Under the pieces are notes generated by a model. It was given only the letters and a program-made list of their open reading frames with translations. It ran no database searches and was not told the origin of the DNA. A DNA stretch of 64,000 bases from IMG/VR virus record IMGVR_UViG_3300025121_000282, positions 186,001 through 250,000 of that record; one strand, written 5' to 3'. Positions 1 through 64,000 of this stretch are shown piece after piece; within the stretch, counting starts at the first letter, position 1; every line of letters starts with the position of its first letter. Made by a program: the position numbers and the translations under genes.

Positions 1-1
1 T

Positions 2-586
2 GTCAGCCACCACTGTCTGAGGGGGGAACAGGTTCGTATCCCTCAAGAAAAAATTGGTGACCTTCCGGACTCTGACTTCTACGAAGATGATGTCGTTGCT
101 TTTACCCGAGACCATGCTTGGCCCAAGGGCACTGAGCTTGTGGTTTGCAACATCGATTATAACAGTGACATGAGAACTGTCAGGCACTACAGTGTGGGGC
201 CCAAAGACGGTGGCACTACCTACGCCGACACGGAAGACCTGCGGCTTGTCTCGCGTGGAAACGTGTGGAAGAAGTATCACGGTCTGCCGATGACGTTTCC
301 TTTCCTCCAGGAAGAGATGGACTTTGCCCTGAGGATTGCAGCATGCGACGAGATGAAAAATCCTCGCCAGGATAACATGTACTCCTGGAATCTAGCAGAG
401 ATCATGGATGCCATCAAAGCAGGGGAGGTGGATTGTTTCACCAACGGAAGCATCATTGGGTCCCTGGCAGGTGGTAGACCCCGGCTCGTTGCCTACCGGC
501 TCCATGACCGCGACTTGGCGGAGCGGGCCCGGAAGCACATGCTTACCCGGTTTACGGATGAATTCGTGCGTAGCAGGAGCCGATAA
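2..586 (+). CDS. hypothetical protein, 5' truncated by window edge
   Basis: Frame of ORF 140..586 is open back to position 2 (VSHHCLRGEQVRIPQ...); stop overlaps next ATG. Confidence 0.75.
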   Translation, partial: VSHHCLRGEQVRIPQEKIGDLPDSDFYEDDVVAFTRDHAWPKGTELVVCNIDYNSDMRTVRHYSVGPKDGGTTYADTEDLRLVSRGNVWKKYHGLPMTFPFLQEEMDFALRIAACDEMKNPRQDNMYSWNLAEIMDAIKAGEVDCFTNGSIIGSLAGGRPRLVAYRLHDRDLAERARKHMLTRFTDEFVRSRSR

Positions 587-1158
587 TGAACGACAACAAC
601 CTTATTGCTGCCACGGTTTTGCTTGGTGGGCCTGCCGTCTCGATGGCGATGGGTTGTAAGCACCCGATGCAAACCGAGGACGGGCGTGTTTTGGTGTGTA
701 TGGCCCAGGCTGGAGAGTGTCGCCACAACTCGCGCCACTACGAATCCGGGATGAGTTCTGAGCGGGCTTGGTCGCTTCCGCAGATCGAACCCGGCTGTGA
801 CCGTAGGTGTGGGTACAGGATGGAGGTAGCCGACCCATCTGTGGACACCGTGTGGACTCGGTACCACAGGCAATACGATTTGGCCGGGTTTGAGTATTAC
901 AAACGGGCTCAGGACGCTTGCGGCTACAATATCCGTCTTCATGCTCAGCGGAAAGAGCAGGCAAAACGGGATGGGGTACCCATCGACAGTGTGCGTTTTA
1001 CGTACAGTCATGATTCACGAACCTGTCCTGAGTGTTCCAAACCCCAGGTTGTCCCTGCCAACAACTGGGTCGACACGGTTCGTGAGAAACTTAAGGCCGC
1101 GTCTCGTGTGGAAATGTCCAGGTACGGTTATAACTGTACCTACTACGACAATGAATAA
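586..1158 (+). CDS. Cys-rich hypothetical protein (possible Zn ribbon, CPEC)
   Basis: 190 aa ORF translationally coupled on both sides. Confidence 0.7.
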   Translation: MNDNNLIAATVLLGGPAVSMAMGCKHPMQTEDGRVLVCMAQAGECRHNSRHYESGMSSERAWSLPQIEPGCDRRCGYRMEVADPSVDTVWTRYHRQYDLAGFEYYKRAQDACGYNIRLHAQRKEQAKRDGVPIDSVRFTYSHDSRTCPECSKPQVVPANNWVDTVREKLKAASRVEMSRYGYNCTYYDNE

Positions 1159-1435
1159 AACTAAGCCCACCTATGGGAACCCCGAGCGGGCTTTTGAAGT
1201 GCGTGTTCTCGAATTGCACATCGAGTCACTGGAAGACCAGATAGAAGTATCCAGAGCTGGACTGGACAGCCTCAAGAAAGCGGCCGTCGTCCAGATTCTG
1301 GGTTATAACCCAGGCACAATCCGCACTTTAGGATGGAGTTGTCCGGAGTCCCCAATCGGAGAGTGCGTAGTGCCGCTTCGAGGGAGTGACAGAGGGTGCT
1401 GCCTGTTTTGTGATCTGCCTGACGAAAGAAAATAA
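1151..1435 (+). CDS. hypothetical protein with C-terminal Cys cluster
   Basis: ATG at 1151 overlaps upstream stop; in frame with ORF 890..1435. Confidence 0.65.
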   Translation: MNKTKPTYGNPERAFEVRVLELHIESLEDQIEVSRAGLDSLKKAAVVQILGYNPGTIRTLGWSCPESPIGECVVPLRGSDRGCCLFCDLPDERK

Positions 1436-1439
1436 TTTT

Positions 1440-2096
1440 TTAGTGAATGTTAATCTTGAGGGTCTTATAGCCCTGATACTCATCCTTACCTAACTCGTAC
1501 TTCCACCCCAACTTGTCCAACAACTTCTTCGCCTTTTCAAGCTGGTCGGACTTGCCAGAGATGTAGGTGGTTCCGTTTGGCTCAAGCGGACACATCTTGG
1601 GGTCTCTCGGGTCCATTTCCTTAAAGAATTCCTCAGCCTGCCTAAACTGGGTGGGGAATTTCTTCTGGGCCTCTATTCGGTCTTTCCACCCACCACTTGC
1701 TTCTTTATGCTTAACCACACCATTTTCAATCAAAAAATCTAATAGTTCGTCGATGCTCTTACTGTCAATTTTCCCAAGCTCGTGGGTGTACTCGTTCTCC
1801 CAGGCCAGTTCATCTGGGTCTGTAGACCAAGACCTGGAAATCATGTCTCTGAGTTTATCAGCCTCAGGGTTACTAGTGTGGCGGTCGATGTGGACAACAC
1901 CACCGTAATTGCTCACGTGGGTCTCGTTGTCATTTTCAACAAACTCGTGGCCCAACCACTTAGTCGCTGCTTTAATAGCGTCCTCTTTGGTCAGGTTCTT
2001 CTCTATAATGTGCTCGCCGTCTACATCTTCTACTACAACCTTGTATTTCAAAGCTGAACTTGCAGCAACAATTTTTAATTTTGAAGAAAACCTCAT
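1440..2096 (-). CDS. AT-rich, charged hypothetical protein (possible late/virion protein)
   Basis: Start MRFSSKLK at 2096 with GGGAGG RBS; upstream TATAAC. Confidence 0.8.
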   Translation of the reverse strand: MRFSSKLKIVAASSALKYKVVVEDVDGEHIIEKNLTKEDAIKAATKWLGHEFVENDNETHVSNYGGVVHIDRHTSNPEADKLRDMISRSWSTDPDELAWENEYTHELGKIDSKSIDELLDFLIENGVVKHKEASGGWKDRIEAQKKFPTQFRQAEEFFKEMDPRDPKMCPLEPNGTTYISGKSDQLEKAKKLLDKLGWKYELGKDEYQGYKTLKINIH

Positions 2097-2150
2097 CTCA
2101 ATCCTCCCGTTGTGTATTCTCTTAGTTATAAGTGTTACAGAAGTATGAGC

Positions 2151-2176
2151 GCAGTAATGGCTGCGGGCGGGGATGA
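2151..2176. repeat. hairpin element copy 1 (GCAGTAATGGCTGCGGGCGGGGATGA)
   Basis: Near-identical to 17638-17667 and 24062-24090. Confidence 0.85.
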
Positions 2177-2318
2177 ACACCCGCTCTCGTGTAAGCGCTC
2201 GTGTGCGTGCGTGTCCGAGTGGGTGTGTTCCAACCTTTACAGACTACATTGACTGACAATTCTGACTATTGAACGGGAGAGTGTGTCCACACTTACCTGA
2301 AAGAGGGGGTATAAGTTT

Positions 2319-2570
2319 ATGGCCAAACTTTACGTAGTGTCTACCTGGGGGTTCGATAACGATTCCGTTATCGAGAAAGCCCTGGAAGAACTGAACGTGG
2401 AATTCCTGAAAGTTCCACGGAAAACGGACTGGTCCGACTTCAGAGTGAACCTCGCAGGCGAACACATTGTGGCTCTCTCCGAGAGGTTTGATGTGATGAT
2501 TCACCACGTTACAGGTGACAAAAAGATGATTTTTCTGGATATTAAGGGCAGCAGATTTAAACAGAGGTAA
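2319..2570 (+). CDS. hypothetical protein
   Basis: AGAGGGGG RBS; motif at 2249. Confidence 0.7.
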   Translation: MAKLYVVSTWGFDNDSVIEKALEELNVEFLKVPRKTDWSDFRVNLAGEHIVALSERFDVMIHHVTGDKKMIFLDIKGSRFKQR

Positions 2571-2810
2571 TTAGAACTGTTGCCAAATATTCCCAGGTGC
2601 TGCTTGGGGGAGGGGTGGCGCAGAGGTTGTCCCTTTTAGAACGAAAGTGGCATCTCCTGGAATGATGCGCACGGCATCTCCGTTTGGTGCACGTTCCAGG
2701 TGGAGAACTCTGCTATCGCTCATCTCGTATTGGTCGAAGTCTACCACATCATCTGGTATGATGGGTTCGTTGCCTTCGGGTAGATATTTGATTATAACCT
2801 GTATTTTCAT
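2571..2810 (-). CDS. hypothetical protein
   Basis: 79 aa ORF; GTATAAT about 30 nt upstream. Confidence 0.6.
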   Translation of the reverse strand: MKIQVIIKYLPEGNEPIIPDDVVDFDQYEMSDSRVLHLERAPNGDAVRIIPGDATFVLKGTTSAPPLPQAAPGNIWQQF

Positions 2811-2926
2811 GTAATAATTCTACAATTTACCAAAGCACAGATTATACGCTCTCAGAGGATTGACGATGGGTGGCGAGGGGTGAAGGACCCCAGAAGAGAG
2901 AATCAATCAACTAACTGAGATGGAGA

Positions 2927-3409
2927 ATGAAAATGTCTGGTCGTCGCCCCCGAATCGTCGCTTCTTCCCTCGCCCTTCTCGCCCTTCTCGCCCCCGCGAA
3001 CGCTGCCCCTGAGGAGCAGGGGCAGGAGCCGGTCACGGATGGCCTCCCTGGACCCATCGTGACGCCCGAGCCCGAGCCGGTCCTGGAGCCCGTCTCGCCC
3101 CCCACGGCTGCTCTGCAGCAGAAGGCCCCGGCGCCCCTCTGTCTCTGCGGATGCCTCGTGCAGACCTCCTCGGTTCGTCGCCTCTTCCGCCAGGGCCACG
3201 ACGCCCGCCTCGTGGGCTTCGTCGCTCGTGGCAAGCTGGCCGATGGCTCCGAGCCGAGCCCCGAGCAGACCGCAGCGGCGAACCAGATCCGGAGTGCCAA
3301 GGCTTGGACCGCCGCCCGCCGTCTCCCGCCGGTCCTGGAGGCCGCGACCCAGGAGGAAATCTCGGCCACGGAGCAGGCGGGAGAGGCCACTGCTTCCAAC
3401 GTGGGCTGA
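2927..3409 (+). CDS. family A (CLCGC...RQGHDARLVG putative metal-binding protein), copy 1, signal-peptide-like N-terminus
   Basis: Clear paralogy with 18505..18975 and 26000..26506; promoter motif at 2860. Confidence 0.85.
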   Translation: MKMSGRRPRIVASSLALLALLAPANAAPEEQGQEPVTDGLPGPIVTPEPEPVLEPVSPPTAALQQKAPAPLCLCGCLVQTSSVRRLFRQGHDARLVGFVARGKLADGSEPSPEQTAAANQIRSAKAWTAARRLPPVLEAATQEEISATEQAGEATASNVG

Positions 3410-3439
3410 TTGACCTGTGTCCCCACCGGGTGAAGAATT

Positions 3440-3555
3440 GCAAGACCCGGCTGGAAGTCCTAACTGCAGCGGCCCCTCCCTGTTCATCCTCCCTGTTCAC
3501 AGTGAGGCCCAACATGGACCATCCAATGCTTCGGGGATTCTCAGTCGGGTCTTGT
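3440..3555 (+). ncRNA. candidate sRNA with tandem anti-SD-like CCUCCCUGUUCA seeds
   Basis: Between motifs at 3410 and 3566, no ORF; 14-bp closing stem 3440-3453/3542-3555 with two G-U pairs. Confidence 0.65.
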
Positions 3556-3636
3556 TGTATCTGGGTTGACCCGGTTTGTTTCCATGTGAAGAATTATAAG
3601 GAGGAACTATAAAATGGCCCCAGTTCACCCTGCGAT

Positions 3637-3915
3637 CCAGTACCTCAAAGACTTGAGGCTCTGAGTTGGACTTCACCCGTGCCTCGGTGTGGGTTGACCC
3701 CGACTACTGTCCGCCGAATGATGACAAGACCTTCCGGGTGGACCTCCCCAACAAAGACGTGTTTGTCATCGTTTACCTGCCCGGTGCTGTAGGCCTGAAC
3801 GGCTCGGAAGTGGGCGGGGAATACGGAGATTACGAGGAGTTCGAAAAATGAGCCTCCCCCACAACGACCCCCAAGTTCTCGGCTATTACCACCAGTACCT
3901 CAAAGACTTGAGGCT
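3637..3915 (+). repeat. 24-bp exact direct repeat CCAGTACCTCAAAGACTTGAGGCT (3637-3660, 3892-3915)
   Basis: Read directly; encodes QYLKDLRL in a 16-codon stub (3614-3664) and in ORF 3848. Confidence 0.9.
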
Positions 3916-4090
3916 GGTTCTGGGTGACCTTGAGTTTTCTCCCAACCTTAACGTGGAGAAAATCATCTGGAAGGGTGCGGAAATCGCAGCCTTGGCGGGG
4001 TACAGCGGGGCATCCAACGATGGTGGTGGTTGGAAACACGTTCTGGAGGGGACCCTGAACTTGTTGTACCGGAGATCAATCGTGGGTTGA
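3848..4090 (+). CDS. hypothetical protein
   Basis: Stop is the TGA of a TTGAC half-motif at 4087. Confidence 0.7.
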   Translation: MSLPHNDPQVLGYYHQYLKDLRLVLGDLEFSPNLNVEKIIWKGAEIAALAGYSGASNDGGGWKHVLEGTLNLLYRRSIVG

Positions 4091-4126
4091 CCACAATCCA
4101 CCAGATAACAAATAGGGGTTTTAGTC

Positions 4127-4381
4127 ATGATATCAGTCTCCGCTGATACAGACCCAGATTTCCTTGCGGCAGTAAACCAGATGGTCGCACAAAACATCGC
4201 CGGTCGGGGGGCGCCTGACCGGGTAAAAATAACCATTCAGAACACTAGCGTTTACTTTCAGGGTCCGGTGAGTTTCCTCGATAGTACCGACCTGGAGCGA
4301 CTTTGCGGATGGCCGGTCCGAGTGTGGTACCACGACCTCACTTCGTTTTTGGTTTGTTACCAGAAGCCAAACCGGGATTGA
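4127..4381 (+). CDS. hypothetical protein
   Basis: Stop inside TTGAC at 4378. Confidence 0.7.
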   Translation: MISVSADTDPDFLAAVNQMVAQNIAGRGAPDRVKITIQNTSVYFQGPVSFLDSTDLERLCGWPVRVWYHDLTSFLVCYQKPNRD

Positions 4382-4440
4382 CCACAACACTCTCCAGACG
4401 AAGAGTACCAGACAGAAACCATTATAGGGAGTATTTCAAC

Positions 4441-4650
4441 TTGATTCACCTTTTCTTTCTCGCCATGGCCTCCAGCCTTTCTCCCAACGCCTCCAGCCTC
4501 GACCTGAGTAACATCCCCCACGAGTTTGGGGACACCCGCTACGACGGCAAATGTTGGGAGACGCCCGTCCACCTTATGGACCGTGGTCGCACGATCATTA
4601 TCCGGAAGTGTGAGGGGTGGAAGAACGCAGTGGTCATCCAGTCGAACTGA
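4441..4650 (+). CDS. hypothetical protein (start TTG 4441 or ATG 4465)
   Basis: GGGAG RBS after motif at 4378. Confidence 0.55.
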   Translation: MIHLFFLAMASSLSPNASSLDLSNIPHEFGDTRYDGKCWETPVHLMDRGRTIIIRKCEGWKNAVVIQSN

Positions 4651-4678
4651 TTACAACACCATTCAGGAGGACTCTAAA

Positions 4679-4960
4679 ATGTGGCATCCCATTCAGTGCG
4701 GGCGGCCTCGCCATGAGGCTGACCACCCGTTCACGCTATTCGGTGAACTTGTCAAGTACGGAGACACACTGGAGTTCCTCCTACCTGACGGCCATGTCCA
4801 CCCCCCGGTCATGGTTCATGGGGGAAGTGAAAACATCATGGGCGGCACGACGGAGGTGTATGTCTACCTGACTCTGCACGGTCTGTCTGTCAGATATGGG
4901 TTTGGTGCTCTCGCCCAATGCATGGTGAGTGCACGTAAAGCCACCCCGACTCCCGGTTGA
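4679..4960 (+). CDS. hypothetical protein
   Basis: AGGAGG RBS; stop inside TTGAC at 4957. Confidence 0.75.
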   Translation: MWHPIQCGRPRHEADHPFTLFGELVKYGDTLEFLLPDGHVHPPVMVHGGSENIMGGTTEVYVYLTLHGLSVRYGFGALAQCMVSARKATPTPG

Positions 4961-5014
4961 CTGTAGTCCGTTTCCATGTGAAAACCAAAGAATCCTAACA
5001 GGGGGACTAAGACA

Positions 5015-5248
5015 ATGAGCGAACACATGATCAGCGTCGACATCTACGTGGACCGCAACAGCCATCCTCACAAACCCGACTATCAGTACCACGTTTCGGC
5101 GCACCTCGCTGGAATTCCCCCGTTGGGATACCGAATTGTAGTCCCAGAGGACAACAACGGAGGAACAACTTACAAGTCCTACGTGGTGGTCGAGGGCTCA
5201 ATGCGGACACACGAACCCGTTGTGATTCTGTACTGCCGGGCGGTGTAA
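5015..5248 (+). CDS. hypothetical protein
   Basis: Motif at 4957, GGGGG RBS. Confidence 0.7.
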   Translation: MSEHMISVDIYVDRNSHPHKPDYQYHVSAHLAGIPPLGYRIVVPEDNNGGTTYKSYVVVEGSMRTHEPVVILYCRAV

Positions 5249-5297
5249 GGCAACCCTGGATTGACCGGGACCGAGACAAGACGAAGAATCCCAGAGA

Positions 5298-5385
5298 GCG
5301 AGAGTGGCGAAAAACAGGAAGACGCCCTAGCTTCAGGTGCTAGGGGCTGCAAGGCACTCAGGTTCGAATCCTGACTCTCGTACCA
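5298..5385 (+). tRNA. trnL: tRNA-Leu (CAG)
   Basis: Acceptor GCGAGAG/CTCTCGT+ACCA, anticodon arm CTAGC-TTCAGGT-GCTAG, long variable arm, T arm TCAGG-TTCGAAT-CCTGA; own motif at 5261. Confidence 0.93.
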
Positions 5386-5626
5386 CGGTCCAACAAAGGA
5401 GCACTGTTTAAAAATGACCAAATATAATCTTCTGTTCTACGATTTAATCGACCCGTGCCCGTAGCATCCCTGCCCGCTTCGACTTTTCTAGGGTACATGT
5501 ACGGTGACACGGGAAGGTTCCAATCCCTTTTTGAGTTGTCTAAACCAGTTTAAAGTATGGGTAACAATAAAATGATTCGAGCACCGCCCCGCTGAGGTTA
5601 TGTTAGTTTTTGATAAAAGAAACCAA

Positions 5627-5707
5627 ATGCCCAGACTGGATGACACCGAAACCAAGGTGCTCCTGTTCTGGGCATTGGCGTATTTAGAATACGAAAACCA
5701 TAATTGA
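5627..5707 (+). CDS. 26-aa micro-ORF (MPRLDDTETKVLLFWALAYLEYENHN)
   Basis: Stop inside TTGAC at 5704; weak RBS. Confidence 0.35.
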   Translation: MPRLDDTETKVLLFWALAYLEYENHN

Positions 5708-5751
5708 CTATAATATGTCTCCATGTGAAGAGTCTCATAAGGAGAAACCAA

Positions 5752-6096
5752 ATGACAGACCCTGTACGGTTCCACATTGATGCCATCCCCAGAGATTTCG
5801 CGCCCACAACCGAAACGGTCATCCTGTTTGACGATGTGGCGGAGCTTCACATTGATGTCAGGGACCCGGGGGAACTGTGGAAGGTCTGGTTCAAGGACGA
5901 CACTGATTACCCATACCCCACAGAGCGGATGAGTTACGACCACAGCAACCAAACCTGGACGTGGTGTTTCTACGATTACAACGTCCAGGTTCCATGTGAG
6001 ACTTTCGGAATTTGCGCACAGACCGCCTGGATGACCTACATGTACCTGAGCATCCAGTACAGGAAGGGACGTGAGGGAGTCAAAGCCAAGGATTGA
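5752..6096 (+). CDS. hypothetical protein
   Basis: AAGGAG RBS; stop inside TTGAC at 6093. Confidence 0.8.
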   Translation: MTDPVRFHIDAIPRDFAPTTETVILFDDVAELHIDVRDPGELWKVWFKDDTDYPYPTERMSYDHSNQTWTWCFYDYNVQVPCETFGICAQTAWMTYMYLSIQYRKGREGVKAKD

Positions 6097-6140
6097 CTGC
6101 AATCCGACTCCATGTGAAGAGCAGTAAGGGAGACGCCAAG

Positions 6141-6455
6141 ATGGTTATCAAACCTGGGACCAAATCCACTACCTTGGGAACGGGTTTGACTTTCAAGGTC
6201 CGAGACCACCGTGGGACATACGGATTTCCCGGCGACCAGTGTGGGTTTGTGTTCAGGTATGACTACCCTGTCCCCGATACTTCCAGGATGGAAGTCTACA
6301 CAATTCAGGCTGATATCGATCGGGATTGGCATGTGAGTTACACTTCCTGGGTTGGACCCAAAGAAGTTATTTGCGGACCCCATAATGAGTCCTACTGGTC
6401 CACAAACGAAGCGGCTGCCCAAGCCCTTGAGTGGTATTTGAAGAGTAGAGGTTGA
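6141..6455 (+). CDS. family C hypothetical (TTLG...FPGDQ...GPKE), paralog of 10975..11286
   Basis: Alignable end to end; stop inside TTGAC at 6452. Confidence 0.85.
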   Translation: MVIKPGTKSTTLGTGLTFKVRDHRGTYGFPGDQCGFVFRYDYPVPDTSRMEVYTIQADIDRDWHVSYTSWVGPKEVICGPHNESYWSTNEAAAQALEWYLKSRG

Positions 6456-6466
6456 CCGCAGTCAAG

Positions 6467-6712
6467 TCATCGAGGTGGTAGAATGCCCTCGTGCTTGATT
6501 CTTTTCTTATTCACTTCTACTATCAAGTCATAATCCGCCCGCAACTTTTCCCGCAGTTCTTCGCTGACTCCCGCAAAACCAAGCCCCGTTTTCTTTATTT
6601 CTGCCATGGTGACGCTGTAGGCATCGTTGGCCTTTTGGCACTGGTCCAACAGGTCTACCATGACGGGGTCGATTTGGGCTATTCGTCTCAGTTGTTTTGC
6701 GAGAGTTATCAT
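6467..6712 (-). CDS. hypothetical helical protein (MITLAKQLRRIA)
   Basis: 81 aa ORF on the opposite strand, inserted between cassettes. Confidence 0.7.
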   Translation of the reverse strand: MITLAKQLRRIAQIDPVMVDLLDQCQKANDAYSVTMAEIKKTGLGFAGVSEELREKLRADYDLIVEVNKKRIKHEGILPPR

Positions 6713-6810
6713 TTTTGGCTCTTACATGTGTAGTATCCTGGTGGAATAAAAACACAATTGACCATAGTATGTTCCGGTATGAAGATCTGTATAGGAGGAA
6801 CCAATTAAAA

Positions 6811-7068
6811 ATGAGCGATTCCGACACCTACTACTACGTTTCCATCGTCTACTACGGTCACAAGGTCTTCAAGTGCCACGGAATGTGCCCCGACGAGGCG
6901 CATAAAGAGGTCTACCTCCCGCTCTTCGAACAGTATGGAAACAGTCTTCCGTGGCACCAGTGTGGGGATGCGCCCACCGAACGGTACAAGGTGGTCATGA
7001 TGCCCTACGTGGCCGACCGCATCACCCAGAACGAAAATGGGGAGTGGGTTGCTTTCACCGGAACCTGA
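6811..7068 (+). CDS. hypothetical protein
   Basis: AGGAGG RBS; motif at 6758. Confidence 0.8.
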   Translation: MSDSDTYYYVSIVYYGHKVFKCHGMCPDEAHKEVYLPLFEQYGNSLPWHQCGDAPTERYKVVMMPYVADRITQNENGEWVAFTGT

Positions 7069-7120
7069 ATTAACTTGCCTGTTCTTCGGGTGAAAGACCA
7101 CAGAAAGGAGTTGTAACCAA

Positions 7121-7273
7121 ATGCTCGAACAAATCATTCACTCATTTCAACACCTTCACATTCACAATGACCACGGGGAACTCACTGCCCTGGTCGGCCT
7201 GAGTGCCACCTTCGGCATTTCAATCCGCCTGTACTGGAGCCGGATTTGTGCTTTCTTCAAGAAGGGGTGCTGA
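7121..7273 (+). CDS. 50-aa small protein
   Basis: AAGGAG RBS after TTAAC motif at 7070; below ORF-track cutoff. Confidence 0.55.
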   Translation: MLEQIIHSFQHLHIHNDHGELTALVGLSATFGISIRLYWSRICAFFKKGC

Positions 7274-7509
7274 TTATAATGAACATCTACAAAAAACCTT
7301 CCTGATGAATGACCCCATTTTCGGCCAAACCATGGGCTTCAGTGCCATCTGGTTCACTTTCAGCCGAGGCCTTGAGTATTACAGCGGCGGCCTTTTCCCG
7401 GGTCCACCAACGTGTGGACCCGGTTCAGTTTCCGCATCCCGTTCGGGCTTCTGACCATCCTCTCGTACATCACGGTTTATTCCACGTACCTCGCCGTTCG
7501 GAGTTGAAA

Positions 7510-7815
7510 ATGGCTGACCGATTCATCAACAATGGTTGTCATGCGTGGTTTAGCTATAAGCAGGCAGAGGTGGCTGGGTATCGGGTCCATCAACGACCGG
7601 ATGGGACGACTTATCAGGTGACTACAATCAGTGACACCACAGACCACGGGTGTGGTTGGGATGACATGAAGTACCTCGGTGTCATCGGTCCGGATGATAC
7701 CTCTCTGGGCCAGTACGAGGCCACGGACCCCCTGCAGGCTATGCTCAATCGAGCCGCTGACGAGGCATGGAACGATGCCGCCCTCAACTACTACGAAGAA
7801 ATGGGGTGGGATTGA
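7510..7815 (+). CDS. family B hypothetical (HAWFS...RPDGTTY...HGCGWDDM), copy 1
   Basis: Paralogs at 13446 and 16245; stop inside TTGAC at 7812. Confidence 0.85.
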   Translation: MADRFINNGCHAWFSYKQAEVAGYRVHQRPDGTTYQVTTISDTTDHGCGWDDMKYLGVIGPDDTSLGQYEATDPLQAMLNRAADEAWNDAALNYYEEMGWD

Positions 7816-7869
7816 CCTATTCGGTGCCTGTGTGAATGGACATGGTTGGCCACAAAGGAGCCCACTAAA

Positions 7870-8190
7870 ATGAAAGCCAAGGTCTCGTGTGAACTGTGTC
7901 CGAACGAGGAGGGTGTTTCCACCATGTACCTCGTTTTTGAGGCACCCTACCATTCTCCCAGCGGGGTTGAAGGAGTCTTTATCAACGAGGAATGCGGGGA
8001 TTGGGTCTCTATCTCCACCCTCGACGACGAGACCTTCACGTTTGCAGACGAAGTGAGTGGAAAAACCGCCACCTTCACCGAAAGAGAGTTGACTGCTCTC
8101 GTCTGCGAGGCCATGAAATCTCAGTATGGCTGGTCTTGGACTGGTCCCGTGATGTTTGTGGCAAAGGTCATGTACAAACACAAAGTCTGA
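7870..8190 (+). CDS. hypothetical protein (CELC)
   Basis: AAGGAG RBS; motif at 7812. Confidence 0.75.
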   Translation: MKAKVSCELCPNEEGVSTMYLVFEAPYHSPSGVEGVFINEECGDWVSISTLDDETFTFADEVSGKTATFTERELTALVCEAMKSQYGWSWTGPVMFVAKVMYKHKV

Positions 8191-8273
8191 CACCTTTTAG
8201 TCCTGACGGTTGACCGATCGTAGCCTCAGGTGAAGAATTATAGACACCAATCGACTGCAACAAGGAAAATTGA

Positions 8274-8615
8274 ATGAAAGCCATCTGGAAAGCCAATCGG
8301 GTCGATTTCCGCCCGTCCAACGTGGACCCCAACAATCTGGGCGCGAGTCACTGGCAGAATGCTGAGACGGAGACTACGGTTTTCTGGATCGTGGCCTTTC
8401 TGGTGGCCACGGGTGACACGTGGCGATCGTTTCCGCGTTCGGAACTGAATGCCTGGGCCTTTGAACATGGGCACCGTCCGGCTGGAATCCATTTCAACAA
8501 ACTCTCGGTGTACGACGACAATGACTCGCGCTCCGAGTATGCCGACCTGATTACCGAGCCGTTGGGGGACAACGACATCCGTATGGTGCCGACGACCCGT
8601 TTTCTTTCTAGGTGA
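8274..8615 (+). CDS. hypothetical protein
   Basis: Motif at 8210; stop is the TGA of the next GTGAA. Confidence 0.75.
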   Translation: MKAIWKANRVDFRPSNVDPNNLGASHWQNAETETTVFWIVAFLVATGDTWRSFPRSELNAWAFEHGHRPAGIHFNKLSVYDDNDSRSEYADLITEPLGDNDIRMVPTTRFLSR

Positions 8616-8669
8616 ACAATCTTACGAGACAATCAACCAATCAATTATTATAAAAGGACACCAATTATA

Positions 8670-9098
8670 ATGAAAATCTGGCTCAGCTATTCCACCCTCT
8701 GTCACTCCCTCGAAGCGGCGATCACCGACCCCAAGGTCGTTCTCCCCGAGCCGGGTGACTGTTTCTTCTTCGGGTGTCACGAGATTGTGGTTGGGTCCTG
8801 CCCCTACGCCGGGCACACAGGCCGCGAGTGGCCGCCTGGGGTCCTGTTTGCGGCACAGAAGCTGTTCATTACGGCCAAAAGCGTGAGACGTGCTCTCTGT
8901 TGTGGCGATCTTCGAGATGAGGGCAAAGATCTATGGGAAGAACTGGCAAAACTTACGGGGGCCCGCGACCGGTTCATGAGTGAGTTGGACCGGATTTTTG
9001 AGGATCGGTGCCGCGGGCAGGATTACTGTTATCCCACTGCGGTGGAAGTCCTGGAAAAGATGGGCATTGTGGGTGTGAGTCACACGACCCGCACTTGA
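8670..9098 (+). CDS. hypothetical protein
   Basis: Stop inside TTGAC at 9095. Confidence 0.75.
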   Translation: MKIWLSYSTLCHSLEAAITDPKVVLPEPGDCFFFGCHEIVVGSCPYAGHTGREWPPGVLFAAQKLFITAKSVRRALCCGDLRDEGKDLWEELAKLTGARDRFMSELDRIFEDRCRGQDYCYPTAVEVLEKMGIVGVSHTTRT

Positions 9099-9140
9099 CT
9101 AGTGCCATTGCCTGCTGAATGTACCCTAGGAGAATCAATC

Positions 9141-9347
9141 ATGAATAAATTTGTGGTCACCACCACACGCATCCCCACCAATTTCAACGCCCCGACGTGC
9201 AATGTTGTGGAAGCGGAAACTGAGCAGGGTGCACTGCTCATCATCAAGGACTACTACCGCGACTTCAGTCTCCCTCAGTACGTGTACTCAGTCTCCCCCT
9301 ATGTTCCGCCCCCTGCTGGACGTATCTTGAACAGAGAAGAACTGTGA
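9141..9347 (+). CDS. hypothetical protein
   Basis: TAGGAG RBS; motif at 9095. Confidence 0.75.
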   Translation: MNKFVVTTTRIPTNFNAPTCNVVEAETEQGALLIIKDYYRDFSLPQYVYSVSPYVPPPAGRILNREEL

Positions 9348-9403
9348 AGGATTGACCAGGGTACTAACAGACTGAAGAACAACAGACATTCAAGGAGCAA
9401 CTT

Positions 9404-9598
9404 TTGAACACTTCAGAACATGAACTTCGTGAACGCGTCTGTGGAATTCTCCAGTCCGGAGACTTGGCGCTCTACCAGATGAAGCGCCAATGGTTCAAGT
9501 CCAAGGCTGACGAAATTGCTATCCAGAGTCTGGAGGACCACCTTGCTTTGGTGCGTGCCTACCTCAAAAAGCGAGACGCCGAACTGAAGGGTGGCTGA
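9404..9598 (+). CDS. coiled-coil hypothetical protein
   Basis: AAGGAG RBS with TTG start; motif at 9352. Confidence 0.7.
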   Translation: MNTSEHELRERVCGILQSGDLALYQMKRQWFKSKADEIAIQSLEDHLALVRAYLKKRDAELKGG

Positions 9599-9599
9599 A

Positions 9600-9701
9600 A
9601 TGTGGGAACTTTTTGAAGTGACTGGATGGGTTGGGGTTTTCAGTCTGACTATGGTGGGCATCGACTGGATCGGTGTCAAACTCGGCCTCTGGGTCGATTG
9701 A
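9600..9701 (+). CDS. 33-aa hydrophobic peptide
   Basis: MWELFEVTGWVGVFSLTMVGIDWIGVKLGLWVD; stop inside TTGAC at 9698. Confidence 0.5.
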   Translation: MWELFEVTGWVGVFSLTMVGIDWIGVKLGLWVD

Positions 9702-9704
9702 CCG

Positions 9705-10019
9705 ATGCCTGACCTATATCTCACCCCGAGAAACATGGAAAGAATCGAGGCGGGCTGCAACATCCACGGTGGCTTTCATTTGAGCCCCGATTGCAGTGGG
9801 CTCTTACGCCATCATACTTGTCCCATTCCCAGACCAGTTGTGGTGTACAACTTGCAACCTGCCACTGCTACGGTGGCATACAAAGCCAAAATTACAATTG
9901 CTGGAATTGAAGTCGGGAACGTATGCTCCCTATGCTTCAATCAAGAAATGTCCAGACAAAATCAAGTAAAGATATCGGAAGCTCTAAAGGAGAACGAAGA
10001 TCATGGAAAATCAGTATGA
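9705..10019 (+). CDS. hypothetical protein (CSLC)
   Basis: 104 aa ORF overlapping the next start. Confidence 0.55.
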   Translation: MPDLYLTPRNMERIEAGCNIHGGFHLSPDCSGLLRHHTCPIPRPVVVYNLQPATATVAYKAKITIAGIEVGNVCSLCFNQEMSRQNQVKISEALKENEDHGKSV

Positions 10020-10296
10020 ACTGTTGACGAGAATTCTGCAGGATGCCGGAATTCCCACTGCCACCACACCTCCGAAGCTTCAGCCGTATGGAGATGCCGC
10101 CAAGTGCCCACGCCTCTGGTGGCCAAATACGGAGACACCCTACGTCCAGGTGTGCATGACCAACTCCACCCCCGGACACGAGCGCTATGAGGTCGTGGAC
10201 GACCGGCACAACGCCTTTGGCTACGAACCCCTGGTCGTGGGCGAGGATGTCACGGCCTCAGATGCCACAGCCCTAGTGAGAAACATCCTGGCTTAG
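10003..10296 (+). CDS. hypothetical protein
   Basis: AAGGAG upstream. Confidence 0.7.
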   Translation: MENQYELLTRILQDAGIPTATTPPKLQPYGDAAKCPRLWWPNTETPYVQVCMTNSTPGHERYEVVDDRHNAFGYEPLVVGEDVTASDATALVRNILA

Positions 10297-10319
10297 GCCA
10301 TTCCCAGTGCTGCAATAAG

Positions 10320-10868
10320 TTAAATGCTACTGTAAGCCCTTAACACTTCTGCAACGTCGTCATACACTTCTGGTTCAGTCGCAACAGTAGCGCAGCAATT
10401 CACCGACCTGACCACTCTGGGCTGGAAGATTTCTACCAGGGTCCTGGTCTGCTCGTTCACAGCGTCCCTCAAAGTCCTAAAAATTCCCACACCACCCTTG
10501 ATTTTGTAATCGGTCTGCTTGTCGTCCAACGCAAGCTTTGCGCCCGCCTTGGTTATAGCCTTGTCTATAATTTTCCAAATTGCAGTCCGAGTCAACTTAC
10601 CCCAATGAAGGATAGACTTGAAAAGTAGGGATTTGGCTTCCAACTTATTCTTGCGTCCGTATTCCAGAAGGCGAGTCTGTAGGCTGGCTTTGACTTTGTC
10701 TGGCATTTGACAATCTCGCACCAGAGCCTGAGCTTGCCCATAAGTCAAACCTGAAATTTGCTTATCTGAGGTAATTCTCAGGTTTGCGCATAGGATGAGC
10801 AGTAACTTATCACGGTTTGAGTGGGCAACTTCTATCATGGTTTTGAAAAGTTTGGCTACAGTGCTCAT
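10320..10868 (-). CDS. basic, AT-rich hypothetical protein (possible late/virion protein)
   Basis: AGGAG RBS; TGTATAAT upstream (10900-10907). Confidence 0.8.
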   Translation of the reverse strand: MSTVAKLFKTMIEVAHSNRDKLLLILCANLRITSDKQISGLTYGQAQALVRDCQMPDKVKASLQTRLLEYGRKNKLEAKSLLFKSILHWGKLTRTAIWKIIDKAITKAGAKLALDDKQTDYKIKGGVGIFRTLRDAVNEQTRTLVEIFQPRVVRSVNCCATVATEPEVYDDVAEVLRAYSSI

Positions 10869-10974
10869 TTTGCAACTCTCCTGTTTACTTCTTGCTACTA
10901 TTATACAATGAAAAGACTATTGACTCGAATTGTTTCCATACGAATAACCACACACACCAACAAGGAGATTAAAA

Positions 10975-11286
10975 ATGGACATCAGCGACACAGACAATAA
11001 CACCACCCTGGGAACGTCGTTGACTTTCCTCATTCTGGACTACCGCGGGAAATACGACTTTCCTGGCGACCAAAACGGGTTTGTGTTCGAACATCGGAGG
11101 TCCATACCCAAGACCACCAGTACCGAGGGCTATGCCATCCGGACAGATGACACTGGTGGGGGGTGGCGGGTGGACTACATCCCCCAATTCGGTCCCAAAG
11201 AGACTGTCTACGGACCCAACCGGGAAAGCTACTGGCCCACCAACGAGGAAGCGGCTGCAGCCCTGGAGTTGTACCTGAAAGATTGA
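10975..11286 (+). CDS. family C hypothetical, copy 2
   Basis: Paralog of 6141..6455; stop inside TTGAC at 11283. Confidence 0.85.
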   Translation: MDISDTDNNTTLGTSLTFLILDYRGKYDFPGDQNGFVFEHRRSIPKTTSTEGYAIRTDDTGGGWRVDYIPQFGPKETVYGPNRESYWPTNEEAAAALELYLKD

Positions 11287-11345
11287 CCGCAGTCTGTTTC
11301 CATGTGAATAGCCCCAGACACCAAGAACCACAAGGAGATTGAAGA

Positions 11346-11642
11346 ATGCGCTTCCTCAATGATAATGACCTCAGTGCTCTCGTCTGCCACATGAATCGTC
11401 AGATTGTGGGCTTGGCCTCAAGGTCGGTCAACGGGGAACGAGTCACGTTGATTGCCAAGCTCCACGTCGCCGTTCCCGATGATGACACGGTGGAGGACAC
11501 CGATGTGCCAGTGACCCCCTCGACAGAGCGAGGCACGATCACTTACCACACCCATCGCCACCTGGGCGGGGTCCTGCTGGAAGAGACGGACGGAACTCCG
11601 AGTCTCACACAGGCAATCCGGGAGTTCAATGAATGGATTTAG
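11346..11642 (+). CDS. hypothetical protein
   Basis: AAGGAG RBS; motif at 11283. Confidence 0.75.
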   Translation: MRFLNDNDLSALVCHMNRQIVGLASRSVNGERVTLIAKLHVAVPDDDTVEDTDVPVTPSTERGTITYHTHRHLGGVLLEETDGTPSLTQAIREFNEWI

Positions 11643-11696
11643 TTATTAACGTAGATCGTTTCCATGTGAAGCACCAACAAAGGAGACTGAAAGCCA

Positions 11697-11963
11697 ATGT
11701 CCAACCTCGAAGACGCCGATTTCACGCGGATCATCGAAGCGAGTCTCGCAGTGGAGAAAGCTGCGGACGAACTTCAGACCAAGCTCGCCTCTCTCCAGAA
11801 CAAGGTGGCACCATACCTACCCCCGAACAAGGGCTTGAGGGTTTGGATTGAAGCCATGAGAGCGGCGGCCTACTGTGACGGTCCTGGCGAGACTGGACAC
11901 GAAGACGGGAAGGTGTTTAGCTCTGCCCGCTTGGCCCGAGTCCTGCTGAGTGCCAGTGAATGA
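11697..11963 (+). CDS. hypothetical protein
   Basis: AAGGAG RBS; TTAAC motif at 11646. Confidence 0.75.
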   Translation: MSNLEDADFTRIIEASLAVEKAADELQTKLASLQNKVAPYLPPNKGLRVWIEAMRAAAYCDGPGETGHEDGKVFSSARLARVLLSASE

Positions 11964-12163
11964 GTGCCAAAAAGAAGTGCTCATATTGTAAGCGGAGGCC
12001 AGTCACGTACTGCTCTCCAGCGGATTTTTGTAATATCTGTTGGGACCGCTGGTTCAAATCAGGTTGTCCCAATTTTGATGGCAAGCGGTGGGTTTTGAAA
12101 ATCGTCCGCTTCGTCAACAGCACAAAGAACAAAACCCGCAACACTAGGAGCAGGCCACAGTGA
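11960..12163 (+). CDS. Zn-finger-like small protein (CxxC...CxxC)
   Basis: ATGA coupling; CSYC/CNIC. Confidence 0.65.
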   Translation: MSAKKKCSYCKRRPVTYCSPADFCNICWDRWFKSGCPNFDGKRWVLKIVRFVNSTKNKTRNTRSRPQ

Positions 12164-12375
12164 AATTGGACATGGTTAAGTACCTTTCGTTTGAGGCAGT
12201 GGTACCTGTCAAAATGGACTCTAGCCATCGTGACCCCGAATTGGACGAACCCAAGGCACGGACGCTTCTCGCTTCGTTGGGGGTCGCACCGCGAGACACC
12301 AATCGTGCTCTGAAAATCCTTAGGGTGCGGGTCGAACAGGTGGCCGCCCAAGTCTCGTATGAGGACCTGATCTAG
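12160..12375 (+). CDS. hypothetical protein
   Basis: GTGA coupling to the upstream gene. Confidence 0.6.
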   Translation: MKLDMVKYLSFEAVVPVKMDSSHRDPELDEPKARTLLASLGVAPRDTNRALKILRVRVEQVAAQVSYEDLI

Positions 12376-12440
12376 ATTGACCACAGTCTGTTTCCATGTG
12401 AAGCACTACGAGACACTAACTACAAGGGAGACTAACTACA

Positions 12441-12689
12441 ATGGCCGTTTACAATCGCACCAAGAAAGCTGACCGGGCACGGGAAATTGCTGATCGGCAG
12501 GCTGAGATTGAGGCCATTGAGGCCGGGCTTTGGCCTCGTGACATCAACGACCAGTTTCGGTGGTACGACCGGACTCCCACTTTTACCCCTGCTCAGTGGG
12601 CTCGGAAGATGTGTGAGGACACAATCGCCTACCTGACCGCAATTCCTGGTCGGATTGCAAATGGAGAACTGTCCGGATGGGAGGCGTAA
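12441..12689 (+). CDS. hypothetical protein
   Basis: GGGAG RBS; motif at 12377. Confidence 0.75.
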   Translation: MAVYNRTKKADRAREIADRQAEIEAIEAGLWPRDINDQFRWYDRTPTFTPAQWARKMCEDTIAYLTAIPGRIANGELSGWEA

Positions 12690-12690
12690 G

Positions 12691-12924
12691 ATGAAGGTCT
12701 CCGAACTCATCCAGTGGCTGGCCACTCAAGACCAGGAGGCCACTGTTGAGGTTGTCGTACATATGGATCGTGGTAGTTACTACGAACAGGGTGGCACGGC
12801 TACGACCGAGGAATTCACCGGCGAACTGTCCGAATACACCGATTTCCGAGAAAACCAATTTGTCACCCCAGACCAGCCTCATTTCAACCGGCGATTCCTG
12901 CTTCTGGGTGTGTACAAAGGTTAA
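12691..12924 (+). CDS. hypothetical protein (MKVSELIQWL)
   Basis: GGAGG RBS; stop TAA inside TTAAC at 12921. Confidence 0.75.
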   Translation: MKVSELIQWLATQDQEATVEVVVHMDRGSYYEQGGTATTEEFTGELSEYTDFRENQFVTPDQPHFNRRFLLLGVYKG

Positions 12925-12965
12925 CTACAATCTGTTTCCATTTGAAAAGAAGGGTGCAACTTACA

Positions 12966-13373
12966 ATGTCTACCGAAAAAGAAGCGACGACTACCCGCGC
13001 TGTTCTGAATCCGGCCACGACCAAGGACTGGCTCAAGTCTATGCTGACAAGCTCCCTTCGAAGGGTGACCCGGGTCGAAATTCACTACTTACCCCCAAGG
13101 TGGGCAGCTGTGGTCGAAATGGCATTCATGATGATGGAAGCCGTGTACTACCAACCGGGTGACGAACCCAAGGCGAGGGAAGCCGGTATCAAAATCATTG
13201 ATACGGCTGTGGAAGCCTTTAAGGGAGAATACACCGACAAGGCTGCGACTGCCCTAAACCAGATGGGTAGTATGCTGAGGTGTTGTAACGACTTGGACGA
13301 GCCAGCAGAGGTAAAGATGCTGGCTTACGTCAAGGAATTGATGGCCCGTCAGACCGAACCGGTCAAGAAATAA
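12966..13373 (+). CDS. helical hypothetical protein
   Basis: Motif at 12921; ATG 12966. Confidence 0.75.
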   Translation: MSTEKEATTTRAVLNPATTKDWLKSMLTSSLRRVTRVEIHYLPPRWAAVVEMAFMMMEAVYYQPGDEPKAREAGIKIIDTAVEAFKGEYTDKAATALNQMGSMLRCCNDLDEPAEVKMLAYVKELMARQTEPVKK

Positions 13374-13445
13374 CCAAAATCCTCGACTTAACCAATCCTC
13401 GCCTGGAATGAAGAACTGTACAGCAACAGGAAGGGACCGATTACA

Positions 13446-13724
13446 ATGGGAACTACCAGCGCGGGCCGCCATGCGTGGTACAGCCAGTCTCAAGCATGGG
13501 TGGCTGGTCATGTTACCTACCAGAGACCTGATGGGACGACCTATCAGGTGACTACAATCTCCAGCAGGCCCGAGCACGGGTGCGGTTGGGATGATATGAG
13601 GTACCTCGGTGTCATTGGTGAATCCGACATCTGCATCGGAAGCACCGAAGCACTTAACCCAAAACAAGCCAAGTTGGACAAAATCAATGATTTTGTCCGG
13701 TACAAAGAGTGGGAAATGGAATGA
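13446..13724 (+). CDS. family B hypothetical, copy 2
   Basis: Paralogy; TTAAC motif at 13388. Confidence 0.85.
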   Translation: MGTTSAGRHAWYSQSQAWVAGHVTYQRPDGTTYQVTTISSRPEHGCGWDDMRYLGVIGESDICIGSTEALNPKQAKLDKINDFVRYKEWEME

Positions 13725-13951
13725 AACAGTTTACTTTCTACTGGCTGGACGGCAAACGTGATGTCCTCTCGGGACGGGATGCGGCTGATGCCATGAACCG
13801 GGCGGGGTACGGTCATGGCGCCCTTGGTGCCCTGGACTTCCATGCCTGGGGGGACTGCAAGGAGTACGTCTGGAATCCCAAAACCCGGAGATGGGACAAT
13901 CCAGGGCTGAATGAGCGTCTCGACCGTGAGACGCTCATTCCCAAGGAGTAA
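13721..13951 (+). CDS. hypothetical protein (MKQFTFYWLDG)
   Basis: ATGA coupling. Confidence 0.7.
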   Translation: MKQFTFYWLDGKRDVLSGRDAADAMNRAGYGHGALGALDFHAWGDCKEYVWNPKTRRWDNPGLNERLDRETLIPKE

Positions 13952-13956
13952 AAGAC

Positions 13957-14199
13957 GTGAATTCACACTTCGAACAAGTCGTCTGGCACGCCCAAAACGC
14001 TGGTTTCCAGGTAGAGACGCTGGCGGGAGACAATTGCAGCTTCCGTGTCTACCCCGACGATGGGAGTCGGTGGGCCACCGTCACCGTGGGGCACTCAGGT
14101 TTGGTGAGGTGGAATACCCCGGGAGCAGAATTCAGACAGTTCGACTCCCCAAGCGTGGCTTTCAAAGAACTTAAGAAGGCATGGGGGACAAATCTGTAG
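13957..14199 (+). CDS. hypothetical protein
   Basis: AAGGAG RBS, GTG start. Confidence 0.7.
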   Translation: MNSHFEQVVWHAQNAGFQVETLAGDNCSFRVYPDDGSRWATVTVGHSGLVRWNTPGAEFRQFDSPSVAFKELKKAWGTNL

Positions 14200-14334
14200 C
14201 TATACTGGTGCAGCCCCCACCGGTAGTGGAACATGCATCTACATGGTTTGCTCCCGCCTGAGAGAGTGATTGACCCGATCTTTTCCCGTGCGAATACCTA
14301 TACCAATCAACCAATTATAATAAGGACACCATCA

Positions 14335-14751
14335 ATGTTTGACCCGCTCACCCATTACATGCAAACCATCCTGACACTCCTGGCAATGGACAATGACTCC
14401 CTGCGCGGTGCAGTTCAGGAGGCCCTCAAGCAGGACTCACTGGAGCCCATCAAGGGCGCCTTGAGTCCTCGCGATCTGGCCTACAATTTCTACCACAAGG
14501 AATGGGAAATTTGGGTTCAGATGGAGCTGTATCAGAGTTCCATGGAGCGGCGTCGAAACTGGGACGCTCTCAGCCGGGTAGAGGTTATGGTTTTTGGGCG
14601 GGCCACCCAAGGTCGAATCATCGAGACACTGGATGATGGTTTCTCCGTAGAGTTCGAAGATGAGATGGAAATCCCCATCGGGGAAATGTGGCCTTCTCAC
14701 CACGGATGCATGGGTGGTCTCTTCAAACGGGAAGACGTCACTTTCCTCTGA
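14335..14751 (+). CDS. hypothetical protein (C-terminal SH3-like barrel possible)
   Basis: Motif at 14270; leader resembles that of the 8670 gene. Confidence 0.75.
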   Translation: MFDPLTHYMQTILTLLAMDNDSLRGAVQEALKQDSLEPIKGALSPRDLAYNFYHKEWEIWVQMELYQSSMERRRNWDALSRVEVMVFGRATQGRIIETLDDGFSVEFEDEMEIPIGEMWPSHHGCMGGLFKREDVTFL

Positions 14752-14805
14752 CCGATTGACCGCTTTCGTTTCCATGTGAAGAATCCCAGAAGGAGAGAAT
14801 TCAAA

Positions 14806-14913
14806 ATGCGCACGCTCGAATCACTCGCAGATGGCCGTCTTATCACTTTTCTCGGTGCCGTTTCGGTGGACTTTCGCCACGTTCTGACCTGCCCAACGGG
14901 TTCGAGAATCTGA
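14806..14913 (+). CDS. 35-aa micro-ORF
   Basis: AAGGAG RBS after motif at 14756. Confidence 0.45.
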   Translation: MRTLESLADGRLITFLGAVSVDFRHVLTCPTGSRI

Positions 14914-14923
14914 AATTCTGTCC

Positions 14924-15109
14924 GTGGGATGGTGGAACTATCAGCACAAAAACGAGCCTCCATTTCTCATCCTGTCTCGGAGAGACAAGGGGATTTACAT
15001 CATCCCCGAATCCGAAGCTGGCGAATTGTTTGATGCCGGGTGGGTTCCCCCGAAGGTGACCAAACGGCTGGTGAATGGTGTCTTCGTGGCGGACGAGGAG
15101 AAAGTTTAG
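14924..15109 (+). CDS. hypothetical protein
   Basis: 61 aa ORF filling the gap; start uncertain. Confidence 0.5.
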   Translation: MGWWNYQHKNEPPFLILSRRDKGIYIIPESEAGELFDAGWVPPKVTKRLVNGVFVADEEKV

Positions 15110-15114
15110 CTACA

Positions 15115-15540
15115 ATGAGTACTCTTAATCAGAAGTACAGCGACACAGATGGTGTGGGCCTCGGCCGGTGCGAAGAGTGTGGCTACATGTTCGTGAATGA
15201 GAACGAGCGCCACACCAAAACCGGTCTGCCCGGCTTCTCCTGTGAACTTCACAAAGCCGTGCATATCGATGACTGGATCGAACTGCCTCCTGCCAACGAC
15301 CAGGAAAAACTGGTCAAGGAGTGGTTCGACCACTTCCGACGTCCCGCCATTCAGAAAGATTACAAGTGGCTCGCGGCCCGCAAGGTTTTCTGCATTTTCG
15401 AGGGAAAGAGGATGCGTTGCACCGGGGCTTCAAGGATGGGTGACGTGTGGCTGACCTACAATCTTGTCAAGGACTTCGGATACGACCGGCGGGTGGACGT
15501 GGCGGGATGCTCTGATTGGACCGTCGAGGGCCCGAAGTGA
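15115..15540 (+). CDS. hypothetical protein (CEECG)
   Basis: GAGGAG RBS, ATG 15115. Confidence 0.75.
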   Translation: MSTLNQKYSDTDGVGLGRCEECGYMFVNENERHTKTGLPGFSCELHKAVHIDDWIELPPANDQEKLVKEWFDHFRRPAIQKDYKWLAARKVFCIFEGKRMRCTGASRMGDVWLTYNLVKDFGYDRRVDVAGCSDWTVEGPK

Positions 15541-15818
15541 AAGTTGCAATCTACAAGTCCCAGGGTGTGGTCCCGTTCCAGACTCGTGAATGGGACGTGT
15601 CGGAGGCATACGCCACCAACGAAGAGGCCATCCGAGTTTGCAATGCCATGAATTGGAAAATGGTGAGCGCAAACTGCAATCCGGGTGTCTTCACGGTTGA
15701 CGTGTCCGAGTCCCAGATGAACCTGTGGAAGCTCCACAAGCAAATGGACATCTGCGAGATTCCTACACTTGTCATGTTGTCTGATGGTATCCAATACCAT
15801 GTTGACCCATTGGGGTGA
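15537..15818 (+). CDS. hypothetical protein
   Basis: GTGA coupling. Confidence 0.7.
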   Translation: MKVAIYKSQGVVPFQTREWDVSEAYATNEEAIRVCNAMNWKMVSANCNPGVFTVDVSESQMNLWKLHKQMDICEIPTLVMLSDGIQYHVDPLG

Positions 15819-15820
15819 CA

Positions 15821-16081
15821 ATGCAAATTAACGGCATCGACGTGTTGGTCGGGACCCAGGTGCAGTCGCTGGTCTTCGACTACGAAACCAGTGTGGCTCG
15901 TGGCGGGATTTGTCGTGGCGACATTGGCAATGTTGTACGCGTGGAACCCGAACGCGTTGAAGTTGTGTTCTACCCGTGGGGCGTCCCAACAATGTCCTGG
16001 TGGACAAAGAGCGAAACTGCACACCTGACCACACTCGTCCATATGCAGACAGTTTTGTGGCTCACCCTTGGTAGGAGATAA
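15821..16081 (+). CDS. hypothetical protein
   Basis: Coupled to upstream stop. Confidence 0.6.
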   Translation: MQINGIDVLVGTQVQSLVFDYETSVARGGICRGDIGNVVRVEPERVEVVFYPWGVPTMSWWTKSETAHLTTLVHMQTVLWLTLGRR

Positions 16082-16244
16082 TCAGGTCCAACCCACGATG
16101 GAAACAGAATGTGGAATCGATGATTTCTGGACGCTGGGTGTGTGGGTGAAATCGGAAACACGGGCTGACGTTACCCCCACACAATTGACCACCCTACTCT
16201 ACGGGCGAATTACATCCTAGACCCCAACAAGAAGATAAGAACAA

Positions 16245-16568
16245 ATGAGCAAGCAATTCAGCAGTGGTATGCACGCGTGGTTCAGCTGGAAACAGGCCGA
16301 AGCTGCTGGCGTTCGGACGCTGAAGCGTCCTGATGGGACAACCTACCATCTGACCACAGTGACTGCCGCACTCGAACACGGCTGTGGTTGGGATGACATG
16401 CAATATCTCGGGACCATTGGTGAAGATGACACCGACGTGTGCTCTACCATGTCCTCACGAGAAAACTGCAACCATGTGAAAAACACGACACTTCTCCCGT
16501 TGGATGTGGGTTCCAAAGAGTTCTTTAAACTGGTTCTGGACTGCGAGTCCAACCAGAAAAACAAGTAA
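16245..16568 (+). CDS. family B hypothetical, copy 3
   Basis: Paralogy; motif at 16185. Confidence 0.85.
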   Translation: MSKQFSSGMHAWFSWKQAEAAGVRTLKRPDGTTYHLTTVTAALEHGCGWDDMQYLGTIGEDDTDVCSTMSSRENCNHVKNTTLLPLDVGSKEFFKLVLDCESNQKNK

Positions 16569-16623
16569 CATGACTGACTTGTCTCGGTGTCCACATGGAT
16601 AGTCAACAGAGGTAGTGCAACAG

Positions 16624-16935
16624 ATGGCCGACCTTCGACGTGAATTTACCACTGACCAGTACGAAGCCATGCGCCCAGATTTGGAAGAAGCAAGGGCTGC
16701 AGTTCTGGCTGCGCTTGCCCGACACCATGAACTGGGTCTGACCCAATGGGTCCGTCAAGATGCTGACTCTGTACCTGACCCTGCGGTAAAAGAGGCATTC
16801 AGCCTGTTGAATCAAGCGGCCAGACTCATCGACCGGGCTCAGTTCGAACTAGTGCTGCGCCTCCATACAACCGGAGCCATTGCACCCAAAAATGGCCCGA
16901 CAAGAGAGGCAACAAATGGCAACCATTCCCCGTGA
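16624..16935 (+). CDS. family D helical protein, copy 1
   Basis: Tandem paralog of 16916..17203 (LARHHELG...DPAVKEAF). Confidence 0.8.
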   Translation: MADLRREFTTDQYEAMRPDLEEARAAVLAALARHHELGLTQWVRQDADSVPDPAVKEAFSLLNQAARLIDRAQFELVLRLHTTGAIAPKNGPTREATNGNHSP

Positions 16936-17203
16936 TTTCACCATTGCACAATACGACGCCATGGCCCCCGACTTCGAGGCCGCTCGTGCAGGCGTTCTCG
17001 CCCTATTGGCTCGCCACCATGAACTTGGTCAGAGTCATTGGTTGGGCGGTGATAGTGACTCTGCACCCAACCCCGCGGTCAAAGAAGCATTTGACCTGTT
17101 GCATCAAGCGGTAAGGCTCATGGACCGTGCTCAGCACGAACTGGTCATGCACCTCTGCGCAAACGGGCACATTCCTTTTCAAACCGATCAGAAACCGGAT
17201 TGA
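16916..17203 (+). CDS. family D helical protein, copy 2
   Basis: Tandem paralog; stop inside TTGAC at 17200. Confidence 0.8.
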   Translation: MATIPRDFTIAQYDAMAPDFEAARAGVLALLARHHELGQSHWLGGDSDSAPNPAVKEAFDLLHQAVRLMDRAQHELVMHLCANGHIPFQTDQKPD

Positions 17204-17461
17204 CCGCGGACTGTTTCCGCTCTCTTCAAGGAGCGAGACGACCCAGGATAGTCTTGCATGGGTGACGAAAAACTACCATGCTTAGCTGGAGAAGTAGTGC
17301 ACATCCAGTGAAATGTCGGCACTAGTTGTGGGTTCGGGTGACGCCGATAAGGGGCTGCAGACCCCAAGCGCAAACCCTCCAAATGTGGTATCACTTGGCG
17401 TAAAAAGCCAAGCAATTACGGACAAAGCCACACAAGGCCTGTTGATGGTCCTAGACAGGCT

Positions 17462-17503
17462 ACAGCGCCCTCCCGGCCTCGCAAGTGGTTGAGAGGGCGC
17501 TGT
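17462..17503. terminator. 11-bp hairpin ACAGCGCCCTC/GAGGGCGCTGT, possible terminator
   Basis: Inverted repeat seen directly; weak U-tract. Confidence 0.4.
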
Positions 17504-17616
17504 CGTATTTGAAATCTATGAACAAATAAATTAACCAATCCTTTCGTGGGGTGAAGAACTGTACACAGTGGGCTCGGTGCCACACCCGAACCTTCTTTCC
17601 ACGACTGATGCACCTA

Positions 17617-17667
17617 CCCCCCCCCCCCCCCCCCCCCGCAATAATGGCTGCGGGCGAGGATAGATGT
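17617..17667. repeat. C21 tract plus hairpin element copy 2
   Basis: C21 at 17617-17637, then GCAATAATGGCTGCGGGCGAGGATAGATGT. Confidence 0.85.
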
Positions 17668-18504
17668 ACCCGAATTCGCCCGTTGCGGTCCGCCTGTCAC
17701 CAGTACGTGGCATAGCTGCCCCCTCCCATCTGTACTCCCACGTGAATGCGGCTCGCACTCGCAACCGCCTATCAAACCCACACACCACTCAATTGCGCGC
17801 CCGCATCAAGTACCCACAATTTCGCAAACAGCATACACGAACACGGATGTACACGGAATCGTGTATGCTGTGCTTTCGTGTATGCCAGAACGGATGTACT
17901 GCATCACGCTCTCGCCAACACATGCAAGTGCTCACGTGAACGTACGGGCTGTCACATGTGGGCCCACACACGAGTGTGCTCAGTGTTCAAGAAAATTTGT
18001 CCACAATATCTCGTTCTGATTTCTGAAATTTGTCCGCACTGTTCCCACTCTCCCAAGACAACCACCCCAGCTTTGGAAGCCCCTCAGTTTAGAACTATTC
18101 ACCCCCTGACACCCCTCGAACCAAAGCTATTTACACGTCCACACCTAGAAACTTTCAACTTCTGGTGTGTTTATTTATACCTATGGTTCTAAAAAGCGGT
18201 CTATTATAACAAGGTGTCACCCTTTGGCCAAACCAGAGCCACAGGTTTGGGCCTGCCTTGGGTTTGGGGCTTGGGGGGGGGGAGTTGTTTTTCACCCAGT
18301 AGGGAGTGCTAGATAACCCGTATTTCGGGAGTCTCAAACCGTTGACTACCCATTGACGGAGCCCTGTAGGGGTGAAATAACTCAGAGACGGAGATTTTCT
18401 TTCCCGCCTCGAAGAGACTCCCCCCCCCCGACTAAGGATTGACGAGGCGGGATGGGGAGTGAAGAATCCCAGAGACAATCAACCGACTGAACAGGAGATT
18501 CCCA

Positions 18505-18975
18505 ATGACCACCAAGTCCACCAAGTCCACCACCAAGTCCCCCCGCGCTCCCAAGATCGTCGTCGAGAAGCTGGACGCCCTGGGCTTCCCGATTCCCGCC
18601 GCTGCGCAGGAGCCGGTCATCGTCCCGGTCGAAGAGACCAATCCGGGCGCGACCGGGGTCGCGCCCGTCGTCGTCGTCAAGGCGGTCCGAGTCGTCCCCG
18701 AGGCCCCGCTCTGCCTCTGCGGGTGCCTGACCCAGACCAGCCACCACACCCGGACCTTCCGCCAGGGCCACGACGCCCGGCTGGTGGGGATGTTCCGCAA
18801 GGCGCCCGAGGGCCTCTCGGAGGCGCAGGTCGCGGCGGCCACCCAGATCATCAACCGGAAGCTCCAGAGCGCCGCCGCGAAGCTCCCGGCCGCCTCCAAG
18901 CCCATCCTGGAGGCCGCTCCTGCAGAGCAGAACGAGACCACCAGCGACGAGGCCGCTGCTTCCAACGTGGGCTGA
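18505..18975 (+). CDS. family A (CLCGC...GHDAR) protein, copy 2
   Basis: Paralogy; motif at 18439; AGGAG RBS. Confidence 0.88.
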   Translation: MTTKSTKSTTKSPRAPKIVVEKLDALGFPIPAAAQEPVIVPVEETNPGATGVAPVVVVKAVRVVPEAPLCLCGCLTQTSHHTRTFRQGHDARLVGMFRKAPEGLSEAQVAAATQIINRKLQSAAAKLPAASKPILEAAPAEQNETTSDEAAASNVG

Positions 18976-18982
18976 TCGGCCT

Positions 18983-19007
18983 TTCGCCTCCCGGACGGAG
19001 CGGTCAA
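18983..19007 (-). promoter_or_regulatory. antisense promoter motif TTGAC-N15-GCGAA pointing into 18505..18975
   Basis: Exact motif on the - strand just after the stop codon. Confidence 0.65.
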
Positions 19008-19066
19008 TCTTTGGGTGTCCGAGCCCGGGATTGACCGCCCAAGGACCGAGGTGAATCATCCCGAGA

Positions 19067-19231
19067 TTGGCTGTTCAGAAATCGGTTCGAAACATTGAGG
19101 ATTGGCAACCACCCGGTACGTTCCGGGAAAGGGGTCAATCTTTAGGAGGTGGTTTGTCAGGACCACCAACCCAGCACATAGGCTGACACCTTTTGTGATT
19201 GGGTGCTTCGGACCGGTTTCTGAACAGCCAA
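19067..19231 (+). ncRNA. candidate structured ncRNA 1 (25-bp closing helix, multibranch core)
   Basis: 19067-19091 pairs with 19207-19231, its only non-Watson-Crick pairs being two G-U; own motif at 19031; no ORF. Confidence 0.7.
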
Positions 19232-19269
19232 ATGAGGATTGACCGCTCTGGTCTCCGAGGCGAAGAGTT

Positions 19270-19340
19270 ATGTGGGGGTACCAATCGGCCCTAGAGGCCG
19301 GGGTCCACTGATACGTAATTCAGTATTGGTACCCCCACAT
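19270..19340 (+). ncRNA. candidate ncRNA 2 (three-way junction)
   Basis: Perfect 16-bp stem 19270-19285/19325-19340 enclosing CGGCC/GGCCG and ACTGA/TCAGT hairpins; motif at 19239. Confidence 0.65.
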
Positions 19341-19378
19341 TGTCAATTGACGAGAGTCACCCTCAGGTGAAGTGTCCT

Positions 19379-19553
19379 GGAAGAGAGGACAATCCAAGCC
19401 CCCGAGCCGTGTGGCCCGCCCGACTCCGCGGTAAGGCCTGCCACCCGCTTTGGGACTCAAGGGGCCTCTCTTCCCTTTTCAACTACACCCTCATTGGTCC
19501 TTTTCAAGAGACTGGTGGGGGCGCAGTCGTATTTGGGGTTCGAAAAGGACCAA
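19379..19553 (+). ncRNA. candidate ncRNA 3 (two stem domains)
   Basis: 10-bp stem 19379-19388/19465-19474 and 12-bp stem 19494-19505/19542-19553; motif at 19347. Confidence 0.6.
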
Positions 19554-19609
19554 AACCTGGATTGACCGATTTTGTTTCCATGCGAAGAAAGACAAGGAGG
19601 AACTCAAAA

Positions 19610-19843
19610 ATGTCCAGATTCAAACCCTCGGTTTCGCAGCTGATGGAGGTCCAGCACCGGGTGGACACTCAGAATCCGTCGCAAGTGGCACTCTTCTGCC
19701 GGGTGATTGGTGCCTCGATGCTTGCCAATGCTGCTGCCTCGATTCCCTCCGTCTGGAGAGCGGCTCGGGCCCAGTTGGCCATTGAGGCCGCCACGCTCAA
19801 TGTGGTCTTGGGCATCGACCTCGAAGTGGTTTGGTGCGATTGA
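19610..19843 (+). CDS. hypothetical protein
   Basis: AAGGAGG RBS; stop inside TTGAC at 19840. Confidence 0.8.
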   Translation: MSRFKPSVSQLMEVQHRVDTQNPSQVALFCRVIGASMLANAAASIPSVWRAARAQLAIEAATLNVVLGIDLEVVWCD

Positions 19844-19900
19844 CTGATTTCGTTTCCATGTGAAGAACGACACACAATCGACAGGGAGGGGCTAAAAAAG

Positions 19901-20173
19901 ATGGCACGCTTCTACGTTCAGGCGAGTGAGTACGAGTTGATTGCGTCCCTGGACGTGGTTGTGGCCGACACCTACGAGGCCATCCAACACTTTAACCGGC
20001 ACTTCAAGGGACGGGTTGGCGGGTGGAAAGACGTGAAGAGTTCCACCCACATCGTGATCAACCTTGACAACCCCAAAGAGCACTGGTTGGGAACCGACTC
20101 CTTCAAGCGCATCTGCACCGGGTGGCGCGAAGGTCGAGAATACTGGTCGGGTCCACACTCAATCGAGTATTAA
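19901..20173 (+). CDS. hypothetical protein
   Basis: GGGAGG RBS; stop inside TTAAC at 20170. Confidence 0.8.
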   Translation: MARFYVQASEYELIASLDVVVADTYEAIQHFNRHFKGRVGGWKDVKSSTHIVINLDNPKEHWLGTDSFKRICTGWREGREYWSGPHSIEY

Positions 20174-20236
20174 CCGGTTCCATCTTCAGCTGAAAGAGAC
20201 TACGAGACACCGAACCAACTGAAAGGGGGATTCCAA

Positions 20237-20689
20237 ATGCTCAGCGAAGACCGACTCGAAGTTCTCGACCTCTACGGCTTCGGATGGAATCGCTTCTTTC
20301 AGACGGTCCACGAGCCGGACCCGGAAGTGAAGCGGTCCATGATCGGCGATGTGCTTCTCATGTGGGAGTTCGACAAGACAGGAGCCGAGTACCACTGGTA
20401 CGACCTGTTCACACGCCTCCGCCGAGACGAGCATGCGATCATCCTGGAGCAGCTGTTGGTCTTCATCGACCAGGGGTTCGTCCTCGGACCGTTCGCAGAC
20501 GACACCATCACCATCAACCCGGAAAAGCAGGAAGAACTGATGCTTTTCGTGGGTATGTGGCCGGAGGGTTTCGAGGCACCCGAGGGTGTGGAAGTTCTTC
20601 GCCTGACGGAAGAGGCCAAGGACATTCTCGAAACAGAGGGCGGAGAAGAGTACCTCATCGAGCAGGCGGTCAAAGCACTCAAGGATTGA
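20237..20689 (+). CDS. acidic hypothetical protein
   Basis: Stop inside TTGAC at 20686. Confidence 0.8.
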   Translation: MLSEDRLEVLDLYGFGWNRFFQTVHEPDPEVKRSMIGDVLLMWEFDKTGAEYHWYDLFTRLRRDEHAIILEQLLVFIDQGFVLGPFADDTITINPEKQEELMLFVGMWPEGFEAPEGVEVLRLTEEAKDILETEGGEEYLIEQAVKALKD

Positions 20690-20759
20690 CCGGCCTCTCC
20701 TTCGGGTGAAGGAACTAAGAGAGCACTTTCGCTCTCCTTTTCCAGCCCAGGAGGTCATA

Positions 20760-21065
20760 ATGTCCCGCATCGACGCCGAATTCAAGTCCGTTGTCGCTTT
20801 CGCCAGTTACAAGCTCGACAACGACGACCCCACCTTCACGGGTGCCGATTTGCAAACCCTCAACCGGGTGACGCTGACATCGGTCCCGAACATCAAGCTC
20901 CAATTGCTCGAACTTGGCCTGACCCAGGCCATTCCCGAAAAGGCCTCCGTGGTCCGAGGGTTCACCGCGAACTCGCACGACCGGTGGGCCGGCAACCCCT
21001 GCGCGGGTGGGTCGGGTGGGTCGTCGATCCAGAAGTTCGCAGGGAATGCGGCCGGCTGGAATTGA
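20760..21065 (+). CDS. hypothetical protein
   Basis: AGGAGG RBS; stop inside TTGAC at 21062. Confidence 0.8.
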   Translation: MSRIDAEFKSVVAFASYKLDNDDPTFTGADLQTLNRVTLTSVPNIKLQLLELGLTQAIPEKASVVRGFTANSHDRWAGNPCAGGSGGSSIQKFAGNAAGWN

Positions 21066-21117
21066 CCTGAAGTCCTGTGGGGCGAAAGTCCACACACCAA
21101 ACCAGGGAGTTTTCAGT

Positions 21118-21387
21118 ATGTCGCGAGGCAACTCACAAGTCAATCGAAACTACGAATGCGCCACAAAGATGGCCGAGTGTGCTGATTTCGTGGTTGAGCA
21201 CTTGGGCTCACACGCACACTTTCAGGTGCGATGGGGGCAATTCTGGGCGACGGTCCGCCTCGACAGAAATGGGGATGTCTCGTGCGGGAGTTTCAATCGA
21301 AACTTTTCGCCTTGGGGCTCATCCGCCTCTGTTTTTTCCGAATTGCTGAGACAGTGGAAGTCCGAGGGTGAACCCAAGGCTGATTGA
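21118..21387 (+). CDS. hypothetical protein
   Basis: GGGAG RBS; stop inside TTGAC at 21384. Confidence 0.75.
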   Translation: MSRGNSQVNRNYECATKMAECADFVVEHLGSHAHFQVRWGQFWATVRLDRNGDVSCGSFNRNFSPWGSSASVFSELLRQWKSEGEPKAD

Positions 21388-21447
21388 CCCGTTTCCATTT
21401 CGGACGAAAAGACTACGAGACACCAGCCAACAAAGGAGTAGTTTCCA

Positions 21448-21726
21448 ATGTCCCCACCCTTTCTGATCGATTTTCAGGCCATGCAAGACCACCTGAACTC
21501 AAGGGAGATGGTACTCGCTGCCTGTTCCATCAATCGGGGTCAGCACGCAGGACAGCGGCTACGGCTCGTGGCGCGTTTCCTGGTGGAAGACCCCGGTGAT
21601 AAGGACACGATTTTCTACTATGTCACCCGCACGTTCCAGGGTGATAAGGTGTACGAGGATGGGCCAAGCCCACGTCTGGCTCTCTCGGTGTCGCTGTTCA
21701 ACAGCATCTCCCTGGGCGAAGGTTGA
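21448..21726 (+). CDS. hypothetical protein
   Basis: AAGGAG RBS; stop inside TTGAC at 21723. Confidence 0.8.
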   Translation: MSPPFLIDFQAMQDHLNSREMVLAACSINRGQHAGQRLRLVARFLVEDPGDKDTIFYYVTRTFQGDKVYEDGPSPRLALSVSLFNSISLGEG

Positions 21727-21777
21727 CCCGCCTCGTTTCCATGTGAAGACCAGCACACAATCAAGGAGGAAACAGTA

Positions 21778-22035
21778 ATGACTCTGGCCAACGACCCCCG
21801 CCGGTGGGGCGGGATTTGCAAGTGGGATGGAACTTCGGCTCCCACGGTGACCGTCCAACCCCGGCTCCTGGATCTCCAAGGGTACGACTCGAACGGTCAG
21901 TACTTCGGGCGCGGTCTCCCCCTCTACTGCGTCACAGACGAAGAGGGGGACATGAACTTCTTCGTTCGTGCGGAGGGCATGGACCACGCCCGAGAGTTGG
22001 TTCTGGAGCGGGTTCCCACCTGTCAGTTCGCCTAA
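21778..22035 (+). CDS. hypothetical protein (LDxxGYDxxGxYFGxG)
   Basis: AAGGAGG RBS; motif at 21723. Confidence 0.8.
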   Translation: MTLANDPRRWGGICKWDGTSAPTVTVQPRLLDLQGYDSNGQYFGRGLPLYCVTDEEGDMNFFVRAEGMDHARELVLERVPTCQFA

Positions 22036-22098
22036 GTGGGAATTGACTGAGGTCCGTTTCCACCTGAATTGTGACACACTGAGAAATGGAGACTGAAA

Positions 22099-22323
22099 GT
22101 GGCCAACGTTCCCTACAAGTTTCGTGGTCTTCCCTGCAACATCACGACCGACGACAAGCTCTGGTGCATCGTCGGTCGCTTCGTCAATGAACGGGGTTGC
22201 GGTGGGGGCGCCTTGGAGTGGTGCTACGATGAGCAGGACGCCTCGGCTGTTCTGGCTCAGATGGTTCAGGACAGCCAGTTTCGAAACCTGCAAGCCATCA
22301 CGTATAAGCAGTTCTGCGCTTAA
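22099..22323 (+). CDS. hypothetical protein
   Basis: GGAG RBS; stop inside TTAAC at 22320. Confidence 0.75.
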   Translation: MANVPYKFRGLPCNITTDDKLWCIVGRFVNERGCGGGALEWCYDEQDASAVLAQMVQDSQFRNLQAITYKQFCA

Positions 22324-22373
22324 CCCACGCCGTTTCCATGTGAACAGTCACGCACTGGAAAAGGAGACCGAAA

Positions 22374-22514
22374 ATGGTAAAGAATCTCATCATCGGTCTC
22401 CTGCTCGTTGCCTTCGTGGCACGGGCAAACCCAGAAAAGGTGGCTCATCTGAGCAAGATGGCCACGACTGGAGTCACCTACCTGGAGAAACAGGTCGGGT
22501 TCAAATTCTGGTGA
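22374..22514 (+). CDS. 46-aa membrane-anchored/secreted peptide
   Basis: AAGGAG RBS; MVKNLIIGLLLVAFVARA hydrophobic N-terminus. Confidence 0.65.
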   Translation: MVKNLIIGLLLVAFVARANPEKVAHLSKMATTGVTYLEKQVGFKFW

Positions 22515-22562
22515 ATTGACCGCACCACAATTCGGACGAAGAGTGTTGTAGGAGACACCCCC

Positions 22563-22868
22563 ATGTACAAGAGTTTGGCAGAGTTTCTAGCCTCAACGAA
22601 TTTGCTGGAGAGGTTGACCAACATCGACAGGGCCCTGAATGTAAACGGGGCCCTGTGCAACCACCATGACGGTGTGGTCTTCAAAATCAACTTCGGCCCC
22701 TATACGGCGAGTTGCATGTGGCTGGATACCGTGTCGGACAACACCTGGAATGTCCAACTCTCCTACCTGGATTCAGACCACAAATACCACCCGTTCGGTG
22801 GCAGCGTTTCAACCTCTGAGTTCAAGATCGTAAAGGGTGTAGCCGAGATCTGCGGACTCGGCAATTGA
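22563..22868 (+). CDS. hypothetical protein
   Basis: AGGAG RBS; stop inside TTGAC at 22865. Confidence 0.8.
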   Translation: MYKSLAEFLASTNLLERLTNIDRALNVNGALCNHHDGVVFKINFGPYTASCMWLDTVSDNTWNVQLSYLDSDHKYHPFGGSVSTSEFKIVKGVAEICGLGN

Positions 22869-23245
22869 CGGGGTCTTCTCCGGGTGAAGAGTCCCCGAGG
22901 CGCTTTTGCCTCCCTTGTCCTCTGGGGGTTTTAACCATGCCTTCTTCCGATCTCTCCTTTTCCTTTTCCGGCCGTCCCTACCGCGCCCGCCTTCTCTCCG
23001 AGCCCGGCAAGGGTGACGCGCTGGTCTTCGGTCTCAGCCTCAACCCGAAACTGGACAAGGTCTGGGTTCTGGTGCAACGTGACGGCGCGTGGGTGCGCCC
23101 CACGGGTGAAAAGCCCTCGGCTCTGGGGCGGGCCGCAGTCGCAGCGATCGGTTGATCGGCGTTTCCGATTGACGGGGTCTTCTCCGGGTGAAGAGTCCCC
23201 GAGGCGCTTTTGCCTCCCTTGTCCTCTGGGGGTTTTAACCATGCC
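22864..23245 (+). repeat. 78-bp exact direct repeat (22864-22941, 23168-23245) comprising promoter, leader and ATG
   Basis: Read directly base for base. Confidence 0.95.
22937..23155 (+). CDS. hypothetical protein (MPSSDLSF)
   Basis: ATG inside repeat copy 1. Confidence 0.7.
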   Translation: MPSSDLSFSFSGRPYRARLLSEPGKGDALVFGLSLNPKLDKVWVLVQRDGAWVRPTGEKPSALGRAAVAAIG

Positions 23246-23540
23246 CGCCGCTGCCGCCCTTGCCCTCGACACGTTCCAGGCCAACCACGCGAATGACGAC
23301 CTTTGGGACGTCATGACGTTTGCTGATATGGTGGAAAACTGGCACCTTTCGACCCCCGAAGAAGAGTGCTTCAAAGCGGCTCTGGAGTTGGAGGGGCTCG
23401 GCCTCCTCACCGTCAGTACCGGATTTCTGTGCTACTCGGTCGAACTGACGGGCCTTGGGCGAGAGGCCTCCCAGATCTTCCACCAGCGGTTTTTGGACCG
23501 CGTGAAGGCCCAGAACCCGGACTTCGATGGCGTATGGTAA
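23241..23540 (+). CDS. hypothetical protein (MPAAAALA)
   Basis: ATG inside repeat copy 2. Confidence 0.75.
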   Translation: MPAAAALALDTFQANHANDDLWDVMTFADMVENWHLSTPEEECFKAALELEGLGLLTVSTGFLCYSVELTGLGREASQIFHQRFLDRVKAQNPDFDGVW

Positions 23541-23592
23541 GGGATTGACTGAAATCTGTTTCCATGTGAATTGTGACAAGGAGGAACTCAAA

Positions 23593-23820
23593 ATGGAAAC
23601 AGAAATCCTGACCCAGTGGTTCAACGAGGAAAGCGGCAATCACTGGATCGTGGTGGAAGACGCCATTGGGAAGTTTCTTCACAAGGGAAAACGGGTGGCA
23701 CTGCTGGCGGTCAGCGGTGATGTGGACAACACCTTCGTACTGAAGTGGGTTGTCGACCCCTGCTGGACGACGGAAGAGGAAGAATCGGCACTGTCAGTGC
23801 TTGGAGTTGCAGCCCGCTGA
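23593..23820 (+). CDS. hypothetical protein
   Basis: GAGGA RBS; motif at 23545. Confidence 0.75.
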   Translation: METEILTQWFNEESGNHWIVVEDAIGKFLHKGKRVALLAVSGDVDNTFVLKWVVDPCWTTEEEESALSVLGVAAR

Positions 23821-23865
23821 ATCGATTCAGCGGGATTGACCGCAGTTTTTTCGTGTGAATTACAA

Positions 23866-24050
23866 TGTACCGGGGCGACCTCCGAAGGGCCACTTAGCTC
23901 TTAAACATGTGCCTACGCCCCAAAGTGCTATGCGGTAGGGTGCATGCAATAGTCGTCAATGGTGTCTGGCGTAAGTGTGCTGCGGGGTCGGGTCAATGTT
24001 CGACCGTAAGACCGTCTGAAGCACACAGACACCGTTCCTTTTAAAGCTGG
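23866..24050 (+). ncRNA. candidate structured ncRNA 4
   Basis: Motif at 23836 followed by no ORF; nested stems 23961-67/24027-33, 23975-81/24020-26, 23986-90/24001-05 and 23906-16/23935-46. Confidence 0.55.
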
Positions 24051-24051
24051 A

Positions 24052-24090
24052 CCCCCCCCCTGCAATAATGGCTGCGGGCGGGGATAGATG
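24052..24090. repeat. C9 tract plus hairpin element copy 3
   Basis: GCAATAATGGCTGCGGGCGGGATAGATGT at 24062-24090. Confidence 0.85.
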
Positions 24091-24318
24091 TGTCAAACGT
24101 GTGGACACCTGCTACGCCTGTCAACGCGTCCACGCTGCATCCGCACAACCCACTCAGACGTACCCCCACGGGAGACATTCGAGCCGCACAATCCATTGTA
24201 ACCCGTTTCCACATAATAGTAAGTTGTGGTGGGTGGCAGGTTGTCCGAGGCATTTGAAAACTCACTGTTGAATCTTCCACCTGAGATTGACCCGTTTCCA
24301 TCTCGGGTGAAAAACAAC

Positions 24319-24714
24319 ATGGAAACAACATGGACCAATGAAGACGCAGCCGAAGCAGGACGAGCCTACCAAGGAGCCAACGACCCGGATTGGCAGGCAC
24401 CTGACCTGGACTGGCGGTACGAACCTGCTTTTCCAGTTGAAAAACTCATCCCGCTGATGCCGAGTGGGTTCAACGGCTGGAATTCGTGGCTGCTGGACGA
24501 GCGGCAGTGGGACGAGTCTGGAGGTACCAGTCGATGGGGCGACGAATTCACCGAGTGGTGGAAGCAACAGTCCGAGGATGAGCCCGTGGTCCTCGTGGAA
24601 TCGCACGATGGGTCCAAAATCCTTGGGATCTGGGATGGGTGGCCCCGGTCTGCGGTTTCCATCACCTCAAGGTTGCCGACCCTACCTGCCTTTGTGGGTC
24701 GGGCCAGACAATGA
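24319..24714 (+). CDS. possible degenerate ParB/Srx-like domain protein; probably leaderless
   Basis: EPVVLVE...IWDGWPR resembles the ParB DGxHR motif with H replaced by P; ATG 8 nt after GTGAA. Confidence 0.6.
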   Translation: METTWTNEDAAEAGRAYQGANDPDWQAPDLDWRYEPAFPVEKLIPLMPSGFNGWNSWLLDERQWDESGGTSRWGDEFTEWWKQQSEDEPVVLVESHDGSKILGIWDGWPRSAVSITSRLPTLPAFVGRARQ

Positions 24715-24806
24715 TTCAGCCATAACTCCCTGGTGACAAGTTGCAATTGACCGAACTTTCGTTCAGGCGAAAGTTCTGGAGAGACAACCAACCACGAAGA
24801 TTCCAA

Positions 24807-25025
24807 ATGACCCTCCCCATCACGATTTTCGTTGTCACGACCGCCTCGTCCATTGACGAAAACACACCGAACCCGAAGGTGATGGTGGGACACCTCTCCG
24901 AAGGCGAAATCTGGAACCAGTTCACCGAGCTCCTGGGTGGGTCTGACTGCGAACTCATCCAGGAGAGCGAAACCCGCTGGACCGGCGTCGTGGGAGACCG
25001 GACGGTCTTCGCCTTCCACGCCTGA
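24807..25025 (+). CDS. hypothetical protein
   Basis: Motif at 24747. Confidence 0.7.
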   Translation: MTLPITIFVVTTASSIDENTPNPKVMVGHLSEGEIWNQFTELLGGSDCELIQESETRWTGVVGDRTVFAFHA

Positions 25026-25085
25026 ACGATTGACGGGCTTTGTTTCTGTCTGACGAACACCACACCAACAAGGGAGACTTCGAAA

Positions 25086-25304
25086 ATGACTCGCGAAACC
25101 GTCACCAAGTGCATTGCCTTCATTTACATCTGCCTTTGCACCATTGGCCTCGGCGCCATGGCGGGCCTGCAGGAGCGGCAGTTCAGCGGGGCATGGTGGG
25201 TGCTCAGTCTCCTGATGGCCGCGGTCGTGGCGGTCATGGGCCTCATGGCCACCGTCTGCGAGCGCAAGCACCTGGGTTGGCGAATCTGGGTCGAAGAGTG
25301 CTGA
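25086..25304 (+). CDS. two-TM membrane protein
   Basis: GGGAG RBS; two hydrophobic segments. Confidence 0.75.
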   Translation: MTRETVTKCIAFIYICLCTIGLGAMAGLQERQFSGAWWVLSLLMAAVVAVMGLMATVCERKHLGWRIWVEEC

Positions 25305-25364
25305 TTGACGGAGCCTCCTGAGGGGCGAAGAGTCCCAGACCAACAACCAAGAGGAGACCGCACG

Positions 25365-25709
25365 ATGCCATTCCCCACCCCCCAGATCGAAGCTGCCACT
25401 CCCACCCCCTGCTCCGCCTTTCGGGCGTGGGCTGTCTACGCCGACTTCGACGGCAATGCGCCTGACACCAAGGACCTCGTCCTTTGCGCCTCCGAACCGC
25501 TGGCGCAAGCGGCGGCAGAGTTCCTCGCGTGGGCTGCCGACGAGCAGCAGGCGAACTGTTACAATGGCGCTGACTGCGACCCTGATGCCGATGGTGTTGC
25601 CGTCCCATCGGTCGACGAAGCGAATCGCGCGAGGAATTTCGTGGTCCGCGAGACCGTGGCCTCTCGGGTCTGCACGACCTGGGACGAGGTGTTGGCCGAC
25701 CTTCGCTAA
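25365..25709 (+). CDS. hypothetical protein
   Basis: GAGGAG RBS; motif at 25305. Confidence 0.75.
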   Translation: MPFPTPQIEAATPTPCSAFRAWAVYADFDGNAPDTKDLVLCASEPLAQAAAEFLAWAADEQQANCYNGADCDPDADGVAVPSVDEANRARNFVVRETVASRVCTTWDEVLADLR

Positions 25710-25716
25710 CCTGACC

Positions 25717-25741
25717 TTCGTCCTCGACTGAGAGTCGTCAA
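25717..25741 (-). promoter_or_regulatory. antisense promoter motif TTGAC-N15-ACGAA pointing into 25365..25709
   Basis: Exact motif on the - strand just after the stop codon. Confidence 0.65.
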
Positions 25742-25999
25742 GCTGTGCCCAGTCTGCCGAGAGGTGGCCTGGGCACAGCCGTACCTGAGTTCTGAGAGAT
25801 TCGTCCTCACAGGCATCCGGCTCTTCGGGCTGATTGGCCGATTGACGGAGGGTCGCAGCGGGTGAAAAAGGATAAGAGGACGAGATAGTTTCGTTTCGGT
25901 CCTCCTGCCCCGGTCCCCCGACTAAGGATTGACGGACCCGGGGCCGAGACGAAGAATCCCAGAGACAGCGAATCAACCCAAGACGAAGGAGATCATCCC

Positions 26000-26506
26000 A
26001 TGGCCACCAAGTCCACCAAGAGCACCACCAAGTCCCCCCGCGCCACCCGCAAGCAGGCCGAGGTCCTCGACGCCCTCGGTTTCCCGGTCCCCGCCATCAT
26101 GGAGGCCGCTCCCGAGCCCGTCGTGGCGCCCGAGCCCGAAATCCCGGTGGTCGTGGCCGTCAAGGCCGAAAAGGCGGTCCGAGTCGTCCCCGAGGCCCCG
26201 CTCTGCCTCTGCGGCTGCCTCGTGCAGACGAGCAGCCACCTGCGGACCTTCCGCCAGGGCCATGACGCCCGGCTGGTGGGCTTCCTGGCCGCCAACGAGC
26301 GGGCGGTCGCGAAGCAGAAGGAGGCCCCTCACAACCTCTCGGAGGCGCAGATCACCGCCGCCTGCCAGATCCGGAACCGCAAGGCGGAGGCCGCCGCCGC
26401 GAAGCTCCCTTCGACCTCGTCGAAGCCCGTGCTGGAGGCCGCTCCTGCGGAGCAGAACGAAGCCGAGCAGAGCACGGACGAGCAGGACGCCGCGAACGCC
26501 GGCTGA
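26000..26506 (+). CDS. family A (CLCGC...GHDAR) protein, copy 3
   Basis: Paralogy; motif at 25929; AAGGAG RBS. Confidence 0.88.
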   Translation: MATKSTKSTTKSPRATRKQAEVLDALGFPVPAIMEAAPEPVVAPEPEIPVVVAVKAEKAVRVVPEAPLCLCGCLVQTSSHLRTFRQGHDARLVGFLAANERAVAKQKEAPHNLSEAQITAACQIRNRKAEAAAAKLPSTSSKPVLEAAPAEQNEAEQSTDEQDAANAG

Positions 26507-26513
26507 TCGGGCC

Positions 26514-26538
26514 TTCGTCTGACCGACCCGCCCGTCAA
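26514..26538 (-). promoter_or_regulatory. antisense promoter motif TTGAC-N15-ACGAA pointing into 26000..26506
   Basis: Exact motif on the - strand just after the stop codon. Confidence 0.65.
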
Positions 26539-26629
26539 GCTTTCCGAGCCGATTGACCGCAGCCTCTGAGGGGCGAAGGAATCCCGAGGGCAGTTTCGCC
26601 CCCCCCCCACCAACAGAGGACCATTTACA

Positions 26630-26962
26630 ATGATCAGCGCTTTTCGGGACATGGTTGCTGAATTCGAACGGACCAAGGCTGCTTTCGAAGCCGCACAACG
26701 GAAGTTGGAGCAGGGACGGCGGCAGTGTGCCCATCTGTGGGGACCCACCCAATACGATCCCATCAGGACCAAGGGATACGAAAAGCAGGACCTCATGGGT
26801 CATTTCACGGTGAGCCAGGACGGTCACGTCAACGCTCCCACGGTGTACATCCCTCCGACCGAAACCCCGCAGTGGGTCCGCACCTGCGAACACTGTGGAC
26901 TGACCGAAACCACCCGGCAGACAACAGAGCAGAAGAGCTACACGCCGAAGTTCGGGCAGTAG
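26630..26962 (+). CDS. hypothetical protein (coiled coil plus CxH...CxxC Zn site)
   Basis: GAGG RBS; motif at 26553. Confidence 0.75.
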   Translation: MISAFRDMVAEFERTKAAFEAAQRKLEQGRRQCAHLWGPTQYDPIRTKGYEKQDLMGHFTVSQDGHVNAPTVYIPPTETPQWVRTCEHCGLTETTRQTTEQKSYTPKFGQ

Positions 26963-26999
26963 GGGGATTGACCGAATCGCACGATGGGTGAAAGAACAT

Positions 27000-27260
27000 A
27001 TGAGCACACCACAAGAAATCCAGGCCCAGAAAACCCTCATTCAGCGGCTCGATGCGGCCGGAATCCTGGACAGTGAGAAGGACTGCGACTTCAAGCTTCG
27101 GGACGAGTTGTTCTTCCGGGTGGGCAACACGATCTTCGGGTATGAGGACCCCACAATCACGGAGGTTCCCTCAACCACGATGGGTGACGATGTCAGCACC
27201 TACGAGGTGAACTACGTCAGAATGCTCGCCGTGTGGGTTGACCCGGTCAAGATCCTGTAG
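27000..27260 (+). CDS. hypothetical protein, probably leaderless
   Basis: ATG 8 nt after GTGAA of the motif at 26968, no SD. Confidence 0.7.
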   Translation: MSTPQEIQAQKTLIQRLDAAGILDSEKDCDFKLRDELFFRVGNTIFGYEDPTITEVPSTTMGDDVSTYEVNYVRMLAVWVDPVKIL

Positions 27261-27278
27261 AAAAATGGGTCAAGTAAA

Positions 27279-27578
27279 ATGAAATGGTGGCTCTCATTCT
27301 GCGATGCAACCCTACCAAGGGGCTCTCAATTCTTGGGTGCTTGCATCGTGGAAGGTGAAAGCATGATCGAGGCGGTAAAGAGTGCACATCGCCTCGGATG
27401 CAACCCTGGTGGAGAAGTCCAGGGCTGTCCTGTTCAAGAAGATCTGGTCATTGCCGATAGGTGGCTTTCACGCTTGTTATCGCGTGAAGAGTGTACACAG
27501 GTGGATGAAGAAGTGTACAAGGCCAAGTTGAAATTGACCGAATCGCACGATCGGTTGAACAAAGGTGCGGGACACTAA
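27279..27578 (+). CDS. hypothetical protein (MKWWLSFCD...GCNPGGEV)
   Basis: 99 aa ORF with typical codon usage. Confidence 0.7.
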   Translation: MKWWLSFCDATLPRGSQFLGACIVEGESMIEAVKSAHRLGCNPGGEVQGCPVQEDLVIADRWLSRLLSREECTQVDEEVYKAKLKLTESHDRLNKGAGH

Positions 27579-28128
27579 CTCAGTTAGCAAAGAATGCCTA
27601 CATTGCAAGGTTTCGTTTGTCCCACCGTACAGAAATAGACAAAAGAAATTTTGTTGTGTAGAGCACTCTCGTCTGTGGCAGAGCCAAACCCTGACTAACC
27701 AGAACACCGTCTCACGCGACGGGAAGTGTCGAAAGTGTGCTATCACCATAGACACCAACTTTCCGGGCAAAAATAGAGGTGGGCGTAGTAGACTATGTGC
27801 CAAGTGTTTCAGCAACTACACCAGTGAGCGTTATCTTTCCAGAAAACTGGCTTTAATTGAGTTTTTGGGCGGAAAATGTCATGACTATGGGCAGCAGTAC
27901 CATTATGCTGCCATGCAGTTTCATCACACGGACCCCAACAGCAAAGAGTTTGACTGGAGCCGTTTAAGACGACAGTCTCTCGCCACTGTGCTAAATGAAA
28001 TTAGCAAGTGTGCTTTGCTCTGCAATAATTGCCATGCAATAAGGCACTGTCAATCCCAGATAAGTGACGAGTCTCTAAGAATGAAAAATAACTTCCTCGC
28101 TGACTTAAGATCGGCGCACGCCTTTTAA
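27565..28128 (+). CDS. HNH homing endonuclease-like protein
   Basis: GGKC...QFHHTDPNSKEF...KCALLCNNCHAIRH, N-terminal Zn/DNA-binding Cys motifs; AT-richer than neighbours. Confidence 0.85.
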   Translation: MRDTNSVSKECLHCKVSFVPPYRNRQKKFCCVEHSRLWQSQTLTNQNTVSRDGKCRKCAITIDTNFPGKNRGGRSRLCAKCFSNYTSERYLSRKLALIEFLGGKCHDYGQQYHYAAMQFHHTDPNSKEFDWSRLRRQSLATVLNEISKCALLCNNCHAIRHCQSQISDESLRMKNNFLADLRSAHAF

Positions 28129-28316
28129 GCGTTGAGGTTCTGGGTTTCTACCCCCAGGTTGAAACCACCACCCGCAAGAATCGATGCGCCCCGAAAAGAA
28201 AGAATCGCACGATGAGTCCCCTGGTGATTGTCCATCACGGGTTATCGTGCGATTGACCCGTCCAACCCGAGATTGAAGTAATCCATGGCACACACATCCC
28301 ACAAAAGGTCCTTGTA

Positions 28317-28541
28317 ATGACAACCCCGGCAGGGCCCATGGCGACAGAGTACGTGGCACACGCTGAAACTTGTCCGCGATGTGAGACTGTAGACCGTGGA
28401 GTTGTGTCTGATTCCCGATTAAGACCAGGGTCCAGATGTCCAGTAGGTAAAATACTGGTCAAAGCAGCAGTGAGGGAAGATGTCCGTTTAGGCAGGTGCC
28501 ATCCCAACGGGCAAAGCAAGAGTTTTGTGTCCCCCAAGTAG
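28317..28541 (+). CDS. small Cys-containing hypothetical protein
   Basis: CPRC...CPVG; motif at 28253. Confidence 0.45.
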   Translation: MTTPAGPMATEYVAHAETCPRCETVDRGVVSDSRLRPGSRCPVGKILVKAAVREDVRLGRCHPNGQSKSFVSPK

Positions 28542-28921
28542 TTCTACTATCCGAAGTCGTGGTCAATCACAGACCATAATCGTGCGATTCCAGAAGGTTG
28601 TAATTGACGAATCGCATGATGGGGTGAAAAATAGTGGGAGTCCGAGAAATTACAACAGGGCAAAGGTGGATAATTGACAGAGCACGGGGAAGGTGGAAAT
28701 ACCCCACGGAAGGAAACGGGGGAGTCCGAAATATACCCCATTTCCCGAAAGGTCGGGGGCCGTCAAATGTATATATCGATATATATTTCCAGAGGTATAT
28801 ATCATCTTGCGCGTGCTCCAATGTACCTGGACGAATATTCGGATACAAACGTTTGATAACTTGTTAGTGCTGTTTTGGTCGCACCTACGTTGTTTCGTTG
28901 TTCCATTAAAAACAGGAGTGT

Positions 28922-29149
28922 GTGACCATGCTCGTCTACCTACTCATCAATGAAAAAGCCACTACCTACCTAGACAAGTGGCGGCTATTCGCTTCTAAAC
29001 AGGAGTGCTTAGCCGCTGCCCGAAAGCTGGGTTATGGTTCGTCCCCGTTCGGAGAATTCGGTTCTCTGAGTGACGAGCCTGGAAAAATTACCCAGGAGAT
29101 GGGTTGTAACCGACTGGCTTGGATATCACCATGGTTCCTGTCATACTAG
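28922..29149 (+). CDS. hypothetical protein
   Basis: AGGAG RBS. Confidence 0.6.
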   Translation: MTMLVYLLINEKATTYLDKWRLFASKQECLAAARKLGYGSSPFGEFGSLSDEPGKITQEMGCNRLAWISPWFLSY

Positions 29150-29305
29150 ACATACCATAGTGAATATACTGTATTGCAGTATGCACCCGGGTTGGTTGTT
29201 ATCTCCTCAAGGTTGTAGTACTATTTTGGTTTTGGAAATTATTTATATCTGGGCTGCAGTAGGTACAAATATTCGGTCAGGATAGAAATTGGAGATTGTA
29301 ATTAG

Positions 29306-29533
29306 ATGCTTGCACTTGGCTTATTTTTAATCACCATCGGCTCAGCTGGTATTGCCATAATTTTGTTTGAGGCTGTAATCGAACTCAGCAAAATGAAACG
29401 CAGAGTCTTCAGCAGCGATCAGTGGGTCGACTTGTTTTCTCAAAACATTATCCTGTTGACAGTAAGTGCTTTGGCTGCTTTTTCCGTCCTTGTGGGGGTT
29501 GTTTTGACCCTCGTTGGTTTGCTCAAAAACTGA
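29306..29533 (+). CDS. two-TM membrane protein
   Basis: GGAG RBS; two hydrophobic helices. Confidence 0.7.
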   Translation: MLALGLFLITIGSAGIAIILFEAVIELSKMKRRVFSSDQWVDLFSQNIILLTVSALAAFSVLVGVVLTLVGLLKN

Positions 29534-29546
29534 GGAGCGTAATGCC

Positions 29547-30338
29547 ATGTCTGAATTGGTAGCCCTTTCTAAAACCTTGCCTCGTCACCCGGGATACGTG
29601 TCCTTCGTGAACGAATCTAGATTTTTACCCGGCAGAAGCCGAATACTCCGTGAGCAAGGAGTCGTTGTCTTTGTCCGTGAATCAGACGGGACGGGAGGAC
29701 TAGAATTCCCGTTCTGGTGTAATTTCCAAAAACTAAAAGACTTGGGTCATACCAAGGGCTGGGTTCCAAAATGGTTTGTCCCCGCGGGCAGAGGACGCGC
29801 CTTGCTTCGGGTCAAACCAACCGAGTACAAAACAATGCCTCTCGGAGAATTCAAGTACAAGACGTGCGAGCCCAACTATCAGTATCAGGACGAGGTAATC
29901 ATGAAAGACTTCTTCCGGCACGCAGAGGGCATCCGGGACGGCTTGTTTGATAACAGGACCTCGTCCGACTTCAAGGGTGAGGAAAACAATTTCAACGACA
30001 CGTTGAGAGCCATTTATGCCAAAATAGCTTCACGTGATTTCCCGTTCGAGGTCGGTGACTGGGTCTATGTCCCGTTGAACGGCGGAGAACTTCAGACCAA
30101 AGCCCAGATTCAGCTGACGAAATATGACTTTGACCCGAATTGTTGTGTTGTGAGACTCGAACCATTTCTTGCGGAAGACGCCACTGGGAAATCCAAACTT
30201 CTCACCAGCGGGGGTGTCCAGGTTATTAGAAAAAGCTTGGTTACGCAACGGGCTTTTCCTCCGGTCCCGTACGAATCCAAGCGAGGAATCGGCGCCAAAT
30301 ACGACCCGACTCCTTATATCAATCTCGATTGGGAATAA
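29547..30338 (+). CDS. hypothetical protein
   Basis: GAGGAG RBS; long ORF. Confidence 0.75.
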   Translation: MSELVALSKTLPRHPGYVSFVNESRFLPGRSRILREQGVVVFVRESDGTGGLEFPFWCNFQKLKDLGHTKGWVPKWFVPAGRGRALLRVKPTEYKTMPLGEFKYKTCEPNYQYQDEVIMKDFFRHAEGIRDGLFDNRTSSDFKGEENNFNDTLRAIYAKIASRDFPFEVGDWVYVPLNGGELQTKAQIQLTKYDFDPNCCVVRLEPFLAEDATGKSKLLTSGGVQVIRKSLVTQRAFPPVPYESKRGIGAKYDPTPYINLDWE

Positions 30339-30417
30339 GTACAAGGCGCAGTAATTATAATTGACTACAAGCTCGGTCTACTGAAATACCCCCACAACCA
30401 AAGGAATAGAGTTTACA

Positions 30418-30681
30418 ATGAGCAAACAATTGATGGCTATCAGTATCCTTGAAGACATGATTGTAGCTGGATGGTCTCCTGAGACTTCTATCCTGGACGC
30501 CATACAGTTCTTGCAAACGTCCACAGATGTGGCAAACCTCCAACCCACAGAAGATTATAACAGAACTCAACGAATTAGAAAACTTAAGCGGGACCTTGCT
30601 CAGGCTGGAGACAGGAGAGACTCGGACGCATGCGACGAAATTGAGGCTGAACTTGACAAACTTCGCGGTTATTGCACCTGA
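30418..30681 (+). CDS. hypothetical helical protein
   Basis: AAGGA RBS; last promoter motif at 30361. Confidence 0.7.
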   Translation: MSKQLMAISILEDMIVAGWSPETSILDAIQFLQTSTDVANLQPTEDYNRTQRIRKLKRDLAQAGDRRDSDACDEIEAELDKLRGYCT

Positions 30682-30689
30682 GAACCAGC

Positions 30690-31033
30690 TGTTTAAAAAT
30701 GCATGCAGGGTTGCCTGCAACTGGGCCATACACCAGTATCTCCAGGCCAACGCTGGGGGGTGTGTAGATTTTGCAGCCAAGTCTACTTGGCACATCGAGT
30801 TGTGCAATTTTTACGTGGCTACGTTTTACGGTTTACCCGATGGTTTTGGGGCGGGCAGCTTTTACCCTGAGGCGCACTCAAAAATACATTCTGAGACCCA
30901 AGAATTAACCGGGTACTTGGACACTGCTATCGGTTTCCCGATCAGAGGCATTCCGGACTACGACCAGCTGGCGTCAAAGTTTTTTGAAATATTCCACACC
31001 ATTGCAATGGCAACATTGGAGTCGCAGCATTGA
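30690..31033 (+). CDS. hypothetical protein, start uncertain (track ORF 30527..31033)
   Basis: Open frame filling the gap; stop coupled to the next TTG. Confidence 0.5.
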
Positions 31034-31392
31034 CACCCGACCATGAATTGCAAACCTTGGGTAATGAGAAGTTTCCGGCCAACTCTGCCAACGTTATTCG
31101 GTGGTGGACGCTTCCTGATAACGCTTACGTGGTGATGTTTGAGTATTATGATGGCTGTGACCTGGAAAATGAGTCAACACCGCTTCCGATGATCCACGGG
31201 GCAATCCGCTTTGATGGGTGTGCAAACTTGTATTCCGACAATCCTGATGGCTCTGGTATGCATTTTTGCGGACCTTATGCAGCACAGGTCATTTTACGCA
31301 TGTACCAAATCGCAGGCGAACAGATGGGTCAGGACTTTAACATCCCAGCTTTGCCTAAAAACTACTCGTTGGAGCGTTACAATGAGCCTTAA
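31030..31392 (+). CDS. hypothetical protein
   Basis: TTGA coupling. Confidence 0.65.
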   Translation: MTPDHELQTLGNEKFPANSANVIRWWTLPDNAYVVMFEYYDGCDLENESTPLPMIHGAIRFDGCANLYSDNPDGSGMHFCGPYAAQVILRMYQIAGEQMGQDFNIPALPKNYSLERYNEP

Positions 31393-32062
31393 TGACCGTC
31401 TTTGTCCCCCACCCAATGAGAAGCTCGCAATTATCGGGATTGAAGTTTCATTCTCAATTCCGGTATTCTTGTCTGTGGAACAAGACCGTGAACTGTCGAA
31501 TCTTATAGGTGAGATTGTCGAATCCCGTTATAATCAGCCCACCGAGGGTGTCCATTGGGTATCAGGCTATGGCTCCAAACCAAATTACAGCCGAATGGAT
31601 GCGATCTTTTTGGGACTAAAACCGGACCCTGAAGCCCCGGAAGATGGAGAGCCCACCTATAACGATTCTATTTATCAGATTGTAACCACAGCCCGTGAAT
31701 TTGTATCTGATTCAGAGCGCTATAATACCAAACTTGAGAGAGACCAGCACCCAAATCCGGTCCCTGAACCGGTCCGCATAGACAAACGCCCTAGCCGCAG
31801 AAGTTATTCTCAGCACGACGAGCGGCTCGACACGCTACCCGAGGGAACCATCATAAGGGACCACACAGGGGTCGTCGTGCATGTGCGTCAAAGTGACTGT
31901 TGGCTCGGTTTTGACTTTAGCAGAGAGGTAGAAACGTACAACCTTACCTACCCTGTGCAGGTTATCTGGGTTCCGGAAACAGAGATTTGTACAGCATGCA
32001 ACGGTGTAACTACAGTTTGTGAAACGTGCGGGTCTCGCGGATGGGTACTTCCCACGCCTTAA
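31382..32062 (+). CDS. hypothetical protein with C-terminal CxxC-CxxC ribbon
   Basis: ATG 31382 overlapping upstream end; CTACNG...CETCG. Confidence 0.7.
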   Translation: MSLNDRLCPPPNEKLAIIGIEVSFSIPVFLSVEQDRELSNLIGEIVESRYNQPTEGVHWVSGYGSKPNYSRMDAIFLGLKPDPEAPEDGEPTYNDSIYQIVTTAREFVSDSERYNTKLERDQHPNPVPEPVRIDKRPSRRSYSQHDERLDTLPEGTIIRDHTGVVVHVRQSDCWLGFDFSREVETYNLTYPVQVIWVPETEICTACNGVTTVCETCGSRGWVLPTP

Positions 32063-32082
32063 AAAGACGGTTAGTCTACAAA

Positions 32083-32793
32083 ATGAACGTGTATGGTCAT
32101 ACTATAAATCACGCCTTAGTGTCAAATAGACTCAAATTTTATATTGACAGAGGAAGAGATTACGTAGATATCTCGGCTGAGTGCCAAAATTGTGGCGCTT
32201 GTTTACATTTTGAATTGGACTCTCAAAAGAATCTCTTTGTCGAGTCTATGTACCCATTTCCTAGTGTGACTCCGTGGAGTGACCCATTTTTGGTGAATTT
32301 TGCAAAACCATTTGAGTGTCCGTATCAGGAAGTTATACCTCTGTCATTTGATTTTGAGGTTAAATCCGGTGTAATAGCCCTCGGAAATGATTTCAGAGGA
32401 AACCTTGAGCTAGAACCTAAAGTCACGCCTTACTTCTCCTACAAAGGTTTGCTTGGTGACCGTACCTACATCCAGCACCGCTATGAATCTTTAAAATATT
32501 TGACAGGTCGAGTCGGCAATACCCACATAACTTTTGTCGACAAGGACGGCGGAATTGATGTTGTGGAGGGGTGGGGCGAAAACGCCGTCCACGAGTTCTC
32601 AACTGAACTGTGGTGGTTCATGATAATGGACGCCGCAGACCTACCATTTGGTTGCACAGACTCGTTTGGTCGTAAAATTGGTTTTCACAAAGTGGAATCC
32701 GGTTGGTACAAATTTACCTACCATCAAGAACTTCTACTAACCGAACTAACCGAGTCACAAGTGTGGGCTACCCTGAGGAAAATTGTATTGTAG
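32083..32793 (+). CDS. hypothetical protein
   Basis: Long ORF; CQNCG. Confidence 0.7.
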   Translation: MNVYGHTINHALVSNRLKFYIDRGRDYVDISAECQNCGACLHFELDSQKNLFVESMYPFPSVTPWSDPFLVNFAKPFECPYQEVIPLSFDFEVKSGVIALGNDFRGNLELEPKVTPYFSYKGLLGDRTYIQHRYESLKYLTGRVGNTHITFVDKDGGIDVVEGWGENAVHEFSTELWWFMIMDAADLPFGCTDSFGRKIGFHKVESGWYKFTYHQELLLTELTESQVWATLRKIVL

Positions 32794-32796
32794 TAC

Positions 32797-33684
32797 ATGC
32801 TTAAAATAATTCTAGACATGGAGACTCAGGACCCGGATGATGTGCTGACCCTGGCTATGCTTGCGGACCATCCACAAGTAGACCTGCTTGCTGTCACCGT
32901 CACCCCCGGAACTCCACACCAAATAGGTGTGGTTTCTCATGTGTTGTGGTTACTGGAAAAAGAAAGTGTACCAGTTGGTAGCTTCAATATCAACCACACA
33001 AAAGGCAGAGGGACTCCACAGGAACATTATGTGACCTGTGTCTCCGACTGGCATTATAAAGCTTTTGGCCCCATGGAACCAATTTCGAAGACTGAAGTCG
33101 GGTGGCAGTTGTTGGAGCGGACTTTAGGCCCTGATACAACCTTAGTAACGGGTGCTCCGCTCAAAAATCCGGGTGCTCTTCTTGAGAATACTGCAAATTC
33201 TAACTTGGGACGCATTTTTGTCCAGGGTGGTTTTGCTGGGCAGGGAGTGGTTCCGGAGTGCGACCAATTGCCAAAATTCAAAGGTTTGGTTTCATGCCCC
33301 ACCTTCAATCTGAACGGCGACCCCAAGGCTGCACTGAGAGTTCTGGAATCTAAAAGGTTCTCTGAACGTAAAATGGTGTCTAAAAATGTTTGCCATGGGG
33401 TTACTTACACCCAAGAGTTCCACGACAAGTTAAGAACCATGGAACGTAGCCGTCAAGGTTTGCGACTGATCACCCGTGTCATGAATTCCAAGATCGGTAA
33501 AGCACTACACGACCCTTTGACAGCTTGCTGTGCCATCGAGCCCAAAATAGGGAAATGGGCTCCTGTTATTGTGTTTAGGACTGTCCATGATGAGTGGGGG
33601 AGTGAGCTAAGCCCAGAATCCACTACTCAAATCATAACATCTTACGACCCCAATTTGTTTTTCCGTACCTTCAGTGCAACCTAA
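32797..33684 (+). CDS. inosine-uridine nucleoside hydrolase (IUNH)-like protein
   Basis: N-terminal DMETQDPDD Asp motif, GAPLKN, FNLNGDP, LHDPL. Confidence 0.8.
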   Translation: MLKIILDMETQDPDDVLTLAMLADHPQVDLLAVTVTPGTPHQIGVVSHVLWLLEKESVPVGSFNINHTKGRGTPQEHYVTCVSDWHYKAFGPMEPISKTEVGWQLLERTLGPDTTLVTGAPLKNPGALLENTANSNLGRIFVQGGFAGQGVVPECDQLPKFKGLVSCPTFNLNGDPKAALRVLESKRFSERKMVSKNVCHGVTYTQEFHDKLRTMERSRQGLRLITRVMNSKIGKALHDPLTACCAIEPKIGKWAPVIVFRTVHDEWGSELSPESTTQIITSYDPNLFFRTFSAT

Positions 33685-33708
33685 TTTGTAAACCGAGGAG
33701 AGTTAAAA

Positions 33709-34959
33709 GTGTCTTACTCAATTCACGAAGTCCTGGGGATTCCTGTTATTTTCAATACCACAGGCACACCGATGGTATCTGTAAGGGTCATTGTGAATGC
33801 GGGTAGTACCCATGAGGACGTCCCTGGTACTGCTCACTTTTTGGAGCACATGTTTTTCAAGGGTTCCGAAAAGAGAGGTTATGAAGAGATAAACCGTATT
33901 GCGGCCAGAATGGGCAATACGAATGCGTACACGTGCCCCAACCGAACAGTGTTCACCATAGATACCGTAGAAGGAAAAGTCTTGGAGGCTCTAGAGCTTC
34001 TGCTTGAAATGTTGTTTACACCCAAACTCGATCCTGCTGAGATAGAAAAAGAGCGGAGTGTAATTTTAGAAGAGTGGAGGGCAGGCGAGGACGACCCGGT
34101 GGGCTTTATGATAGAAAGCGCTGTGAACTTGGTGTCCCCCAATCGTAATGGCCGACCAGTTATTGGAACCGAAGACTCAATAAAAAGTATTACTGCAAAT
34201 ACCCTCAGGGATTTCAGGTCCAAAAACTATACCAGACAAAATTTGGCTATTGCTATTATTGGTGGAACCACAATTGATTCTGAACCAATAGACAGCGCAA
34301 TTGCAGGGTATGGGTGGTACCTTATCGACTCTAGCAAAAATGATATAGTTACACTAGAAAAGGACTTCAAACCCTGGGAAGAAGATCACAGCAGAGCCAT
34401 TACCCACGTGGCCGGTCAAGCTGGTATATGTCTATTTACACCCTGGGTCTCAGCAGCCGAGGACCAAAACCTCGCTAGCCATGTTTTGGCAAATATGCTC
34501 GGCGAGGGCATGCACAGCCTTCTATTTAATAGACTTCGAGAACAAAGTGGTCTCTGTTATGCCACGGGATGTTCACCCATGGGCTCGTGGGACGACCAGT
34601 CTCTTTTGTGTTATGCTCTTTTGAGTCCCGAGAATGTGATTCGGGGTGTAACAGAAATGAAAGCAGTTTTAGAAGAGCTTGCCCTAGGCCAGTTTGACGA
34701 CGACCTTTTAGAAATTAGTCTAGCTAACAGTTTGTTTGCCAGTGCATCCCGGTCCGAAACCGCTTCGGGGTGGGCTCAAACTTTTGTTGATGATTACTTC
34801 TACTTCGAAAAGGTAGGACTCATACCCGAAATCTTCCATGGGTATGACTTCATTACAAGTAGGCTAGGCTCCATGGACATGGTCCAACTGCGGGAAGAGA
34901 TTATTGTGATAGCCAAAAAGATGGTAACCCAGTCTTTGACAGTTGTTATGAATGGGTAA
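33709..34959 (+). CDS. M16 family zinc peptidase (insulinase-like)
   Basis: GTAHFLEHMFFKGS (HxxEH), NAYT, distal E...E, C-terminal SLLFNRLREQSGLCY. Confidence 0.92.
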   Translation: MSYSIHEVLGIPVIFNTTGTPMVSVRVIVNAGSTHEDVPGTAHFLEHMFFKGSEKRGYEEINRIAARMGNTNAYTCPNRTVFTIDTVEGKVLEALELLLEMLFTPKLDPAEIEKERSVILEEWRAGEDDPVGFMIESAVNLVSPNRNGRPVIGTEDSIKSITANTLRDFRSKNYTRQNLAIAIIGGTTIDSEPIDSAIAGYGWYLIDSSKNDIVTLEKDFKPWEEDHSRAITHVAGQAGICLFTPWVSAAEDQNLASHVLANMLGEGMHSLLFNRLREQSGLCYATGCSPMGSWDDQSLLCYALLSPENVIRGVTEMKAVLEELALGQFDDDLLEISLANSLFASASRSETASGWAQTFVDDYFYFEKVGLIPEIFHGYDFITSRLGSMDMVQLREEIIVIAKKMVTQSLTVVMNG

Positions 34960-35227
34960 ACTAGAAATACTTAAGGCTTTTGCTTTTGCCCATGCTATAA
35001 CTGTTACAACCCTAATGCTGTCAAGTAATTTTGTGCCATTGCTTGTGACAATTTTCTGGGGCATAGGAGTTGTAATTAGTGGTTTAATAGAATTCAGAAT
35101 CCGACATCGACCGGGTCCACCATGGCAGATTAGAGCCATGCTGGTCATAAGCGGGTGGGGTATGCCCTTACTAGCCGTTGTCGGGAGCATTGTTTATGCC
35201 TGCAAAAAGACTAGGATTAACCAGTAA
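34952..35227 (+). CDS. three-TM membrane protein
   Basis: Hydrophobic segments; coupled start. Confidence 0.7.
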   Translation: MGKLEILKAFAFAHAITVTTLMLSSNFVPLLVTIFWGIGVVISGLIEFRIRHRPGPPWQIRAMLVISGWGMPLLAVVGSIVYACKKTRINQ

Positions 35228-35248
35228 CCCGCTGCACGTAATTATAAT

Positions 35249-35464
35249 ATGCAGCACGACTCTTTAAACAAATTCAGACAATTTATCACTGAACAAATGA
35301 TTGCCCAGGGTATGTCCAGGTCTGATTTGTCCAGAGTTTTGGGTTTGCACAGGTCCAGGGTTACTAAAATTTTGGACCACGACGACAACCTAACTTTCAA
35401 AACCATGTACAGGGTGGCCCAGGCTTTGGGATACAAAATTGAAATCAACCTTACTAAAGAGTGA
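35249..35464 (+). CDS. XRE-family HTH transcriptional regulator
   Basis: GMSRSDLSRVLGLHRSRVTKIL...NLTFKTMYRVAQALG. Confidence 0.88.
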   Translation: MQHDSLNKFRQFITEQMIAQGMSRSDLSRVLGLHRSRVTKILDHDDNLTFKTMYRVAQALGYKIEINLTKE

Positions 35465-35811
35465 TACTTACAATGAACAAACCTGAAGAATTCCCCGATG
35501 GCAACGGGATCGTGTACCTGACGTCTCTGTTTATAATGCAAATTGAGAATAAGTTTGGTGAAGAAATACCCGCAGAAAAAGTAGACTTTGTTATAGACTC
35601 CATTGAAAGACATGCATCGGTATACGACGCCCTGATGGAGAAAGCCTTTAAGAAAGCCGGTGTTAAGACCCCGTCTGAAACTACAGGCGCGCTTCACCAA
35701 TCCGCTTTGGCACTGTGGGAGGTATGTTTTAGTTTAGCTATGTTGACCATGTTTAACAAGCAAACTTTGAGAGGTGTGAATAAGCTCATTTCTAAGAATA
35801 CGGAGGAGTGA
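35461..35811 (+). CDS. hypothetical protein
   Basis: GTGA coupling. Confidence 0.7.
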   Translation: MILTMNKPEEFPDGNGIVYLTSLFIMQIENKFGEEIPAEKVDFVIDSIERHASVYDALMEKAFKKAGVKTPSETTGALHQSALALWEVCFSLAMLTMFNKQTLRGVNKLISKNTEE

Positions 35812-36134
35812 GAGTGTTTATCAAGGCACAGTCTCCATCAAATTTAGAGGGCTCTGTAGGTGGTTATGACGAGACTTACACTACAGCACCAAGCTGCTAC
35901 CGTTGCCCATGTGGGGAATCTTGGCCCCTAGGTGTGCTCACTCACACAGGGTACCTACCGGCAGGGAGTCCTAAGCCCAAAGGGCCCAATGTTTGGAGCG
36001 AACAGATTACACAAGGACCCATACGGGTAAAGCGGTGGTTGGCGTGTGGGATGTGTATAAATACTGCAACTGGCATTGCGATAGAAGTACGAGACTTATT
36101 TCTTGAGCGTTACCCGCCCGGTACTGCAGATTAG
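35808..36134 (+). CDS. Zn-ribbon-like hypothetical protein
   Basis: CPCG and CGMC; coupled. Confidence 0.65.
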   Translation: MRVFIKAQSPSNLEGSVGGYDETYTTAPSCYRCPCGESWPLGVLTHTGYLPAGSPKPKGPNVWSEQITQGPIRVKRWLACGMCINTATGIAIEVRDLFLERYPPGTAD

Positions 36135-36547
36135 AGTATTTTACACAATATCCCAAATCTGTCTGGTTTCCCCACCAAACCAGCTTGGGATGGGTGGGGG
36201 TCGTGTACTATTTCCTCGTCCAACATAATCACAGCGTGCCTCAACCCTCTAGGACTTATCCCTGAACCAATGTAATGGACCACACTTGAGGTGCAAGGCT
36301 CTTCTTTGGTGTACATAAGCCAGAGCCCGTGTTTGGCTAAAAATGCTTCCTGTTCGTCCCAGTATTTGACCCCAAATTTTGCAAAATTGGGCACTTCTTC
36401 GATCGATAAGTCCAGTAAAGTTGCTATGCATGCTGCTTGACAATTACCCGGTTCAGAGCCGTCTGAACCGTCTCCGAAAGTGGTTTGAAATACAGGTGTC
36501 ACTTGAGATAACCTCCAATTAACCCACCCTAACTGTATAGAAAACAA
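36131..36547 (-). CDS. putative papain-fold (C39-like) peptidase
   Basis: GNCQAACIATLL, SPRGLRHAVI, VHDPHP give a Cys-His-Asp arrangement. Confidence 0.6.
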   Translation of the reverse strand: MFSIQLGWVNWRLSQVTPVFQTTFGDGSDGSEPGNCQAACIATLLDLSIEEVPNFAKFGVKYWDEQEAFLAKHGLWLMYTKEEPCTSSVVHYIGSGISPRGLRHAVIMLDEEIVHDPHPSQAGLVGKPDRFGILCKIL

Positions 36548-36561
36548 CTAGGAGTGTACCG

Positions 36562-36885
36562 ATGCTGATTGCCCCACCGGGTACAAAAGTAAAAACGCTT
36601 TCTTTGTGGAGGCTGAGTTTTTATTTTTGTCCAACAAATCGCAGAATTGGTAGACTAATGGACATTCAACCGCCCATTCCTAGCGAAAAATACTTGGACC
36701 CTTGGTACCAATCTGACCTATGCGCCCCTATTGTTATACCAGCAGAGTCAATTTTGGTCATAGACCGAATTTATTTTGAAAAGAAAACCTCCAAAGTAAT
36801 TTTAAAAATGATCCTGGGGCACTGTCAGTACCGGTTGCTGTGCACTTTGTCTGATATAAACCAAATGGAGTACGAGCTTGCTTGA
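36562..36885 (+). CDS. hypothetical protein
   Basis: AGGAG RBS. Confidence 0.7.
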   Translation: MLIAPPGTKVKTLSLWRLSFYFCPTNRRIGRLMDIQPPIPSEKYLDPWYQSDLCAPIVIPAESILVIDRIYFEKKTSKVILKMILGHCQYRLLCTLSDINQMEYELA

Positions 36886-37075
36886 AGAGATCGATGACGA
36901 AACTCTAGCGGCTTTTGCTGAGGGTAGACTAACTAAACCTGAGTATGACACCGTAACTCAAAAGTTATTAAGCCAAAACACAGCTAGAGCAGCATTTAGG
37001 GATTTGTACCCGCATGAGTACCGCAAATGGGAGAACGGAAATTGGAACAATCAGTATCCATTGACACAGTATTGA
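36878..37075 (+). CDS. anti-sigma-domain-like small protein lacking Zn ligands
   Basis: IDDETLAAFAEGRLT..E...V...L matches the N-terminal helices of RsiW/zf-HC2 anti-sigma domains. Confidence 0.55.
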   Translation: MLEEIDDETLAAFAEGRLTKPEYDTVTQKLLSQNTARAAFRDLYPHEYRKWENGNWNNQYPLTQY

Positions 37076-37305
37076 CAGCGTTTGTACACCAGTGTCACAT
37101 AGCCAAAAGAAGCGACCAAGAATCCTTATGCAATGTTGTGGCTACCATCCTGACTTTTTCGTTAAAAAAGATGGGCCCGACTTTAGATGGCTCTTTGCTA
37201 AAATTGTTAGATGGTACGGCGGCCTTGTTAGTGCATGACGTGATGCCACCAGAAAAGGTGCTTTCTGAACTAAAAATAGCCATTAACAACTTGTACATTC
37301 CATAA
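37027..37305 (+). CDS. hypothetical protein, start uncertain
   Basis: Open frame filling the gap. Confidence 0.5.
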   Translation: MGERKLEQSVSIDTVLTAFVHQCHIAKRSDQESLCNVVATILTFSLKKMGPTLDGSLLKLLDGTAALLVHDVMPPEKVLSELKIAINNLYIP

Positions 37306-37318
37306 GAAAGGTTGCGCA

Positions 37319-37624
37319 ATGTTTACACTTACTCCTAGACTCACCCATTGGTCTTTAGAGAGTCTGGCACACAGGCTTACGCGTATCAGAAGCGAAAACC
37401 CGTTTATGATTGACAGAGAATCTTGGTCGCTGGGGTCTGACAACAACGTGTGGCTTCACGCCGGGGGCGCCCCAGGAACATTTAGAATAAACAACAGGAC
37501 CTTTGACACCCCGCAGTTTATTGCATTTATGGCATTTGTCGCATTTGAAATTGGGGAAGTAACCAGTCCAGTCCCTGAGATGATGGAAAAACTGAGGCCA
37601 TACATAGTACCCCGAAAGTGGTAA
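37319..37624 (+). CDS. hypothetical protein
   Basis: AAGG RBS. Confidence 0.7.
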   Translation: MFTLTPRLTHWSLESLAHRLTRIRSENPFMIDRESWSLGSDNNVWLHAGGAPGTFRINNRTFDTPQFIAFMAFVAFEIGEVTSPVPEMMEKLRPYIVPRKW

Positions 37625-37625
37625 A

Positions 37626-37901
37626 ATGAGATACAATCAAAAAGTAGCTGACGAGTTGTGGACGCAGTATAGCCAGCATGTACGGGTGTCCATGCTGTTG
37701 TGCGGCATACTAGTGCTTGCGTGCCTTTTAAACAGTGTAGCAGGATACATGGGATATTCCAATACATCGATGTCCCTTTGGGCCATTTCTGCTGTATTGT
37801 TTGTTGTTTTGCTGGTGTATGATCAGCGCAGGAGAACCTCAAGAGACAAATGGCGTTCATATACATTTTCGCTTGAGACGAACGAAACTGATAGTCTTTA
37901 A
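37626..37901 (+). CDS. two-TM membrane protein (holin-like topology)
   Basis: Two hydrophobic helices, basic C-terminal region. Confidence 0.65.
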   Translation: MRYNQKVADELWTQYSQHVRVSMLLCGILVLACLLNSVAGYMGYSNTSMSLWAISAVLFVVLLVYDQRRRTSRDKWRSYTFSLETNETDSL

Positions 37902-38244
37902 ATCCCATCAAAAACTGAGGTGTCCTCAGAATAGAATCTCGCTTGGGAGGATGCGAGAAGGTACATAAACTCAAATCAAAGGATGACTAAAATGAAAGTC
38001 TTTAATTCGGTTACGTGGTCAGAAATATATAAGTACACAAACTCATTATCTGTCAATGGACCTGTTGGGCTCACCCCCATTGTATTTATAGACGCGGGTA
38101 CCCGCGTCTTTTGTAAATCAACAGGTAAATGACCTGTAAAAAGATTGTAGTAACTAGTAATACCAAAAATTTTGAAGGAGATAGTAAAAAGACTCTGGTT
38201 TGTGGTGAGACAAACCAATACATACTAAAGCTTGTTATTAGTAG

Positions 38245-38817
38245 GTGGTTGCAATGACAATACTGATCATGGCCACACTAATAAAAGCCTTCCTAGGAAC
38301 GCCAGAAGAAAGCCTTCCTAAATGTTCTGCGGCAACCCACAGATGGTGCCCAGAAAGAGCCAAGTTGTGGTCGTTACCTATAGACATGGCTATCAGGTAT
38401 ACTGGGACCAAAGTTAAGCGGTCTCAATTACAGGCCTTGGCTGCTATAGAGACAATACACGACCCTGAGGTGTATGCCAGGAAAAAAGACCCTACCGAGT
38501 ACCAACGAGGTCTTTACAGCATTATGTGCAAAGATGGGGATAAGGAAACTTGGGGTAGTCAAAAGTGGCTACATGTGCTGAGAAAAGCAGACCCTATGTT
38601 GCATGGCCTAAAATGTTCGGACATAGACAGTTCCAGCACTTGGTCTGTGTTTTTGCAAACAGTGTCCGCAATCAAGGTTTTGGAGTACATGAGTCCAGAT
38701 CTGGAACATGCAGCCACGGTAGTGTACGCTGGGAACAAAAAAAGTAAAAACCAAGAAATGAGGAAAGTTATGTTCAAAAGATTTACTAGGTACTTCGACG
38801 AAGTGCCAGAATTATGA
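38245..38817 (+). CDS. putative lytic transglycosylase (SLT-like) with N-terminal membrane anchor
   Basis: LQALAAIET..DP......RGLYSI resembles SLT motifs I/II; hydrophobic N-terminus. Confidence 0.5.
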   Translation: MVAMTILIMATLIKAFLGTPEESLPKCSAATHRWCPERAKLWSLPIDMAIRYTGTKVKRSQLQALAAIETIHDPEVYARKKDPTEYQRGLYSIMCKDGDKETWGSQKWLHVLRKADPMLHGLKCSDIDSSSTWSVFLQTVSAIKVLEYMSPDLEHAATVVYAGNKKSKNQEMRKVMFKRFTRYFDEVPEL

Positions 38818-39080
38818 GGATGTGGATGTGGCTATGCACTATTTTCACAATGGGCCTATCTGGGTGTGGCTCTGCCCCGATAAATCTACCTCGTCCCAAA
38901 AAAGAGTTGAACACGAGGGTGTATAAGTGCTCATTTTCCGATAAAAAAGAACACAACGAACTGTGGGTGAGTGTGGTAATTAAAGTAAGTGGAGCACTAA
39001 TAGATGTAAGTAATAGTGCGGGCTTGGGTTCTGATAGGATAGAACTCAAGGCTAGGTGTTCTGAAAGCTACATCAACTAA
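38814..39080 (+). CDS. lipoprotein
   Basis: Lipobox LSGC; ATGA coupling. Confidence 0.7.
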   Translation: MRMWMWLCTIFTMGLSGCGSAPINLPRPKKELNTRVYKCSFSDKKEHNELWVSVVIKVSGALIDVSNSAGLGSDRIELKARCSESYIN

Positions 39081-39324
39081 ACCTTACTAGTACAAGATAT
39101 CTCGTTACATATCTACGTTTTAATCCCCCCCCCCAATCTTCAGCTTCATTGTTTGTTAGTCCCAAACTTGTGTGCAATGAGGTTGGGACTGCTGTACCCA
39201 ATTGTGGGTAAGGCCTGATGTCAAACCAAGCAACAAACTGTATGGCTGTTGATACGTCAATAGACTGTATAATAGCCATAGTTGACACAACAAAACCCGC
39301 ACAAAGCAGGTGAATTGAGTACAT
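39073..39324 (-). CDS. small hypothetical protein with hydrophobic N-terminus
   Basis: Fills the gap between + genes. Confidence 0.4.
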   Translation of the reverse strand: MYSIHLLCAGFVVSTMAIIQSIDVSTAIQFVAWFDIRPYPQLGTAVPTSLHTSLGLTNNEAEDWGGGLKRRYVTRYLVLVRFS

Positions 39325-39712
39325 GGATCTTCAACAAAAAGCAGAGGAGATGTTTTCCAGATTGGCAAGCATCAATCCGATTCTGGCTGATTTGATTAAA
39401 GAGGCCGCCAAAACTGGGGAGGCCGCTATAGTAGACCACCTGAAGTCCAGGTTATCCCCATTTATGTCTGTTACTTTAGGTGAAAAGTCTAAGTATGGTG
39501 CAATGGTTACCATGATTATTCAAGCAGAGCAATTAATGAAACTTATAGAATCAGACTACAGTATACTGTCTCCTGCTCAAACCATTGTTGTAGTCAAAAA
39601 GAGTGTCAACACCGGTAATGATGCCCCAGACTTATCTGACCTGGATGAGCATACACGTTCTGCAGGCCCGGGTCCCGTAAGAGCGCCAATGGCGTTTGTG
39701 AAACCGGCCTAA
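39323..39712 (+). CDS. hypothetical protein
   Basis: 129 aa ORF. Confidence 0.7.
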   Translation: MDLQQKAEEMFSRLASINPILADLIKEAAKTGEAAIVDHLKSRLSPFMSVTLGEKSKYGAMVTMIIQAEQLMKLIESDYSILSPAQTIVVVKKSVNTGNDAPDLSDLDEHTRSAGPGPVRAPMAFVKPA

Positions 39713-39715
39713 ACG

Positions 39716-40237
39716 ATGGCACACATAAAAAGTATAATAGTAACTGATTCAGAAGTTAAAATGCCAGATTTGCCTATTGACCTAAAAAGGCCAGTAGGGG
39801 TAATAGTTGCGTCTGTAGACTCAGACACCTTGTCAAATTTGGCTGATGTATTCTGTAGTCACAATATTATAGTGTCAAATTTAGTTCCGAAGTTTTTAGT
39901 AATAGATAACAACGGAACTAGAATGGCGCTGAAATGTGTAGAGGACAAGCCCAAGTCGTGCTTGTTAAAGATAGACGGCTGCAACACAAATGTTTTTGTG
40001 TACCAAGTAGGTAATAGCTGTTTTGTATTGAGTGATCCGGACATAAATGACACCAATTTTATCGCGGACCACCTGCAAAAAGTTACACAAGCAATATACC
40101 TGGACAACCCGCTTTTAACCGGAAAACAAATACCGATAATATTCGGAAATTCTATTCGTTTATTGCAAACTGTTGGATGTCCCAACTGGTTTGTTGAGTG
40201 GCACTTGAGAGATAAGGACAATCAAAATGGCATGTGA
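39716..40237 (+). CDS. hypothetical protein
   Basis: 173 aa ORF. Confidence 0.7.
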   Translation: MAHIKSIIVTDSEVKMPDLPIDLKRPVGVIVASVDSDTLSNLADVFCSHNIIVSNLVPKFLVIDNNGTRMALKCVEDKPKSCLLKIDGCNTNVFVYQVGNSCFVLSDPDINDTNFIADHLQKVTQAIYLDNPLLTGKQIPIIFGNSIRLLQTVGCPNWFVEWHLRDKDNQNGM

Positions 40238-40823
40238 ATTTTGGCTTGCAGACGAAGTTAAAACAATTGCTGAGGGTTTGATTGCTGATGGTACTGACCA
40301 TTCGCATTTGGCCTCTGCAAAAATAGTATACATGTTTCGCGAGACACCCACCAAAAGGGGTGGCAAAATAGTGTATGCGACTATGTCCAAGATGTCTGCA
40401 ATGATGGCTGCACTCATCAGAGAGACGGAGACTTCTACTGAAGAAAAAATTAGTGGCCCAGACGCGATAGTGTTGGGCGCGTCAGTGTATACACCAGACA
40501 TAGCGGCTCAGATTGTGGCCGAGGGGACTTCTGAAGAGGATACACCGTCCAACAAGCCAAAAAGAGAAGAGTTTGTATTCTTAATGATGGTTGCGTGGGA
40601 ATGTTGGAAGGCTCTGGACGATAACAAGAAGAAAGCTCTGGTTGATCACGAATTGTGCCACGCCCAAGGCGAGGAAGACGAAGACACAGGTGACATGCGT
40701 TGGTTTACCATCGGCCATGACTATGAGGGGTTTTTATCAAATATAAAGAGATTTGGGTTCTGGACCCCAGAGTACCAGAGCATGGCAGACACTGTAGTAA
40801 AAATTGAAGACGAAAACTCGTAA
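40227..40823 (+). CDS. putative phage metallopeptidase
   Basis: ALVDHELCH...GHDYEGF...IKRFGFW (HExxH plus downstream HD-E). Confidence 0.8.
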   Translation: MACEFWLADEVKTIAEGLIADGTDHSHLASAKIVYMFRETPTKRGGKIVYATMSKMSAMMAALIRETETSTEEKISGPDAIVLGASVYTPDIAAQIVAEGTSEEDTPSNKPKREEFVFLMMVAWECWKALDDNKKKALVDHELCHAQGEEDEDTGDMRWFTIGHDYEGFLSNIKRFGFWTPEYQSMADTVVKIEDENS

Positions 40824-40846
40824 TCACTAACTAAGAGACAGAGGAC

Positions 40847-41038
40847 ATGAGAGAAGAAGCTGGAGAGCGTTTAAAAAATTTTCTTTTAGAGTACGAAGGA
40901 CTATGTAGGAAGTACAGGTGTGTACTGAACACCGAAAATTCTGAGGATGTAGTTCTTGTACCTTTAGAAGAATACGGACTCTATGGCAATTCTGAGTTAG
41001 AAAACCAAATCCGTAAGCTAGAATTATCCCTACCCTAG
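40847..41038 (+). CDS. hypothetical protein
   Basis: GAGGA RBS. Confidence 0.65.
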   Translation: MREEAGERLKNFLLEYEGLCRKYRCVLNTENSEDVVLVPLEEYGLYGNSELENQIRKLELSLP

Positions 41039-41066
41039 CCCCCCTGATTACACGTAGGACCGCAAA

Positions 41067-41750
41067 ATGCTTTTAGTAAAGCCAACAGCCATAATTGAGG
41101 CTGGGACATTTGGCAATGAGGCCTTGTCTATCATAGAACGTGCAGGTAGGACATGTTACAAAAGCGAGCCTAAGGGAGAGTCAGCTGCTTTTGTAAGACG
41201 CATACTCGATAGCCAGCACGAATCTGTGATAGAGCATGCAGGCTTCTCTGTCAGATTCGTTGTGGACCGGGGTGTTTCTCACGAATTGGTACGCCATCGT
41301 TTGGCAGCATTCAGTCAAGAGTCTACACGGTATGTGAACTACAGCCGTAAGGGTGGTGGACACTGTCAGTTCATTATACCCAGCTGGCTGAGCGCAGAAT
41401 TGTTTGAGGGTGAAAACACAGAAAAGGATTTTTATACTCCCGCTCAAAATGGCTCATACAGCCTTTCGGCAGTACAGTGGCTTACTGCTATGCAAAGTGC
41501 AGAGAATGCCTACAGGGACCTGTGTGCTCTAGGTTGGACGGCTCAACAGGCCCGAAGTGTGTTGCCAAATAGTGCAAAAACTGAATTGGTTATGACAGCC
41601 AATTACAGAGAATGGCGCCATGTATTCAAACTACGGACATCAAAACAGGCTCACCCTCAGATGAGAGAGGTTATGGCCCCACTTCTCGACCAGATTAAAA
41701 CACTGGTTCCGGTTGTGTTTGATGACATAAACTTGCACAAGACTGTATAA
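41067..41750 (+). CDS. thyX: FAD-dependent thymidylate synthase
   Basis: HESVIEH, SHELVRHRLAAFSQESTRY, ARSVLPN, AHPQMRE. Confidence 0.97.
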   Translation: MLLVKPTAIIEAGTFGNEALSIIERAGRTCYKSEPKGESAAFVRRILDSQHESVIEHAGFSVRFVVDRGVSHELVRHRLAAFSQESTRYVNYSRKGGGHCQFIIPSWLSAELFEGENTEKDFYTPAQNGSYSLSAVQWLTAMQSAENAYRDLCALGWTAQQARSVLPNSAKTELVMTANYREWRHVFKLRTSKQAHPQMREVMAPLLDQIKTLVPVVFDDINLHKTV

Positions 41751-41759
41751 TATAAAACC

Positions 41760-42176
41760 ATGCAATATGTAATAGACGTGCCTGAAACAGATGCATCACT
41801 AGTGTGGCAGCTAGTGATGCAATCCTTTATAAACAGCAGCAGGTACTCGGCATCAGAAATTAATTCTATTGAAATTAAAGTGTACCAAGAGTGGGATGAA
41901 GCCAAAAAGCGTATGTTTGTATTAGTACACAAACTTTTACAGAGTATGGACTATCTTAGTTTGGGGGCACTGCTGGGCCACTTTGGAAGACCGATTTTAC
42001 ACTCAGTAGAAGAGCGTAGATCAGCGGTGTCAGACTTGGTGGAAGATGGGATGATAGAGATTGTAAAGGTGTACAAAGATGACAAAGAATTAGAAGTCGT
42101 CTTAGTATGCCACCACAACGACAAAGTGAAACAGTTACTTCGCACCCTAATTAAAGGTGGGTCCAACAATGTCTAA
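41760..42176 (+). CDS. hypothetical protein
   Basis: 138 aa ORF; TGTATAAT just upstream. Confidence 0.7.
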   Translation: MQYVIDVPETDASLVWQLVMQSFINSSRYSASEINSIEIKVYQEWDEAKKRMFVLVHKLLQSMDYLSLGALLGHFGRPILHSVEERRSAVSDLVEDGMIEIVKVYKDDKELEVVLVCHHNDKVKQLLRTLIKGGSNNV

Positions 42177-43152
42177 CAATGCTTACAAAGGCGTACCGAA
42201 TCCTAAAAAAGATTCTGCGTATGCCTGTGAACTGAATGTACATTACTCTCAGAGCATCGGCTGGGGCGAAAAGACAAACGGGAAAGTAGTAGTTAAACCG
42301 CTACCGCCTCCATTGGATAAGTTATGTGGTCTTTTGGTTGACGACCCCATAGTAGCAATTAGTATTTTTGATTTTCAAACTGAATTTTCTGCCACTCACA
42401 CAGAGTCACCATTGGTGTGTGATGGCGTCATGGGGAATAAAACATTCTCGGTATTAAAGTCCACTTCTGTAAATCCTGTAGGGAGAGACTACATAGTACT
42501 AAACAAAGTACACGTTCCAGTGGACTTTAAGGTCATCTCATTTGATGAAAATGGCGGGTACTCATTTTACCCACACAGAAAAAATTATAGGTCGCGGGTT
42601 AACAAAATCACTGCCATAACGGTGCACTGGGATGCGGCACTATCGGCCATCTCGTGTTTCAACATTCTGTTGAGAAGGAATTTTTCCACACATTTCTGTG
42701 TGGACGTAGAGTGGGACGGTAAGAAACTTATACCTGTGGTTTATCAGTTTGGTGACCCATCGGACATGGTTACTCACCACGGTGGGTTTGTAAATGGTTG
42801 GACCATAGGGATTGATATATCTAATGCAGTAGACATGCAGTTTCAATCTAGCTATGTCTCCAGACTAAAAGTACCAAGACCCGTAGTGACCGGGTCTGTA
42901 CACGGCGATAAAAGCACTATACTAGGCTTTTATCCAGAGCAGAAGGCATGTCTCAAATCGTTGTGCCACGCTTTGATGAGAACCTACAACATCAAGCCTG
43001 TAGCGCCTACACACAAAGATACAATATCTCCTGAGGTATTCAAATCTTCCTGGTCCGGTGTTATGGGACACCTAAACTTAACAACCAATAAATGGGACCC
43101 GGGTCCGGAGTGGCCAAGTTTAGTGACTAGTATCGTTGATAGTTACAAATAA
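42169..43152 (+). CDS. N-acetylmuramoyl-L-alanine amidase (Amidase_2), probable endolysin
   Basis: ITVHWD, STHFCVD, IGIDIS, GVMGH...KWDPG Zn-amidase pattern. Confidence 0.85.
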   Translation: MSNNAYKGVPNPKKDSAYACELNVHYSQSIGWGEKTNGKVVVKPLPPPLDKLCGLLVDDPIVAISIFDFQTEFSATHTESPLVCDGVMGNKTFSVLKSTSVNPVGRDYIVLNKVHVPVDFKVISFDENGGYSFYPHRKNYRSRVNKITAITVHWDAALSAISCFNILLRRNFSTHFCVDVEWDGKKLIPVVYQFGDPSDMVTHHGGFVNGWTIGIDISNAVDMQFQSSYVSRLKVPRPVVTGSVHGDKSTILGFYPEQKACLKSLCHALMRTYNIKPVAPTHKDTISPEVFKSSWSGVMGHLNLTTNKWDPGPEWPSLVTSIVDSYK

Positions 43153-43167
43153 AATTAAGGTTACAAA

Positions 43168-44436
43168 ATGATTGATAGATACTCTTATCCAGAAATGGTT
43201 AAGGTGTGGTCGGATGAGCATAAATACGACCTATGGTTTCAACTAGAAACTAAGGTATGCAGGGCCATGGAAAAGCTAGGAACTGTTCCACCTGGAACTG
43301 CGTCTGCCATAGAGAGTAACACTAAAATAAATATAAAAAGAATTTTAGAACTAGAGTCTATAGTGAGGCACGACGTCATAGCATTTTTAAGCCACATAGA
43401 AGAACAAAACGCAGACCATTCCCGTTGGTTGCATTTAGGGCTTACGAGTTCAGACATTACTGACACAACATTCTCAATTTTATTGGACGAGGCACTGTCT
43501 TTAATTGAAGGTCAGGTGTGTGAGCTATTGGACGTAATCAGGGAATTGGCTTATAAGCATAAATTTACTATGGTTATTGGACGAAGCCACGGGATGCACG
43601 CAGAACCAACAACATTCGGACTTATAATGGCTTCTTTTTATTCTGAATTTAAAAGAAATCAGGCAAGACTAAATCAGGCAAAAGAGGGTATAAACGTATG
43701 TAAGTTCAGTGGCCCTGTTGGCAACTTTTCCAGTATAGACCCGCTAGTAGAAGTTGAAATAAGTCTCAGGTCTGGAATGAGCCCAGAGCCGGCTGCATCC
43801 CAGATTATAAATAGAGATAGACACGCTTATTATTTTAGTGTACTTGCTTTAGTTGGTACAAGCATTGAGAGACTCGCTTTACAAATAAGACATTGGCAGA
43901 GAAGTGAAGTAGGGGAGGTAGAGGAACCTTTTTCGCCTCGTCAAAAGGGTTCCTCGGCAATGCCACACAAACACAACCCTATTATTTCTGAGAACCTGAC
44001 TGGACTAGCTAGAATGCTCAGAGGGTATGCCCAATCGGCCATGGAAAATGTAGCCCTGTGGCACGAAAGAGACATCAGTCACTCTAGTGTAGAAAGATTT
44101 ATTGGGCCAGACTCAACGTCTATTTTGTATTATATGCTGAAAAAGACTGTGTTTTTATTAAAAAATATGAGAGTAAACTCTGCCAAAATGGCGGAGAATT
44201 TGAATAAGTCTATGGACTACATCCACAGCCAAAAGTTGTTACTCGCACTTACAACAGGTGGAACACCAAGACAAGAGGCGTACACCCACATACAAAACGC
44301 CCTGAAGTCTGGGGAGAGCCTGGAAGAATGGTCTAAACGACAAATTGCAACCAGTGTGTTGGTTGATAAAGTATTCAATGGGCACCAAGACTACACCAAG
44401 CACGTGGACTACATCTTTGAACGTACATTTGTGTAA
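43168..44436 (+). CDS. purB: adenylosuccinate lyase
   Basis: MIDRY...W, HDVIAF, GLTSSD, GRSHGMHAEPTTFG, signature GSSAMPHKHNP, LWHERDISHSSVER. Confidence 0.97.
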   Translation: MIDRYSYPEMVKVWSDEHKYDLWFQLETKVCRAMEKLGTVPPGTASAIESNTKINIKRILELESIVRHDVIAFLSHIEEQNADHSRWLHLGLTSSDITDTTFSILLDEALSLIEGQVCELLDVIRELAYKHKFTMVIGRSHGMHAEPTTFGLIMASFYSEFKRNQARLNQAKEGINVCKFSGPVGNFSSIDPLVEVEISLRSGMSPEPAASQIINRDRHAYYFSVLALVGTSIERLALQIRHWQRSEVGEVEEPFSPRQKGSSAMPHKHNPIISENLTGLARMLRGYAQSAMENVALWHERDISHSSVERFIGPDSTSILYYMLKKTVFLLKNMRVNSAKMAENLNKSMDYIHSQKLLLALTTGGTPRQEAYTHIQNALKSGESLEEWSKRQIATSVLVDKVFNGHQDYTKHVDYIFERTFV

Positions 44437-44457
44437 AGTATTGGTACCAGGAAACAA

Positions 44458-45159
44458 ATGATAAAAAACACCACCATTACTACAACTGGAAGAATGATGA
44501 ACCTGGAAACAGGCTCTGAGATTTCGGTTGTAGACTTTGTGTCGTTATTTACCCAGCGTAGGTTTAGTACTGTTTCAGTACCGTGTGCCATTGACATCTC
44601 TACCCACCTCATAATTTGTGGAATGGTAGGGGCCAGATATTACAGATGGTTTAAAGACAGAGTGGACCCATGCCCGAGGCATGACTTTGTACTGGCGTGT
44701 TACCAGCATGACTTGCCGGAAACATTTTTAAGTGACATAGTTGTTCCGGTTAAAAATGTTGTTGGAAGAGAAGTAATAAATAAGATAGAAGATACTGCCT
44801 ACGCCGGTATCATGGGTTGGGCTTATGGCGAGGACACTCCCGTCGACCCACCACACGAAGCCCTAAAAGATGCAGACACCCTGGCCATGATAGCAGAGTT
44901 GTCGTGGTATCTAGAGTGCTGGCCTAGGCATAAAGGCTTAAGGACAGTACTGGTTCAGTCCTATGATTATCTTTCCAGACGGAATTTGATACCATTCATA
45001 CTCTCCAAAGAGGGTATGTTCATTAGAAACCCGATAGTTATGCATTATTTTTATTCTATGGACGCCAATTGTCTCAGAGACTTGGGGATATCCAATTATG
45101 ATGTTCCCAACGAAACATACTTCGATGAATGTGCATTTGAATCAAAGGACACCAAATAA
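44458..45159 (+). CDS. HD-domain nucleotide phosphohydrolase (YfbR/DatZ-like)
   Basis: RRF...H...HDLPETFLSDI..PVK...DADT. Confidence 0.75.
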   Translation: MIKNTTITTTGRMMNLETGSEISVVDFVSLFTQRRFSTVSVPCAIDISTHLIICGMVGARYYRWFKDRVDPCPRHDFVLACYQHDLPETFLSDIVVPVKNVVGREVINKIEDTAYAGIMGWAYGEDTPVDPPHEALKDADTLAMIAELSWYLECWPRHKGLRTVLVQSYDYLSRRNLIPFILSKEGMFIRNPIVMHYFYSMDANCLRDLGISNYDVPNETYFDECAFESKDTK

Positions 45160-46785
45160 ATGGACCAAACTAAAACCATAACCCACGGCACCATTGTTCG
45201 CAAGAAAATGGTACGAGGGGCTCAGATCTTAGCCAGAACTGTGGGAGTCACACTTGGCCCCAAGGGTAGAAATGTCATGATTGACCGGGCCATGCTCGGT
45301 CCTGTAATAACCAAGGATGGTGTCACAGTAGCGAAAGAGGTGATGCTCTCTGACCCGTTAGAGGACATGGGTGCCACTATCGTGCGTCAGGCGTCGGAAA
45401 AGACCTCCGACGACGCAGGAGACGGCACGACGACGGCTACTGTAATAGCGGGCAGGCTGATTACTGAGGCAAACAAACTGGTAGAGAGCGGGATGTCGCC
45501 TATAAACTTGCACAAAGGCATGCTTATAGCACAAAGATACATAACTGACCAGATTGGCCAAACTGCCACAAAAATATCCTCTGTTGAAGAAATAAAGGCA
45601 GTTGCTACACTGTCAGCCAATGGCGACACTACTATAGGTGACACAGTTTCTGAAGCCATGGACGCCGTTGGTAAAGACGGTGTCATAATGGTCGAAGAGT
45701 CCAACACCGTAAAAGATGTGCTTGAACTTATTGAGGGAGCCCGGTACGAAAAAGGCTGGAAGGACCAAGCCTTTGGCGGTATTTCGGGCACAGCAACACT
45801 GGAAAATCCGTATGTCTTAATTATAGGCGAAAGAGTAGAAGCAATCAATGCTTTTGTAGACACTATTCATTTTATTTTGGAGTCTGGCAGGCCCTTGTTG
45901 TTCATTGCAAATGATATAGCGTTGGACGCCTTGTCCACGTTTATCCTTAACCACAAAAAAGAACAACTCATTTGTTGTTGTGTTCCTGGTCCCTCATTTG
46001 GTCAGAAAATGAGGGATATGATGGAGGACTTGGCTATTTTTACTGGTGCAACGCTTATTGCAACAAATAAGGGCATCAAACCGTCCGACATCAAACCGGA
46101 ACACCTAGGAACATGCGACAAAGCCGTAATAAATAAAACTCACACTACTATATTTGGTGGTAAGGGTTCGAATGAGAACATTACGGCCAGAATCACATCG
46201 CTGCGCTCTCAAAGGGACAGTGCACTATCTCTTTTTGACAAAGACAGGTATCAAGAGAGAATCGGTATGCTGTCTGGCGGTATTGGTGTGATAAAGATAG
46301 GGGAAATGACAGAAGCAGCCCTGAGAGAGCGGAAGGCCCGTGTAGAGGACGCAATTGGGGCCACAAGGTCTGCCATAAAGCATGGCGTAGTAGCTGGTGG
46401 TGGCTCAATTTTGGCTAAAATCTCCGCAAGCATGGGTGACTTGGATGACTATGGGGAACATGACGTAGAAGAGTGTGCCGGGTGGAATGCTGTAAGAACA
46501 GCAATACAAGAACCTATACGACTCATCGCTAAAAATTGCGGAGTAAATGCAGATACTGTTTATAGGGTAGTGTCTAGCTCTGTAGACCCCAAATTTGGTT
46601 GGAACGCATCAACAGAGGAATACGGGGACTTGTTTATCGACGGGGTTATTGACCCATCAGCTGTAACTCAAAATGTTGTGGTTAATGCCATTTCTGCTGT
46701 CCATGGGATTTTGACATCTGAATGCGCTATTGTGTACACCCAGTATGTTAAAGATCAGGACTTGTCCGGAGGGCTCCATGTCTGA
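45160..46785 (+). CDS. groEL: phage chaperonin GroEL
   Basis: TLGPKGRNV, TKDGVTVAKE, AGDGTTTATV, LSGGIGVIKIG, RVEDAIGATR..GVVAGGG; no GGM tail. Confidence 0.97.
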   Translation: MDQTKTITHGTIVRKKMVRGAQILARTVGVTLGPKGRNVMIDRAMLGPVITKDGVTVAKEVMLSDPLEDMGATIVRQASEKTSDDAGDGTTTATVIAGRLITEANKLVESGMSPINLHKGMLIAQRYITDQIGQTATKISSVEEIKAVATLSANGDTTIGDTVSEAMDAVGKDGVIMVEESNTVKDVLELIEGARYEKGWKDQAFGGISGTATLENPYVLIIGERVEAINAFVDTIHFILESGRPLLFIANDIALDALSTFILNHKKEQLICCCVPGPSFGQKMRDMMEDLAIFTGATLIATNKGIKPSDIKPEHLGTCDKAVINKTHTTIFGGKGSNENITARITSLRSQRDSALSLFDKDRYQERIGMLSGGIGVIKIGEMTEAALRERKARVEDAIGATRSAIKHGVVAGGGSILAKISASMGDLDDYGEHDVEECAGWNAVRTAIQEPIRLIAKNCGVNADTVYRVVSSSVDPKFGWNASTEEYGDLFIDGVIDPSAVTQNVVVNAISAVHGILTSECAIVYTQYVKDQDLSGGLHV

Positions 46786-47080
46786 GGTAAACACTGACAA
46801 AATACCGCAGGACTTAGTATCCTCCGGATACTTACAGGAAGCGAACAGACAGTTTTTCCACCTGCTAGGGCTAGCTTTAGGTGTGGTGGAAGAGGACGAT
46901 GGGTCGATTTCCAAACTATTTATTTTAGACTACAGAGACGACCCTGAGGGTATGGCATTTGATGATGCGTTTATTTCTAGTGACGACGCAAAGAAAAAAG
47001 CGGGTCACATTAAATTTGAATTGGCACGAAAGTCAGTGGTAAGACTTAAAAATTTGGGGTATGTAGTACAACCAGTTTAG
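46778..47080 (+). CDS. conserved-looking phage hypothetical protein (GYLQEANRQFFHLLGLAL...DYRDDPEG)
   Basis: ATG overlapping the groEL end. Confidence 0.75.
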   Translation: MSEVNTDKIPQDLVSSGYLQEANRQFFHLLGLALGVVEEDDGSISKLFILDYRDDPEGMAFDDAFISSDDAKKKAGHIKFELARKSVVRLKNLGYVVQPV

Positions 47081-47385
47081 TTTATCTGTTCTGGGTCAAT
47101 ATAAATCAGTATTCTCCTAACTTCAAAACTACTTCTTAACTCGATGTCGAGACTATTCAAATAGTCCCGTGCCGACTCCACGTCAGAGAACACACCAAAT
47201 TCAGGCATAAATCTGGCACTTATGATTTGTTCGGGTGTTATACCCATACCTAACAGAGACTTACATAATTTGGGAACCCCAGAGCGATGTTTTTGTACCA
47301 CAATCCACCGCTCGTCACCTGGGTCATTGTCATGAAATGGGTCATTGACCATGTGCTCTCCTGTTGCAATACACTGTACATCCAC
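47077..47385 (-). CDS. hypothetical protein, start uncertain
   Basis: 102 aa ORF converging on the 46778 gene. Confidence 0.55.
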   Translation of the reverse strand: MDVQCIATGEHMVNDPFHDNDPGDERWIVVQKHRSGVPKLCKSLLGMGITPEQIISARFMPEFGVFSDVESARDYLNSLDIELRSSFEVRRILIYIDPEQIN

Positions 47386-47882
47386 TAGAAAGTAATCCTA
47401 ACGTGTACATTTACAACAAAATAGTACTCGGTGTTGCAGTAACAAAGGACCAGTTCTTCGTTAAGTCAGGTCGCAAACTGCAGTGTGGGCATTTAGTTGT
47501 TCTACCCATTAAGAAATTTTGCGCTGAGTGTGGCAAATCAGCTAAGTTGAAAGAAACCTTTGTCCCCACAGAGAACTTTGCTGACTGGTGTAGAAAAAGT
47601 GGTATTTCACTTTCTAAGGCTTGGCTTCCGGACGAAACCATTCCCGGTCAACTGGCGGCATTTCAGGTAAACCCCATTTACGACATAGAGTGTAAGGGTG
47701 AAGGTCAAATAGCATTTGGTTTTTGCATGTACTTTTGCACTGGAAGCGACGAGGGGTGCAGGGTAAACTTTGACCTGTTAGGTGCCATCCATGAGTATAA
47801 GGTTAAGTTGTTTTTGGCGCTAACTGAATTGGGACTGTCTGGAGAACCAGTGCTATACCCAACTGTCATGGCATCATACTAA
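47364..47882 (+). CDS. hypothetical protein (CGH...CAECG), start uncertain
   Basis: 172 aa ORF. Confidence 0.6.
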   Translation: MQYTVHPLESNPNVYIYNKIVLGVAVTKDQFFVKSGRKLQCGHLVVLPIKKFCAECGKSAKLKETFVPTENFADWCRKSGISLSKAWLPDETIPGQLAAFQVNPIYDIECKGEGQIAFGFCMYFCTGSDEGCRVNFDLLGAIHEYKVKLFLALTELGLSGEPVLYPTVMASY

Positions 47883-47896
47883 GAGGCTCCAAGTTA

Positions 47897-48436
47897 ATGA
47901 GACTAAATGCCCGCCTAGAAGAGATTCGGGTTCACCTCGGTCATTGTCTTAACAAGGACTCGCAAAGAGTGTGCGATATAGACGCCGCCAAGGCTATACT
48001 GGGTAGTATGGGTGGTTCAGACCTGGATGCTGATTGGGAAGAACGGGTATGTAGAGAAGAGGCAGAACGACTCATCAGCACGGCTGAGAATTCAAAAATT
48101 CCATTTTCTAAGTGGGTGTGGCTAGACGACCCTACTCTATGGGACTTAACCGATAGGCCGGGTTTCCCATTTGGCTGTTTAAATGAAGATGGGATGATGA
48201 CGGACGAAGAAGAAGCTGAATTTGAGGCCTATACCCAGAGGATAAAACAGCTTGAATCCCTGACATTTAAGGGAAGTGTACACTGCGTTCCTGGAGTTGT
48301 AATAAAGTTGTACGATGGCACAGAACACGTGTTGGGCGGACGTTTGCCTGACCTATATGTGGACACCGACTGGTGGACCACAGAGATTTTGGTCATTGCA
48401 TACATACCGTCCCCATTTTATAGTCAGTCTGTGTGA
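47897..48436 (+). CDS. hypothetical protein
   Basis: GAGG RBS; 179 aa. Confidence 0.7.
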   Translation: MRLNARLEEIRVHLGHCLNKDSQRVCDIDAAKAILGSMGGSDLDADWEERVCREEAERLISTAENSKIPFSKWVWLDDPTLWDLTDRPGFPFGCLNEDGMMTDEEEAEFEAYTQRIKQLESLTFKGSVHCVPGVVIKLYDGTEHVLGGRLPDLYVDTDWWTTEILVIAYIPSPFYSQSV

Positions 48437-48440
48437 TGGC

Positions 48441-48698
48441 TTACTGACAGCTTTCTATCTTATCACAAGACAAAATAGAAGAAACACACTTGGGCTTTAA
48501 GTTGTGCCCATTAGTCAAAGACTGCCGACAAAATACTTCACAAGTAGTGCCGTCCTCCAGTGGTTTCCCTTCCTCGCACCCTAATTTTACTAAATTTTGA
48601 CACGCAAGCGGACAGTCTTCTGCTCCACCCACTTCTTGCACTACATATGCTGGAACACAACCTGGAATAAATAAGAAAACTGCTGAAAGCATCTTCAT
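48441..48698 (-). CDS. Cys-rich lipoprotein
   Basis: MKMLSAVFLFIPGC lipobox-like signal; 8 further Cys; ATGA coupling to the C1 peptidase. Confidence 0.75.
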   Translation of the reverse strand: MKMLSAVFLFIPGCVPAYVVQEVGGAEDCPLACQNLVKLGCEEGKPLEDGTTCEVFCRQSLTNGHNLKPKCVSSILSCDKIESCQ

Positions 48699-49492
48699 TT
48701 TTTGTTTCCTAGTGCAAAGGGGTCCCAAGGAGCCGAAACTACAAAGGGGTCGTCTGTTAGGGTAAAGTCCGCAATCACATCCGGGTCCATAAAATAGTAT
48801 CCGTCGTACCCCCACTTGGTGCCCCAGGAATTTTCTCCTATAAAGTTCGTCCCATCCCACCCCACCAAAACTGTAATATGTCCACCTTCAGTAGTGCTCG
48901 GCTTTCCAATTACCATGTCCGGTTTTTTACCATAACCGTCCCAGTTGTTGCCAATTAAGGTTCCCACTACAACAGGGCAATTGTTGCGCAGGGCTTTAAT
49001 GCATGCATCCACCCTGTAAGACCCAATTCCTCGAATTCTATAGTATGAATCAATTTTGTTTACATAGGCTCTGCGCATGGCTGCCCACGATGGGGCAACT
49101 GAGACCTTACTTAAATCAAATGGCCACACTACATCTTCGCATACACCAAATCTTTTTAAGGCGTCACATGCTGCACTGATGGTAGTCCCGTTGTCAACCC
49201 TGCCACCATCAGGTCCACCTCTCAATTCTCTGGCTAGGTAATACAAAGCTAACACAGACAGGTCTATGTGCTTTGATTTTCCATACGTAAGTATTCTTTT
49301 AATTTCCAGGGCTTTAATTACGCCCTGAGCTACACAACTGTTTGACCCTTTTTGGTTGTGTCTGGGCGATGAATAGTCCCTTAGGTCCACCGTCCCCGCA
49401 CCTGAAGTGCCAAGCATGGGAGACAGTCTGTCCTCAAATGACCAATCACCCGGATGCTCACCCTCCCCGGAATAGCCGTACTTAATTACCAC
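48695..49492 (-). CDS. C1 (papain-family) cysteine peptidase
   Basis: VDLR, NQKGSNSCVA (Q...C), GGHITVLVGW, ENSWGTKWGYDGY. Confidence 0.92.
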   Translation of the reverse strand: MVIKYGYSGEGEHPGDWSFEDRLSPMLGTSGAGTVDLRDYSSPRHNQKGSNSCVAQGVIKALEIKRILTYGKSKHIDLSVLALYYLARELRGGPDGGRVDNGTTISAACDALKRFGVCEDVVWPFDLSKVSVAPSWAAMRRAYVNKIDSYYRIRGIGSYRVDACIKALRNNCPVVVGTLIGNNWDGYGKKPDMVIGKPSTTEGGHITVLVGWDGTNFIGENSWGTKWGYDGYYFMDPDVIADFTLTDDPFVVSAPWDPFALGNKK

Positions 49493-50121
49493 ACTATCCT
49501 CCAGGTCAAAGAGTATGTGGCACCCGATGGCTTATTTATTACTTTCATAGTTTTATAGTTGATTAAAATATCTACACCCTCTTGGGATGCATCCCCGCCT
49601 GCTGTAACTATACTGATGCCAGCATCTGGGCCAGAGGGGGCGTTTCCGCCCACTATTCCCATTTCTACCCACGGCCCCACGGCTTCGGCTTCGGCAAATG
49701 TAGTAGTAAAGTCCACTATGTTGGATGGGGCAGCTTGTTCATCCCCATTTTCATCTCTAAACGAAGTTCCAGAAAATGTTTTTCTGAAAAATTCAGCAAC
49801 AAGAGCGCGCTGAGTCGATGTTGGTGCTGGCGGATCCTGTTTATCCCAAGCTGGGTCTCCTGACCCTACCGCTAGAGCAACAGCCCCACCGCCCGGCCCA
49901 CCTGAGTTTTTCATAAGCCAAGCTATAAGAATAGAGTGGTCGCCAGTGATTACATTTGCAGCCGAGTATACCTCTGTCCAATTACCATCGGGGCCCATCT
50001 CTTTAATTGAAATGTGGCCTGATGGCTTCCTTGAGTAAGTTTCTTTGTGTATCCACTTGGAAACAGACTTAACTGAGGTTTCGTCGTTTAGTCTATTTTT
50101 CCTGTACTTTGAGGTTATCAC
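49486..50121 (-). CDS. baseplate/tail-fiber attachment protein
   Basis: N-I...AVGSG...L.AEFFRK...FAEAEAVG..EMG...K.....TWRI pattern; last structural gene of the operon. Confidence 0.65.
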   Translation of the reverse strand: MITSKYRKNRLNDETSVKSVSKWIHKETYSRKPSGHISIKEMGPDGNWTEVYSAANVITGDHSILIAWLMKNSGGPGGGAVALAVGSGDPAWDKQDPPAPTSTQRALVAEFFRKTFSGTSFRDENGDEQAAPSNIVDFTTTFAEAEAVGPWVEMGIVGGNAPSGPDAGISIVTAGGDASQEGVDILINYKTMKVINKPSGATYSLTWRIVW

Positions 50122-50136
50122 GTTGTCACCCTTAGT

Positions 50137-53100
50137 TTATGAAATGTACCCGATCAGGTCAACAGTTTCAGACACAGCTGCGGGACTACTAAACCTAAAA
50201 CTTGTGTTAAAAAGTGAACCTGGGCTTACTTCGGTATACCCACCGGGGTTGTCTAGCCCATCTTGAGGCTGGTTGTTAAACACAGATTCATCTACACTAA
50301 ACAGTCTAAATGATACAAAGGACACAAATGACTCACTTATGTCTTTTGTTACAGCATCCTCAAATAACAAGTCCAAAACATGTTTCACAAAATTTTTTAC
50401 AGGTCCAAATGCACCCGCATTAAAAGTACCAACACTATTAAACAGCATGTATTCCGAGTCGTAACCCTGGGTTGGAAATACATACGTGTCTGTCTGTACG
50501 GGGTTGTCTACGCTTAAACTAATAATCCCAAAATAGTCTGATGCTGGAAACAAAACATTTTCCAGTTTCCCATCTGACGTATGGTAATGGTCTACGTCCA
50601 GGTATAGGGCACTACTCGGGAAAGAATGTATCAGTATTTTATTTGCACTTATTTCCAAGTATTGTTTGCTGCTAGTTTTGTTGAATGCATAATCAAGATC
50701 AAGATCCAATTCCTCCAGTGTAACGCCACCAGATTGTGAAACTGGGACAATTGGGAACCGTCCATTTAGAACCGTCCATGTATCCATACTAGTAGACATG
50801 GAAGCCAAAAATTCATCGCTAACCGGATGGGTGTGTGCAGTTTTAGTGTACAAATGACTAGGGTCAGGTTGGATGTTGAAAGAATTCAGTACATTTTTCC
50901 CTGGGGATTCCTCAGAGTCAAATCCAGGGTGTAGCAGATACCTTAAAGATTTCACATCCAATATCAACACATTCTCGGTGTCGTAGGAACCTAGCCCAAC
51001 GCTGACACGACTGGAGTCTATGAATAGGTTGTTTAAATAGAAATCCCCATTTTCCCATTCAACCAAGCCGCCGTTTACGTGTAGTGTGGCGACCTCAAAA
51101 TCCATACCTATTTTAAACAAAATGTCACCAATAGAGTTTATCTCATTTAACGCCCATAAGATTTCAGAGTCTCCTGTTTTAATCCCCGGTATAACAGTAC
51201 TGGGTGGTGTGGGGACCACTGTTATTCTACTTAAGTTAACAGTGATACCCTCGCTATTGGTTGTACCATCACACCCCACCTGGATGTACTCGCCATTTGA
51301 GACTGATGAGACTTGCGTTGTACACGCAGTGCTGCCGTCTATTTGGACCAGGATGTCATTATTGTCTTTAAAAATTACGTCATAGGTGTGCTGCAGACTC
51401 CAGTCTACAGCGTACTCACCAACCAGTATTACGTCCTGAACGTATACCTGTATTTTTTTCCCATTGTCGTATACAAATTTTACTCTTAGTGTTTCTAGTG
51501 CATTGGATATGACAAAGTACACATTCGGACTGGTACTCACGTCGTTTATACTTAGACAGAATGAGACCACTTCAGTCCAGGCAGGGTTCCAGGTAGCCAT
51601 GGTATACCCAAAACTTGACCCGGATGGTGTGTACACACTCTGTGACTCATTTTCTAAGTTGGATATTATGCCGCCCCCAAAAGTTTGTAAAGTACATCCT
51701 ACGTCTTCCAGTAGAGAGTCTCCTACCCATCCCCACTTAGTGTTCACTTCCTCTAGACGCACAAGTTTTAAAAACAAGTCTACGCTGTACAAACCATTGG
51801 AAATGTGCGCTACCTGAAATTGAGTTTCAGACGATGCAATAACACCAATTTGAGTCTCTACTACTACAACCCCACACCCAATTTCTGTACGAGTAAAGTG
51901 ATACGGTGATGACAGCCCTGTGTCACCATATGAATAAATCCTGGATGTTTCGTCTGAGTTTGACTCGACACCCCATGTATTCGATTCGGCCCAGTCATCA
52001 CTTAAAGTAGTTGTGGGGTCCCATAGGTATTTTTTAAATCTGACAGGAGTTCTAATGCCTTCAGGCTTGGTGTAGGCCCTTACAAATTGCCACTCAGACA
52101 CTCCGTTGGCTACATAATCAAATGACCCAAACATTACACATGGGGTGGTGTGCTGTTTGGTGTAATTAAGTTCTGATACTTTTGGGAGACCACTCCACAA
52201 AAGAGTCGCTACCAACATTTCGTCCACATACAACGACACACTCTCTTCGTAATCCCAAGATAGCCTATACGTGTGAAAAGTAGACGTGTCTACTTCCAAT
52301 CCGTTGTGTGTCCACGATCCTTCTGACAGTTCGTCCCCGGTAGTCAGTAATGCGGGCAGTTCTCTTATGTTGCAGACAGCAGCTTTTATCCCGTTTGTAA
52401 CTATTACAGAAAACCCAGAGAATGCCCCATTACTCGCCACATTTGTGAGTTTAATTCTAAATACTACACTGGTGGAGAAATCTTGGTCAGGCAATGGCGC
52501 GGACCAGTATCTATTTGACAATGGAGTGCTGGTTAGAGTTAGTGCCCCATTGCCTACTGTAATCAGTCCCCCACTACCTCCGTCAGTCCACGGACTCGAT
52601 GGTAGAGCATCCCCTTCATATTGTATTACACTGTGCTCGGGAGCGTCCCACAAAGAGGACGGGTCCTCTTTGGAACGCATATTTAGCAAGAGTGACGTTG
52701 GGTCATTTAATACTGCAGAATTCTCTTTGCACACCATATGGTATGCATGGTACACCTCTTCCGGTTCCTCTACAGAACCAGTGTGCACTACACCAAAATC
52801 CTCTTCTGTGTCGGTCACGTCTATTAGATGGTTGGGATACCCCGACCCATTTAAAGAATTTAACACAAAATTTGGGTCGTTTAGCCTAGCAAAAGGTATG
52901 TTTGTGTATTGTACCCAGTAGTATGACACCAAAATTTCTGCGTTTATAGGTGGTGCATCTGATAACACTATACCAGGGACGGTGGGGTACACATCAGACA
53001 CTTCCACTTCGTCACCGTTGACAGTTACTATAACATCTGCAGATTGAGCTAACTGTGTACCCGCAGAATTCGTAAGTATGCGGCCCCTAGGGGTTATTGT

Positions 53101-53841
53101 ACTGCCGTGTATGTTAGCTGGCTCGTCTGTTTTGTGGTGTACTTTTTGGCCCCCAAGCTTGTGCACACCCTCTATACCTTCCCAGAATTTTCTCCCGTCC
53201 TCATAATAATACCACTGGACGTTAGATGTTATAGTTTCTTCTGTTTGTAAATCCACTTCTTCTTCAAACAGGTATGTAAGTTTGTATATAGTGTGTGCCG
53301 GTTTGATTAATGTGAGTACCTGTTTTAGAGTGTCGTCTATTTGACTGTTTGAGAGTTCTACACCGTCAATCTCTATGTCAAATGTAAACTGGTCGGAAAT
53401 GTCGTATGTACTATTTTTGTACCTCTCCCGTATTTGTACACTTCCAGAAAGTATTAGTTCCAGACCAGAACCAATACTTTCTTTTTTAGACCCTTGTAGC
53501 AACAACTTGAATAATGACATTAAAAACGCATTAAATTCGTCATCAGACATTGCTTTATTTGGTACATCGCCCTTAAATAGGTATACCCCCAAAAATTGCC
53601 ATAAAAACTCAGGCCTCACTTGAGTAAGGTTATTATCTTGTCTAATCTTGTCTAGTTTTATTTTGATCCTAGCTATTTCTCTGGCTATAGTGGACAGGTA
53701 CAAACCATAGTTTGTGGATGGAATTGCAGACCTATACTCTGATGGCAAAACCGCCATCAGAGACTGGAGTACTATCTTGGACTCGTCTCTGAGCAGAATA
53801 TCATACTTTTGCCCTGACTCTATTAGGTCCATACCTGCCAT
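50137..53841 (-). CDS. baseplate wedge protein (P2 gpI-like N-terminus) with beta-rich lectin-like C-terminal domains
   Basis: Follows gpJ-like gene; LWQFLG...LKQVLTLIKPAHT motif; 1234 aa. Confidence 0.7.
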   Translation of the reverse strand: MAGMDLIESGQKYDILLRDESKIVLQSLMAVLPSEYRSAIPSTNYGLYLSTIAREIARIKIKLDKIRQDNNLTQVRPEFLWQFLGVYLFKGDVPNKAMSDDEFNAFLMSLFKLLLQGSKKESIGSGLELILSGSVQIRERYKNSTYDISDQFTFDIEIDGVELSNSQIDDTLKQVLTLIKPAHTIYKLTYLFEEEVDLQTEETITSNVQWYYYEDGRKFWEGIEGVHKLGGQKVHHKTDEPANIHGSTITPRGRILTNSAGTQLAQSADVIVTVNGDEVEVSDVYPTVPGIVLSDAPPINAEILVSYYWVQYTNIPFARLNDPNFVLNSLNGSGYPNHLIDVTDTEEDFGVVHTGSVEEPEEVYHAYHMVCKENSAVLNDPTSLLLNMRSKEDPSSLWDAPEHSVIQYEGDALPSSPWTDGGSGGLITVGNGALTLTSTPLSNRYWSAPLPDQDFSTSVVFRIKLTNVASNGAFSGFSVIVTNGIKAAVCNIRELPALLTTGDELSEGSWTHNGLEVDTSTFHTYRLSWDYEESVSLYVDEMLVATLLWSGLPKVSELNYTKQHTTPCVMFGSFDYVANGVSEWQFVRAYTKPEGIRTPVRFKKYLWDPTTTLSDDWAESNTWGVESNSDETSRIYSYGDTGLSSPYHFTRTEIGCGVVVVETQIGVIASSETQFQVAHISNGLYSVDLFLKLVRLEEVNTKWGWVGDSLLEDVGCTLQTFGGGIISNLENESQSVYTPSGSSFGYTMATWNPAWTEVVSFCLSINDVSTSPNVYFVISNALETLRVKFVYDNGKKIQVYVQDVILVGEYAVDWSLQHTYDVIFKDNNDILVQIDGSTACTTQVSSVSNGEYIQVGCDGTTNSEGITVNLSRITVVPTPPSTVIPGIKTGDSEILWALNEINSIGDILFKIGMDFEVATLHVNGGLVEWENGDFYLNNLFIDSSRVSVGLGSYDTENVLILDVKSLRYLLHPGFDSEESPGKNVLNSFNIQPDPSHLYTKTAHTHPVSDEFLASMSTSMDTWTVLNGRFPIVPVSQSGGVTLEELDLDLDYAFNKTSSKQYLEISANKILIHSFPSSALYLDVDHYHTSDGKLENVLFPASDYFGIISLSVDNPVQTDTYVFPTQGYDSEYMLFNSVGTFNAGAFGPVKNFVKHVLDLLFEDAVTKDISESFVSFVSFRLFSVDESVFNNQPQDGLDNPGGYTEVSPGSLFNTSFRFSSPAAVSETVDLIGYIS

Positions 53842-53925
53842 ACCCCGGTAAGTAGGTACGGGAACAAATTCCCGTTGTGATTATACACAGCTATGCGGTT
53901 GACCTCACACGACCTTTGTTTTTGA

Positions 53926-56900
53926 TTAAGAGGTCTGTTCATTTACACACGCCATACGTATCAAAGAAAACATCGCTCTCTCTATACTGGACACTCCTAT
54001 GTCCCTGGCCCCTGTAGACCCATAAACTGAATAGGTTGCTTCAAACATATAATCAGTGGGTATCTCGTTGGTTGGTATTGCTACCAAAACTCTATTTGCA
54101 GTCCTCAGTTTTCTTTCTATCTGCCTGTCTGCATCAGTGCTAAACCCAGCCAATGTTAGAGTGGCATCATCAGAATAGCCTGCCAATGACGCCCCATCAG
54201 ACCCTATAATAAATGCCCCATTTACGGTTCCACTGATTTCTGTCGCCGAGTCTATGCCGTGTGTGGTCATCGGCTGTGTCTCTTTAAACACCCCCACTGG
54301 CTGGGTTATCCAGTTTCCACCATGGTCCGAGGTTGGGTACTGTAAAGGTGATGTAAACAAGTACACACTAGTGTTGTATGTAGACTCTTCCACCAAGTGC
54401 ACAAACCCAGTACTGTCAGTTTTGCTATGCACCAATTCTGCCACTACAAGTGTGCCATCGGCTCGGGTCAGTCTGGCGAGCGGTACCACAACTTTATCCA
54501 CGCCTATGGCAGAGCCTATGGCTGTAATAACATCAGACTGGTCTAAAGAGACTCCTGGACGTTTACTTTCCTGCAGTCTCCCTAAAGCCGTTCTTATGTT
54601 TATGTCTGCTTGCACTGGATCAAATTTAGGCACAAGTACCACTGTGGCCTCTACGTCCACCCACGCACTTAGATTCTCTTTTATTATGACGTCAGCGGTA
54701 GCATGCTTTTTTAAATTAGTTGCGGCATTAATTCTATCAATTATTCTGTTGGTGACGTATGTTACAGTAAAATTCTCGTCGTGGGCATAGTCAACATAAA
54801 CCACTCCTCCATCTGGTATGCTTCCAGATGCGACCCTGGTTATTGTTGTGTAGTCTGACACGGACACGGCGCTCGTTATAGTGTAATCTTCCCCCAATGT
54901 GTATTCTACTTCACCACCCGCGTCCTCGTATACAGCTACACTACTTGGGTTTATACCAAATTGATCAAGCCTTAGTGGAATCACACCTAGCAGGGTGTGA
55001 TTTTCTTTTGCTACTAGTAGCGGGTCTCCACTGGGCATCCAGGTATTACCACTTAGTATTCTATTAATCTGAACCCTATCATTGGACCCTGATGACCTTC
55101 CAATGGTGCGTGGGTCTGCGTCTGCTATAAAGTCAAAGTGTGTACCCTCTACGAGTAGCCCGGAAACATCTCCAACTAGGGTCACTACTGACCTAGCAGG
55201 TTGGGTTTTTAGCACATAAGCAGAATTCAACTGAAACGCATAATCTATTCGTACTACATCATCTGGATTGTAATCAATTTGGTTCAATGCATCCGGATTC
55301 AGCTTGATCTGGTTGTATAACACATCGGGGTAAGTTAAAACCCCAGTTAATACAAATCTCTTGCCTGTGGTTACATTGTATGCCCCAAGACCCCTGTCCA
55401 CATCATCAATAACTTGTTTTATGGGGCTATTTTGGGTCAGCCTACTATCATTTAAAGTAAACAACAGGTCTTGTGATTCCCCAACAAATGTGGCCAGTAC
55501 TTTTCTTCCTTCCCCAAAGTTAAATGCAAATGTTTCTGTTACTACATCTAATTCTTCCCCACATACCCACACATCTACTTTACCACCAACATGCTTTTCG
55601 CGTATTGGGTCCCAATCTCTAAACATAGACGGGTGTTGGGCATCCACAACTTCCACGTCAGTAACCCCAGAAATTCTAGCGGTCTGCTCGTAACCATTCT
55701 TTGTTCCTGAGTCTACTGCCAACCCAAGCAGCGACCGTTCTGCTAAACTTAAATTATTTTCATTTTCTTCACCATAGGCTATAGCAAGGTCATTGGTTAC
55801 CCTTAATGAACCAAACCCATACCCCGGTTTATTTACTCTGTTGGGCGGTTTATTTCCTACTTTGCCACTTACTCTAGCGATAATTTGTATAGACCCTGTT
55901 TGCCATACACCAGAGCTTGGGTCGTAGTAATCGTCTACCTCACCCGTGGCAGTAAACCCACCTACAACTGTATACTCAACAGTGGCCGAAGACTCGACCG
56001 AAGACTCACTATATACCTTTGACCCGGGTCTCACTGTTAATGAATTTAGGGAGACCGGCCTAGCGGTGGTCCATGCCCTGACATTTCCCTTTGCAAACTT
56101 GGGGCCCTGTCTGGTCACATTATAGTTAGAAGCCAGAGACTCAAACGAAAGGTCTATTATTCTTTGTACATCAGAATCGGTTTCTAACTTTAAAGCGGCC
56201 TTTAGTCCTATTTTGTAAGCATTGAGTGATACGGGGTCAGACACCCCGTCACCATCTGTGTCGTCAATGCCCAACAGTGTAGAAAACGATTTGGACCTAT
56301 GCGTGAAGTCAGCTAGAAAATGTATTCTTTCAAATTCTGACGCAAACGGGTCTATAAGCACTGTTCTATTAACAGACCCGGGTATGAGTGATACATCGGG
56401 CTGTTTTTGCATTATGTTTGTTATTATGGATTTGACTATGCCATCAAATTGGTCTACACTTATTTGACTGTAGTTGCTGCTAATTGCAATAGGTATACCT
56501 GAGAGTTCGTAAGACAGGGGACTTTCTATGTACTGGTGGGTGGCACTATCCCACGCTACGGAAGTACACACATAAAACAGCGGATTTCCGGGTGGTACTA
56601 AACTAAGTATGTCGGAGTTTAAGGTGCCATTTGACACCGTTGTCAATCTGTTATGATTAAACAAAAACACATCAGTAGTCAACACAGACACTAAGGTCAG
56701 GGTGGCTTTAATGCTACCATCCACATTTGTAACATCGAGTGTGGAGTCTATAATATTTTCCGAAATGTCTCCGTTACTGTTGGATGGTCCTACTTTTACA
56801 GATACACTCTCAGTAGATGTAATAACAGAAGAGACAGTGTCCAATTCTGTCTCTACAGACTCTTGGAAAGATACTTCAGTGACTAAGTCTTTGTTAAGTT

Positions 56901-57366
56901 TTAGGTACTTTCCTTTAGTGTCTGTGGATGCATAAAAATTATACCCTATAACTCCCGACTCCGGACTTTTGGACACTAACAGGTCAACAGAGTCTCTGTG
57001 TCTGCGAATTTTGAACCCAGTAGGTGGGGACAAAATAACGCCCAAGTTGGACGGATTAACCCGATGTATGTTTAAGGTGGTGGAAAATTTTACTTTTCCA
57101 AGCCCATCAGTGGTTCTAATCTCTAGTGTGTTCAGCCCACTTTGTAGAGGTATACCACTTTGTAAGTAAGATGGGTCTGGTATTACAAAATTGGGGTCGT
57201 CATAGTACACCATCCCATAAGAGGTCCAGCCCGACGAGTTTATACTTACCTGAACCAGAGCCGTACCTGCAGGTACGGCTCCAGATATGGAGATGGACTC
57301 TTTATTTGTAGTGAAAGAATGTGGTGACAAGACACCACTGTTAGGTGAATTTATGACAATGCTCAT
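53926..57366 (-). CDS. baseplate J / T4 gp6-like wedge protein with N-terminal Ig/FN3-like extension
   Basis: PGSVNR..IDP, VTR..AKG.V, ENENN..LAER, GT..GY...SGV.DV, GGKVDVWV. Confidence 0.85.
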   Translation of the reverse strand: MSIVINSPNSGVLSPHSFTTNKESISISGAVPAGTALVQVSINSSGWTSYGMVYYDDPNFVIPDPSYLQSGIPLQSGLNTLEIRTTDGLGKVKFSTTLNIHRVNPSNLGVILSPPTGFKIRRHRDSVDLLVSKSPESGVIGYNFYASTDTKGKYLKLNKDLVTEVSFQESVETELDTVSSVITSTESVSVKVGPSNSNGDISENIIDSTLDVTNVDGSIKATLTLVSVLTTDVFLFNHNRLTTVSNGTLNSDILSLVPPGNPLFYVCTSVAWDSATHQYIESPLSYELSGIPIAISSNYSQISVDQFDGIVKSIITNIMQKQPDVSLIPGSVNRTVLIDPFASEFERIHFLADFTHRSKSFSTLLGIDDTDGDGVSDPVSLNAYKIGLKAALKLETDSDVQRIIDLSFESLASNYNVTRQGPKFAKGNVRAWTTARPVSLNSLTVRPGSKVYSESSVESSATVEYTVVGGFTATGEVDDYYDPSSGVWQTGSIQIIARVSGKVGNKPPNRVNKPGYGFGSLRVTNDLAIAYGEENENNLSLAERSLLGLAVDSGTKNGYEQTARISGVTDVEVVDAQHPSMFRDWDPIREKHVGGKVDVWVCGEELDVVTETFAFNFGEGRKVLATFVGESQDLLFTLNDSRLTQNSPIKQVIDDVDRGLGAYNVTTGKRFVLTGVLTYPDVLYNQIKLNPDALNQIDYNPDDVVRIDYAFQLNSAYVLKTQPARSVVTLVGDVSGLLVEGTHFDFIADADPRTIGRSSGSNDRVQINRILSGNTWMPSGDPLLVAKENHTLLGVIPLRLDQFGINPSSVAVYEDAGGEVEYTLGEDYTITSAVSVSDYTTITRVASGSIPDGGVVYVDYAHDENFTVTYVTNRIIDRINAATNLKKHATADVIIKENLSAWVDVEATVVLVPKFDPVQADINIRTALGRLQESKRPGVSLDQSDVITAIGSAIGVDKVVVPLARLTRADGTLVVAELVHSKTDSTGFVHLVEESTYNTSVYLFTSPLQYPTSDHGGNWITQPVGVFKETQPMTTHGIDSATEISGTVNGAFIIGSDGASLAGYSDDATLTLAGFSTDADRQIERKLRTANRVLVAIPTNEIPTDYMFEATYSVYGSTGARDIGVSSIERAMFSLIRMACVNEQTS

Positions 57367-57389
57367 GCTAATTCTGTCCCATAGAGAAA

Positions 57390-58463
57390 TTACCCGATTC
57401 TCATAGCACCATCAGTGCCACTCAAAAGTGGCAACTCCAGCATGGACCTCACTAAAGATGTTTTGAATGTCACTGGAGTGTTTCTTCTGCTCTTCAAACC
57501 TATGGCAATTCGGATAATGGTGGGGTCGTTTGCATCAAGTTTTACTGATATACCCTCTATTCTAAAAAGATACTCTCCGTCAGACACATACTGCACTCTT
57601 TCCTGCTGTTTTTTTATAGACTGTAATTTTTGTAAAACCTGAGAGATCTCAGACATAAGTCTTAAGTCTAAAGAAGCGTGGTATTTCTCTCCAATAACAG
57701 ACATAATTTGAGTGCCGTACCACGAGTGGAATCGGTTGGTCCCCCTCATAGTCAAGACAACATTTCTGGCTTCTTGCAGTAACAGTGCCTCTTCTTCTAT
57801 AGTTACGATTTCTCCACTTTCGTTATACCTCCAGTCGTTCTCCAGCCTAAGGCCAAAACACCTTCTGCAAGATTTTGCGGGAGTAACGTAGCTACACTCT
57901 ACTTTTACCCCTTGGCCAAAGAGGTTTCTTAAATCTTGCAAAAACACAATTTTTCTGTATTCGTCGAATAACCTAGAATCGTCGTCCACCACATTCCATG
58001 GTGGACACCAAACCGAACCTGTCACCATTCTATTGTTAGGTAATCCCAATTCTTCGTGAACCGCAGAACTTCCAAATCCTATGGAAGCTGCAGCACCCAA
58101 CTCTCTGGAGCGTATGCACAACTTGTTATTTGGTGCAGAAATGTGGATAGGTATTGACAACAATGACTGTCTTAACTTATTCAAGTCATAAGAACCGAGT
58201 ACCAACCGAAGGGTGTATTCTTCCCCATTTACTGTTAGGGACAAATCAGAAGAAGAGCTTATGGTTATAGGGAAGGTTTTGTTTGTGTCCCATTTGGCAG
58301 GTAGCATTAAACCACCCTGAGGCACATGTACATCGTTGACGTATACATCGTTGACAGAAGAGGGCGGGTAGGGTAACAAGCACTCGGTGCCATCTACAAG
58401 TTCAAGTTCATCTCTAAAAACTGAGTGTGGACAGGCATTCAATAAGTTAAAATCAAAGCTCAT
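57390..58463 (-). CDS. gp25/gpW-like baseplate protein with N-terminal extension
   Basis: C-terminal LLQE...LT.RG.N.FH.WYGT.I...IG...DPT.I.I.I pattern; upstream of gpJ. Confidence 0.75.
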   Translation of the reverse strand: MSFDFNLLNACPHSVFRDELELVDGTECLLPYPPSSVNDVYVNDVHVPQGGLMLPAKWDTNKTFPITISSSSDLSLTVNGEEYTLRLVLGSYDLNKLRQSLLSIPIHISAPNNKLCIRSRELGAAASIGFGSSAVHEELGLPNNRMVTGSVWCPPWNVVDDDSRLFDEYRKIVFLQDLRNLFGQGVKVECSYVTPAKSCRRCFGLRLENDWRYNESGEIVTIEEEALLLQEARNVVLTMRGTNRFHSWYGTQIMSVIGEKYHASLDLRLMSEISQVLQKLQSIKKQQERVQYVSDGEYLFRIEGISVKLDANDPTIIRIAIGLKSRRNTPVTFKTSLVRSMLELPLLSGTDGAMRIG

Positions 58464-59140
58464 GCCACACTCCCACCCATACCTGAGGTACTGTCGCCAG
58501 CAATGGTGCCTGCATTTAAATCCGAACCAGCCCTCGGAAATGAGGGGTCACTCATTACGATTTCAACTTGAGCCACCAAACTTTGTATAGACCTAGAACC
58601 GTCTACTTTAGTGAGGTCTTTTATTTTCGATTGTATAGAAACAAGTTTATCAGAATAGTCTATTGCTTTGAGTATTTTATACTCCCATCTACCCAATTTA
58701 GACTTGATAGATGGCAAGAAAAATTCTTTGAGTTCATAGACTGCTACAGCGGCATACGTGTCATTGTGCACCCGAACGTCTTTTTCAGAGCCGTCTTTAT
58801 TTACCAACATAGCCGGCGTGTCAGCATCACCCTGGGTATAACTCTGTGGAATTTTGGGGTCATAAATTGCAGGTATATCAAGGTCTAGTGGGTTGCCACC
58901 ATTTCGTTTATAATGCTCTATCAGTTGGGCAAGCCGGGTGCCCGGGGCCACGACCAAACGTGACAGCTTTTTCGTGGTGGGGTCGCGTTCCGTTTTTAGT
59001 ATTGTACCGTTTGCAGCCAGTTCTACAGTAGTCCAAATCATTATACCATTTAGTTCTATCTCTCTGTTGCCAATGTATGCTCTTAGTAACAGGTACTCTT
59101 CTAAAGTAAATGCGCCGGAAAAGTGTAGTGATGACGACAT
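58460..59140 (-). CDS. structural-operon hypothetical protein
   Basis: 226 aa, coupled within the baseplate operon. Confidence 0.75.
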   Translation of the reverse strand: MSSSLHFSGAFTLEEYLLLRAYIGNREIELNGIMIWTTVELAANGTILKTERDPTTKKLSRLVVAPGTRLAQLIEHYKRNGGNPLDLDIPAIYDPKIPQSYTQGDADTPAMLVNKDGSEKDVRVHNDTYAAVAVYELKEFFLPSIKSKLGRWEYKILKAIDYSDKLVSIQSKIKDLTKVDGSRSIQSLVAQVEIVMSDPSFPRAGSDLNAGTIAGDSTSGMGGSVA

Positions 59141-59143
59141 ACT

Positions 59144-61147
59144 TTATCCAGCCGCACCCAAAATTAAATCCCACAAAGGCTTAATAGCAGCAAAGCTTGG
59201 GCCGCCGTACAGTATGGTTATCCCAGCAGTGTATGCATTTGGGTCGGGTTGGATGGCATCTGACCTTTCATCGGGGTTGTCCGATGGTGCACCCACGCCC
59301 TCTTGCACCTTATTTAGAAAGTCATTTGTGCTGTTTGCTTGGTCCACATACACCAAGTAAAAGCCGCCCCTTAAATTCAGAATTTCCAGTATAATGTTCT
59401 CAATCATTTTAATTAATGATTCGAGTTTCTCTATTTTATGGTCCAACATGTCTATTGTAGCAATGATGTCCTTAATAGTGGAATCATAAGCCTCCATGAG
59501 AGCTTTTAATTCTGAAATAAGAGCATTTAAAAGTTCAGAAACTGGTGGTAAGAATTCTCTTAGTGGTCTTATGGTACTCCAATTCGGCTCAACACCGGAG
59601 ACCACGCCATACTTAAGTATTTTTCTGAGAACAGTGTCTATGAATACCCTGTCAACACCGCCTACTGCGTCGTCTGAAATACCTAGGCTACCTCTCAAAT
59701 TTCCACCAAGTAATGACCCCTCATCTCCAGGTCCTTGCCACCTTTCTATGCTGTCAGCAGAATCGGTATACAATTTTTCGATCATAGACCACGTACCTGG
59801 AAGTCGGTACAAAGCGGCCATGATGTCAGCTTCCAAACGACCTTTATCAGCTTTGACTACAGCAGCCATGCCATTAGCTACACTGGTGTTCCACTGTAAA
59901 GCACTGGTTTTGGCTATACTCGACCTGACATTTGTGTTGTTGTCTGTAACATTATTAATAGCCGCTACAGCATACTGATAACCTCTATAATTGCCTGTTA
60001 GCCCACCTTTTTCTTCCACTTCTAAAAGACAGGGTGCAGAAACATTAAATCCGGCCCACAATATCCTGGATACCAGTACTCTTATGTCGGCTATTTTTTT
60101 AGAGGGTATAGTTATAGACACTGGGTACGAGGGTGAACCAAGGATTCCGCCCTCAATAGTTAATTTTCCATTAGGGTCCACTGTGTACATAGGGGACCCA
60201 GACTTGGCCCTAACACGGTAGTAATATGTTTTTACTTCTGTGTCTGCAGGGGAGAGAGTTGCGTCTTTGTCCACGTAGGTATACGCATTTGTTAAAAAAC
60301 CCATGATGCCCGTGGAAACGTCTACTTGGTCTACGTCTCCGGTTGGGGCAATGTTTTCTATGACGTCAAAATACCTTACTACAGACCCAAATTTGTCAGT
60401 ACCCACCCACTGGTTAATATTAGCGCCCGGTACCTCGTCTGGGCTATCAGCGGGTCCGTAGGTATACTTACTATCACTTATTTTTGTTACAATGTACGGG
60501 AGGCCATTAGGGTACCTGGATCGCTCGACCTGCCACTCGGTAATCCCACCAAACCCCTGCCACTGGATCATAACCTCTGGATTGGGGTCAAAACTGTCAA
60601 GTAACCTGAGAATGGGTACCCCTCCCCTGTGCATTTTCACTGTCACCGGATTAGGAGCAGGCAGGCTTAGTTTTTTGTTTATACCAAACAGCTTTAATAG
60701 AGACAGTATGGCTTCCATCACAGTAGCAATGTTTCCACTGTCCGCTACTAGAACGAACCCACCAACGTTTGCATTAGACGAAAACTGGGGCCTATTGGGG
60801 TCATTCACATCTTCAAGTGACAATATTACAGTGTTTAAAAAGTTGTCTATGCCACCTTTTACATTCGAGTAACTGTTATCAGCCCCGGCTTCTGGCAGTA
60901 CCAACAGGGAATAAACACCTGCTTGGTCCAGGTCATTTAAAATTTGTTCTATAGCGGCCACAGCTATTTGAAGGGCTGTTCTTATCGGATTTCCTAAGTC
61001 TAGTAAGAACGCCTTTATTACTCTTAATACATTTCGTACAGCGCCAGTAAAAGCAAGTATGGAATCAAATGTATCAGTTACTGTTTCTATAGCTTCTCTA
61101 GCTACTAGAAGGTCCTCTATGGCTATACTTTTCCATTTCGCTGGCAT
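59144..61147 (-). CDS. structural-operon protein with coiled-coil termini and FN3-like middle
   Basis: 667 aa; YYYRVRA, WQVERS. Confidence 0.8.
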   Translation of the reverse strand: MPAKWKSIAIEDLLVAREAIETVTDTFDSILAFTGAVRNVLRVIKAFLLDLGNPIRTALQIAVAAIEQILNDLDQAGVYSLLVLPEAGADNSYSNVKGGIDNFLNTVILSLEDVNDPNRPQFSSNANVGGFVLVADSGNIATVMEAILSLLKLFGINKKLSLPAPNPVTVKMHRGGVPILRLLDSFDPNPEVMIQWQGFGGITEWQVERSRYPNGLPYIVTKISDSKYTYGPADSPDEVPGANINQWVGTDKFGSVVRYFDVIENIAPTGDVDQVDVSTGIMGFLTNAYTYVDKDATLSPADTEVKTYYYRVRAKSGSPMYTVDPNGKLTIEGGILGSPSYPVSITIPSKKIADIRVLVSRILWAGFNVSAPCLLEVEEKGGLTGNYRGYQYAVAAINNVTDNNTNVRSSIAKTSALQWNTSVANGMAAVVKADKGRLEADIMAALYRLPGTWSMIEKLYTDSADSIERWQGPGDEGSLLGGNLRGSLGISDDAVGGVDRVFIDTVLRKILKYGVVSGVEPNWSTIRPLREFLPPVSELLNALISELKALMEAYDSTIKDIIATIDMLDHKIEKLESLIKMIENIILEILNLRGGFYLVYVDQANSTNDFLNKVQEGVGAPSDNPDERSDAIQPDPNAYTAGITILYGGPSFAAIKPLWDLILGAAG

Positions 61148-61268
61148 TCTGCCTCTTTACGCTTCTGAATCAAATTCTGTTTTACAACTTCCAGAGCATC
61201 TCTTATACTTGTCAGGTGTTTTATTAGAGGTCCAGTGAACTGACTAGCCTCTACTTTTATAAATTTGT

Positions 61269-63998
61269 TTACATGCTCTCCAGTATCAGTGTTTTCAAGA
61301 TGGACTCCAGAAGTTCTTTCTCCTGCTGTTCTTTCTCCAAGTCCATTCTCAGTATTCTCTGCAAAAACCCCGATTTCAGGTTTATTCTTGAGTTGATCCA
61401 TGTGTATCTAACCCCATTAAGGTTTGGCCCTGAGTTCAGTATAGACTCTATTTTGTCTATCAACCCTTCACTCTCATTGAGTACGCCGTTTAAATAGTCT
61501 ATTCTCCCTTGAACGGCGGACAATCTGTCTGTCAGAACACCGTCAGTTGCGTCTCCATAAGTAGGATTTGGTGGGTTCCTTGGTGGGTCATACGTGATGA
61601 TTGGTATGTTTATGTCGTCCCATGCTATATACTGCCGTAAGTTAGTCCACCCCTCACATACAACCTCGACCACTTCTGTGCCAATAAACGGAACAGTGCC
61701 CCACACCTCAAAATCTATGTTTCCTGCAGATACAAACTCTTGAGACACAGTTATTTTGCTGTTATCTGGGTCTATAACACCAATGCTTAACATCGGATTC
61801 GTGTCGCTCGACACGTATACGACACCACTAGTTAGCCCCGTTAAGTCAACAGCGGTGATTATGTCCAGTTTGTTATTTTGGACAGCACCCGACCCAGATA
61901 CTATCAAACTACTTAAAACCTGTTCTCTTAGATTGTCCCAGTTGTCTATCTGGTTTGTGGGGGTGTTGTTGTCTATTCTGTACCGTACCCGCTTTGTCTC
62001 TAATTCAGTCCCAATTGATAGTGTTATGTCATTGTTGACTACAGACGAAACTTTTCTAATTAGTCTATTAGGGCTTTTGTCTGGTATAAATACCAAGTCT
62101 CCCTCAGACACCCCTGTCAGGTTTGATACGAAATCTGTGAGTACAGTATCTGCAACTTGACATTCTCCGTAAACCCTATTTCTTTGGTTCGTTTTAAATA
62201 TTCCACTCAGAGAGCCCATTGCCTCGGCATAATTTCTAATTAAATTTGAATCTCTCCTGGGCCTTCTTATGTATGCTTTTGTGTCCTCGTCATTAGAAGC
62301 CGAATCGTACCATCTAAAAGGGTGGGCTGCATCATACCCGGGGTACACCAGTCCGGTAACTACCACCAGGGTGTCCCCAGTTGATAAATTGCTGCTTTCT
62401 ACCAAGTATCGGCCAATGTTTGGCCCATACAAAATCAGTATTTGAGTACCGGGAGTAAATGTTTCAGTTAGATCTATGCTACGGCAAGTAATTCTTGAAA
62501 GGGATGTAATGTCCACCATCACAAATTCGTCCACATCCATACACCCTCTGTCGATAAACCATTGTTTGTCGTTTCCAGAAGGGAAACACCCTTTTACTGT
62601 TATGGTCGTCCCGTTGGAGGACAAAACTTCCCACACGCCATTACAAACCCCAACTCCGGGGACACCCTCGTCCACCGTAAGTTTTGATCCAACAGGTATA
62701 CTCAGGAAGTTATCAGCCCCCAGGTCGTGCGTCAGAATGGTTGACGTTGAAACCGCCCCACTTCTACGGATAACCAGTCTATAAGTGTGGTTCGCCCCAG
62801 CAATGTTAGAAAAGGGCACTCCTGCGTCTATTACAAATCTGGGGCTGGGTACATTGGTCATGGAGGCAATTTTGTACATGCCACCGTTTACTGCTGAGGT
62901 TATAACCAAATACTCATCCCCAGTCAGTGCTGATATGCCGCTCGGGGCGTCTAGCAACAGTATAGTTGGGTCGGACACAACACCAGTGCCCTCTTCGTAA
63001 TCAATTTCGTAATCAATTCCAACCCCATCAATTTTCATCCCAACGTATACAGAGTCGGCATCACTGGACAGGCACATTTGCATGCCACCGCTGCCAGAGT
63101 TTGATGCCTCAGGGATCACAACCAAATCTCCTACTATGGTCGTGCTAAACCCGCCCGCTTGAGTGAGTGTCATTCCGTCCCCAGACACAACCCCTGCCAG
63201 ACCAGTCAGTGATTCTTGTGTATCTGTTAACATGGACTGTAAATATTCTAACACCAAACTTAACAAATAAGGTTCTGTGTTTAAACTTGTAACAGGTGTG
63301 GTGCTCGAAACAGGTAGTTTTGGCTGGATTCTAGGTATAGAAAGGCACTCTCTGTCATCAGTTCCCACACTATTCAGAGCAGGTATTTTTCTAGGGTTGG
63401 GGTCTGTCCATACAGTTTTAAATTTGAATTTTACTAATTGGTTTGGTTCCGGGTAGTATGCAGAATCACCCGGGTCGTGAGTTACAACCCCATCTTCGGT
63501 CACGTCAAAGTTGGGGCCCTCTTTCCACTTTGGGTCCAATGTGTAGACCGTATCTCCAGCGTACACGATATGTTCTACTGTGCCCCATGCATCAATGGGA
63601 AGTCTCAATTTTGCTAGCAGTACAATTTCTTCTTCAGTAGGCGCACCACCATTTTGAAGCGTGATGCTGGTGGTAGTAGAATCGGTAACTTTAGAACCCG
63701 GGGCTGCTACAGTGCCATCAAGCCGTACTATACTTATTACATCCCCAGCTATTATTTGTCTAACCCCGTTTGCATAATCATTTATCGGATTGTTTACAGG
63801 TATAATTACCGCGCCGTCATTAACCCCTGAAGTTACAATGCAAACCCCAGGTTTTTTCCATCCTCGCACCCTGGACGGGTGCTCAGTTTCCAAGTCAAAC
63901 ACATCATCATCGTCGGCATATTCTAATGAGGGGTCTGTTATACCCTCTTTTACAGACCAAGTCGGGAAAAATCTGCTGTACTTGTGTCTTTCCCATGC
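61269..63998 (-). CDS. large virion structural protein, 5' end beyond the window
   Basis: Frame of ORF 61269..63902 stays open to the window edge; beta-rich repeats and C-terminal coiled coil. Confidence 0.8.
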   Translation of the reverse strand, partial: AWERHKYSRFFPTWSVKEGITDPSLEYADDDDVFDLETEHPSRVRGWKKPGVCIVTSGVNDGAVIIPVNNPINDYANGVRQIIAGDVISIVRLDGTVAAPGSKVTDSTTTSITLQNGGAPTEEEIVLLAKLRLPIDAWGTVEHIVYAGDTVYTLDPKWKEGPNFDVTEDGVVTHDPGDSAYYPEPNQLVKFKFKTVWTDPNPRKIPALNSVGTDDRECLSIPRIQPKLPVSSTTPVTSLNTEPYLLSLVLEYLQSMLTDTQESLTGLAGVVSGDGMTLTQAGGFSTTIVGDLVVIPEASNSGSGGMQMCLSSDADSVYVGMKIDGVGIDYEIDYEEGTGVVSDPTILLLDAPSGISALTGDEYLVITSAVNGGMYKIASMTNVPSPRFVIDAGVPFSNIAGANHTYRLVIRRSGAVSTSTILTHDLGADNFLSIPVGSKLTVDEGVPGVGVCNGVWEVLSSNGTTITVKGCFPSGNDKQWFIDRGCMDVDEFVMVDITSLSRITCRSIDLTETFTPGTQILILYGPNIGRYLVESSNLSTGDTLVVVTGLVYPGYDAAHPFRWYDSASNDEDTKAYIRRPRRDSNLIRNYAEAMGSLSGIFKTNQRNRVYGECQVADTVLTDFVSNLTGVSEGDLVFIPDKSPNRLIRKVSSVVNNDITLSIGTELETKRVRYRIDNNTPTNQIDNWDNLREQVLSSLIVSGSGAVQNNKLDIITAVDLTGLTSGVVYVSSDTNPMLSIGVIDPDNSKITVSQEFVSAGNIDFEVWGTVPFIGTEVVEVVCEGWTNLRQYIAWDDINIPIITYDPPRNPPNPTYGDATDGVLTDRLSAVQGRIDYLNGVLNESEGLIDKIESILNSGPNLNGVRYTWINSRINLKSGFLQRILRMDLEKEQQEKELLESILKTLILESM

Positions 63999-64000
63999 AT

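What the first reader, a model, noticed from the sequence alone, without database searches (positions are those of the whole stretch)
5261..27002. Internal evidence places the start site about 8 nt after YGAA and implies a non-sigma70 -10 element
Two SD-less ATGs lie exactly 8 nt after the last A of GTGAA (24319, 27000), and ncRNA 3 stem P1 begins at the same offset (19379). This offset would give the tRNA-Leu a 5-nt leader. YGAA then sits at about -11 to -8. The invariant A(-11) and T(-7) pattern of TAnnnT is absent while a sigma70-like TTGAC -35 is kept. Inference: recognition by a phage-encoded or ECF-like sigma, or by a modified host RNA polymerase.
Basis: partly seen in the sequence, partly recalled or inferred. 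Interest (0 to 1): 0.6.

Follow-up and report, generated by a model that had tools for sequence, protein, structure and literature searches.

The report
Odd early promoters of a jumbo phage
About ninety one-directional promoters in the early arm of an uncultured 315-kb groundwater phage pair a normal-looking -35 box (TTGAC) with an unusual -10 box (YGAA), and RNA seems to start 8 bases later, so some factor other than the usual housekeeping sigma may read them; no RNA data exist to prove it.

Summary
TTGAC-N17(±1)-GAA occurs 59 times on the + strand in window 2249-30393, and about 90 times in genome 125-216 kb. It is co-oriented with the genes and stops where GC falls from 56% to 47%. The consensus is GATT(G/A)AC(C)-N13-RGG(T/C)GAA-GAAY-nn-Y-A.

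Five lines of evidence place the start at the A that lies 8 nt after GAA:
- Y+7/R+8 is kept in 88% of sites and is anchored to GAA, not to the -35.
- Shine-Dalgarno cores pile up at +8 to +10 and never start earlier.
- Four SD-less ATGs opening ORFs of 86-147 codons sit exactly at +8. One has an 80%-identical orthologue with the same N-terminus.
- Closing stems of three structured RNAs begin at +6 to +8.
- A roughly 70%-identical relative keeps TTRAC, GAA and the Y-R step while spacers and leaders diverge.

With that start, the -10 is not TAnnnT. It matches the ECF sigma-E -10 (GGTCAAA, 5/6-nt discriminator) in sequence and position.

There is a caveat. Measured from the -35, a 17-bp spacer puts AAdaaY where TATAAT belongs, as in sigma-I CGWA, which predicts a start near +11.

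The phage encodes no recognisable RNA polymerase or sigma region 2, so host core enzyme must be used. The sigma remains unidentified, and both the host and the real 5' ends are unknown.

The parts
2249..30393 (+). Array of 59 co-oriented promoter-like sites, TT(G/A)AC-N16-18-GAA. Density peaks at about one per 350 bp in window 18-29 kb. The array continues upstream of the window to about genome 125 kb.
5261..5293 (+). Promoter of tRNA-Leu: TTGAC-N15-ACGAA, then GAATCCC-A. The inferred start is 5293.
   Evidence: conserved in relative L112 with a 1-nt insertion that keeps the 5-nt AGAGA leader
5298..5385 (+). tRNA-Leu (anticodon CAG)
3410..3442 (+). Promoter in front of a structured non-coding RNA
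3441..3554 (+). Structured RNA. A 14-bp closing stem begins at GAA+7. Folding z-score is -5.8.
19239..19272 (+). Promoter (GCGAA, gap 18)
19270..19340 (+). Long hairpin RNA. The stem begins at GAA+6. Folding z-score is -5.4.
19347..19379 (+).
19379..19474 (+). Structured RNA. A 10-bp P1 stem begins at GAA+8 and is followed by a U-rich tail. Folding z-score is -2.7.
24287..24319 (+). Promoter whose +8 A is the A of an SD-less ATG
24319..24714 (+). ORF of 131 codons, probably leaderless. An 80%-identical orthologue (P0009, 131 aa) starts with the same METTWTNEDAA.
26968..27000 (+). Promoter whose +8 A is the A of an SD-less ATG
27000..27260 (+). ORF of 86 codons with no other in-frame start in the first 27 codons. 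No family match.
22865..22920 (+). Promoter plus a 5' hairpin that begins at +9. It is duplicated exactly at 23169-23224.
23169..23224 (+). Second copy of the 22865 promoter and 5' hairpin
23545..23578 (+). Example of the subclass with the spacer ...GTTTCCAT-GTGAA (17 sites in the genome). Here AAGGAGG starts exactly at +8.

Best explanation
The first 30 kb of the window, together with about 60 kb upstream of it in the genome, is the early or host-takeover arm of a 315-kb groundwater jumbo phage. Nearly every small gene, several structured RNAs and a tRNA there has its own copy of one bipartite promoter.

The promoter has three parts. The -35 box, GATT(G/A)AC(C), is bound by a sigma region-4-type domain. 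Seventeen (±1) nt later comes an invariant GAA inside RGG(T/C)GAA-GAA-Y. A conserved pyrimidine-A step follows 7-8 nt after that.

Transcription most likely starts at that A. This produces minimal leaders that begin with the ribosome-binding site, four leaderless mRNAs, and RNAs whose closing stems begin at the 5' end.

With that start, YGAA lies at -11 to -8. This is where ECF sigma-E reads (G)GTCAAA, followed by a 5/6-nt discriminator. It is not where a housekeeping sigma reads TAnnnT.

The phage has no recognisable RNA polymerase or sigma region 2. I therefore infer that host core polymerase is used with a sigma of ECF-, group-3- or sigma-I-like -10 specificity. That sigma could be a host alternative sigma or an unrecognisably divergent or injected phage factor.

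What is shown: the motif, its numbers, its orientation, its conservation in a relative, and the anchoring of the Y-R step to GAA. What is inferred: the start site. What is unknown: the identity of the sigma.
For: Enrichment and strand bias.

Logo. In the gap-17 set, -3 is Y in 52/57 sites, +7 is Y in 50/57 and +8 is R in 50/57. The Y-R step follows GAA in gap-16 and gap-18 sites too.

The -35 tolerates only one variant, G to A, giving TTAAC in 7-9 good sites.

Shine-Dalgarno cores begin at +8 to +10 in 14 sites and never earlier. ATG at +8 opens ORFs of 145, 147, 131 and 86 codons without an SD, and no other offset from +1 to +21 does this more than once. The start of the 131-codon ORF is confirmed by an 80%-identical orthologue of the same length and N-terminus.

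RNA closing stems start at +6, +7 and +8, with folding z-scores of -5.4, -5.8 and -2.7.

Relative L112 is about 68-73% identical in DNA. It keeps TTRAC-N17-YGAA at six sites and Y7R8 at five of them. Spacers, leader lengths and flanks differ, and an inserted gene has its own copy with AAGGAGG at +9.

In near-identical strains there are 0 variants in core positions against 2.5 expected.

Sigma-E geometry is GGAACTT-16(15-19)-TCAAA-5/6-(+1), with -35 to +1 spanning 25-28 nt and an extended -10 of (T/C)GGTCAAAA (PMC1312014). Here the geometry is TTRACnn-14-YGAAd-6-A, total 25, with consensus RGGTGAAGA.

No phage polymerase or sigma region 2 was found. Canonical TTGACA/TATAAT sites are no more frequent than in shuffles anywhere in the genome, so this is the only abundant promoter class available to an unmodified host enzyme.
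Against: There is no 5'-end data. No RNA run holds this DNA.

Geometry counted from the -35 argues for another register. TTGACN plus 17 bp places AAdaaY where TATAAT sits. That keeps A(-11) in 100% of sites and T(-7) in 42%, and the tool's own sigma-70 scan flags seven motif sites this way. Sigma-I reads CGWA as C-14 G-13 W-12 A-11. Both predict a start at +10 to +12, where purines are also common (77-82%).

Aligned to sigma-E, the -35-to-(-10) spacer is 14 nt, 2 nt shorter than its optimum and 1 nt below its range. TTGAC is also not the ECF GGAAC.

The lower limit of SD positions is partly a consequence of the conserved Y at +7, so it is not fully independent evidence.

One HNH gene needs a GTG at +6. 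That does not fit a start at +8 unless it is translated from read-through RNA.

An early promoter class that depends on a host alternative sigma would be unusual.
Confidence: 0.5

Rival explanations
1. These are ordinary early promoters read by the host's housekeeping (group-1) sigma. The -35 is TTGACN, the spacer is 17 bp, and the -10 hexamer is AAdaaY, whose second A is the flipped A(-11). The preceding YG is read as duplex DNA, as in sigma-I C-14 G-13 or an extended -10. The start lies at GAA+10 to +12. On this reading the phage consensus is idiosyncratic, as T4 early promoters are.
For: The distance from the C of TTGAC to the last A is exactly that from TTGACA to A(-11). Seven motif sites pass a sigma-70 scan as AAGAAT, AAAAAT or AATCAT. 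Purines make up 77-82% of positions +10 to +12. A structural precedent exists for CGAA at -14 to -11 (PMC10575876). No phage sigma is available. This is the only abundant promoter class in the genome.
Against: A replaces T at -12 in 100% of sites, and T(-7) is present in only 42%. That position varies between strains and in the relative. The YG lies at -14/-13, not at the -15/-14 of the extended -10. A start at +11 would cut the Shine-Dalgarno core in at least 7 sites. It would leave four SD-less ATGs upstream of their own transcript. It would remove 3-5 complementary base pairs from three RNA closing stems. It also leaves the anchored Y+7/R+8 step unexplained.
Confidence: 0.27
2. The motif is mainly an operator. 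It would be a near-inverted repeat, TTGAC(C)...(G)GTGAA, with half-sites TTSAC 20 bp apart. The binding protein would be a dimeric or tandem-HTH phage protein, for example the 225-aa double sigma-4-like protein, which regulates the early arm rather than defining transcription starts.
For: The reverse complement of GGTGAA is TTCACC, which compares with TTGACC. The phage encodes a protein with two sigma-4-like HTH units.
Against: The two halves are conserved very differently. The left half accepts only TTRAC. The right half keeps only YGAA, with any base before it. Forward to reverse bias is about 12:1. The sites sit at a fixed short distance upstream of SD plus ATG, tRNA and RNA stems, and the Y-R step is conserved. 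An operator role could exist in addition to the promoter role, not in place of it.
Confidence: 0.07
3. The unusual -10 is an adaptation to modified phage DNA, carrying 2-aminoadenine and/or Mom-type adenine modification. Such DNA would alter melting and the fit of A(-11) in the sigma pocket.
For: The genome has an intein-split PurZ homologue whose best solved relatives are phage PurZ structures. It has two Mom-family genes beside it. IMPDH and a GMP-synthase-like gene lie in the early arm.
Against: No MazG-type partner was found. The base composition of the DNA is untested. The invariant AA in the motif would itself be modified. A PurZ-bearing Bacillus phage, vB_BpsS-140, has four perfect TTGACA-18-TGnTATAAT promoters in its early region.
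Confidence: 0.06

Closest known systems
ECF sigma-E (RpoE) promoters of E. coli (Rhodius et al. 2005, PMC1312014)
   Same: Both are bipartite. The extended -10, (T/C)GGTCAAAA, compares with RGGTGAAGA here, with 6 of 9 consensus positions identical. Both have a 5/6-nt discriminator before a purine start. The -35-to-start distance is 25 nt here, within the sigma-E range of 25-28.
   Different: The base flipped in sigma-E (C) is G here. The -35 is TT(G/A)AC, not GGAACTT. The spacer is 14 nt against 16 (range 15-19). About 90 copies drive the early genes of a phage that encodes no ECF sigma.
Sigma-I promoters of Bacilli and Clostridia (CGWA -10; PMC10575876)
   Same: The four-base -10 core has the form YGAA/CGAA. 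If the motif is counted from the -35, YG-AA falls at -14 to -11, exactly as in the solved sigma-I open complex.
   Different: T is preferred over C at the first position (35 against 17). The -35 is not an A-tract element read by the special sigma-I C-terminal domain. The inferred start is 3 nt closer to the motif.
Sigma-70 / sigma-A housekeeping promoters, including phage early promoters (T4, SPO1)
   Same: The -35 is TTGAC. The 17-bp distance to the place of the -10 hexamer is kept. Identical promoters occur at high density in front of small early genes with strong ribosome-binding sites.
   Different: There is no T at -12 and only a weak T at -7. YG is invariant directly upstream. The inferred start is only 3-4 nt after the hexamer position. 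Variation in the -35 is limited to G/A at one position.
Sigma-H (Spo0H) promoters of Bacillus. The consensus RNAGGAWWW-N11-12-RNNGAATWW is recalled from memory and was not checked here.
   Same: GAA(T) forms the core of the -10, with about 17-18 nt between the -35 core and GAA.
   Different: The -35 sequence differs. I could not verify the start-site distance here.

Membership tests
Group-1 (sigma-70/sigma-A) promoter | -35 hexamer close to TTGACA | tested here: met
   TTGAC was required by the search. The flanking G-A is kept in 37/57 and 48/57 sites, and the only variant seen is TTAAC.
Group-1 (sigma-70/sigma-A) promoter | TAnnnT hexamer 17±1 bp downstream (T-12, A-11, T-7) | tested here: not met
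   The hexamer at that place is AAdaaY. A-11 is present in 100% of sites, T-12 in 0% and T-7 in 42%.
Group-1 (sigma-70/sigma-A) promoter | Start 6-9 nt after the -10 hexamer | tested here: inconclusive
   Indirect evidence places the start 4 nt after that hexamer. No 5' ends have been mapped.
Extended -10 promoter | TG at -15/-14, one base before the hexamer | tested here: not met
   YG directly abuts the AA, with no register that keeps A at -11.
ECF sigma-E type promoter | -10 GTCAAA-like element with a 5/6-nt discriminator before a purine start | tested here: inconclusive
   The sequence and the distance fit if the start is at +8. The flipped C is G here, and the start is only inferred.
ECF sigma-E type promoter | -35 GGAAC(TT) with a conserved AAC, and a 16±1 nt spacer | tested here: not met
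   The -35 is TTGAC, with TTAAC in a minority. The equivalent spacer is 14 nt.
Sigma-I type promoter | -10 CGWA | tested here: met
   YGAA is present at every site because GAA was required by the search. The base before GAA is C in 17/57 sites and T in 35/57 (PMC10575876).
Sigma-I type promoter | A-tract -35 element read by the SigI C-terminal domain | tested here: not met
   The -35 is TTRAC, and there is no A-tract in the logo.
Phage-encoded transcription apparatus (T7/N4-like or phiKZ-like RNA polymerase, phage sigma) | A gene for an RNA polymerase, or for a sigma with region 2, in the phage genome | tested here: not met
   PF00940, PF00623, PF00562, PF04542, TIGR02937 and phrog_351 found nothing except a sigma-4-like domain. 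29 of the 33 ORFs of 450 aa or more were scanned, and none is a polymerase. Very divergent proteins could have been missed.

The most novel reading that the evidence does not exclude
A jumbo phage with no polymerase or sigma of its own drives its whole early programme of about 90 promoters through a hybrid promoter: a sigma-70-like -35 joined to an ECF-like -10 with a short geometry. Two readings would fit. In one, the phage hijacks a host alternative (for example envelope-stress) sigma that infection itself switches on. In the other, a new kind of co-injected specificity factor does the reading, possibly linked to 2-aminoadenine or Mom-modified DNA.
Probability: 0.12. Interest if true: 0.85.

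Novelty: new variant of a known kind. Interest (0 to 1): 0.55.

Why it matters
Early promoters show which form of the host polymerase a phage captures first. A class of about 90 near-identical promoters with a non-TATAAT -10, in a phage that has no polymerase or sigma of its own, would have two consequences. It would reveal an unknown sigma specificity in an uncultured groundwater host, or a new phage takeover factor. It would also give a compact, well-defined promoter (about 33 bp, minimal leader) to test against panels of sigma factors. The array further marks the 5' ends of several new phage RNAs and of leaderless genes.

Tried and rejected
- Rfam, gathering thresholds, whole window: no family, so the RNAs have no known relatives.
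- Megablast and a DNA-polymerase tblastn against 50,697 phage records: no near relative.
- IMG/VR relatives with 40-46% portal identity (three records of about 257 kb): no enrichment of the motif, so it is not a trait of the wider clade.
- Pattern scan of viral contigs: one unrelated contig.
- Pattern scan of metagenome contigs: only strains of this phage at least 98.8% identical, plus chance hits. The variant test had low power.
- RNA evidence: 14 holding runs, all DNA and kept as contigs. Read laying was therefore not used, because contigs cannot show 5' ends.
- The contig of the 80% orthologue P0009 could not be read, so its promoter could not be compared. No relative of that protein exists in IMG/VR.
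- Sigma-32 reading of the TTTCCATGTGAA subclass: rejected, because the spacing to TTGAC is about 4-6 nt too short. The sigma-32 consensus was taken from memory.
- Link to a Z-genome: weakened by the perfect sigma-A promoters in the PurZ-bearing Bacillus phage.
- Structure of the sigma-4-like protein: the model has pLDDT 70. Only sigma region-4 domains match, each over about 60 residues, and there is no region-2 fold.
- Intrinsic terminators are not enriched: 12 found against 21 expected.
- The long minus-strand ORFs at 24366-27040 have no family match and lie opposite a + strand gene that has a PHROG hit. I treated them as shadow ORFs.
- The literature search for TTGAC plus GTGAA found no described sigma with this pair.

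Full report
CONTEXT. The window is bases 186001-250000 of a 314,886-bp IMG/VR virus record rated complete. The same DNA is found in several groundwater metagenomes. It is a jumbo tailed phage. Recognised genes include terminase, portal, PolA-type DNA polymerase, NAD ligase, DnaB-like helicase, RIIA-like protein, GroEL and baseplate proteins. It has no near relative among 50,697 deposited phage genomes. The first 28-29 kb of the window have 52-59% GC and the remainder 42-47%. Across the genome, GC and motif density rise together from about 125 kb to 215 kb and then drop abruptly.

If only TTGAC and GAA are required, the spacing histogram has a single spike. In 150-216 kb, a gap of 17 nt gives 53 forward against 7 reverse, a gap of 18 gives 15, a gap of 16 gives 4, and other gaps stay at background. 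The minor peaks at gaps 20 and 21 come from the second GAA of GAAGAA.

Taking gaps 16-18, there are 77 sites in 140-235 kb, a few more from 127 kb, and 7-9 good sites with TTAAC in place of TTGAC. In the window, 59 sites lie between 2249 and 30393 on the + strand and only 2 lie in the other 33 kb.

The logo reads G-A-T-T-G-A-C-(C/G), 13 weakly T/C-rich positions, R-G-G-(T35/C17)-G-A-A, (G/T)-A-A-(T24/C17), two free positions, Y (50/57), and R (50/57, A in 38). When the motif is anchored on YGAA plus the Y-R step, the only tolerated -35 variant is G to A.

WHERE DOES RNA START? There are no RNA runs, so only indirect evidence is available. It points to GAA+8.

(a) The Y+7/R+8 step is the strongest signal outside the two boxes. 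It stays at +7/+8 from GAA in sites whose -35 is one base nearer or farther. This is the behaviour expected of a pyrimidine(-1)/purine(+1) start selected from the -10 element.

(b) Ribosome-binding cores begin at +8 in 4 sites, +9 in 3, +10 in 7, then thin out, and none begins earlier. In several sites AAGGAGG begins exactly at +8. This is partly forced by the Y at +7, so it is not fully independent of (a).

(c) ATG begins at +8 in five sites of the main set and one more at G000 127672. Four of these open ORFs of 145, 147, 131 and 86 codons with no Shine-Dalgarno sequence. No other offset between +1 and +21 opens more than one long ORF. The 145- and 147-codon proteins are unrelated, so they are independent cases. 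The 131-codon protein has an 80%-identical orthologue that is also 131 aa long and shares its first 11 residues exactly.

(d) Three structured RNAs have long closing stems whose complementarity begins at +6 (19270), +7 (3441) and +8 (19379). Their folding z-scores are -5.4, -5.8 and -2.7. Short 5' hairpins start at +9 in 20686 and in the duplicated 22865/23169 sites.

(e) A relative recovered through a paralogous early protein (L112/L113) is about 68-73% identical in DNA and syntenic with window -4000 to 6456. It carries six sites of the same build, five with Y7R8, while spacers, leaders and flanks have diverged. At the orthologue of 5704 the leader is 7 nt longer but C7-A8 is kept. A gene absent from our phage has its own copy, with AAGGAGG at +9. 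At the tRNA promoter a 1-nt insertion moves C-A to +8/+9 and preserves the 5-nt AGAGA leader.

In strains at least 98.8% identical, no variant falls in the core positions against 2.5 expected. That is a weak test. Two variants fall at +4.

One gene does not fit. An HNH endonuclease has GTG at +6 as its only possible start. It overlaps the end of the upstream ORF and may be translated by coupling.

WHAT DOES THAT MAKE THE -10? With the start at +8, TTGAC lies at -32 to -28 and YGAA at -11 to -8. No register then gives a TAnnnT hexamer.

The best match I could document is the E. coli sigma-E promoter. Its parameters are -35 GGAACTT, a 16-nt spacer (15-19), an extended -10 of (T/C)GGTCAAAA, a 5/6-nt discriminator, and 25-28 nt from the -35 to the start (PMC1312014). 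Here the values are TTRACnn, 14 nt, RGGTGAAGA, 6 nt, and 25 nt. Six of nine consensus positions of the -10 agree and the discriminator fits. The spacer is 2 nt short and the -35 differs.

THE COUNTER-ARGUMENT. Measured from the -35, a 17-bp spacer puts AAdaaY where TATAAT sits. The last A of YGAA is then exactly 20 nt from the C of TTGAC, as A(-11) is in sigma-70 promoters. The tool's sigma-70 scan accordingly lists seven motif sites as TTGACN-17-AAGAAT, AAAAAT or AATCAT.

The solved sigma-I open complex reads CGAA as duplex C-14 G-13, bubble-opening A-12 and pocketed A-11 (PMC10575876). That reproduces this register with a YGAA core. This reading predicts a start at +10 to +12, where purines are also frequent.

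It keeps A(-11) but not T(-12), which is absent in every site, and only 42% T(-7). It also conflicts with points (b) to (d) above. I give it about one chance in four.

WHO READS IT? Six family searches of the whole genome in six frames were run: sigma region 2, region 4, the general sigma-70/ECF model, a phage sigma PHROG, T7-type polymerase, and beta/beta' domains. They found only one protein. It is 225 aa long, lies at G000 about 18849-19526, and sits next to a NusG-like gene and a clamp-loader gene. It has six homologues, two tandem sigma-4-like helix-turn-helix units and no region-2 fold.

29 of the 33 ORFs of 450 aa or more were scanned, and none is a polymerase. Canonical TTGACA/TATAAT sites are no more frequent than in shuffled sequence anywhere in the genome.

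The injected DNA must therefore be read by host core polymerase, and the YGAA class is the only abundant candidate for that. Three possibilities cannot be told apart with these tools: a host alternative sigma, a housekeeping sigma with unusual habits in an unknown phylum, or a divergent or injected phage factor. The host is unknown. The phage GroEL is only about 40% identical to any bacterial one.

OTHER READINGS. The motif is close to an inverted repeat (TTGACC...GGTGAA), so a dimeric or tandem-HTH regulator could bind it. However, the two halves are conserved very differently. The strand bias, the fixed distance to SD, ATG, tRNA and RNA stems, and the Y-R step make a pure operator unlikely.

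The genome also carries an intein-split PurZ homologue whose best solved relatives are the phiVC8 and S-2L PurZ structures. It has two Mom-family genes, and IMPDH plus a GMP-synthase-like gene. The DNA may therefore contain 2-aminoadenine or modified adenine. I considered whether this forces an unusual -10. A PurZ-bearing Bacillus phage has four perfect TTGACA-18-TGnTATAAT promoters in its early region, no MazG partner was found here, and the motif itself keeps two invariant A's. I rate this link as unlikely.

VERDICT. 'Non-sigma-70 -10 element' is probable but unproven. 'ECF-like' is a fair description of the -10 half only. 'Phage-encoded sigma' has no candidate. This is a new variant of the familiar bipartite sigma-70-family promoter, not a new kind of system. 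It would be of real interest to phage-transcription specialists once 5' ends or an in vitro assay exist.

Noticed in passing
G000 286256-288679 (-), outside the window (L015:6256-8676): An 806-aa adenylosuccinate-synthetase homologue is interrupted by a LAGLIDADG intein. Its best solved relatives are phage PurZ structures (6FM1/6FKO, 7ODX), and 199 PurZ-bearing phages match it at about 32-37% identity. The phage DNA may therefore contain 2-aminoadenine.
   Followed up: partly
G000 284678-286213 (-) and 288682-290385 (-): Two Mom-family (adenine-modifying) proteins flank the PurZ gene. Both are fused to HNH or homing-endonuclease-like parts.
   Followed up: no
G000 180222-181745 (-) and about 181753-182859 (-), just upstream of the window: A GMP-synthase-like gene (GATase plus GMP_synt_C) and an IMPDH gene lie on the opposite strand inside the early arm. 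They would supply guanine nucleotides, and dGMP is the substrate of PurZ.
   Followed up: no
G000 about 18849-19526 (+) (L009:1345-2019) and 18328-18831 (+): A 225-aa protein has two tandem sigma-4-like HTH units and no region 2. It has only six homologues in 5.8 billion proteins and sits next to a NusG-like protein. It may be a late-transcription or shut-off factor.
   Followed up: partly
window 28000-30400: GC drops sharply from about 56-58% to about 47% exactly where the promoter array ends. The high-GC, promoter-dense block (window 18-29 kb) has about one promoter per 350 bp and several non-coding RNAs.
   Followed up: partly
window 22865-22945 and 23169-23250: An exact duplication covers a promoter plus the first ~50 nt of its transcript, including a 5' hairpin. 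In the strain contig L111, segments G000 209184-212560 and 204425-209240 are joined in the other order, which suggests recombination between such repeats.
   Followed up: partly
window 26968-26992, 27534-27559, 28604-28628: Three promoters share the spacer CGAATCGCA(C/T)GAT. A further 17 sites share ...GTTTCCAT before GTGAA. At 24287 that word is also present downstream as an inverted copy (ATGGAAAC). These may be sub-classes with their own regulator.
   Followed up: partly
window 27565-28128 (+): An HNH endonuclease gene has GTG as its only possible start. The GTG lies 6 nt after a TTGAA variant of the motif and overlaps the end of the upstream ORF.
   Followed up: partly
G000 24999-28199 (+), 45576-48407 (+), 37316-40189 (+): The terminase large subunit (1066 aa), a DnaB-like helicase (943 aa) and a methyltransferase-like protein (957 aa) are oversized and carry intein or homing-endonuclease matches. 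The genome appears rich in inteins.
   Followed up: no
window 45160-46785 (+): A phage-encoded GroEL is only about 37-41% identical to the nearest bacterial GroELs found.
   Followed up: partly
window 24366-27040 (-): Two long minus-strand ORFs (536 and 355 aa) have no family match and lie opposite + strand genes. They are probably shadow ORFs of the GC-rich region.
   Followed up: partly
L104 (Bacillus phage vB_BpsS-140) 1952, 31689, 32039, 32755; sigma genes at 33658-34446 and 48214-48891: This PurZ-bearing phage has four perfect extended sigma-A promoters and encodes two sigma-70-family factors.
   Followed up: no

What the first reader, a model, noticed from the sequence alone, without database searches (positions are those of the whole stretch)
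18983..26538. Antisense promoters placed right behind stop codons
I found only three exact - strand copies of the motif, all N15: 19007-18983, 25741-25717 and 26538-26514. Each has its YGAA 8 nt beyond the stop of a sense gene (18975, 25709, 26506), so by the inferred offset the antisense RNA would start at the stop codon. Two of the three target family A genes. Each lies back to back with the next sense promoter or a strong hairpin (11-bp stem at 25742-25779). Inference: built-in cis-antisense or collision control of the lead genes.
Basis: partly seen in the sequence, partly recalled or inferred. Interest (0 to 1): 0.68.

Follow-up and report, generated by a model that had tools for sequence, protein, structure and literature searches.

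The report
Reverse promoter copies at gene ends
In a 315-kb uncultivated groundwater phage where almost every early gene has its own promoter, a few genes also carry a backward-facing copy of that promoter motif just after their stop codon; a related phage keeps these copies, so they are probably weak antisense promoters, but no RNA data exist to show it.

Summary
The window holds exactly three minus-strand copies of TTGAC-N16-YGAA (18983-19007, 25717-25741, 26514-26538). Each starts 8 nt after a plus-strand stop codon, and two follow paralogous "family A" genes.

The count alone is weak evidence: 0.36 copies are expected, and two of the three share descent. Outside the nine anchor bases the sites look like background sequence. 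Two further results argue for function.

1. Of the ten minus-strand N16 sites with at most one anchor mismatch in window 1-31 kb, five start 1-8 nt after a stop codon (binomial p about 1e-7). The two added sites are 24715-24739 and 28542-28566. None of 18 N15/N17 control sites does this.
2. A divergent relative phage (proteins 64-81% identical) keeps an exact reversed motif at all three orthologous places that its contigs cover. The anchors are intact while the spacers have diverged or changed length by one base.

I read these sites as selected, probably weak, convergent promoters. They would start antisense RNA at the stop codon, as lambda pO/OOP does opposite cII, and/or interfere with read-through transcription. 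No transcript evidence exists: no RNA runs hold this phage and no antisense terminators were found. This is a new member of a known kind, of moderate interest.

The parts
18983..19007 (-). Reverse promoter-like site 1: TTGACC-N15-CGAA, read on the - strand. It starts 8 nt after the stop of family A gene 18505-18975. Its -35 lies back to back with the sense promoter at 19031, forming a 9-bp inverted repeat, 19001-19009 with 19029-19037.
   Evidence: identical in strain loci L018, L023, L025 and L030
25717..25741 (-). Reverse promoter-like site 2: TTGACG-N15-CGAA. It starts 8 nt after the stop of gene 25365-25709 and abuts the hairpin at 25742-25779.
   Evidence: the orthologous place in the relative phage keeps TTGAC-N15-CGAA (L141:3348-3371)
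26514..26538 (-). Reverse promoter-like site 3: TTGACG-N15-CGAA. It starts 8 nt after the stop of family A gene 26000-26506, and 14 nt separate it from the -35 of the sense promoter at 26553.
   Evidence: the orthologue L024:1135-1159 keeps an exact N16 motif 8 nt after its stop
24715..24739 (-). Added candidate with one mismatch: TTGTC-N16-TGAA followed by TCAT. It starts 1 nt after the stop of gene 24319-24714 and ends 7 nt before the sense promoter at 24747.
   Evidence: the orthologous place in the relative holds an exact TTGAC-N17-TGAA (L141:2744-2769)
28542..28566 (-). Added candidate with one mismatch: gaTTGACC-N15-AGAA. It starts 1 nt after the stop of gene 28317-28541, upstream of the sense promoter at 28604.
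   Evidence: no relative sequence available
18505..18975 (+). Family A gene (156 aa, with a CxCGC...FRQGHDARLVG motif). It is the target of site 1 and is driven by sense promoters at 18353 (N15) and 18439.
   Evidence: GC3 0.92
26000..26506 (+). Family A gene (168 aa). It is the target of site 3 and is driven by sense promoters at 25842 and 25929.
25365..25709 (+). Gene 2 (114 aa, no family assigned). It is the target of site 2, with its promoter at 25305.
24319..24714 (+). Gene of 131 aa. It is the target of candidate 24715-24739. Its ATG lies exactly 8 nt after the YGAA of promoter 24287, which suggests a leaderless mRNA.
28317..28541 (+). Gene of 74 aa, the target of candidate 28542-28566.
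25742..25779 (.). Hairpin with an 11-bp outer stem and no U-tract, lying between site 2 and the family A cassette. The relative has a different-sequence 10-bp hairpin at the same place (L024:370-401).
19031..19055 (+). Sense promoter back to back with site 1.
26553..26577 (+). Sense promoter back to back with site 3.
24747..24771 (+). Sense promoter back to back with candidate 24715-24739.

Best explanation
The sites are reverse-oriented copies of the phage's early promoter motif (a -35-like TTGAC, 16 bp, then YGAA), kept by selection directly behind the stop codons of a few early genes in the GC-rich block at 18-28.6 kb.

The most likely mechanism is that the same RNA polymerase holoenzyme that fires the roughly 70 sense promoters also binds these sites. 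It would then start a weak leftward transcript at, or within a few bases of, the stop codon. That RNA is fully complementary to the 3' end of the upstream mRNA, as lambda OOP RNA from pO is to cII. The polymerases making it also run head-on into sense polymerases. Either effect would lower expression of the upstream gene and/or limit read-through into the next promoter-gene module.

Shown: motif identity, placement at stop codons, conservation in a relative, and the start-site offset of the sense class.

Inferred: that the sites fire at all, their strength, and what the transcript does.
For: 1. The sense motif behaves as a promoter. The genome has 66 + strand against 7 - strand N16 copies. 56 of the + copies lie in a 90-kb co-directional block, 22-50 nt upstream of start codons that have ribosome-binding sites. 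A tRNA-Leu starts 13 nt after YGAA. Two genes have their ATG exactly 8 nt after YGAA.
2. The three - strand sites carry all nine anchor bases at the dominant N16 spacing, and they keep the purine-rich positions 19-21 of the sense class.
3. Placement is non-random. Five of the ten - strand N16 sites with at most one mismatch start 1-8 nt after a called stop. None of 18 N15/N17 control sites does. Binomial p = 1.5e-7, or 5e-6 with the paralogues merged; Fisher p = 0.0026.
4. Conservation. The relative phage (family A protein 64% identical, neighbouring proteins 79-81%) has an exact reversed motif at all three orthologous places its contigs cover: L024:1135-1159 (N16, 8 nt after the stop), L141:3348-3371 (N15) and L141:2744-2769 (N17). 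For site 3 against L024 the anchors match 9/9, while the other flank positions match 9/23 (hypergeometric p = 0.0017).
5. The inverted repeat and hairpins next to the sites are not conserved between site 1, site 3 and L024. The motif is conserved.
6. A high-scoring - strand promoter at genome 79216 shows that the motif is used on both strands.
Against: - No RNA evidence of any kind. All 12 public runs that hold the sequence are DNA.
- Outside the anchors the sites score like background: -9.9, -11.7 and -2.0. Background is -12.2 +/- 6.3 and the sense median is +9.0. The downstream 'gaa...CA' part is absent in all three, so they may be weak or inactive.
- There is no RBS-led gene or convincing intrinsic terminator on the - strand. 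The one weak hit is at 26338-26321, and terminator-like sites are fewer than in shuffles.
- Sites 1 and 3 share descent.
- Two family A paralogues (2933-3409; genome 139878-140483) and the family A gene on L026 lack the site.
- Only one relative lineage was found, so the comparative sample is small.
- My list of gene ends was partly hand-built.
Confidence: 0.55

Rival explanations
1. The sites act as a polymerase-binding decoy or roadblock without making a functional RNA. Holoenzyme parked at the reversed site, or abortively cycling there, blocks or dislodges read-through polymerases at the end of the gene. The site then works as an insulator or terminator substitute in a region with almost no intrinsic terminators.
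For: - The region has fewer terminator-like sites than shuffled sequence, 8 against 14.5.
- It carries a promoter for nearly every gene, often overlapping the previous stop.
- The sites keep only the anchor bases and lack the start-region features, which fits binding better than efficient firing.
- They sit exactly at gene ends.
Against: - Only about 5 of 45 early genes have such a site, so it is not a general insulation system.
- In the classical 'sitting duck' interference known from coliphage 186, the elongating polymerase removes the bound one, not the reverse (established knowledge).
Confidence: 0.18
2. The sites have no function. They are chance matches, multiplied by the duplication of the family A cassette and by recombination among the repeated promoter modules.
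For: - Sites 1 and 3 are homologous.
- With paralogy removed, the bare count is only marginal, P = 0.05.
- Non-anchor positions look like background.
- The region recombines at its repeats. One strain lacks a 304-bp module, and a hybrid family A gene exists.
- Paralogue 2933-3409 does without the site.
Against: - Placement 1-8 nt after stops for 5 of 10 sites, against 0 of 18 spacing controls.
- An unrelated gene (25365-25709) carries the motif at the same 8-nt offset.
- All three orthologous places covered in a relative phage retain exact anchors, although the spacers diverged (6/16 identical) or gained or lost one base.
Confidence: 0.15
3. The selected feature is a + strand or double-strand element other than a promoter. 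One option is a binding site for a dimeric regulator on the inverted -35 pair (GGTCAATC...GATTGACC). Another is a 3'-UTR RNA motif or hairpin of the upstream mRNA.
For: - Site 1 forms a perfect 9-bp inverted repeat with the next -35, and a 13-bp stem in read-through RNA.
- The block GTCAAGCTTTC is conserved beyond the 5-base anchor in site 3 and L024.
- Small hairpins occur in the spacers.
Against: - The inverted repeat is weak in site 3. It is absent in site 2 and in L024, where the next promoter is 56-100 nt away.
- Folds of sites 1 and 3 are no better than shuffles, z = -1.15 and +0.18.
- An unrelated element would not be expected to reproduce both promoter anchors at the promoter's own 15-17 bp spacing in five places and in the relative.
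Confidence: 0.1

Closest known systems
Lambda pO promoter and OOP antisense RNA opposite cII
   Same: In lambda, a promoter beyond the 3' end of a phage early gene points back into it. Its RNA overlaps the C-terminal coding region: OOP is made leftward from pO and overlaps cII by 52 nt (PMC5869508). By the inferred offset, the RNA here would also begin at the stop codon and be complementary to the 3' end of the gene.
   Different: OOP is a demonstrated, short RNA that ends at the tO hairpin terminator and acts through RNase III. Here no RNA, terminator or nuclease dependence is shown. Here the motif also recurs behind several unrelated genes of one early block, and it copies the phage's own mass-produced promoter type.
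Transcriptional interference between convergent phage promoters (coliphage 186 pR/pL; see PMC6593788, found)
   Same: Face-to-face promoters on one stretch of DNA, so collision, occlusion or 'sitting duck' effects are possible.
   Different: In 186 the two promoters are close together and form a developmental switch between lysis and lysogeny. Here the sense and reversed sites are 400-670 bp apart, across a whole small gene. They are of the same promoter class, and no strength asymmetry has been measured.
Sigma-70-type bipartite promoters (TTGACA, 17 bp, TATAAT)
   Same: The -35-like TTGAC(C) is shared. A 17-bp gap leads to a hexamer AAnnAY in which A25 could stand for A-11 and Y29 for T-7. 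The generic scan accepts several sense copies.
   Different: The conserved second block is YGAA rather than TATAAT, and no polymerase or sigma factor has been assigned. The genome has no Sigma70_r2 match and only one sub-threshold Sigma70_r4-like match.

Membership tests
This phage's early promoter class (gaTTGACc-N15-YGAAgaa...CA) | The anchor blocks TTGAC and YGAA, separated by 16 bp | tested here: met
   Exact in the three reported sites. One mismatch in each of 24715-24739 and 28542-28566.
This phage's early promoter class (gaTTGACc-N15-YGAAgaa...CA) | Secondary positions: GA before TTGAC, C at position 6, purines at 19-21, GAA at 26-28, CA at 32-33 | tested here: not met
   Non-anchor log-odds scores are -9.9, -11.7 and -2.0, against a sense median of +9.0 and background of -12.2. 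The downstream part is at background level in all three. Purines at 19-21 are kept. The upstream GA is kept only in site 1 and in 28566.
This phage's early promoter class (gaTTGACc-N15-YGAAgaa...CA) | Drives a downstream gene: an RBS and start codon, or an RNA gene, within about 10-50 nt | tested here: not met
   No RBS-led - strand gene was found. The long - strand ORFs are mirror frames of GC3-rich + genes (GC1 0.66-0.85 against sense GC3 up to 0.93) and have no Pfam match.
This phage's early promoter class (gaTTGACc-N15-YGAAgaa...CA) | Transcription actually starts about 8 nt after YGAA | not testable with these tools
   No RNA run holds the phage. The offset is inferred for the sense class only.
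OOP-like cis-antisense small RNA | A promoter downstream of the target gene's stop, pointing into the gene | tested here: met
   Shown by sequence geometry only.
OOP-like cis-antisense small RNA | A defined terminator that gives a short discrete RNA | tested here: inconclusive
   Only one weak terminator-like site lies downstream of a reversed site, at 26338-26321, about 170-185 nt from site 3. The other sites have none. The phage or its host may not use canonical terminators.
OOP-like cis-antisense small RNA | The RNA is detected and lowers target expression, for example through RNase III | not testable with these tools
   No RNA data. The host is unknown.
Intrinsic (Rho-independent) terminator at the gene end | A GC-rich hairpin followed by a U-tract on the sense strand | tested here: not met
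   Folds of sites 1 and 3 are no better than shuffles. The strong hairpin at 25742-25779 has no U-tract and lies beyond the motif, not in it.
Convergent-promoter transcriptional interference | Two face-to-face promoters active at the same time on one template | tested here: inconclusive
   The geometry is met: sense promoters lie 400-670 bp upstream of each reversed site. Activity is unknown.

The most novel reading that the evidence does not exclude
Reversed copies of the phage's own promoter, placed at stop codons, act as a built-in punctuation system: 'promoter as terminator or insulator'. Convergent initiation or parked polymerase would replace intrinsic terminators, so that selected promoter-gene modules in a terminator-poor, one-promoter-per-gene early region are expressed independently of their upstream neighbours.
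Probability: 0.15. Interest if true: 0.7.

Novelty: new member of a known kind. Interest (0 to 1): 0.45.

Why it matters
If the sites fire, this huge uncultivated phage tunes individual early genes with built-in convergent promoters that start antisense RNA exactly at the stop codon. That would be a compact, repeated version of the lambda OOP-cII arrangement, found from sequence alone. It would give a concrete example of how a promoter-per-gene early region with almost no terminators controls read-through. It would also mark the unknown family A proteins and three other small genes as products whose dose matters to the phage. If the sites do not fire, their conservation still points to a polymerase-binding element at gene ends that is worth testing.

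Tried and rejected
- Close relatives by DNA or protein in the 'phages' collection and in IMG/VR: none found. Using the three-paralogue alignment as query found only distant carriers of the CxCGC...GHDAR domain, not syntenic.
- Promoter-pattern scans of viral contigs gave only single chance hits. A scan for the stop-plus-reversed-motif pattern gave 109 chance hits, none of them a relative.
- The metagenome scan returned the same genome, near-identical strains (99.6-99.98%) and one 96% variant covering only window 2551-4270. None shows a change in the sites, so there is no power.
- Read laying on 20600-26599 in four DNA runs: the sites are unchanged, again with no power.
- Gene 2 has no divergent full-length homologue by word search. 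A truncated orthologue turned up only through synteny.
- Real genes on the - strand under the sites were rejected by codon-position GC and Pfam.
- RNA hairpin or terminator readings of sites 1 and 3 were rejected: z = -1.15 and +0.18.
- Rfam has no match in the window.
- Family A function stays open: no Pfam or PDB match, only the unknown-function families phrog_5395 and phrog_5390, and the ESM Atlas gives only hypothetical proteins.
- The N17 - strand copy at 4730-4755 lies inside gene 4680-4960 and is taken as chance.
Full report
**Context.** The window is bases 186001-250000 of a single 314,886-bp contig. The genome search lists the contig as a virus record. All 12 public runs that hold the stretch are DNA runs: 11 groundwater metagenomes and one soil metagenome. 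The contig carries a GroEL-like gene, and baseplate-like genes on the - strand. It has no close relative in the phage or IMG/VR collections.

**The sense motif.** TTGAC-N16-YGAA occurs 40 times in the window, against 1.4 expected. N15 adds 4 copies and N17 adds 13.

- Genome-wide there are 66 + strand and 7 - strand N16 copies. 56 of the + copies lie in a co-directional block at genome 127-217 kb.
- A weight matrix of those 56 gives gaTTGACc, a variable spacer ending in purines, YGAA, a weak 'gaa', then C32 A33.
- The copies sit 22-50 nt before start codons that have ribosome-binding sites. Many overlap or abut the previous stop codon, with stop-to-promoter distances of -4, 0 or +4.
- Three observations place the transcription start about 8 nt after YGAA. 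The first is the conserved CA at positions 32-33. The second is that two genes have their ATG exactly 8 nt after YGAA (24319 and 27000). The third is that tRNA-Leu 5298-5385 begins 13 nt after the YGAA of the promoter at 5261-5285.
- A population SNP at 25326 turns CGAA into TGAA, which stays within the motif's degeneracy.

I accept the motif as the early promoter class. The polymerase or sigma factor is not identified. The genome has no Sigma70_r2 match and one sub-threshold Sigma70_r4-like match at genome 19005-19151.

**The observation.** Exactly three N16 copies lie on the - strand of the window: 18983-19007, 25717-25741 and 26514-26538.

- The + ORFs 18505-18975, 25305/25365-25709 and 26000-26506 end 8 nt before each site.
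- The first and third ORFs are paralogues (family A). A third member lies at 2933-3409 and a weak fourth at genome 139878-140483.
- Sense promoters follow at 19031 and 26553. The hairpin 25742-25779 follows site 2.

**Is it more than chance?** By count alone, only marginally.

- Word frequencies on the - strand predict 0.36 N16 pairs in window 1-31 kb, giving P(>=3) = 0.006.
- The cassettes 18400-19075 and 25890-26600 are homologous from promoter to 3' flank. Sites 1 and 3 therefore count as one event, and P(>=2) = 0.05.
- Outside the nine anchor bases the three sites score -2.0, -11.7 and -9.9 (sites 1, 2 and 3) on the sense matrix. Random DNA scores -12.2 +/- 6.3, and the leave-one-out median for sense copies is +9.0. 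Their downstream parts are at background level.
- Sense promoters that clearly drive genes also show CGAAgg or CGAAag (26553, 21062, 24747). The sites therefore look like weak promoters, not impossible ones.

**Two further tests change the picture.**

*Placement.* I listed every - strand N16 site with at most one anchor mismatch in window 1-31 kb. There are ten.

- Five start 1-8 nt after a called + stop. Three are the exact sites, at +8. The other two are 24715-24739 (TTGTC...TGAA) and 28542-28566 (TTGAC...AGAA), both at +1.
- All five lie just upstream of the next sense promoter (or, at site 2, of a hairpin and then the promoter), with 7 to 100 nt to its -35 block.
- Only 1.45% of positions lie 1-10 nt after a called stop. 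That gives P = 1.5e-7, or 5e-6 with the paralogues merged.
- As an internal control, none of the 18 - strand N15/N17 sites with at most one mismatch lies that close to a stop. Fisher p = 0.0026.
- Caveat: the gene ends come from my promoter/RBS-guided calls. I cross-checked them only loosely, by eye, against the collection's own calls for L030.

*Conservation.* The word-based protein search found family A variants, and their contigs could be fetched.

- Most of those contigs are the same phage at about 99.8% identity and say nothing.
- Logan contigs L024 and L141-L144 come from a diverged relative. Its family A protein is 64% identical. The orthologue of 24319-24714 is 81% identical, and the truncated gene 2 orthologue is 79% identical. 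The relative has the same sense promoter motif at high density.
- At each of the three orthologous places these contigs cover, the relative has an exact reversed motif:
  - After family A: L024:1135-1159, N16, again 8 nt after the stop.
  - After the gene 2 orthologue: L141:3348-3371, N15, 3 nt after the stop.
  - At the end of the 24319-24714 orthologue: L141:2744-2769, N17. Here the -35 block is perfect, whereas the window copy has one mismatch.
- For site 3 against L024 the nine anchors are identical. Only 6 of 16 spacer bases and 3 of 7 linker bases agree (hypergeometric p = 0.0017). Against the more similar site 1 flank, p = 0.029.
- By contrast, the spacers of the two sense promoters upstream of family A are 13-14 of 16 identical between the phages. 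The 3' flank is therefore the fastest-evolving part of the cassette, yet it keeps the two blocks and a spacing inside the 15-17 range that sense promoters use.
- About 5.3 kb of relative sequence holds three exact reversed N15-17 sites, all at gene 3' ends. About 0.2 would be expected, scaled.

**What is not conserved.**

- The 9-bp inverted repeat that site 1 forms with the next -35 (19001-19009 with 19029-19037) gives a 13-bp stem. It has only a weak counterpart at site 3, and none at site 2 or in L024.
- Folds of sites 1 and 3 are no better than shuffles.
- The selected feature is therefore the bipartite motif itself, not a hairpin or palindrome. An unrelated element would not be expected to mimic both promoter blocks at promoter spacing in five places and again in a relative.

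**Mechanism.** The simplest reading is that the polymerase that uses the sense promoters also recognises these sites in the opposite direction.

- With the sense offset, the leftward start falls on the stop codon for the +8 sites. The - strand there reads CGAA, seven bases, then TCA, so A32 or A35 is the likely start. For the +1 sites the start falls a few codons inside the gene.
- The product would be complementary to the 3' end of the upstream mRNA. This is the geometry of lambda OOP RNA, which is made leftward from pO and overlaps cII by 52 nt (PMC5869508).
- Head-on encounters with sense polymerases, as in convergent-promoter interference (literature found), are an equally possible or additional effect.
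- The reversed sites belong to the same promoter class as their targets. I therefore expect steady damping or insulation rather than a temporal switch. This is inference.

**What argues for caution.**

- There is no RNA evidence.
- There is no consistent - strand terminator.
- The non-anchor scores are weak.
- Family A members at 2933-3409 and genome 139878-140483, and the family A gene on L026 (nearest A_2927), lack the site.
- Only one relative lineage is available.
- The - strand ORFs under the sites (536, 355 and 225 aa) are mirror frames of GC3-rich genes, not genes in their own right.

**Verdict.** The antisense-promoter reading is the best supported but unproven, at about 0.55. A binding-only roadblock, a functionless by-product and a non-promoter element remain as rivals. 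This is a new member of a known kind: phage cis-antisense or convergent promoters.

Noticed in passing
window 2249-30385 (genome 127-217 kb): The sense promoter array is extremely dense. The 90-kb block holds 74 N15-17 copies, about 54 of them in window 2-30 kb, roughly one per 300-500-bp gene. Many stop codons are embedded in or abut the next TTGAC: TGA inside TTGAC, or ctgaTTGAC.
   Followed up: partly
window 5261-5385: tRNA-Leu(CAG) at 5298-5385 has its own copy of the promoter at 5261-5285. The tRNA begins 13 nt after YGAA, which limits where transcription can start.
   Followed up: partly
window 24287-24321 and 26968-27002 (also genome 127672-127706): The ATG lies exactly 8 nt after YGAA with no ribosome-binding site. 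This suggests leaderless mRNAs that start at the A of the ATG.
   Followed up: no
window 22864-23167: The promoters at 22865 and 23169 are identical. One public run (X9) has contigs that skip 304 bp between them, with 78 bases shared at the joint. Strains therefore gain or lose a module by recombination at repeated promoters.
   Followed up: partly
L023:2817-3317 (JGI 3300009031); also L025: A hybrid family A gene has a 5' part like 26000-26506 and a 3' part plus flank like 18505-19060, followed by the genes downstream of 19031. This is either recombination between the paralogues (a duplication junction) or an assembly chimera.
   Followed up: no
window 25742-25779 vs L024:370-401: A strong hairpin lies just upstream of the family A cassette in both phages. 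The stem sequences differ (GCTGTGCCCAG/CTGGGCACAGC against GTGCCTAGTC/GACTAGGCAC), so the structure is conserved but not the sequence. It has no U-tract. It may be a terminator or an RNA-end structure.
   Followed up: partly
window 19031-19600: Four sense promoters (19031, 19239, 19347, 19562) lie in 600 bp where the collection's gene calls show no gene. GGTCAATCTTT from site 1 recurs at 19134-19144. These may be small RNAs or very small ORFs.
   Followed up: no
window 18000-28000: A GC-rich block (56-59% GC) contrasts with 42-47% in the structural region. Family A genes have GC3 of 0.92-0.93. All five reversed sites lie in this block.
   Followed up: partly
genome 19005-19151 (outside the window; locus L145): A sub-threshold Sigma70_r4-like match (23.3 bits, E = 1.6e-5) lies in a 236-aa open frame. 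The genome has no Sigma70_r2 match.
   Followed up: no
window 27565-28128: An HNH endonuclease gene (phrog_2255, E = 9e-23) lies among the small early genes.
   Followed up: no
window 26597-26606 and 18270-18282: Homopolymer runs (poly-C, poly-G) in 5' leader or intergenic DNA differ in length between strain contigs: L016 has two fewer C, and L018 has one more G.
   Followed up: no
window 24752-24774: Within the sense promoter at 24747, GAACTTTCG and CGAAAGTTC form a perfect 9-bp inverted repeat that spans the spacer and the CGAA block. The relative phage keeps GAACTTTCG in its promoter spacer.
   Followed up: no
window 10320-10868: This is the only - strand gene (182 aa) called inside the otherwise co-directional early block. 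It has no Pfam match and no exact promoter motif upstream.
   Followed up: no
whole genome / gene 2 protein record: The gene 2 protein is on record on 21 contigs, the longest 341,069 bp. A longer assembly of this phage than the 314,886-bp contig therefore exists.
   Followed up: no

What the first reader, a model, noticed from the sequence alone, without database searches (positions are those of the whole stretch)
19031..19560. Cluster of three consecutive promoter-driven structured RNA cassettes
Motifs at 19031, 19239 and 19347 each precede an ORF-free segment that folds end to end and stops just before the next TTGAC. RNA1 has a 25-bp helix, RNA2 a 16-bp helix with a three-way junction, and RNA3 has 10-bp and 12-bp helices. 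The deviations from perfect complementarity in RNA1 are G-U on the + strand, which points to selection on RNA rather than DNA. None matches tRNA, tmRNA, SRP, RNase P or hammerhead hallmarks that I can recognise. With 3440-3555 and 23866-24050 this gives at least five candidate novel phage ncRNAs.
Basis: partly seen in the sequence, partly recalled or inferred. Interest (0 to 1): 0.85.

Follow-up and report, generated by a model that had tools for sequence, protein, structure and literature searches.

The report
Phage early-region structured RNA gene cassettes
A 315-kb groundwater phage carries two small non-coding RNA cassettes, each behind its own early promoter, whose folds are kept by compensating mutations in the only known relative; a third cassette is a lineage-specific insert before a shared terminator, and none has a known function.

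Summary
The observation largely holds. The three TTGAC motifs are real copies of a phage promoter motif. That motif occurs about 55 times on the + strand of the first 28.6 kb, roughly once per gene, and it also drives a tRNA-Leu gene.

- **RNA1 (19066-19233)** is a four-way junction closed by a 25-bp helix (z -9.1). A ~80%-identical relative (L033) keeps the fold: 5 compensatory pairs, 10 compatible single changes, 2 breaks. In both lineages the + strand folds 12-19 kcal/mol better, with 8-9 G-U pairs.
- **RNA2 (19268-19343)** is a three-way junction. It has an ortholog and a diverged paralog in L033, again with compensatory changes.
- **RNA3** is composite. Its promoter and 5' domain (19347-19480) are missing from the relative and fold no better than chance. 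Its 3' hairpin plus GUCGUAUUUGG (19482-19536) is a conserved terminator-like end module.

There are no Rfam, tRNA or tmRNA matches, and no run holding the stretch as RNA was listed. Only two lineages exist, so the covariation evidence is thin.

These are most likely autonomous early ncRNA genes of new families. Their function is unknown; a protein-binding or scaffold role is my inference.

The parts
19031..19059 (+). Promoter of RNA1: -35 TTGACC (19031-19036), 17-nt spacer, -10-like AATCAT (19054-19059). The predicted start is near 19066, at the foot of helix P1.
   Evidence: Sigma-70-type scan hit, 9/12. The ortholog L033:1630-1658 is also a hit. -35, GAA and the spacing to P1 are conserved while the spacer diverges. 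The motif family is shown.
19066..19233 (+). RNA1, a four-way junction. P1 is 25 bp (19067-19091 with 19207-19231). Arm A is 19095-19145, arm B 19148-19167 and arm C 19169-19204. Loop B GUCAG (19156-19160) and loop C CUGAC (19183-19187) are complementary and conserved.
   Evidence: z -9.1; the ortholog has the same fold, z -8.0. 63 pairs: 98.4% of cells paired, 5 compensatory, 10 one-sided compatible, 2 broken; slid controls give 33-53%. The + strand is favoured in both lineages. Coordinates.
19239..19268 (+). Promoter of RNA2: TTGACC, 16 nt, GCGAA, with a -10-like AAGAGT. The predicted start is near 19275, inside the 16-bp helix.
   Evidence: Motif match; ortholog at L033:2452. Start position inferred by analogy with the tRNA-Leu cassette.
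19268..19343 (+). RNA2, a three-way junction. P1 is 19270-19285 with 19325-19340, P2 is 19286-19300 and P3 is 19307-19324.
   Evidence: z -5.65. A model built from the window sequence alone finds the L033 ortholog (38 bits, E 3e-7) and a paralog at L033:403-479 (21 bits, E 0.006). Pair table: ortholog has 3 compensatory pairs, 1 co-deleted pair and 1 break; paralog has 7 compensatory pairs and 3 breaks in outer P1.
19347..19480 (+). Promoter-like motif (19347-19375) plus RNA3a (19376-19480, with the 10-bp helix 19379-19388/19465-19474). This is a lineage-specific insertion of uncertain status.
   Evidence: Absent from L033, where RNA2 runs straight into the terminator hairpin. No homolog by blastn or tblastx. 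The whole RNA3 segment (19375-19560) has z -1.9, and RNA3a itself folds better on the - strand (-55.2 against -46.7).
19482..19536 (+). RNA3b, the 3'-end module: a GC-rich hairpin (core 19488-19499 with 19510-19521) followed by GUCGUAUUUGG (19526-19536). It is the likely terminator or processing site for the whole RNA cluster.
   Evidence: Four copies share the 11-mer behind different, compensating hairpins: window 17459-17512 and 19482-19536, L033 472-520 and 2569-2612. The L033:2569-2602 copy is the strongest terminator-like site on that contig. The + strand is favoured in all four.
19562..19843 (+). Next cassette: promoter (19562-19590), Shine-Dalgarno sequence, and a 77-aa gene (19610-19843). 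This marks the end of the non-coding cluster.
   Evidence: The gene has no homolog except itself. In L033 a 15-codon mini-ORF stands in its place.
18505..18975 (+). Upstream gene, a 156-aa protein of unknown function with a CLCGC...FRQGHDARLVG motif. It is one of three paralogs in the window.

Best explanation
**What the region is.** 19031-19560 is a short non-coding operon in the early region of an uncultivated 315-kb tailed phage. It has three copies of the phage's one-per-gene early promoter and a single terminator-like hairpin at its end.

**RNA1 and RNA2.** These are autonomous small RNA genes of two new families. RNA1 is a 168-nt four-way junction closed by a 25-bp helix. RNA2 is a three-way junction of about 70 nt. 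Each travels with its own promoter: in the only relative lineage they sit in different gene neighbourhoods yet keep promoter, spacing and fold.

**RNA3.** It is a lineage-specific cassette (RNA3a) inserted between RNA2 and the end module that RNA2 owns in the relative.

**How it probably works (inferred, not shown).**
- Host sigma-70-type RNA polymerase starts 7-8 nt after the -10-like element, as it must for the tRNA-Leu cassette. That puts the 5' end of RNA1 at the foot of its closing helix.
- RNA1 has no terminator. Transcripts therefore run on to the hairpin at 19482-19536, and discrete RNAs must be released by processing. The 25-bp helix is long enough to be an RNase III substrate.
- Helices, junction bases, an A-rich bulge and two complementary loops are conserved, while other loops vary and no long single-stranded seed exists. 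On that basis I think RNA1 acts through its shape, as a protein-binding decoy or scaffold, rather than as an antisense regulator.
For: **Promoters.**
- The motif is highly enriched and strand-biased.
- The same motif sits directly before tRNA-Leu in both lineages. The tRNA starts 8 nt after the -10-like element and is followed with no terminator by a Shine-Dalgarno sequence and an ORF.
- The RNA1 promoters pass a sigma-70 scan in both lineages.

**RNA1 structure.** z is -9.1 and -8.0. There are 5 compensatory and 10 compatible changes against 2 breaks, with 98% of cells paired against 33-53% when partners are slid.

**RNA1 strand.** The + strand is favoured by 12-19 kcal/mol, with 8-9 G-U pairs against 0-1 A-C.

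**RNA2 family.** The model search and pair table are.

**Autonomy.** In L033, RNA1 follows an 86-aa gene and is separated from RNA2 by two protein genes.

**Non-coding.** No genes are called, GC3 shows no periodicity, and the ortholog has frame-breaking indels.

**End module.**
Against: - No transcript evidence exists. No listed RNA run holds the stretch, and the DNA runs only show that it is invariant.
- Covariation rests on two lineages for RNA1 and three sequences for RNA2. With two rows the shuffle control is weak (13/500).
- Both breaks in RNA1 fall in the long closing helix.
- RNA2 shows no strand preference, and its paralog folds better on the - strand.
- The predicted start of RNA2 lies about 5 nt inside its 16-bp helix.
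- The -10-like elements of the RNA2 and RNA3 promoters are poor (AAGAGT, AAGTGT).
- The function and the processing route are pure inference.
Confidence: 0.62

Rival explanations
1. The structures are cis-acting processing, stabilising or insulating elements within overlapping early transcripts, like the RNase III sites between phage T7 early genes, rather than RNA genes with a function of their own.
For: No terminator follows RNA1 in either lineage, so read-through is expected. The 25-bp helix has the length of an RNase III substrate. Promoters stand every ~500 nt, so transcripts must overlap. The tRNA-Leu is likewise followed directly by an ORF.
Against: A cis element needs no promoter of its own, yet RNA1 and RNA2 keep one in both lineages with conserved spacing. 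The three-hairpin interior of RNA1 is conserved by compensatory change, which a mere cleavage stem would not need. Only this locus among ~55 cassettes has such elements.
Confidence: 0.17
2. They are DNA-level palindromes: protein-binding or recombination sites, or a miniature inverted-repeat mobile element that landed between promoters.
For: There are long terminal inverted repeats (28 nt at 89% and 16 nt at 100%). RNA2 and its paralog show no + strand preference. The cassettes lie in different contexts in the two lineages.
Against: RNA1 has 8-9 G-U pairs on + that become A-C mismatches on the - strand or in a cruciform, in both lineages. It is single-copy in the window and in the related loci searched: no other copy was found by the covariance model or by blastn, and pattern scans of the viral and genome collections found only this contig. 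No target-site duplication is visible in the flanks.
Confidence: 0.08
3. Part of the cluster, above all RNA3a (19347-19480), is a decaying or recently inserted cassette with no function: a remnant left by recombination between the repeated promoters.
For: It is absent from the relative and has no homolog. Its fold is no better than chance and is better on the - strand. The frame of the downstream gene is open back to 19340. Recombination between repeated promoter and leader copies is seen in this population.
Against: It keeps a well-spaced promoter motif. It is 100% invariant in all sampled strains, though so is everything around it.
Confidence: 0.55
4. The RNAs are diverged members of a known family, such as a tRNA-like RNA, Y RNA, 6S RNA, riboswitch, self-cleaving ribozyme or retron ncRNA.
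For: RNA1 has a cloverleaf-like topology with paired ends. The - strand of RNA1 carries GGUCCGAAG, which I recall from vertebrate Y RNAs (from memory; a lead only).
Against: Nothing in Rfam 15 reaches the gathering score in the window. The only matches at E up to 10 are weak chance-level ones (E 2.3-4.6, far below gathering, none to these families), on both strands; the ortholog has none at E up to 1. ARAGORN finds nothing here. The five long - strand ORFs of 18.4-27 kb have no Pfam match at all; nor do the small + strand genes beside the RNAs, so no reverse transcriptase. The Y-like 9-mer is on the disfavoured strand and is changed in L033.
Confidence: 0.05

Closest known systems
Phage-encoded stable RNA genes in early or tRNA regions (T4 tRNA cluster with its species C and D RNAs; own knowledge), and this phage's own tRNA-Leu cassette
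   Same: A small structured RNA is placed directly behind an early promoter, lacks its own terminator, is co-transcribed with what follows and presumably needs processing. Here the parallel is direct: the same promoter motif and the same 7-8 nt distance from the -10-like element to the start of the structure.
   Different: RNA1 and RNA2 are not tRNAs and match no described family. The closing helix of RNA1 is 25 bp, not 7.
RNase III processing stems of phage T7 early mRNA and of rRNA operons (own knowledge)
   Same: A long double-stranded stem formed by the sequences flanking a structured domain, lying between transcription units that have no terminator between them.
   Different: T7 sites are simple hairpins with an internal loop and have no promoter of their own. 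Here the stem encloses a conserved three-hairpin domain. Cleavage is untested.
phi29 pRNA and other architectural or protein-binding phage and viral RNAs (own knowledge)
   Same: About 120-170 nt with paired 5' and 3' ends, a multi-helix junction and two loops with complementary sequences. The RNA acts through its shape, and its helices are conserved while sequence drifts.
   Different: There is no sequence or model similarity (Rfam search negative). pRNA belongs to small podoviruses that use a different packaging motor. Loop-loop pairing in RNA1 is only a conserved 5-nt complementarity, about 1-3% likely by chance.
Small RNAs predicted in virulent phages by transcriptomics (PMC8244752 and the works it cites) and candidate structured RNAs mined from IMG/VR (PMC10690425)
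   Same: Orphan non-coding RNAs of lytic phages with unknown function, recognised by structure and covariation.
   Different: The IMG/VR screen needed non-identical homologous intergenic regions within IMG/VR. This locus has only one contig there. I could not check their candidate list because no supplement is held.

Membership tests
Any Rfam 15 family (tRNA, tmRNA, 6S, SRP, RNase P, Y RNA, riboswitches, self-cleaving ribozymes and others) | Covariance-model score at or above the family's gathering score | tested here: not met
   0 matches in the whole window. At E up to 10 in 18900-19700 only chance-level miRNA/sRNA hits appear. 0 matches at E up to 1 in L033:300-2750.
tRNA / tmRNA | Cloverleaf with anticodon arm, or tmRNA tag and tRNA-like domain, recognised by ARAGORN | tested here: not met
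   The only gene found is tRNA-Leu at 5298-5385. None in L033.
Sigma-70-type promoter | TTGACA-like -35, 16-18 nt spacer, TATAAT-like -10 with A2 and T6 | tested here: inconclusive
   The RNA1 promoter passes in both lineages (TTGACC-17-AATCAT; TTGACC-17-AACAAT). The RNA2 and RNA3 promoters have poor -10 elements (AAGAGT, AAGTGT) and are not listed. All three fit the phage-specific motif. Activity is not testable here.
Intrinsic (Rho-independent) terminator, for 19482-19536 | GC-rich hairpin followed at once by a U-rich tract | tested here: inconclusive
   The ortholog L033:2569-2602 plus UCGUAUUUGG is the strongest terminator-like site on that contig (15 pairs). The window copy has an interrupted stem and is not listed. 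The tail has only 5 U in 8.
Bacterial / metazoan Y RNA | Conserved Ro-binding helix; a gene for a Ro/Rsr (TROVE) protein nearby | tested here: not met
   No Y RNA model match on either strand. The five long - strand ORFs of 18.4-27 kb and the 18 + strand proteins scanned carry no TROVE domain. The rest of the 315-kb genome was not scanned. The recalled 9-mer lies on the - strand and is altered in L033.
Retron ncRNA (msr-msd) | Flanking inverted repeats plus an adjacent reverse transcriptase gene | tested here: not met
   Flanking repeats are present. The neighbouring genes encode 71-156 aa proteins with no Pfam family in either lineage.
MITE-like mobile element | Terminal inverted repeats, many dispersed copies, target-site duplication | tested here: not met
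   Repeats are present. The element is single-copy in the window and related loci. No duplication is seen at the ends.
Base-pairing sRNA (Hfq-type) | Conserved single-stranded seed plus terminator hairpin with a U tail | tested here: not met
   The conserved unpaired stretches of RNA1 are 2-6 nt long and it has no terminator. RNA2 loops differ among the three family members.
RNase III substrate (functional analogy only) | Continuous double helix of about 20 bp or more; cleavage by the enzyme | not testable with these tools
   The helix length is met: 25 bp, or 23 of 25 in L033. Cleavage cannot be tested.

The most novel reading that the evidence does not exclude
RNA1 is a compactly folded RNA with a four-way junction, an A-rich bulge and a conserved GUCAG/CUGAC loop-loop contact, either within one molecule or between molecules. 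It is made in the first minutes of infection to bind and neutralise or redirect a host protein such as a nuclease, an RNA-sensing defence protein or RNA polymerase. That would make it a new class of phage early decoy or scaffold RNA. RNA2-type three-way junctions would be a second class that has multiplied within this phage lineage.
Probability: 0.15. Interest if true: 0.75.

Novelty: new member of a known kind. Interest (0 to 1): 0.5.

Why it matters
Non-coding RNAs of lytic phages, and of huge phages in particular, are almost unexplored. The few transcriptome studies report a handful of candidates with no function (PMC8244752). This locus offers two structure-supported RNA genes with defined promoters, a predicted 5' end and a shared 3' module. 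That makes them easy to synthesise and test.

They also lie in an unusual 28-kb region where nearly every small gene has its own near-identical promoter and cassettes are visibly gained, lost and shuffled. If RNA1 proves to be a decoy or scaffold for a host factor, it would add an RNA-based tool to the early takeover repertoire of phages.

The limits are clear. Only two lineages are known, the host is unknown, and there is no expression data.

Tried and rejected
**Searches for more relatives.**
- blastn of 18400-20400 against 50,697 phage records found no match.
- Protein-anchored scans of IMG/VR and JGI metagenomes with the flanking genes and with the paralog alignment returned only this phage or near-identical strains.
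- The 77-aa and 90-aa neighbour proteins have no useful homologs.
- Promoter-core pattern in IMG/VR: one unrelated contig.
- RNA1 conserved-block pattern in viral and genome collections: only itself.
- End-module pattern in 185,579 genomes: 22 hits, all chance matches without the hairpin.
- Four samples of the relative carry identical RNA1.

**Population variation.** Four DNA runs show no differences in 19047-19643. L003 looked like a 66%-diverged relative with a 100%-identical RNA region, but it is a chimeric join of paralog 3 to this locus.

**Expression.** The listed RNA runs hold none of the sampled words.

**Paralogs.** The RNA1 model finds none. The RNA2 model finds none in the window.

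**Ideas rejected.**
- Y RNA idea, as set out in the rivals and membership test.
- Coding potential of RNA3.
- Function of the upstream protein family: unknown.

**Technical.** A full z-score scan of the window timed out. I replaced it with a GC-corrected MFE scan whose 160-nt window truncates RNA1.

Full report
**Source and setting.** The window is positions 180001-244000 of IMGVR_UViG_3300025121_000282, a 314,886-bp viral contig from groundwater. It encodes a chaperonin, an adenylosuccinate lyase-like protein, an M16 peptidase and a baseplate-like protein.

The first ~28.6 kb differ from the rest. GC is 52-59% there against 42-48% elsewhere, genes are very small, and a promoter-like motif is repeated. 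The motif is ggaTTGAC-N15/16-G[TC]GAA(gaat). A loose form of it matches 62 times on the + strand of the window and 6 times on the - strand. About 55 of the + strand matches lie in 1-28.6 kb, most of them followed within 20-40 nt by a Shine-Dalgarno sequence and a start codon. A relative contig has the same one-promoter-per-gene layout.

- RNA1 (19066-19233) folds into a four-way junction: a 25-bp closing helix and three arms. MFE is -96.7 kcal/mol for the 179-nt stretch 19060-19238, z -9.1.
- RNA2 (19268-19343) is a three-way junction with a perfect 16-bp closing helix, z -5.65.
- The two closing helices are the longest local inverted repeats in the first 28.5 kb.
- RNA3 (19376-19560) is much weaker, z -1.9. 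Its 10-bp helix is in the MFE; the 12-bp helix is only an alternative pairing.

Each structure ends 6-7 nt before the next TTGAC. JGI and ENA gene calls on near-identical contigs leave the 634-nt gap without a gene. The strong GC3 bias of the neighbouring genes (0.72-0.92 in frame) is absent from the gap.

**Strand.** In RNA1 all nine imperfect pairs are G-U on the + strand. The + strand folds at -93.8 kcal/mol against -74.9 for the - strand. The ortholog repeats this: -95.0 against -82.8, with 8 G-U pairs. RNA2 has no G-U pairs and no strand preference. RNA3a folds better on the - strand.

**Known families.** Rfam 15 gives nothing at gathering score in the window. At E up to 10 on both strands of the locus there are only chance-level hits, and the ortholog gives nothing at E up to 1. 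ARAGORN finds only tRNA-Leu(CAG) at 5298-5385.

**Relatives.** Most searches returned only near-identical strains, in which the locus is 100% invariant. One apparent diverged relative (L003) is a chimeric join between paralogous genes.

The 150-aa protein three genes downstream led to a true relative. It is a 5.8-kb Logan contig (L033) at about 77-81% nucleotide identity, seen in four samples. This relative is the basis of the comparative evidence.

**RNA1 in the relative.** L033:1630-1838 carries the promoter and an RNA that folds on its own into the same four-way junction (-95.4 kcal/mol, z -8.0).

On the two-sequence alignment, of 63 pairs:
- 5 changed on both sides and stayed paired (three in arm A, one in arm B, one in arm C);
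- 10 changed on one side compatibly;
- 2 broke, both in the long closing helix.

98.4% of cells are paired, against 33-53% when partners are slid by 1-3 columns. With only two rows the shuffle control is weak (13/500).

Several features are conserved: junction bases (ACA, GA, UGC), an A-rich bulge in arm A, and the loops GUCAG (arm B) and CUGAC (arm C). The two loops are mutually complementary. By my estimate the chance of such a 5-nt match among three small loops is about 1-3%. It is a lead for a loop-loop contact, not a finding.

**RNA2 in the relative.** A covariance model built from the window sequence alone finds two matches in L033:
- the ortholog at L033:2481-2555 (38 bits, E 3e-7);
- a diverged paralog at L033:403-479 (21 bits, E 0.006).

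The ortholog shows 3 compensatory pairs, one pair deleted on both sides and one break. The paralog shows 7 compensatory pairs, and 3 breaks confined to the outer part of P1. Loop sequences differ among the three.

**RNA3 resolved.** In L033 the RNA2 ortholog is followed, without a promoter, by a 15-bp GC-rich hairpin and GUCGUAUUUGG. The paralog has the same arrangement.

The window has the same hairpin-plus-11-mer at 19482-19536. Its 3' arm is conserved and its 5' arm is different but still pairing. A fourth copy ends another non-coding stretch at 17459-17512. The L033 copy is the strongest terminator-like site on its contig.

So the 3' part of 'RNA3' is a shared end module. The promoter at 19347 and the 105-nt RNA3a are an insertion peculiar to the window lineage, with no homolog anywhere.

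**Promoter-to-RNA geometry.** The tRNA-Leu gene is a built-in control. In both lineages it lies directly behind the same motif. The tRNA starts 8 nt after the -10-like AAGAAT (AAGAAC in the relative) and is followed, with no terminator, by a Shine-Dalgarno sequence and an ORF.

- RNA1's closing helix begins 7 nt after its -10-like element in both lineages.
- For RNA2 the same rule puts the start about 5 nt inside the 16-bp helix, leaving an 11-bp P1. This matches the 9 bp that are actually maintained in the ortholog and the paralog.

These start sites are inferred.

**Autonomy.** In the window RNA1, RNA2 and RNA3a are adjacent, behind the CLCGC...FRQGHDARLVG gene. In L033 that gene is followed by the RNA2-like paralog. 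RNA1 lies 1.2 kb further on, behind an 86-aa gene, and two protein genes separate it from RNA2. Each RNA keeps its own promoter. This fits stand-alone genes better than leaders of particular mRNAs.

**Interpretation.**
- Shown: the structures are real and far better than chance for RNA1 and RNA2. They are kept by compensatory change in a second lineage. RNA1 is selected on the + strand. The promoters belong to a large, strand-biased family that also drives a tRNA. No described RNA family matches.
- Inferred: transcription from these promoters; read-through of RNA1 into the following cassettes; release by processing, for which the 25-bp helix suits RNase III (own knowledge); termination or cleavage at the end module; and a shape-based, protein-binding role.
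- Not obtainable here: expression data and more lineages.

**Verdict.** RNA1 and RNA2 are credible new phage ncRNA genes. RNA3 is a lineage-specific insert plus a shared terminator-like hairpin. The finding is interesting but not extraordinary, and its function is open.

Noticed in passing
window 1-28600: There are about 55 + strand copies of one promoter motif (ggaTTGAC-N15/16-GYGAA), roughly one per small gene (one per ~520 bp), against 6 on the - strand of the whole window. GC drops from 52-59% to 42-48% at about 28 kb. The relative contigs share this layout.
   Followed up: partly
window 5261-5416; L006:6475-6632: tRNA-Leu(CAG) lies directly behind such a promoter. It starts 8 nt after the -10-like element, encodes its CCA end, and runs with no terminator into a Shine-Dalgarno sequence and ORF. 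The arrangement is conserved in the relative.
   Followed up: yes
window 2927-3409, 18505-18975, 26000-26506: Three paralogs of a 156-168 aa protein share an invariant APLCLCGC...FRQGHDARLVG core (phrog_5395/5390, function unknown, no Pfam family). Paralogs 2 and 3 are preceded by tandem promoters with a C-run. Each is followed by a promoter-like motif on the - strand pointing back into the gene (19007 and 26538).
   Followed up: partly
It holds a tandem CCUCCCUGUUCA repeat (anti-Shine-Dalgarno-like) and ends with GUUGUAUCUGG, a variant of the end motif. It is absent from the relative (L006/L007), where the gene is followed at once by the next cassette.
   Followed up: partly
   Followed up: partly
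window 17199-17745, 24040-24091 and 2150-2174: A ~300-nt stretch with no called gene (17199-17512) ends in the same hairpin plus GUCGUAUUUGA module. The next cassette (17531-17745) and 23836-24225 share a 40-nt element, GCAATAATGGCTGCGGGCG(A/G)GGATAGATGT, preceded by a run of 10-20 C. Part of the element recurs at 2150-2174 and in L006/L007.
   Followed up: no
window 22865-23245; L003; run X7: Two cassettes begin with a 78-nt identical promoter and leader (22865 and 23169). One run carries a contig that skips the 304 nt between them. Another sample's contig (L003) joins paralog 3 to 18976. Repeated promoters therefore seem to mediate cassette loss or rearrangement, or else they break assemblies.
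   Followed up: partly
window 22361-22520: This is the most stable 160-nt window on the + strand after GC correction. A 15-nt inverted repeat (22362-22376 with 22388-22402) pairs a Shine-Dalgarno and start region with the sequence just downstream.
   Followed up: no
window 19610-19843; L033:2635-2745: The 77-aa gene after the RNA cluster has no homolog besides itself. In the relative, a 15-codon mini-ORF behind the same kind of promoter stands in its place. The relative also has a 263-aa gene that the window lacks.
   Followed up: no
window 19095-19106 / 19134-19145 and 19001-19016: The outer stem of RNA1 arm A looks like an inverted pair of promoter -35 regions (GAGGATTGGC and its partner GGTCAATCTTT, which recurs at 19003). 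This resemblance is lost in the relative, where the stem has covaried.
   Followed up: no
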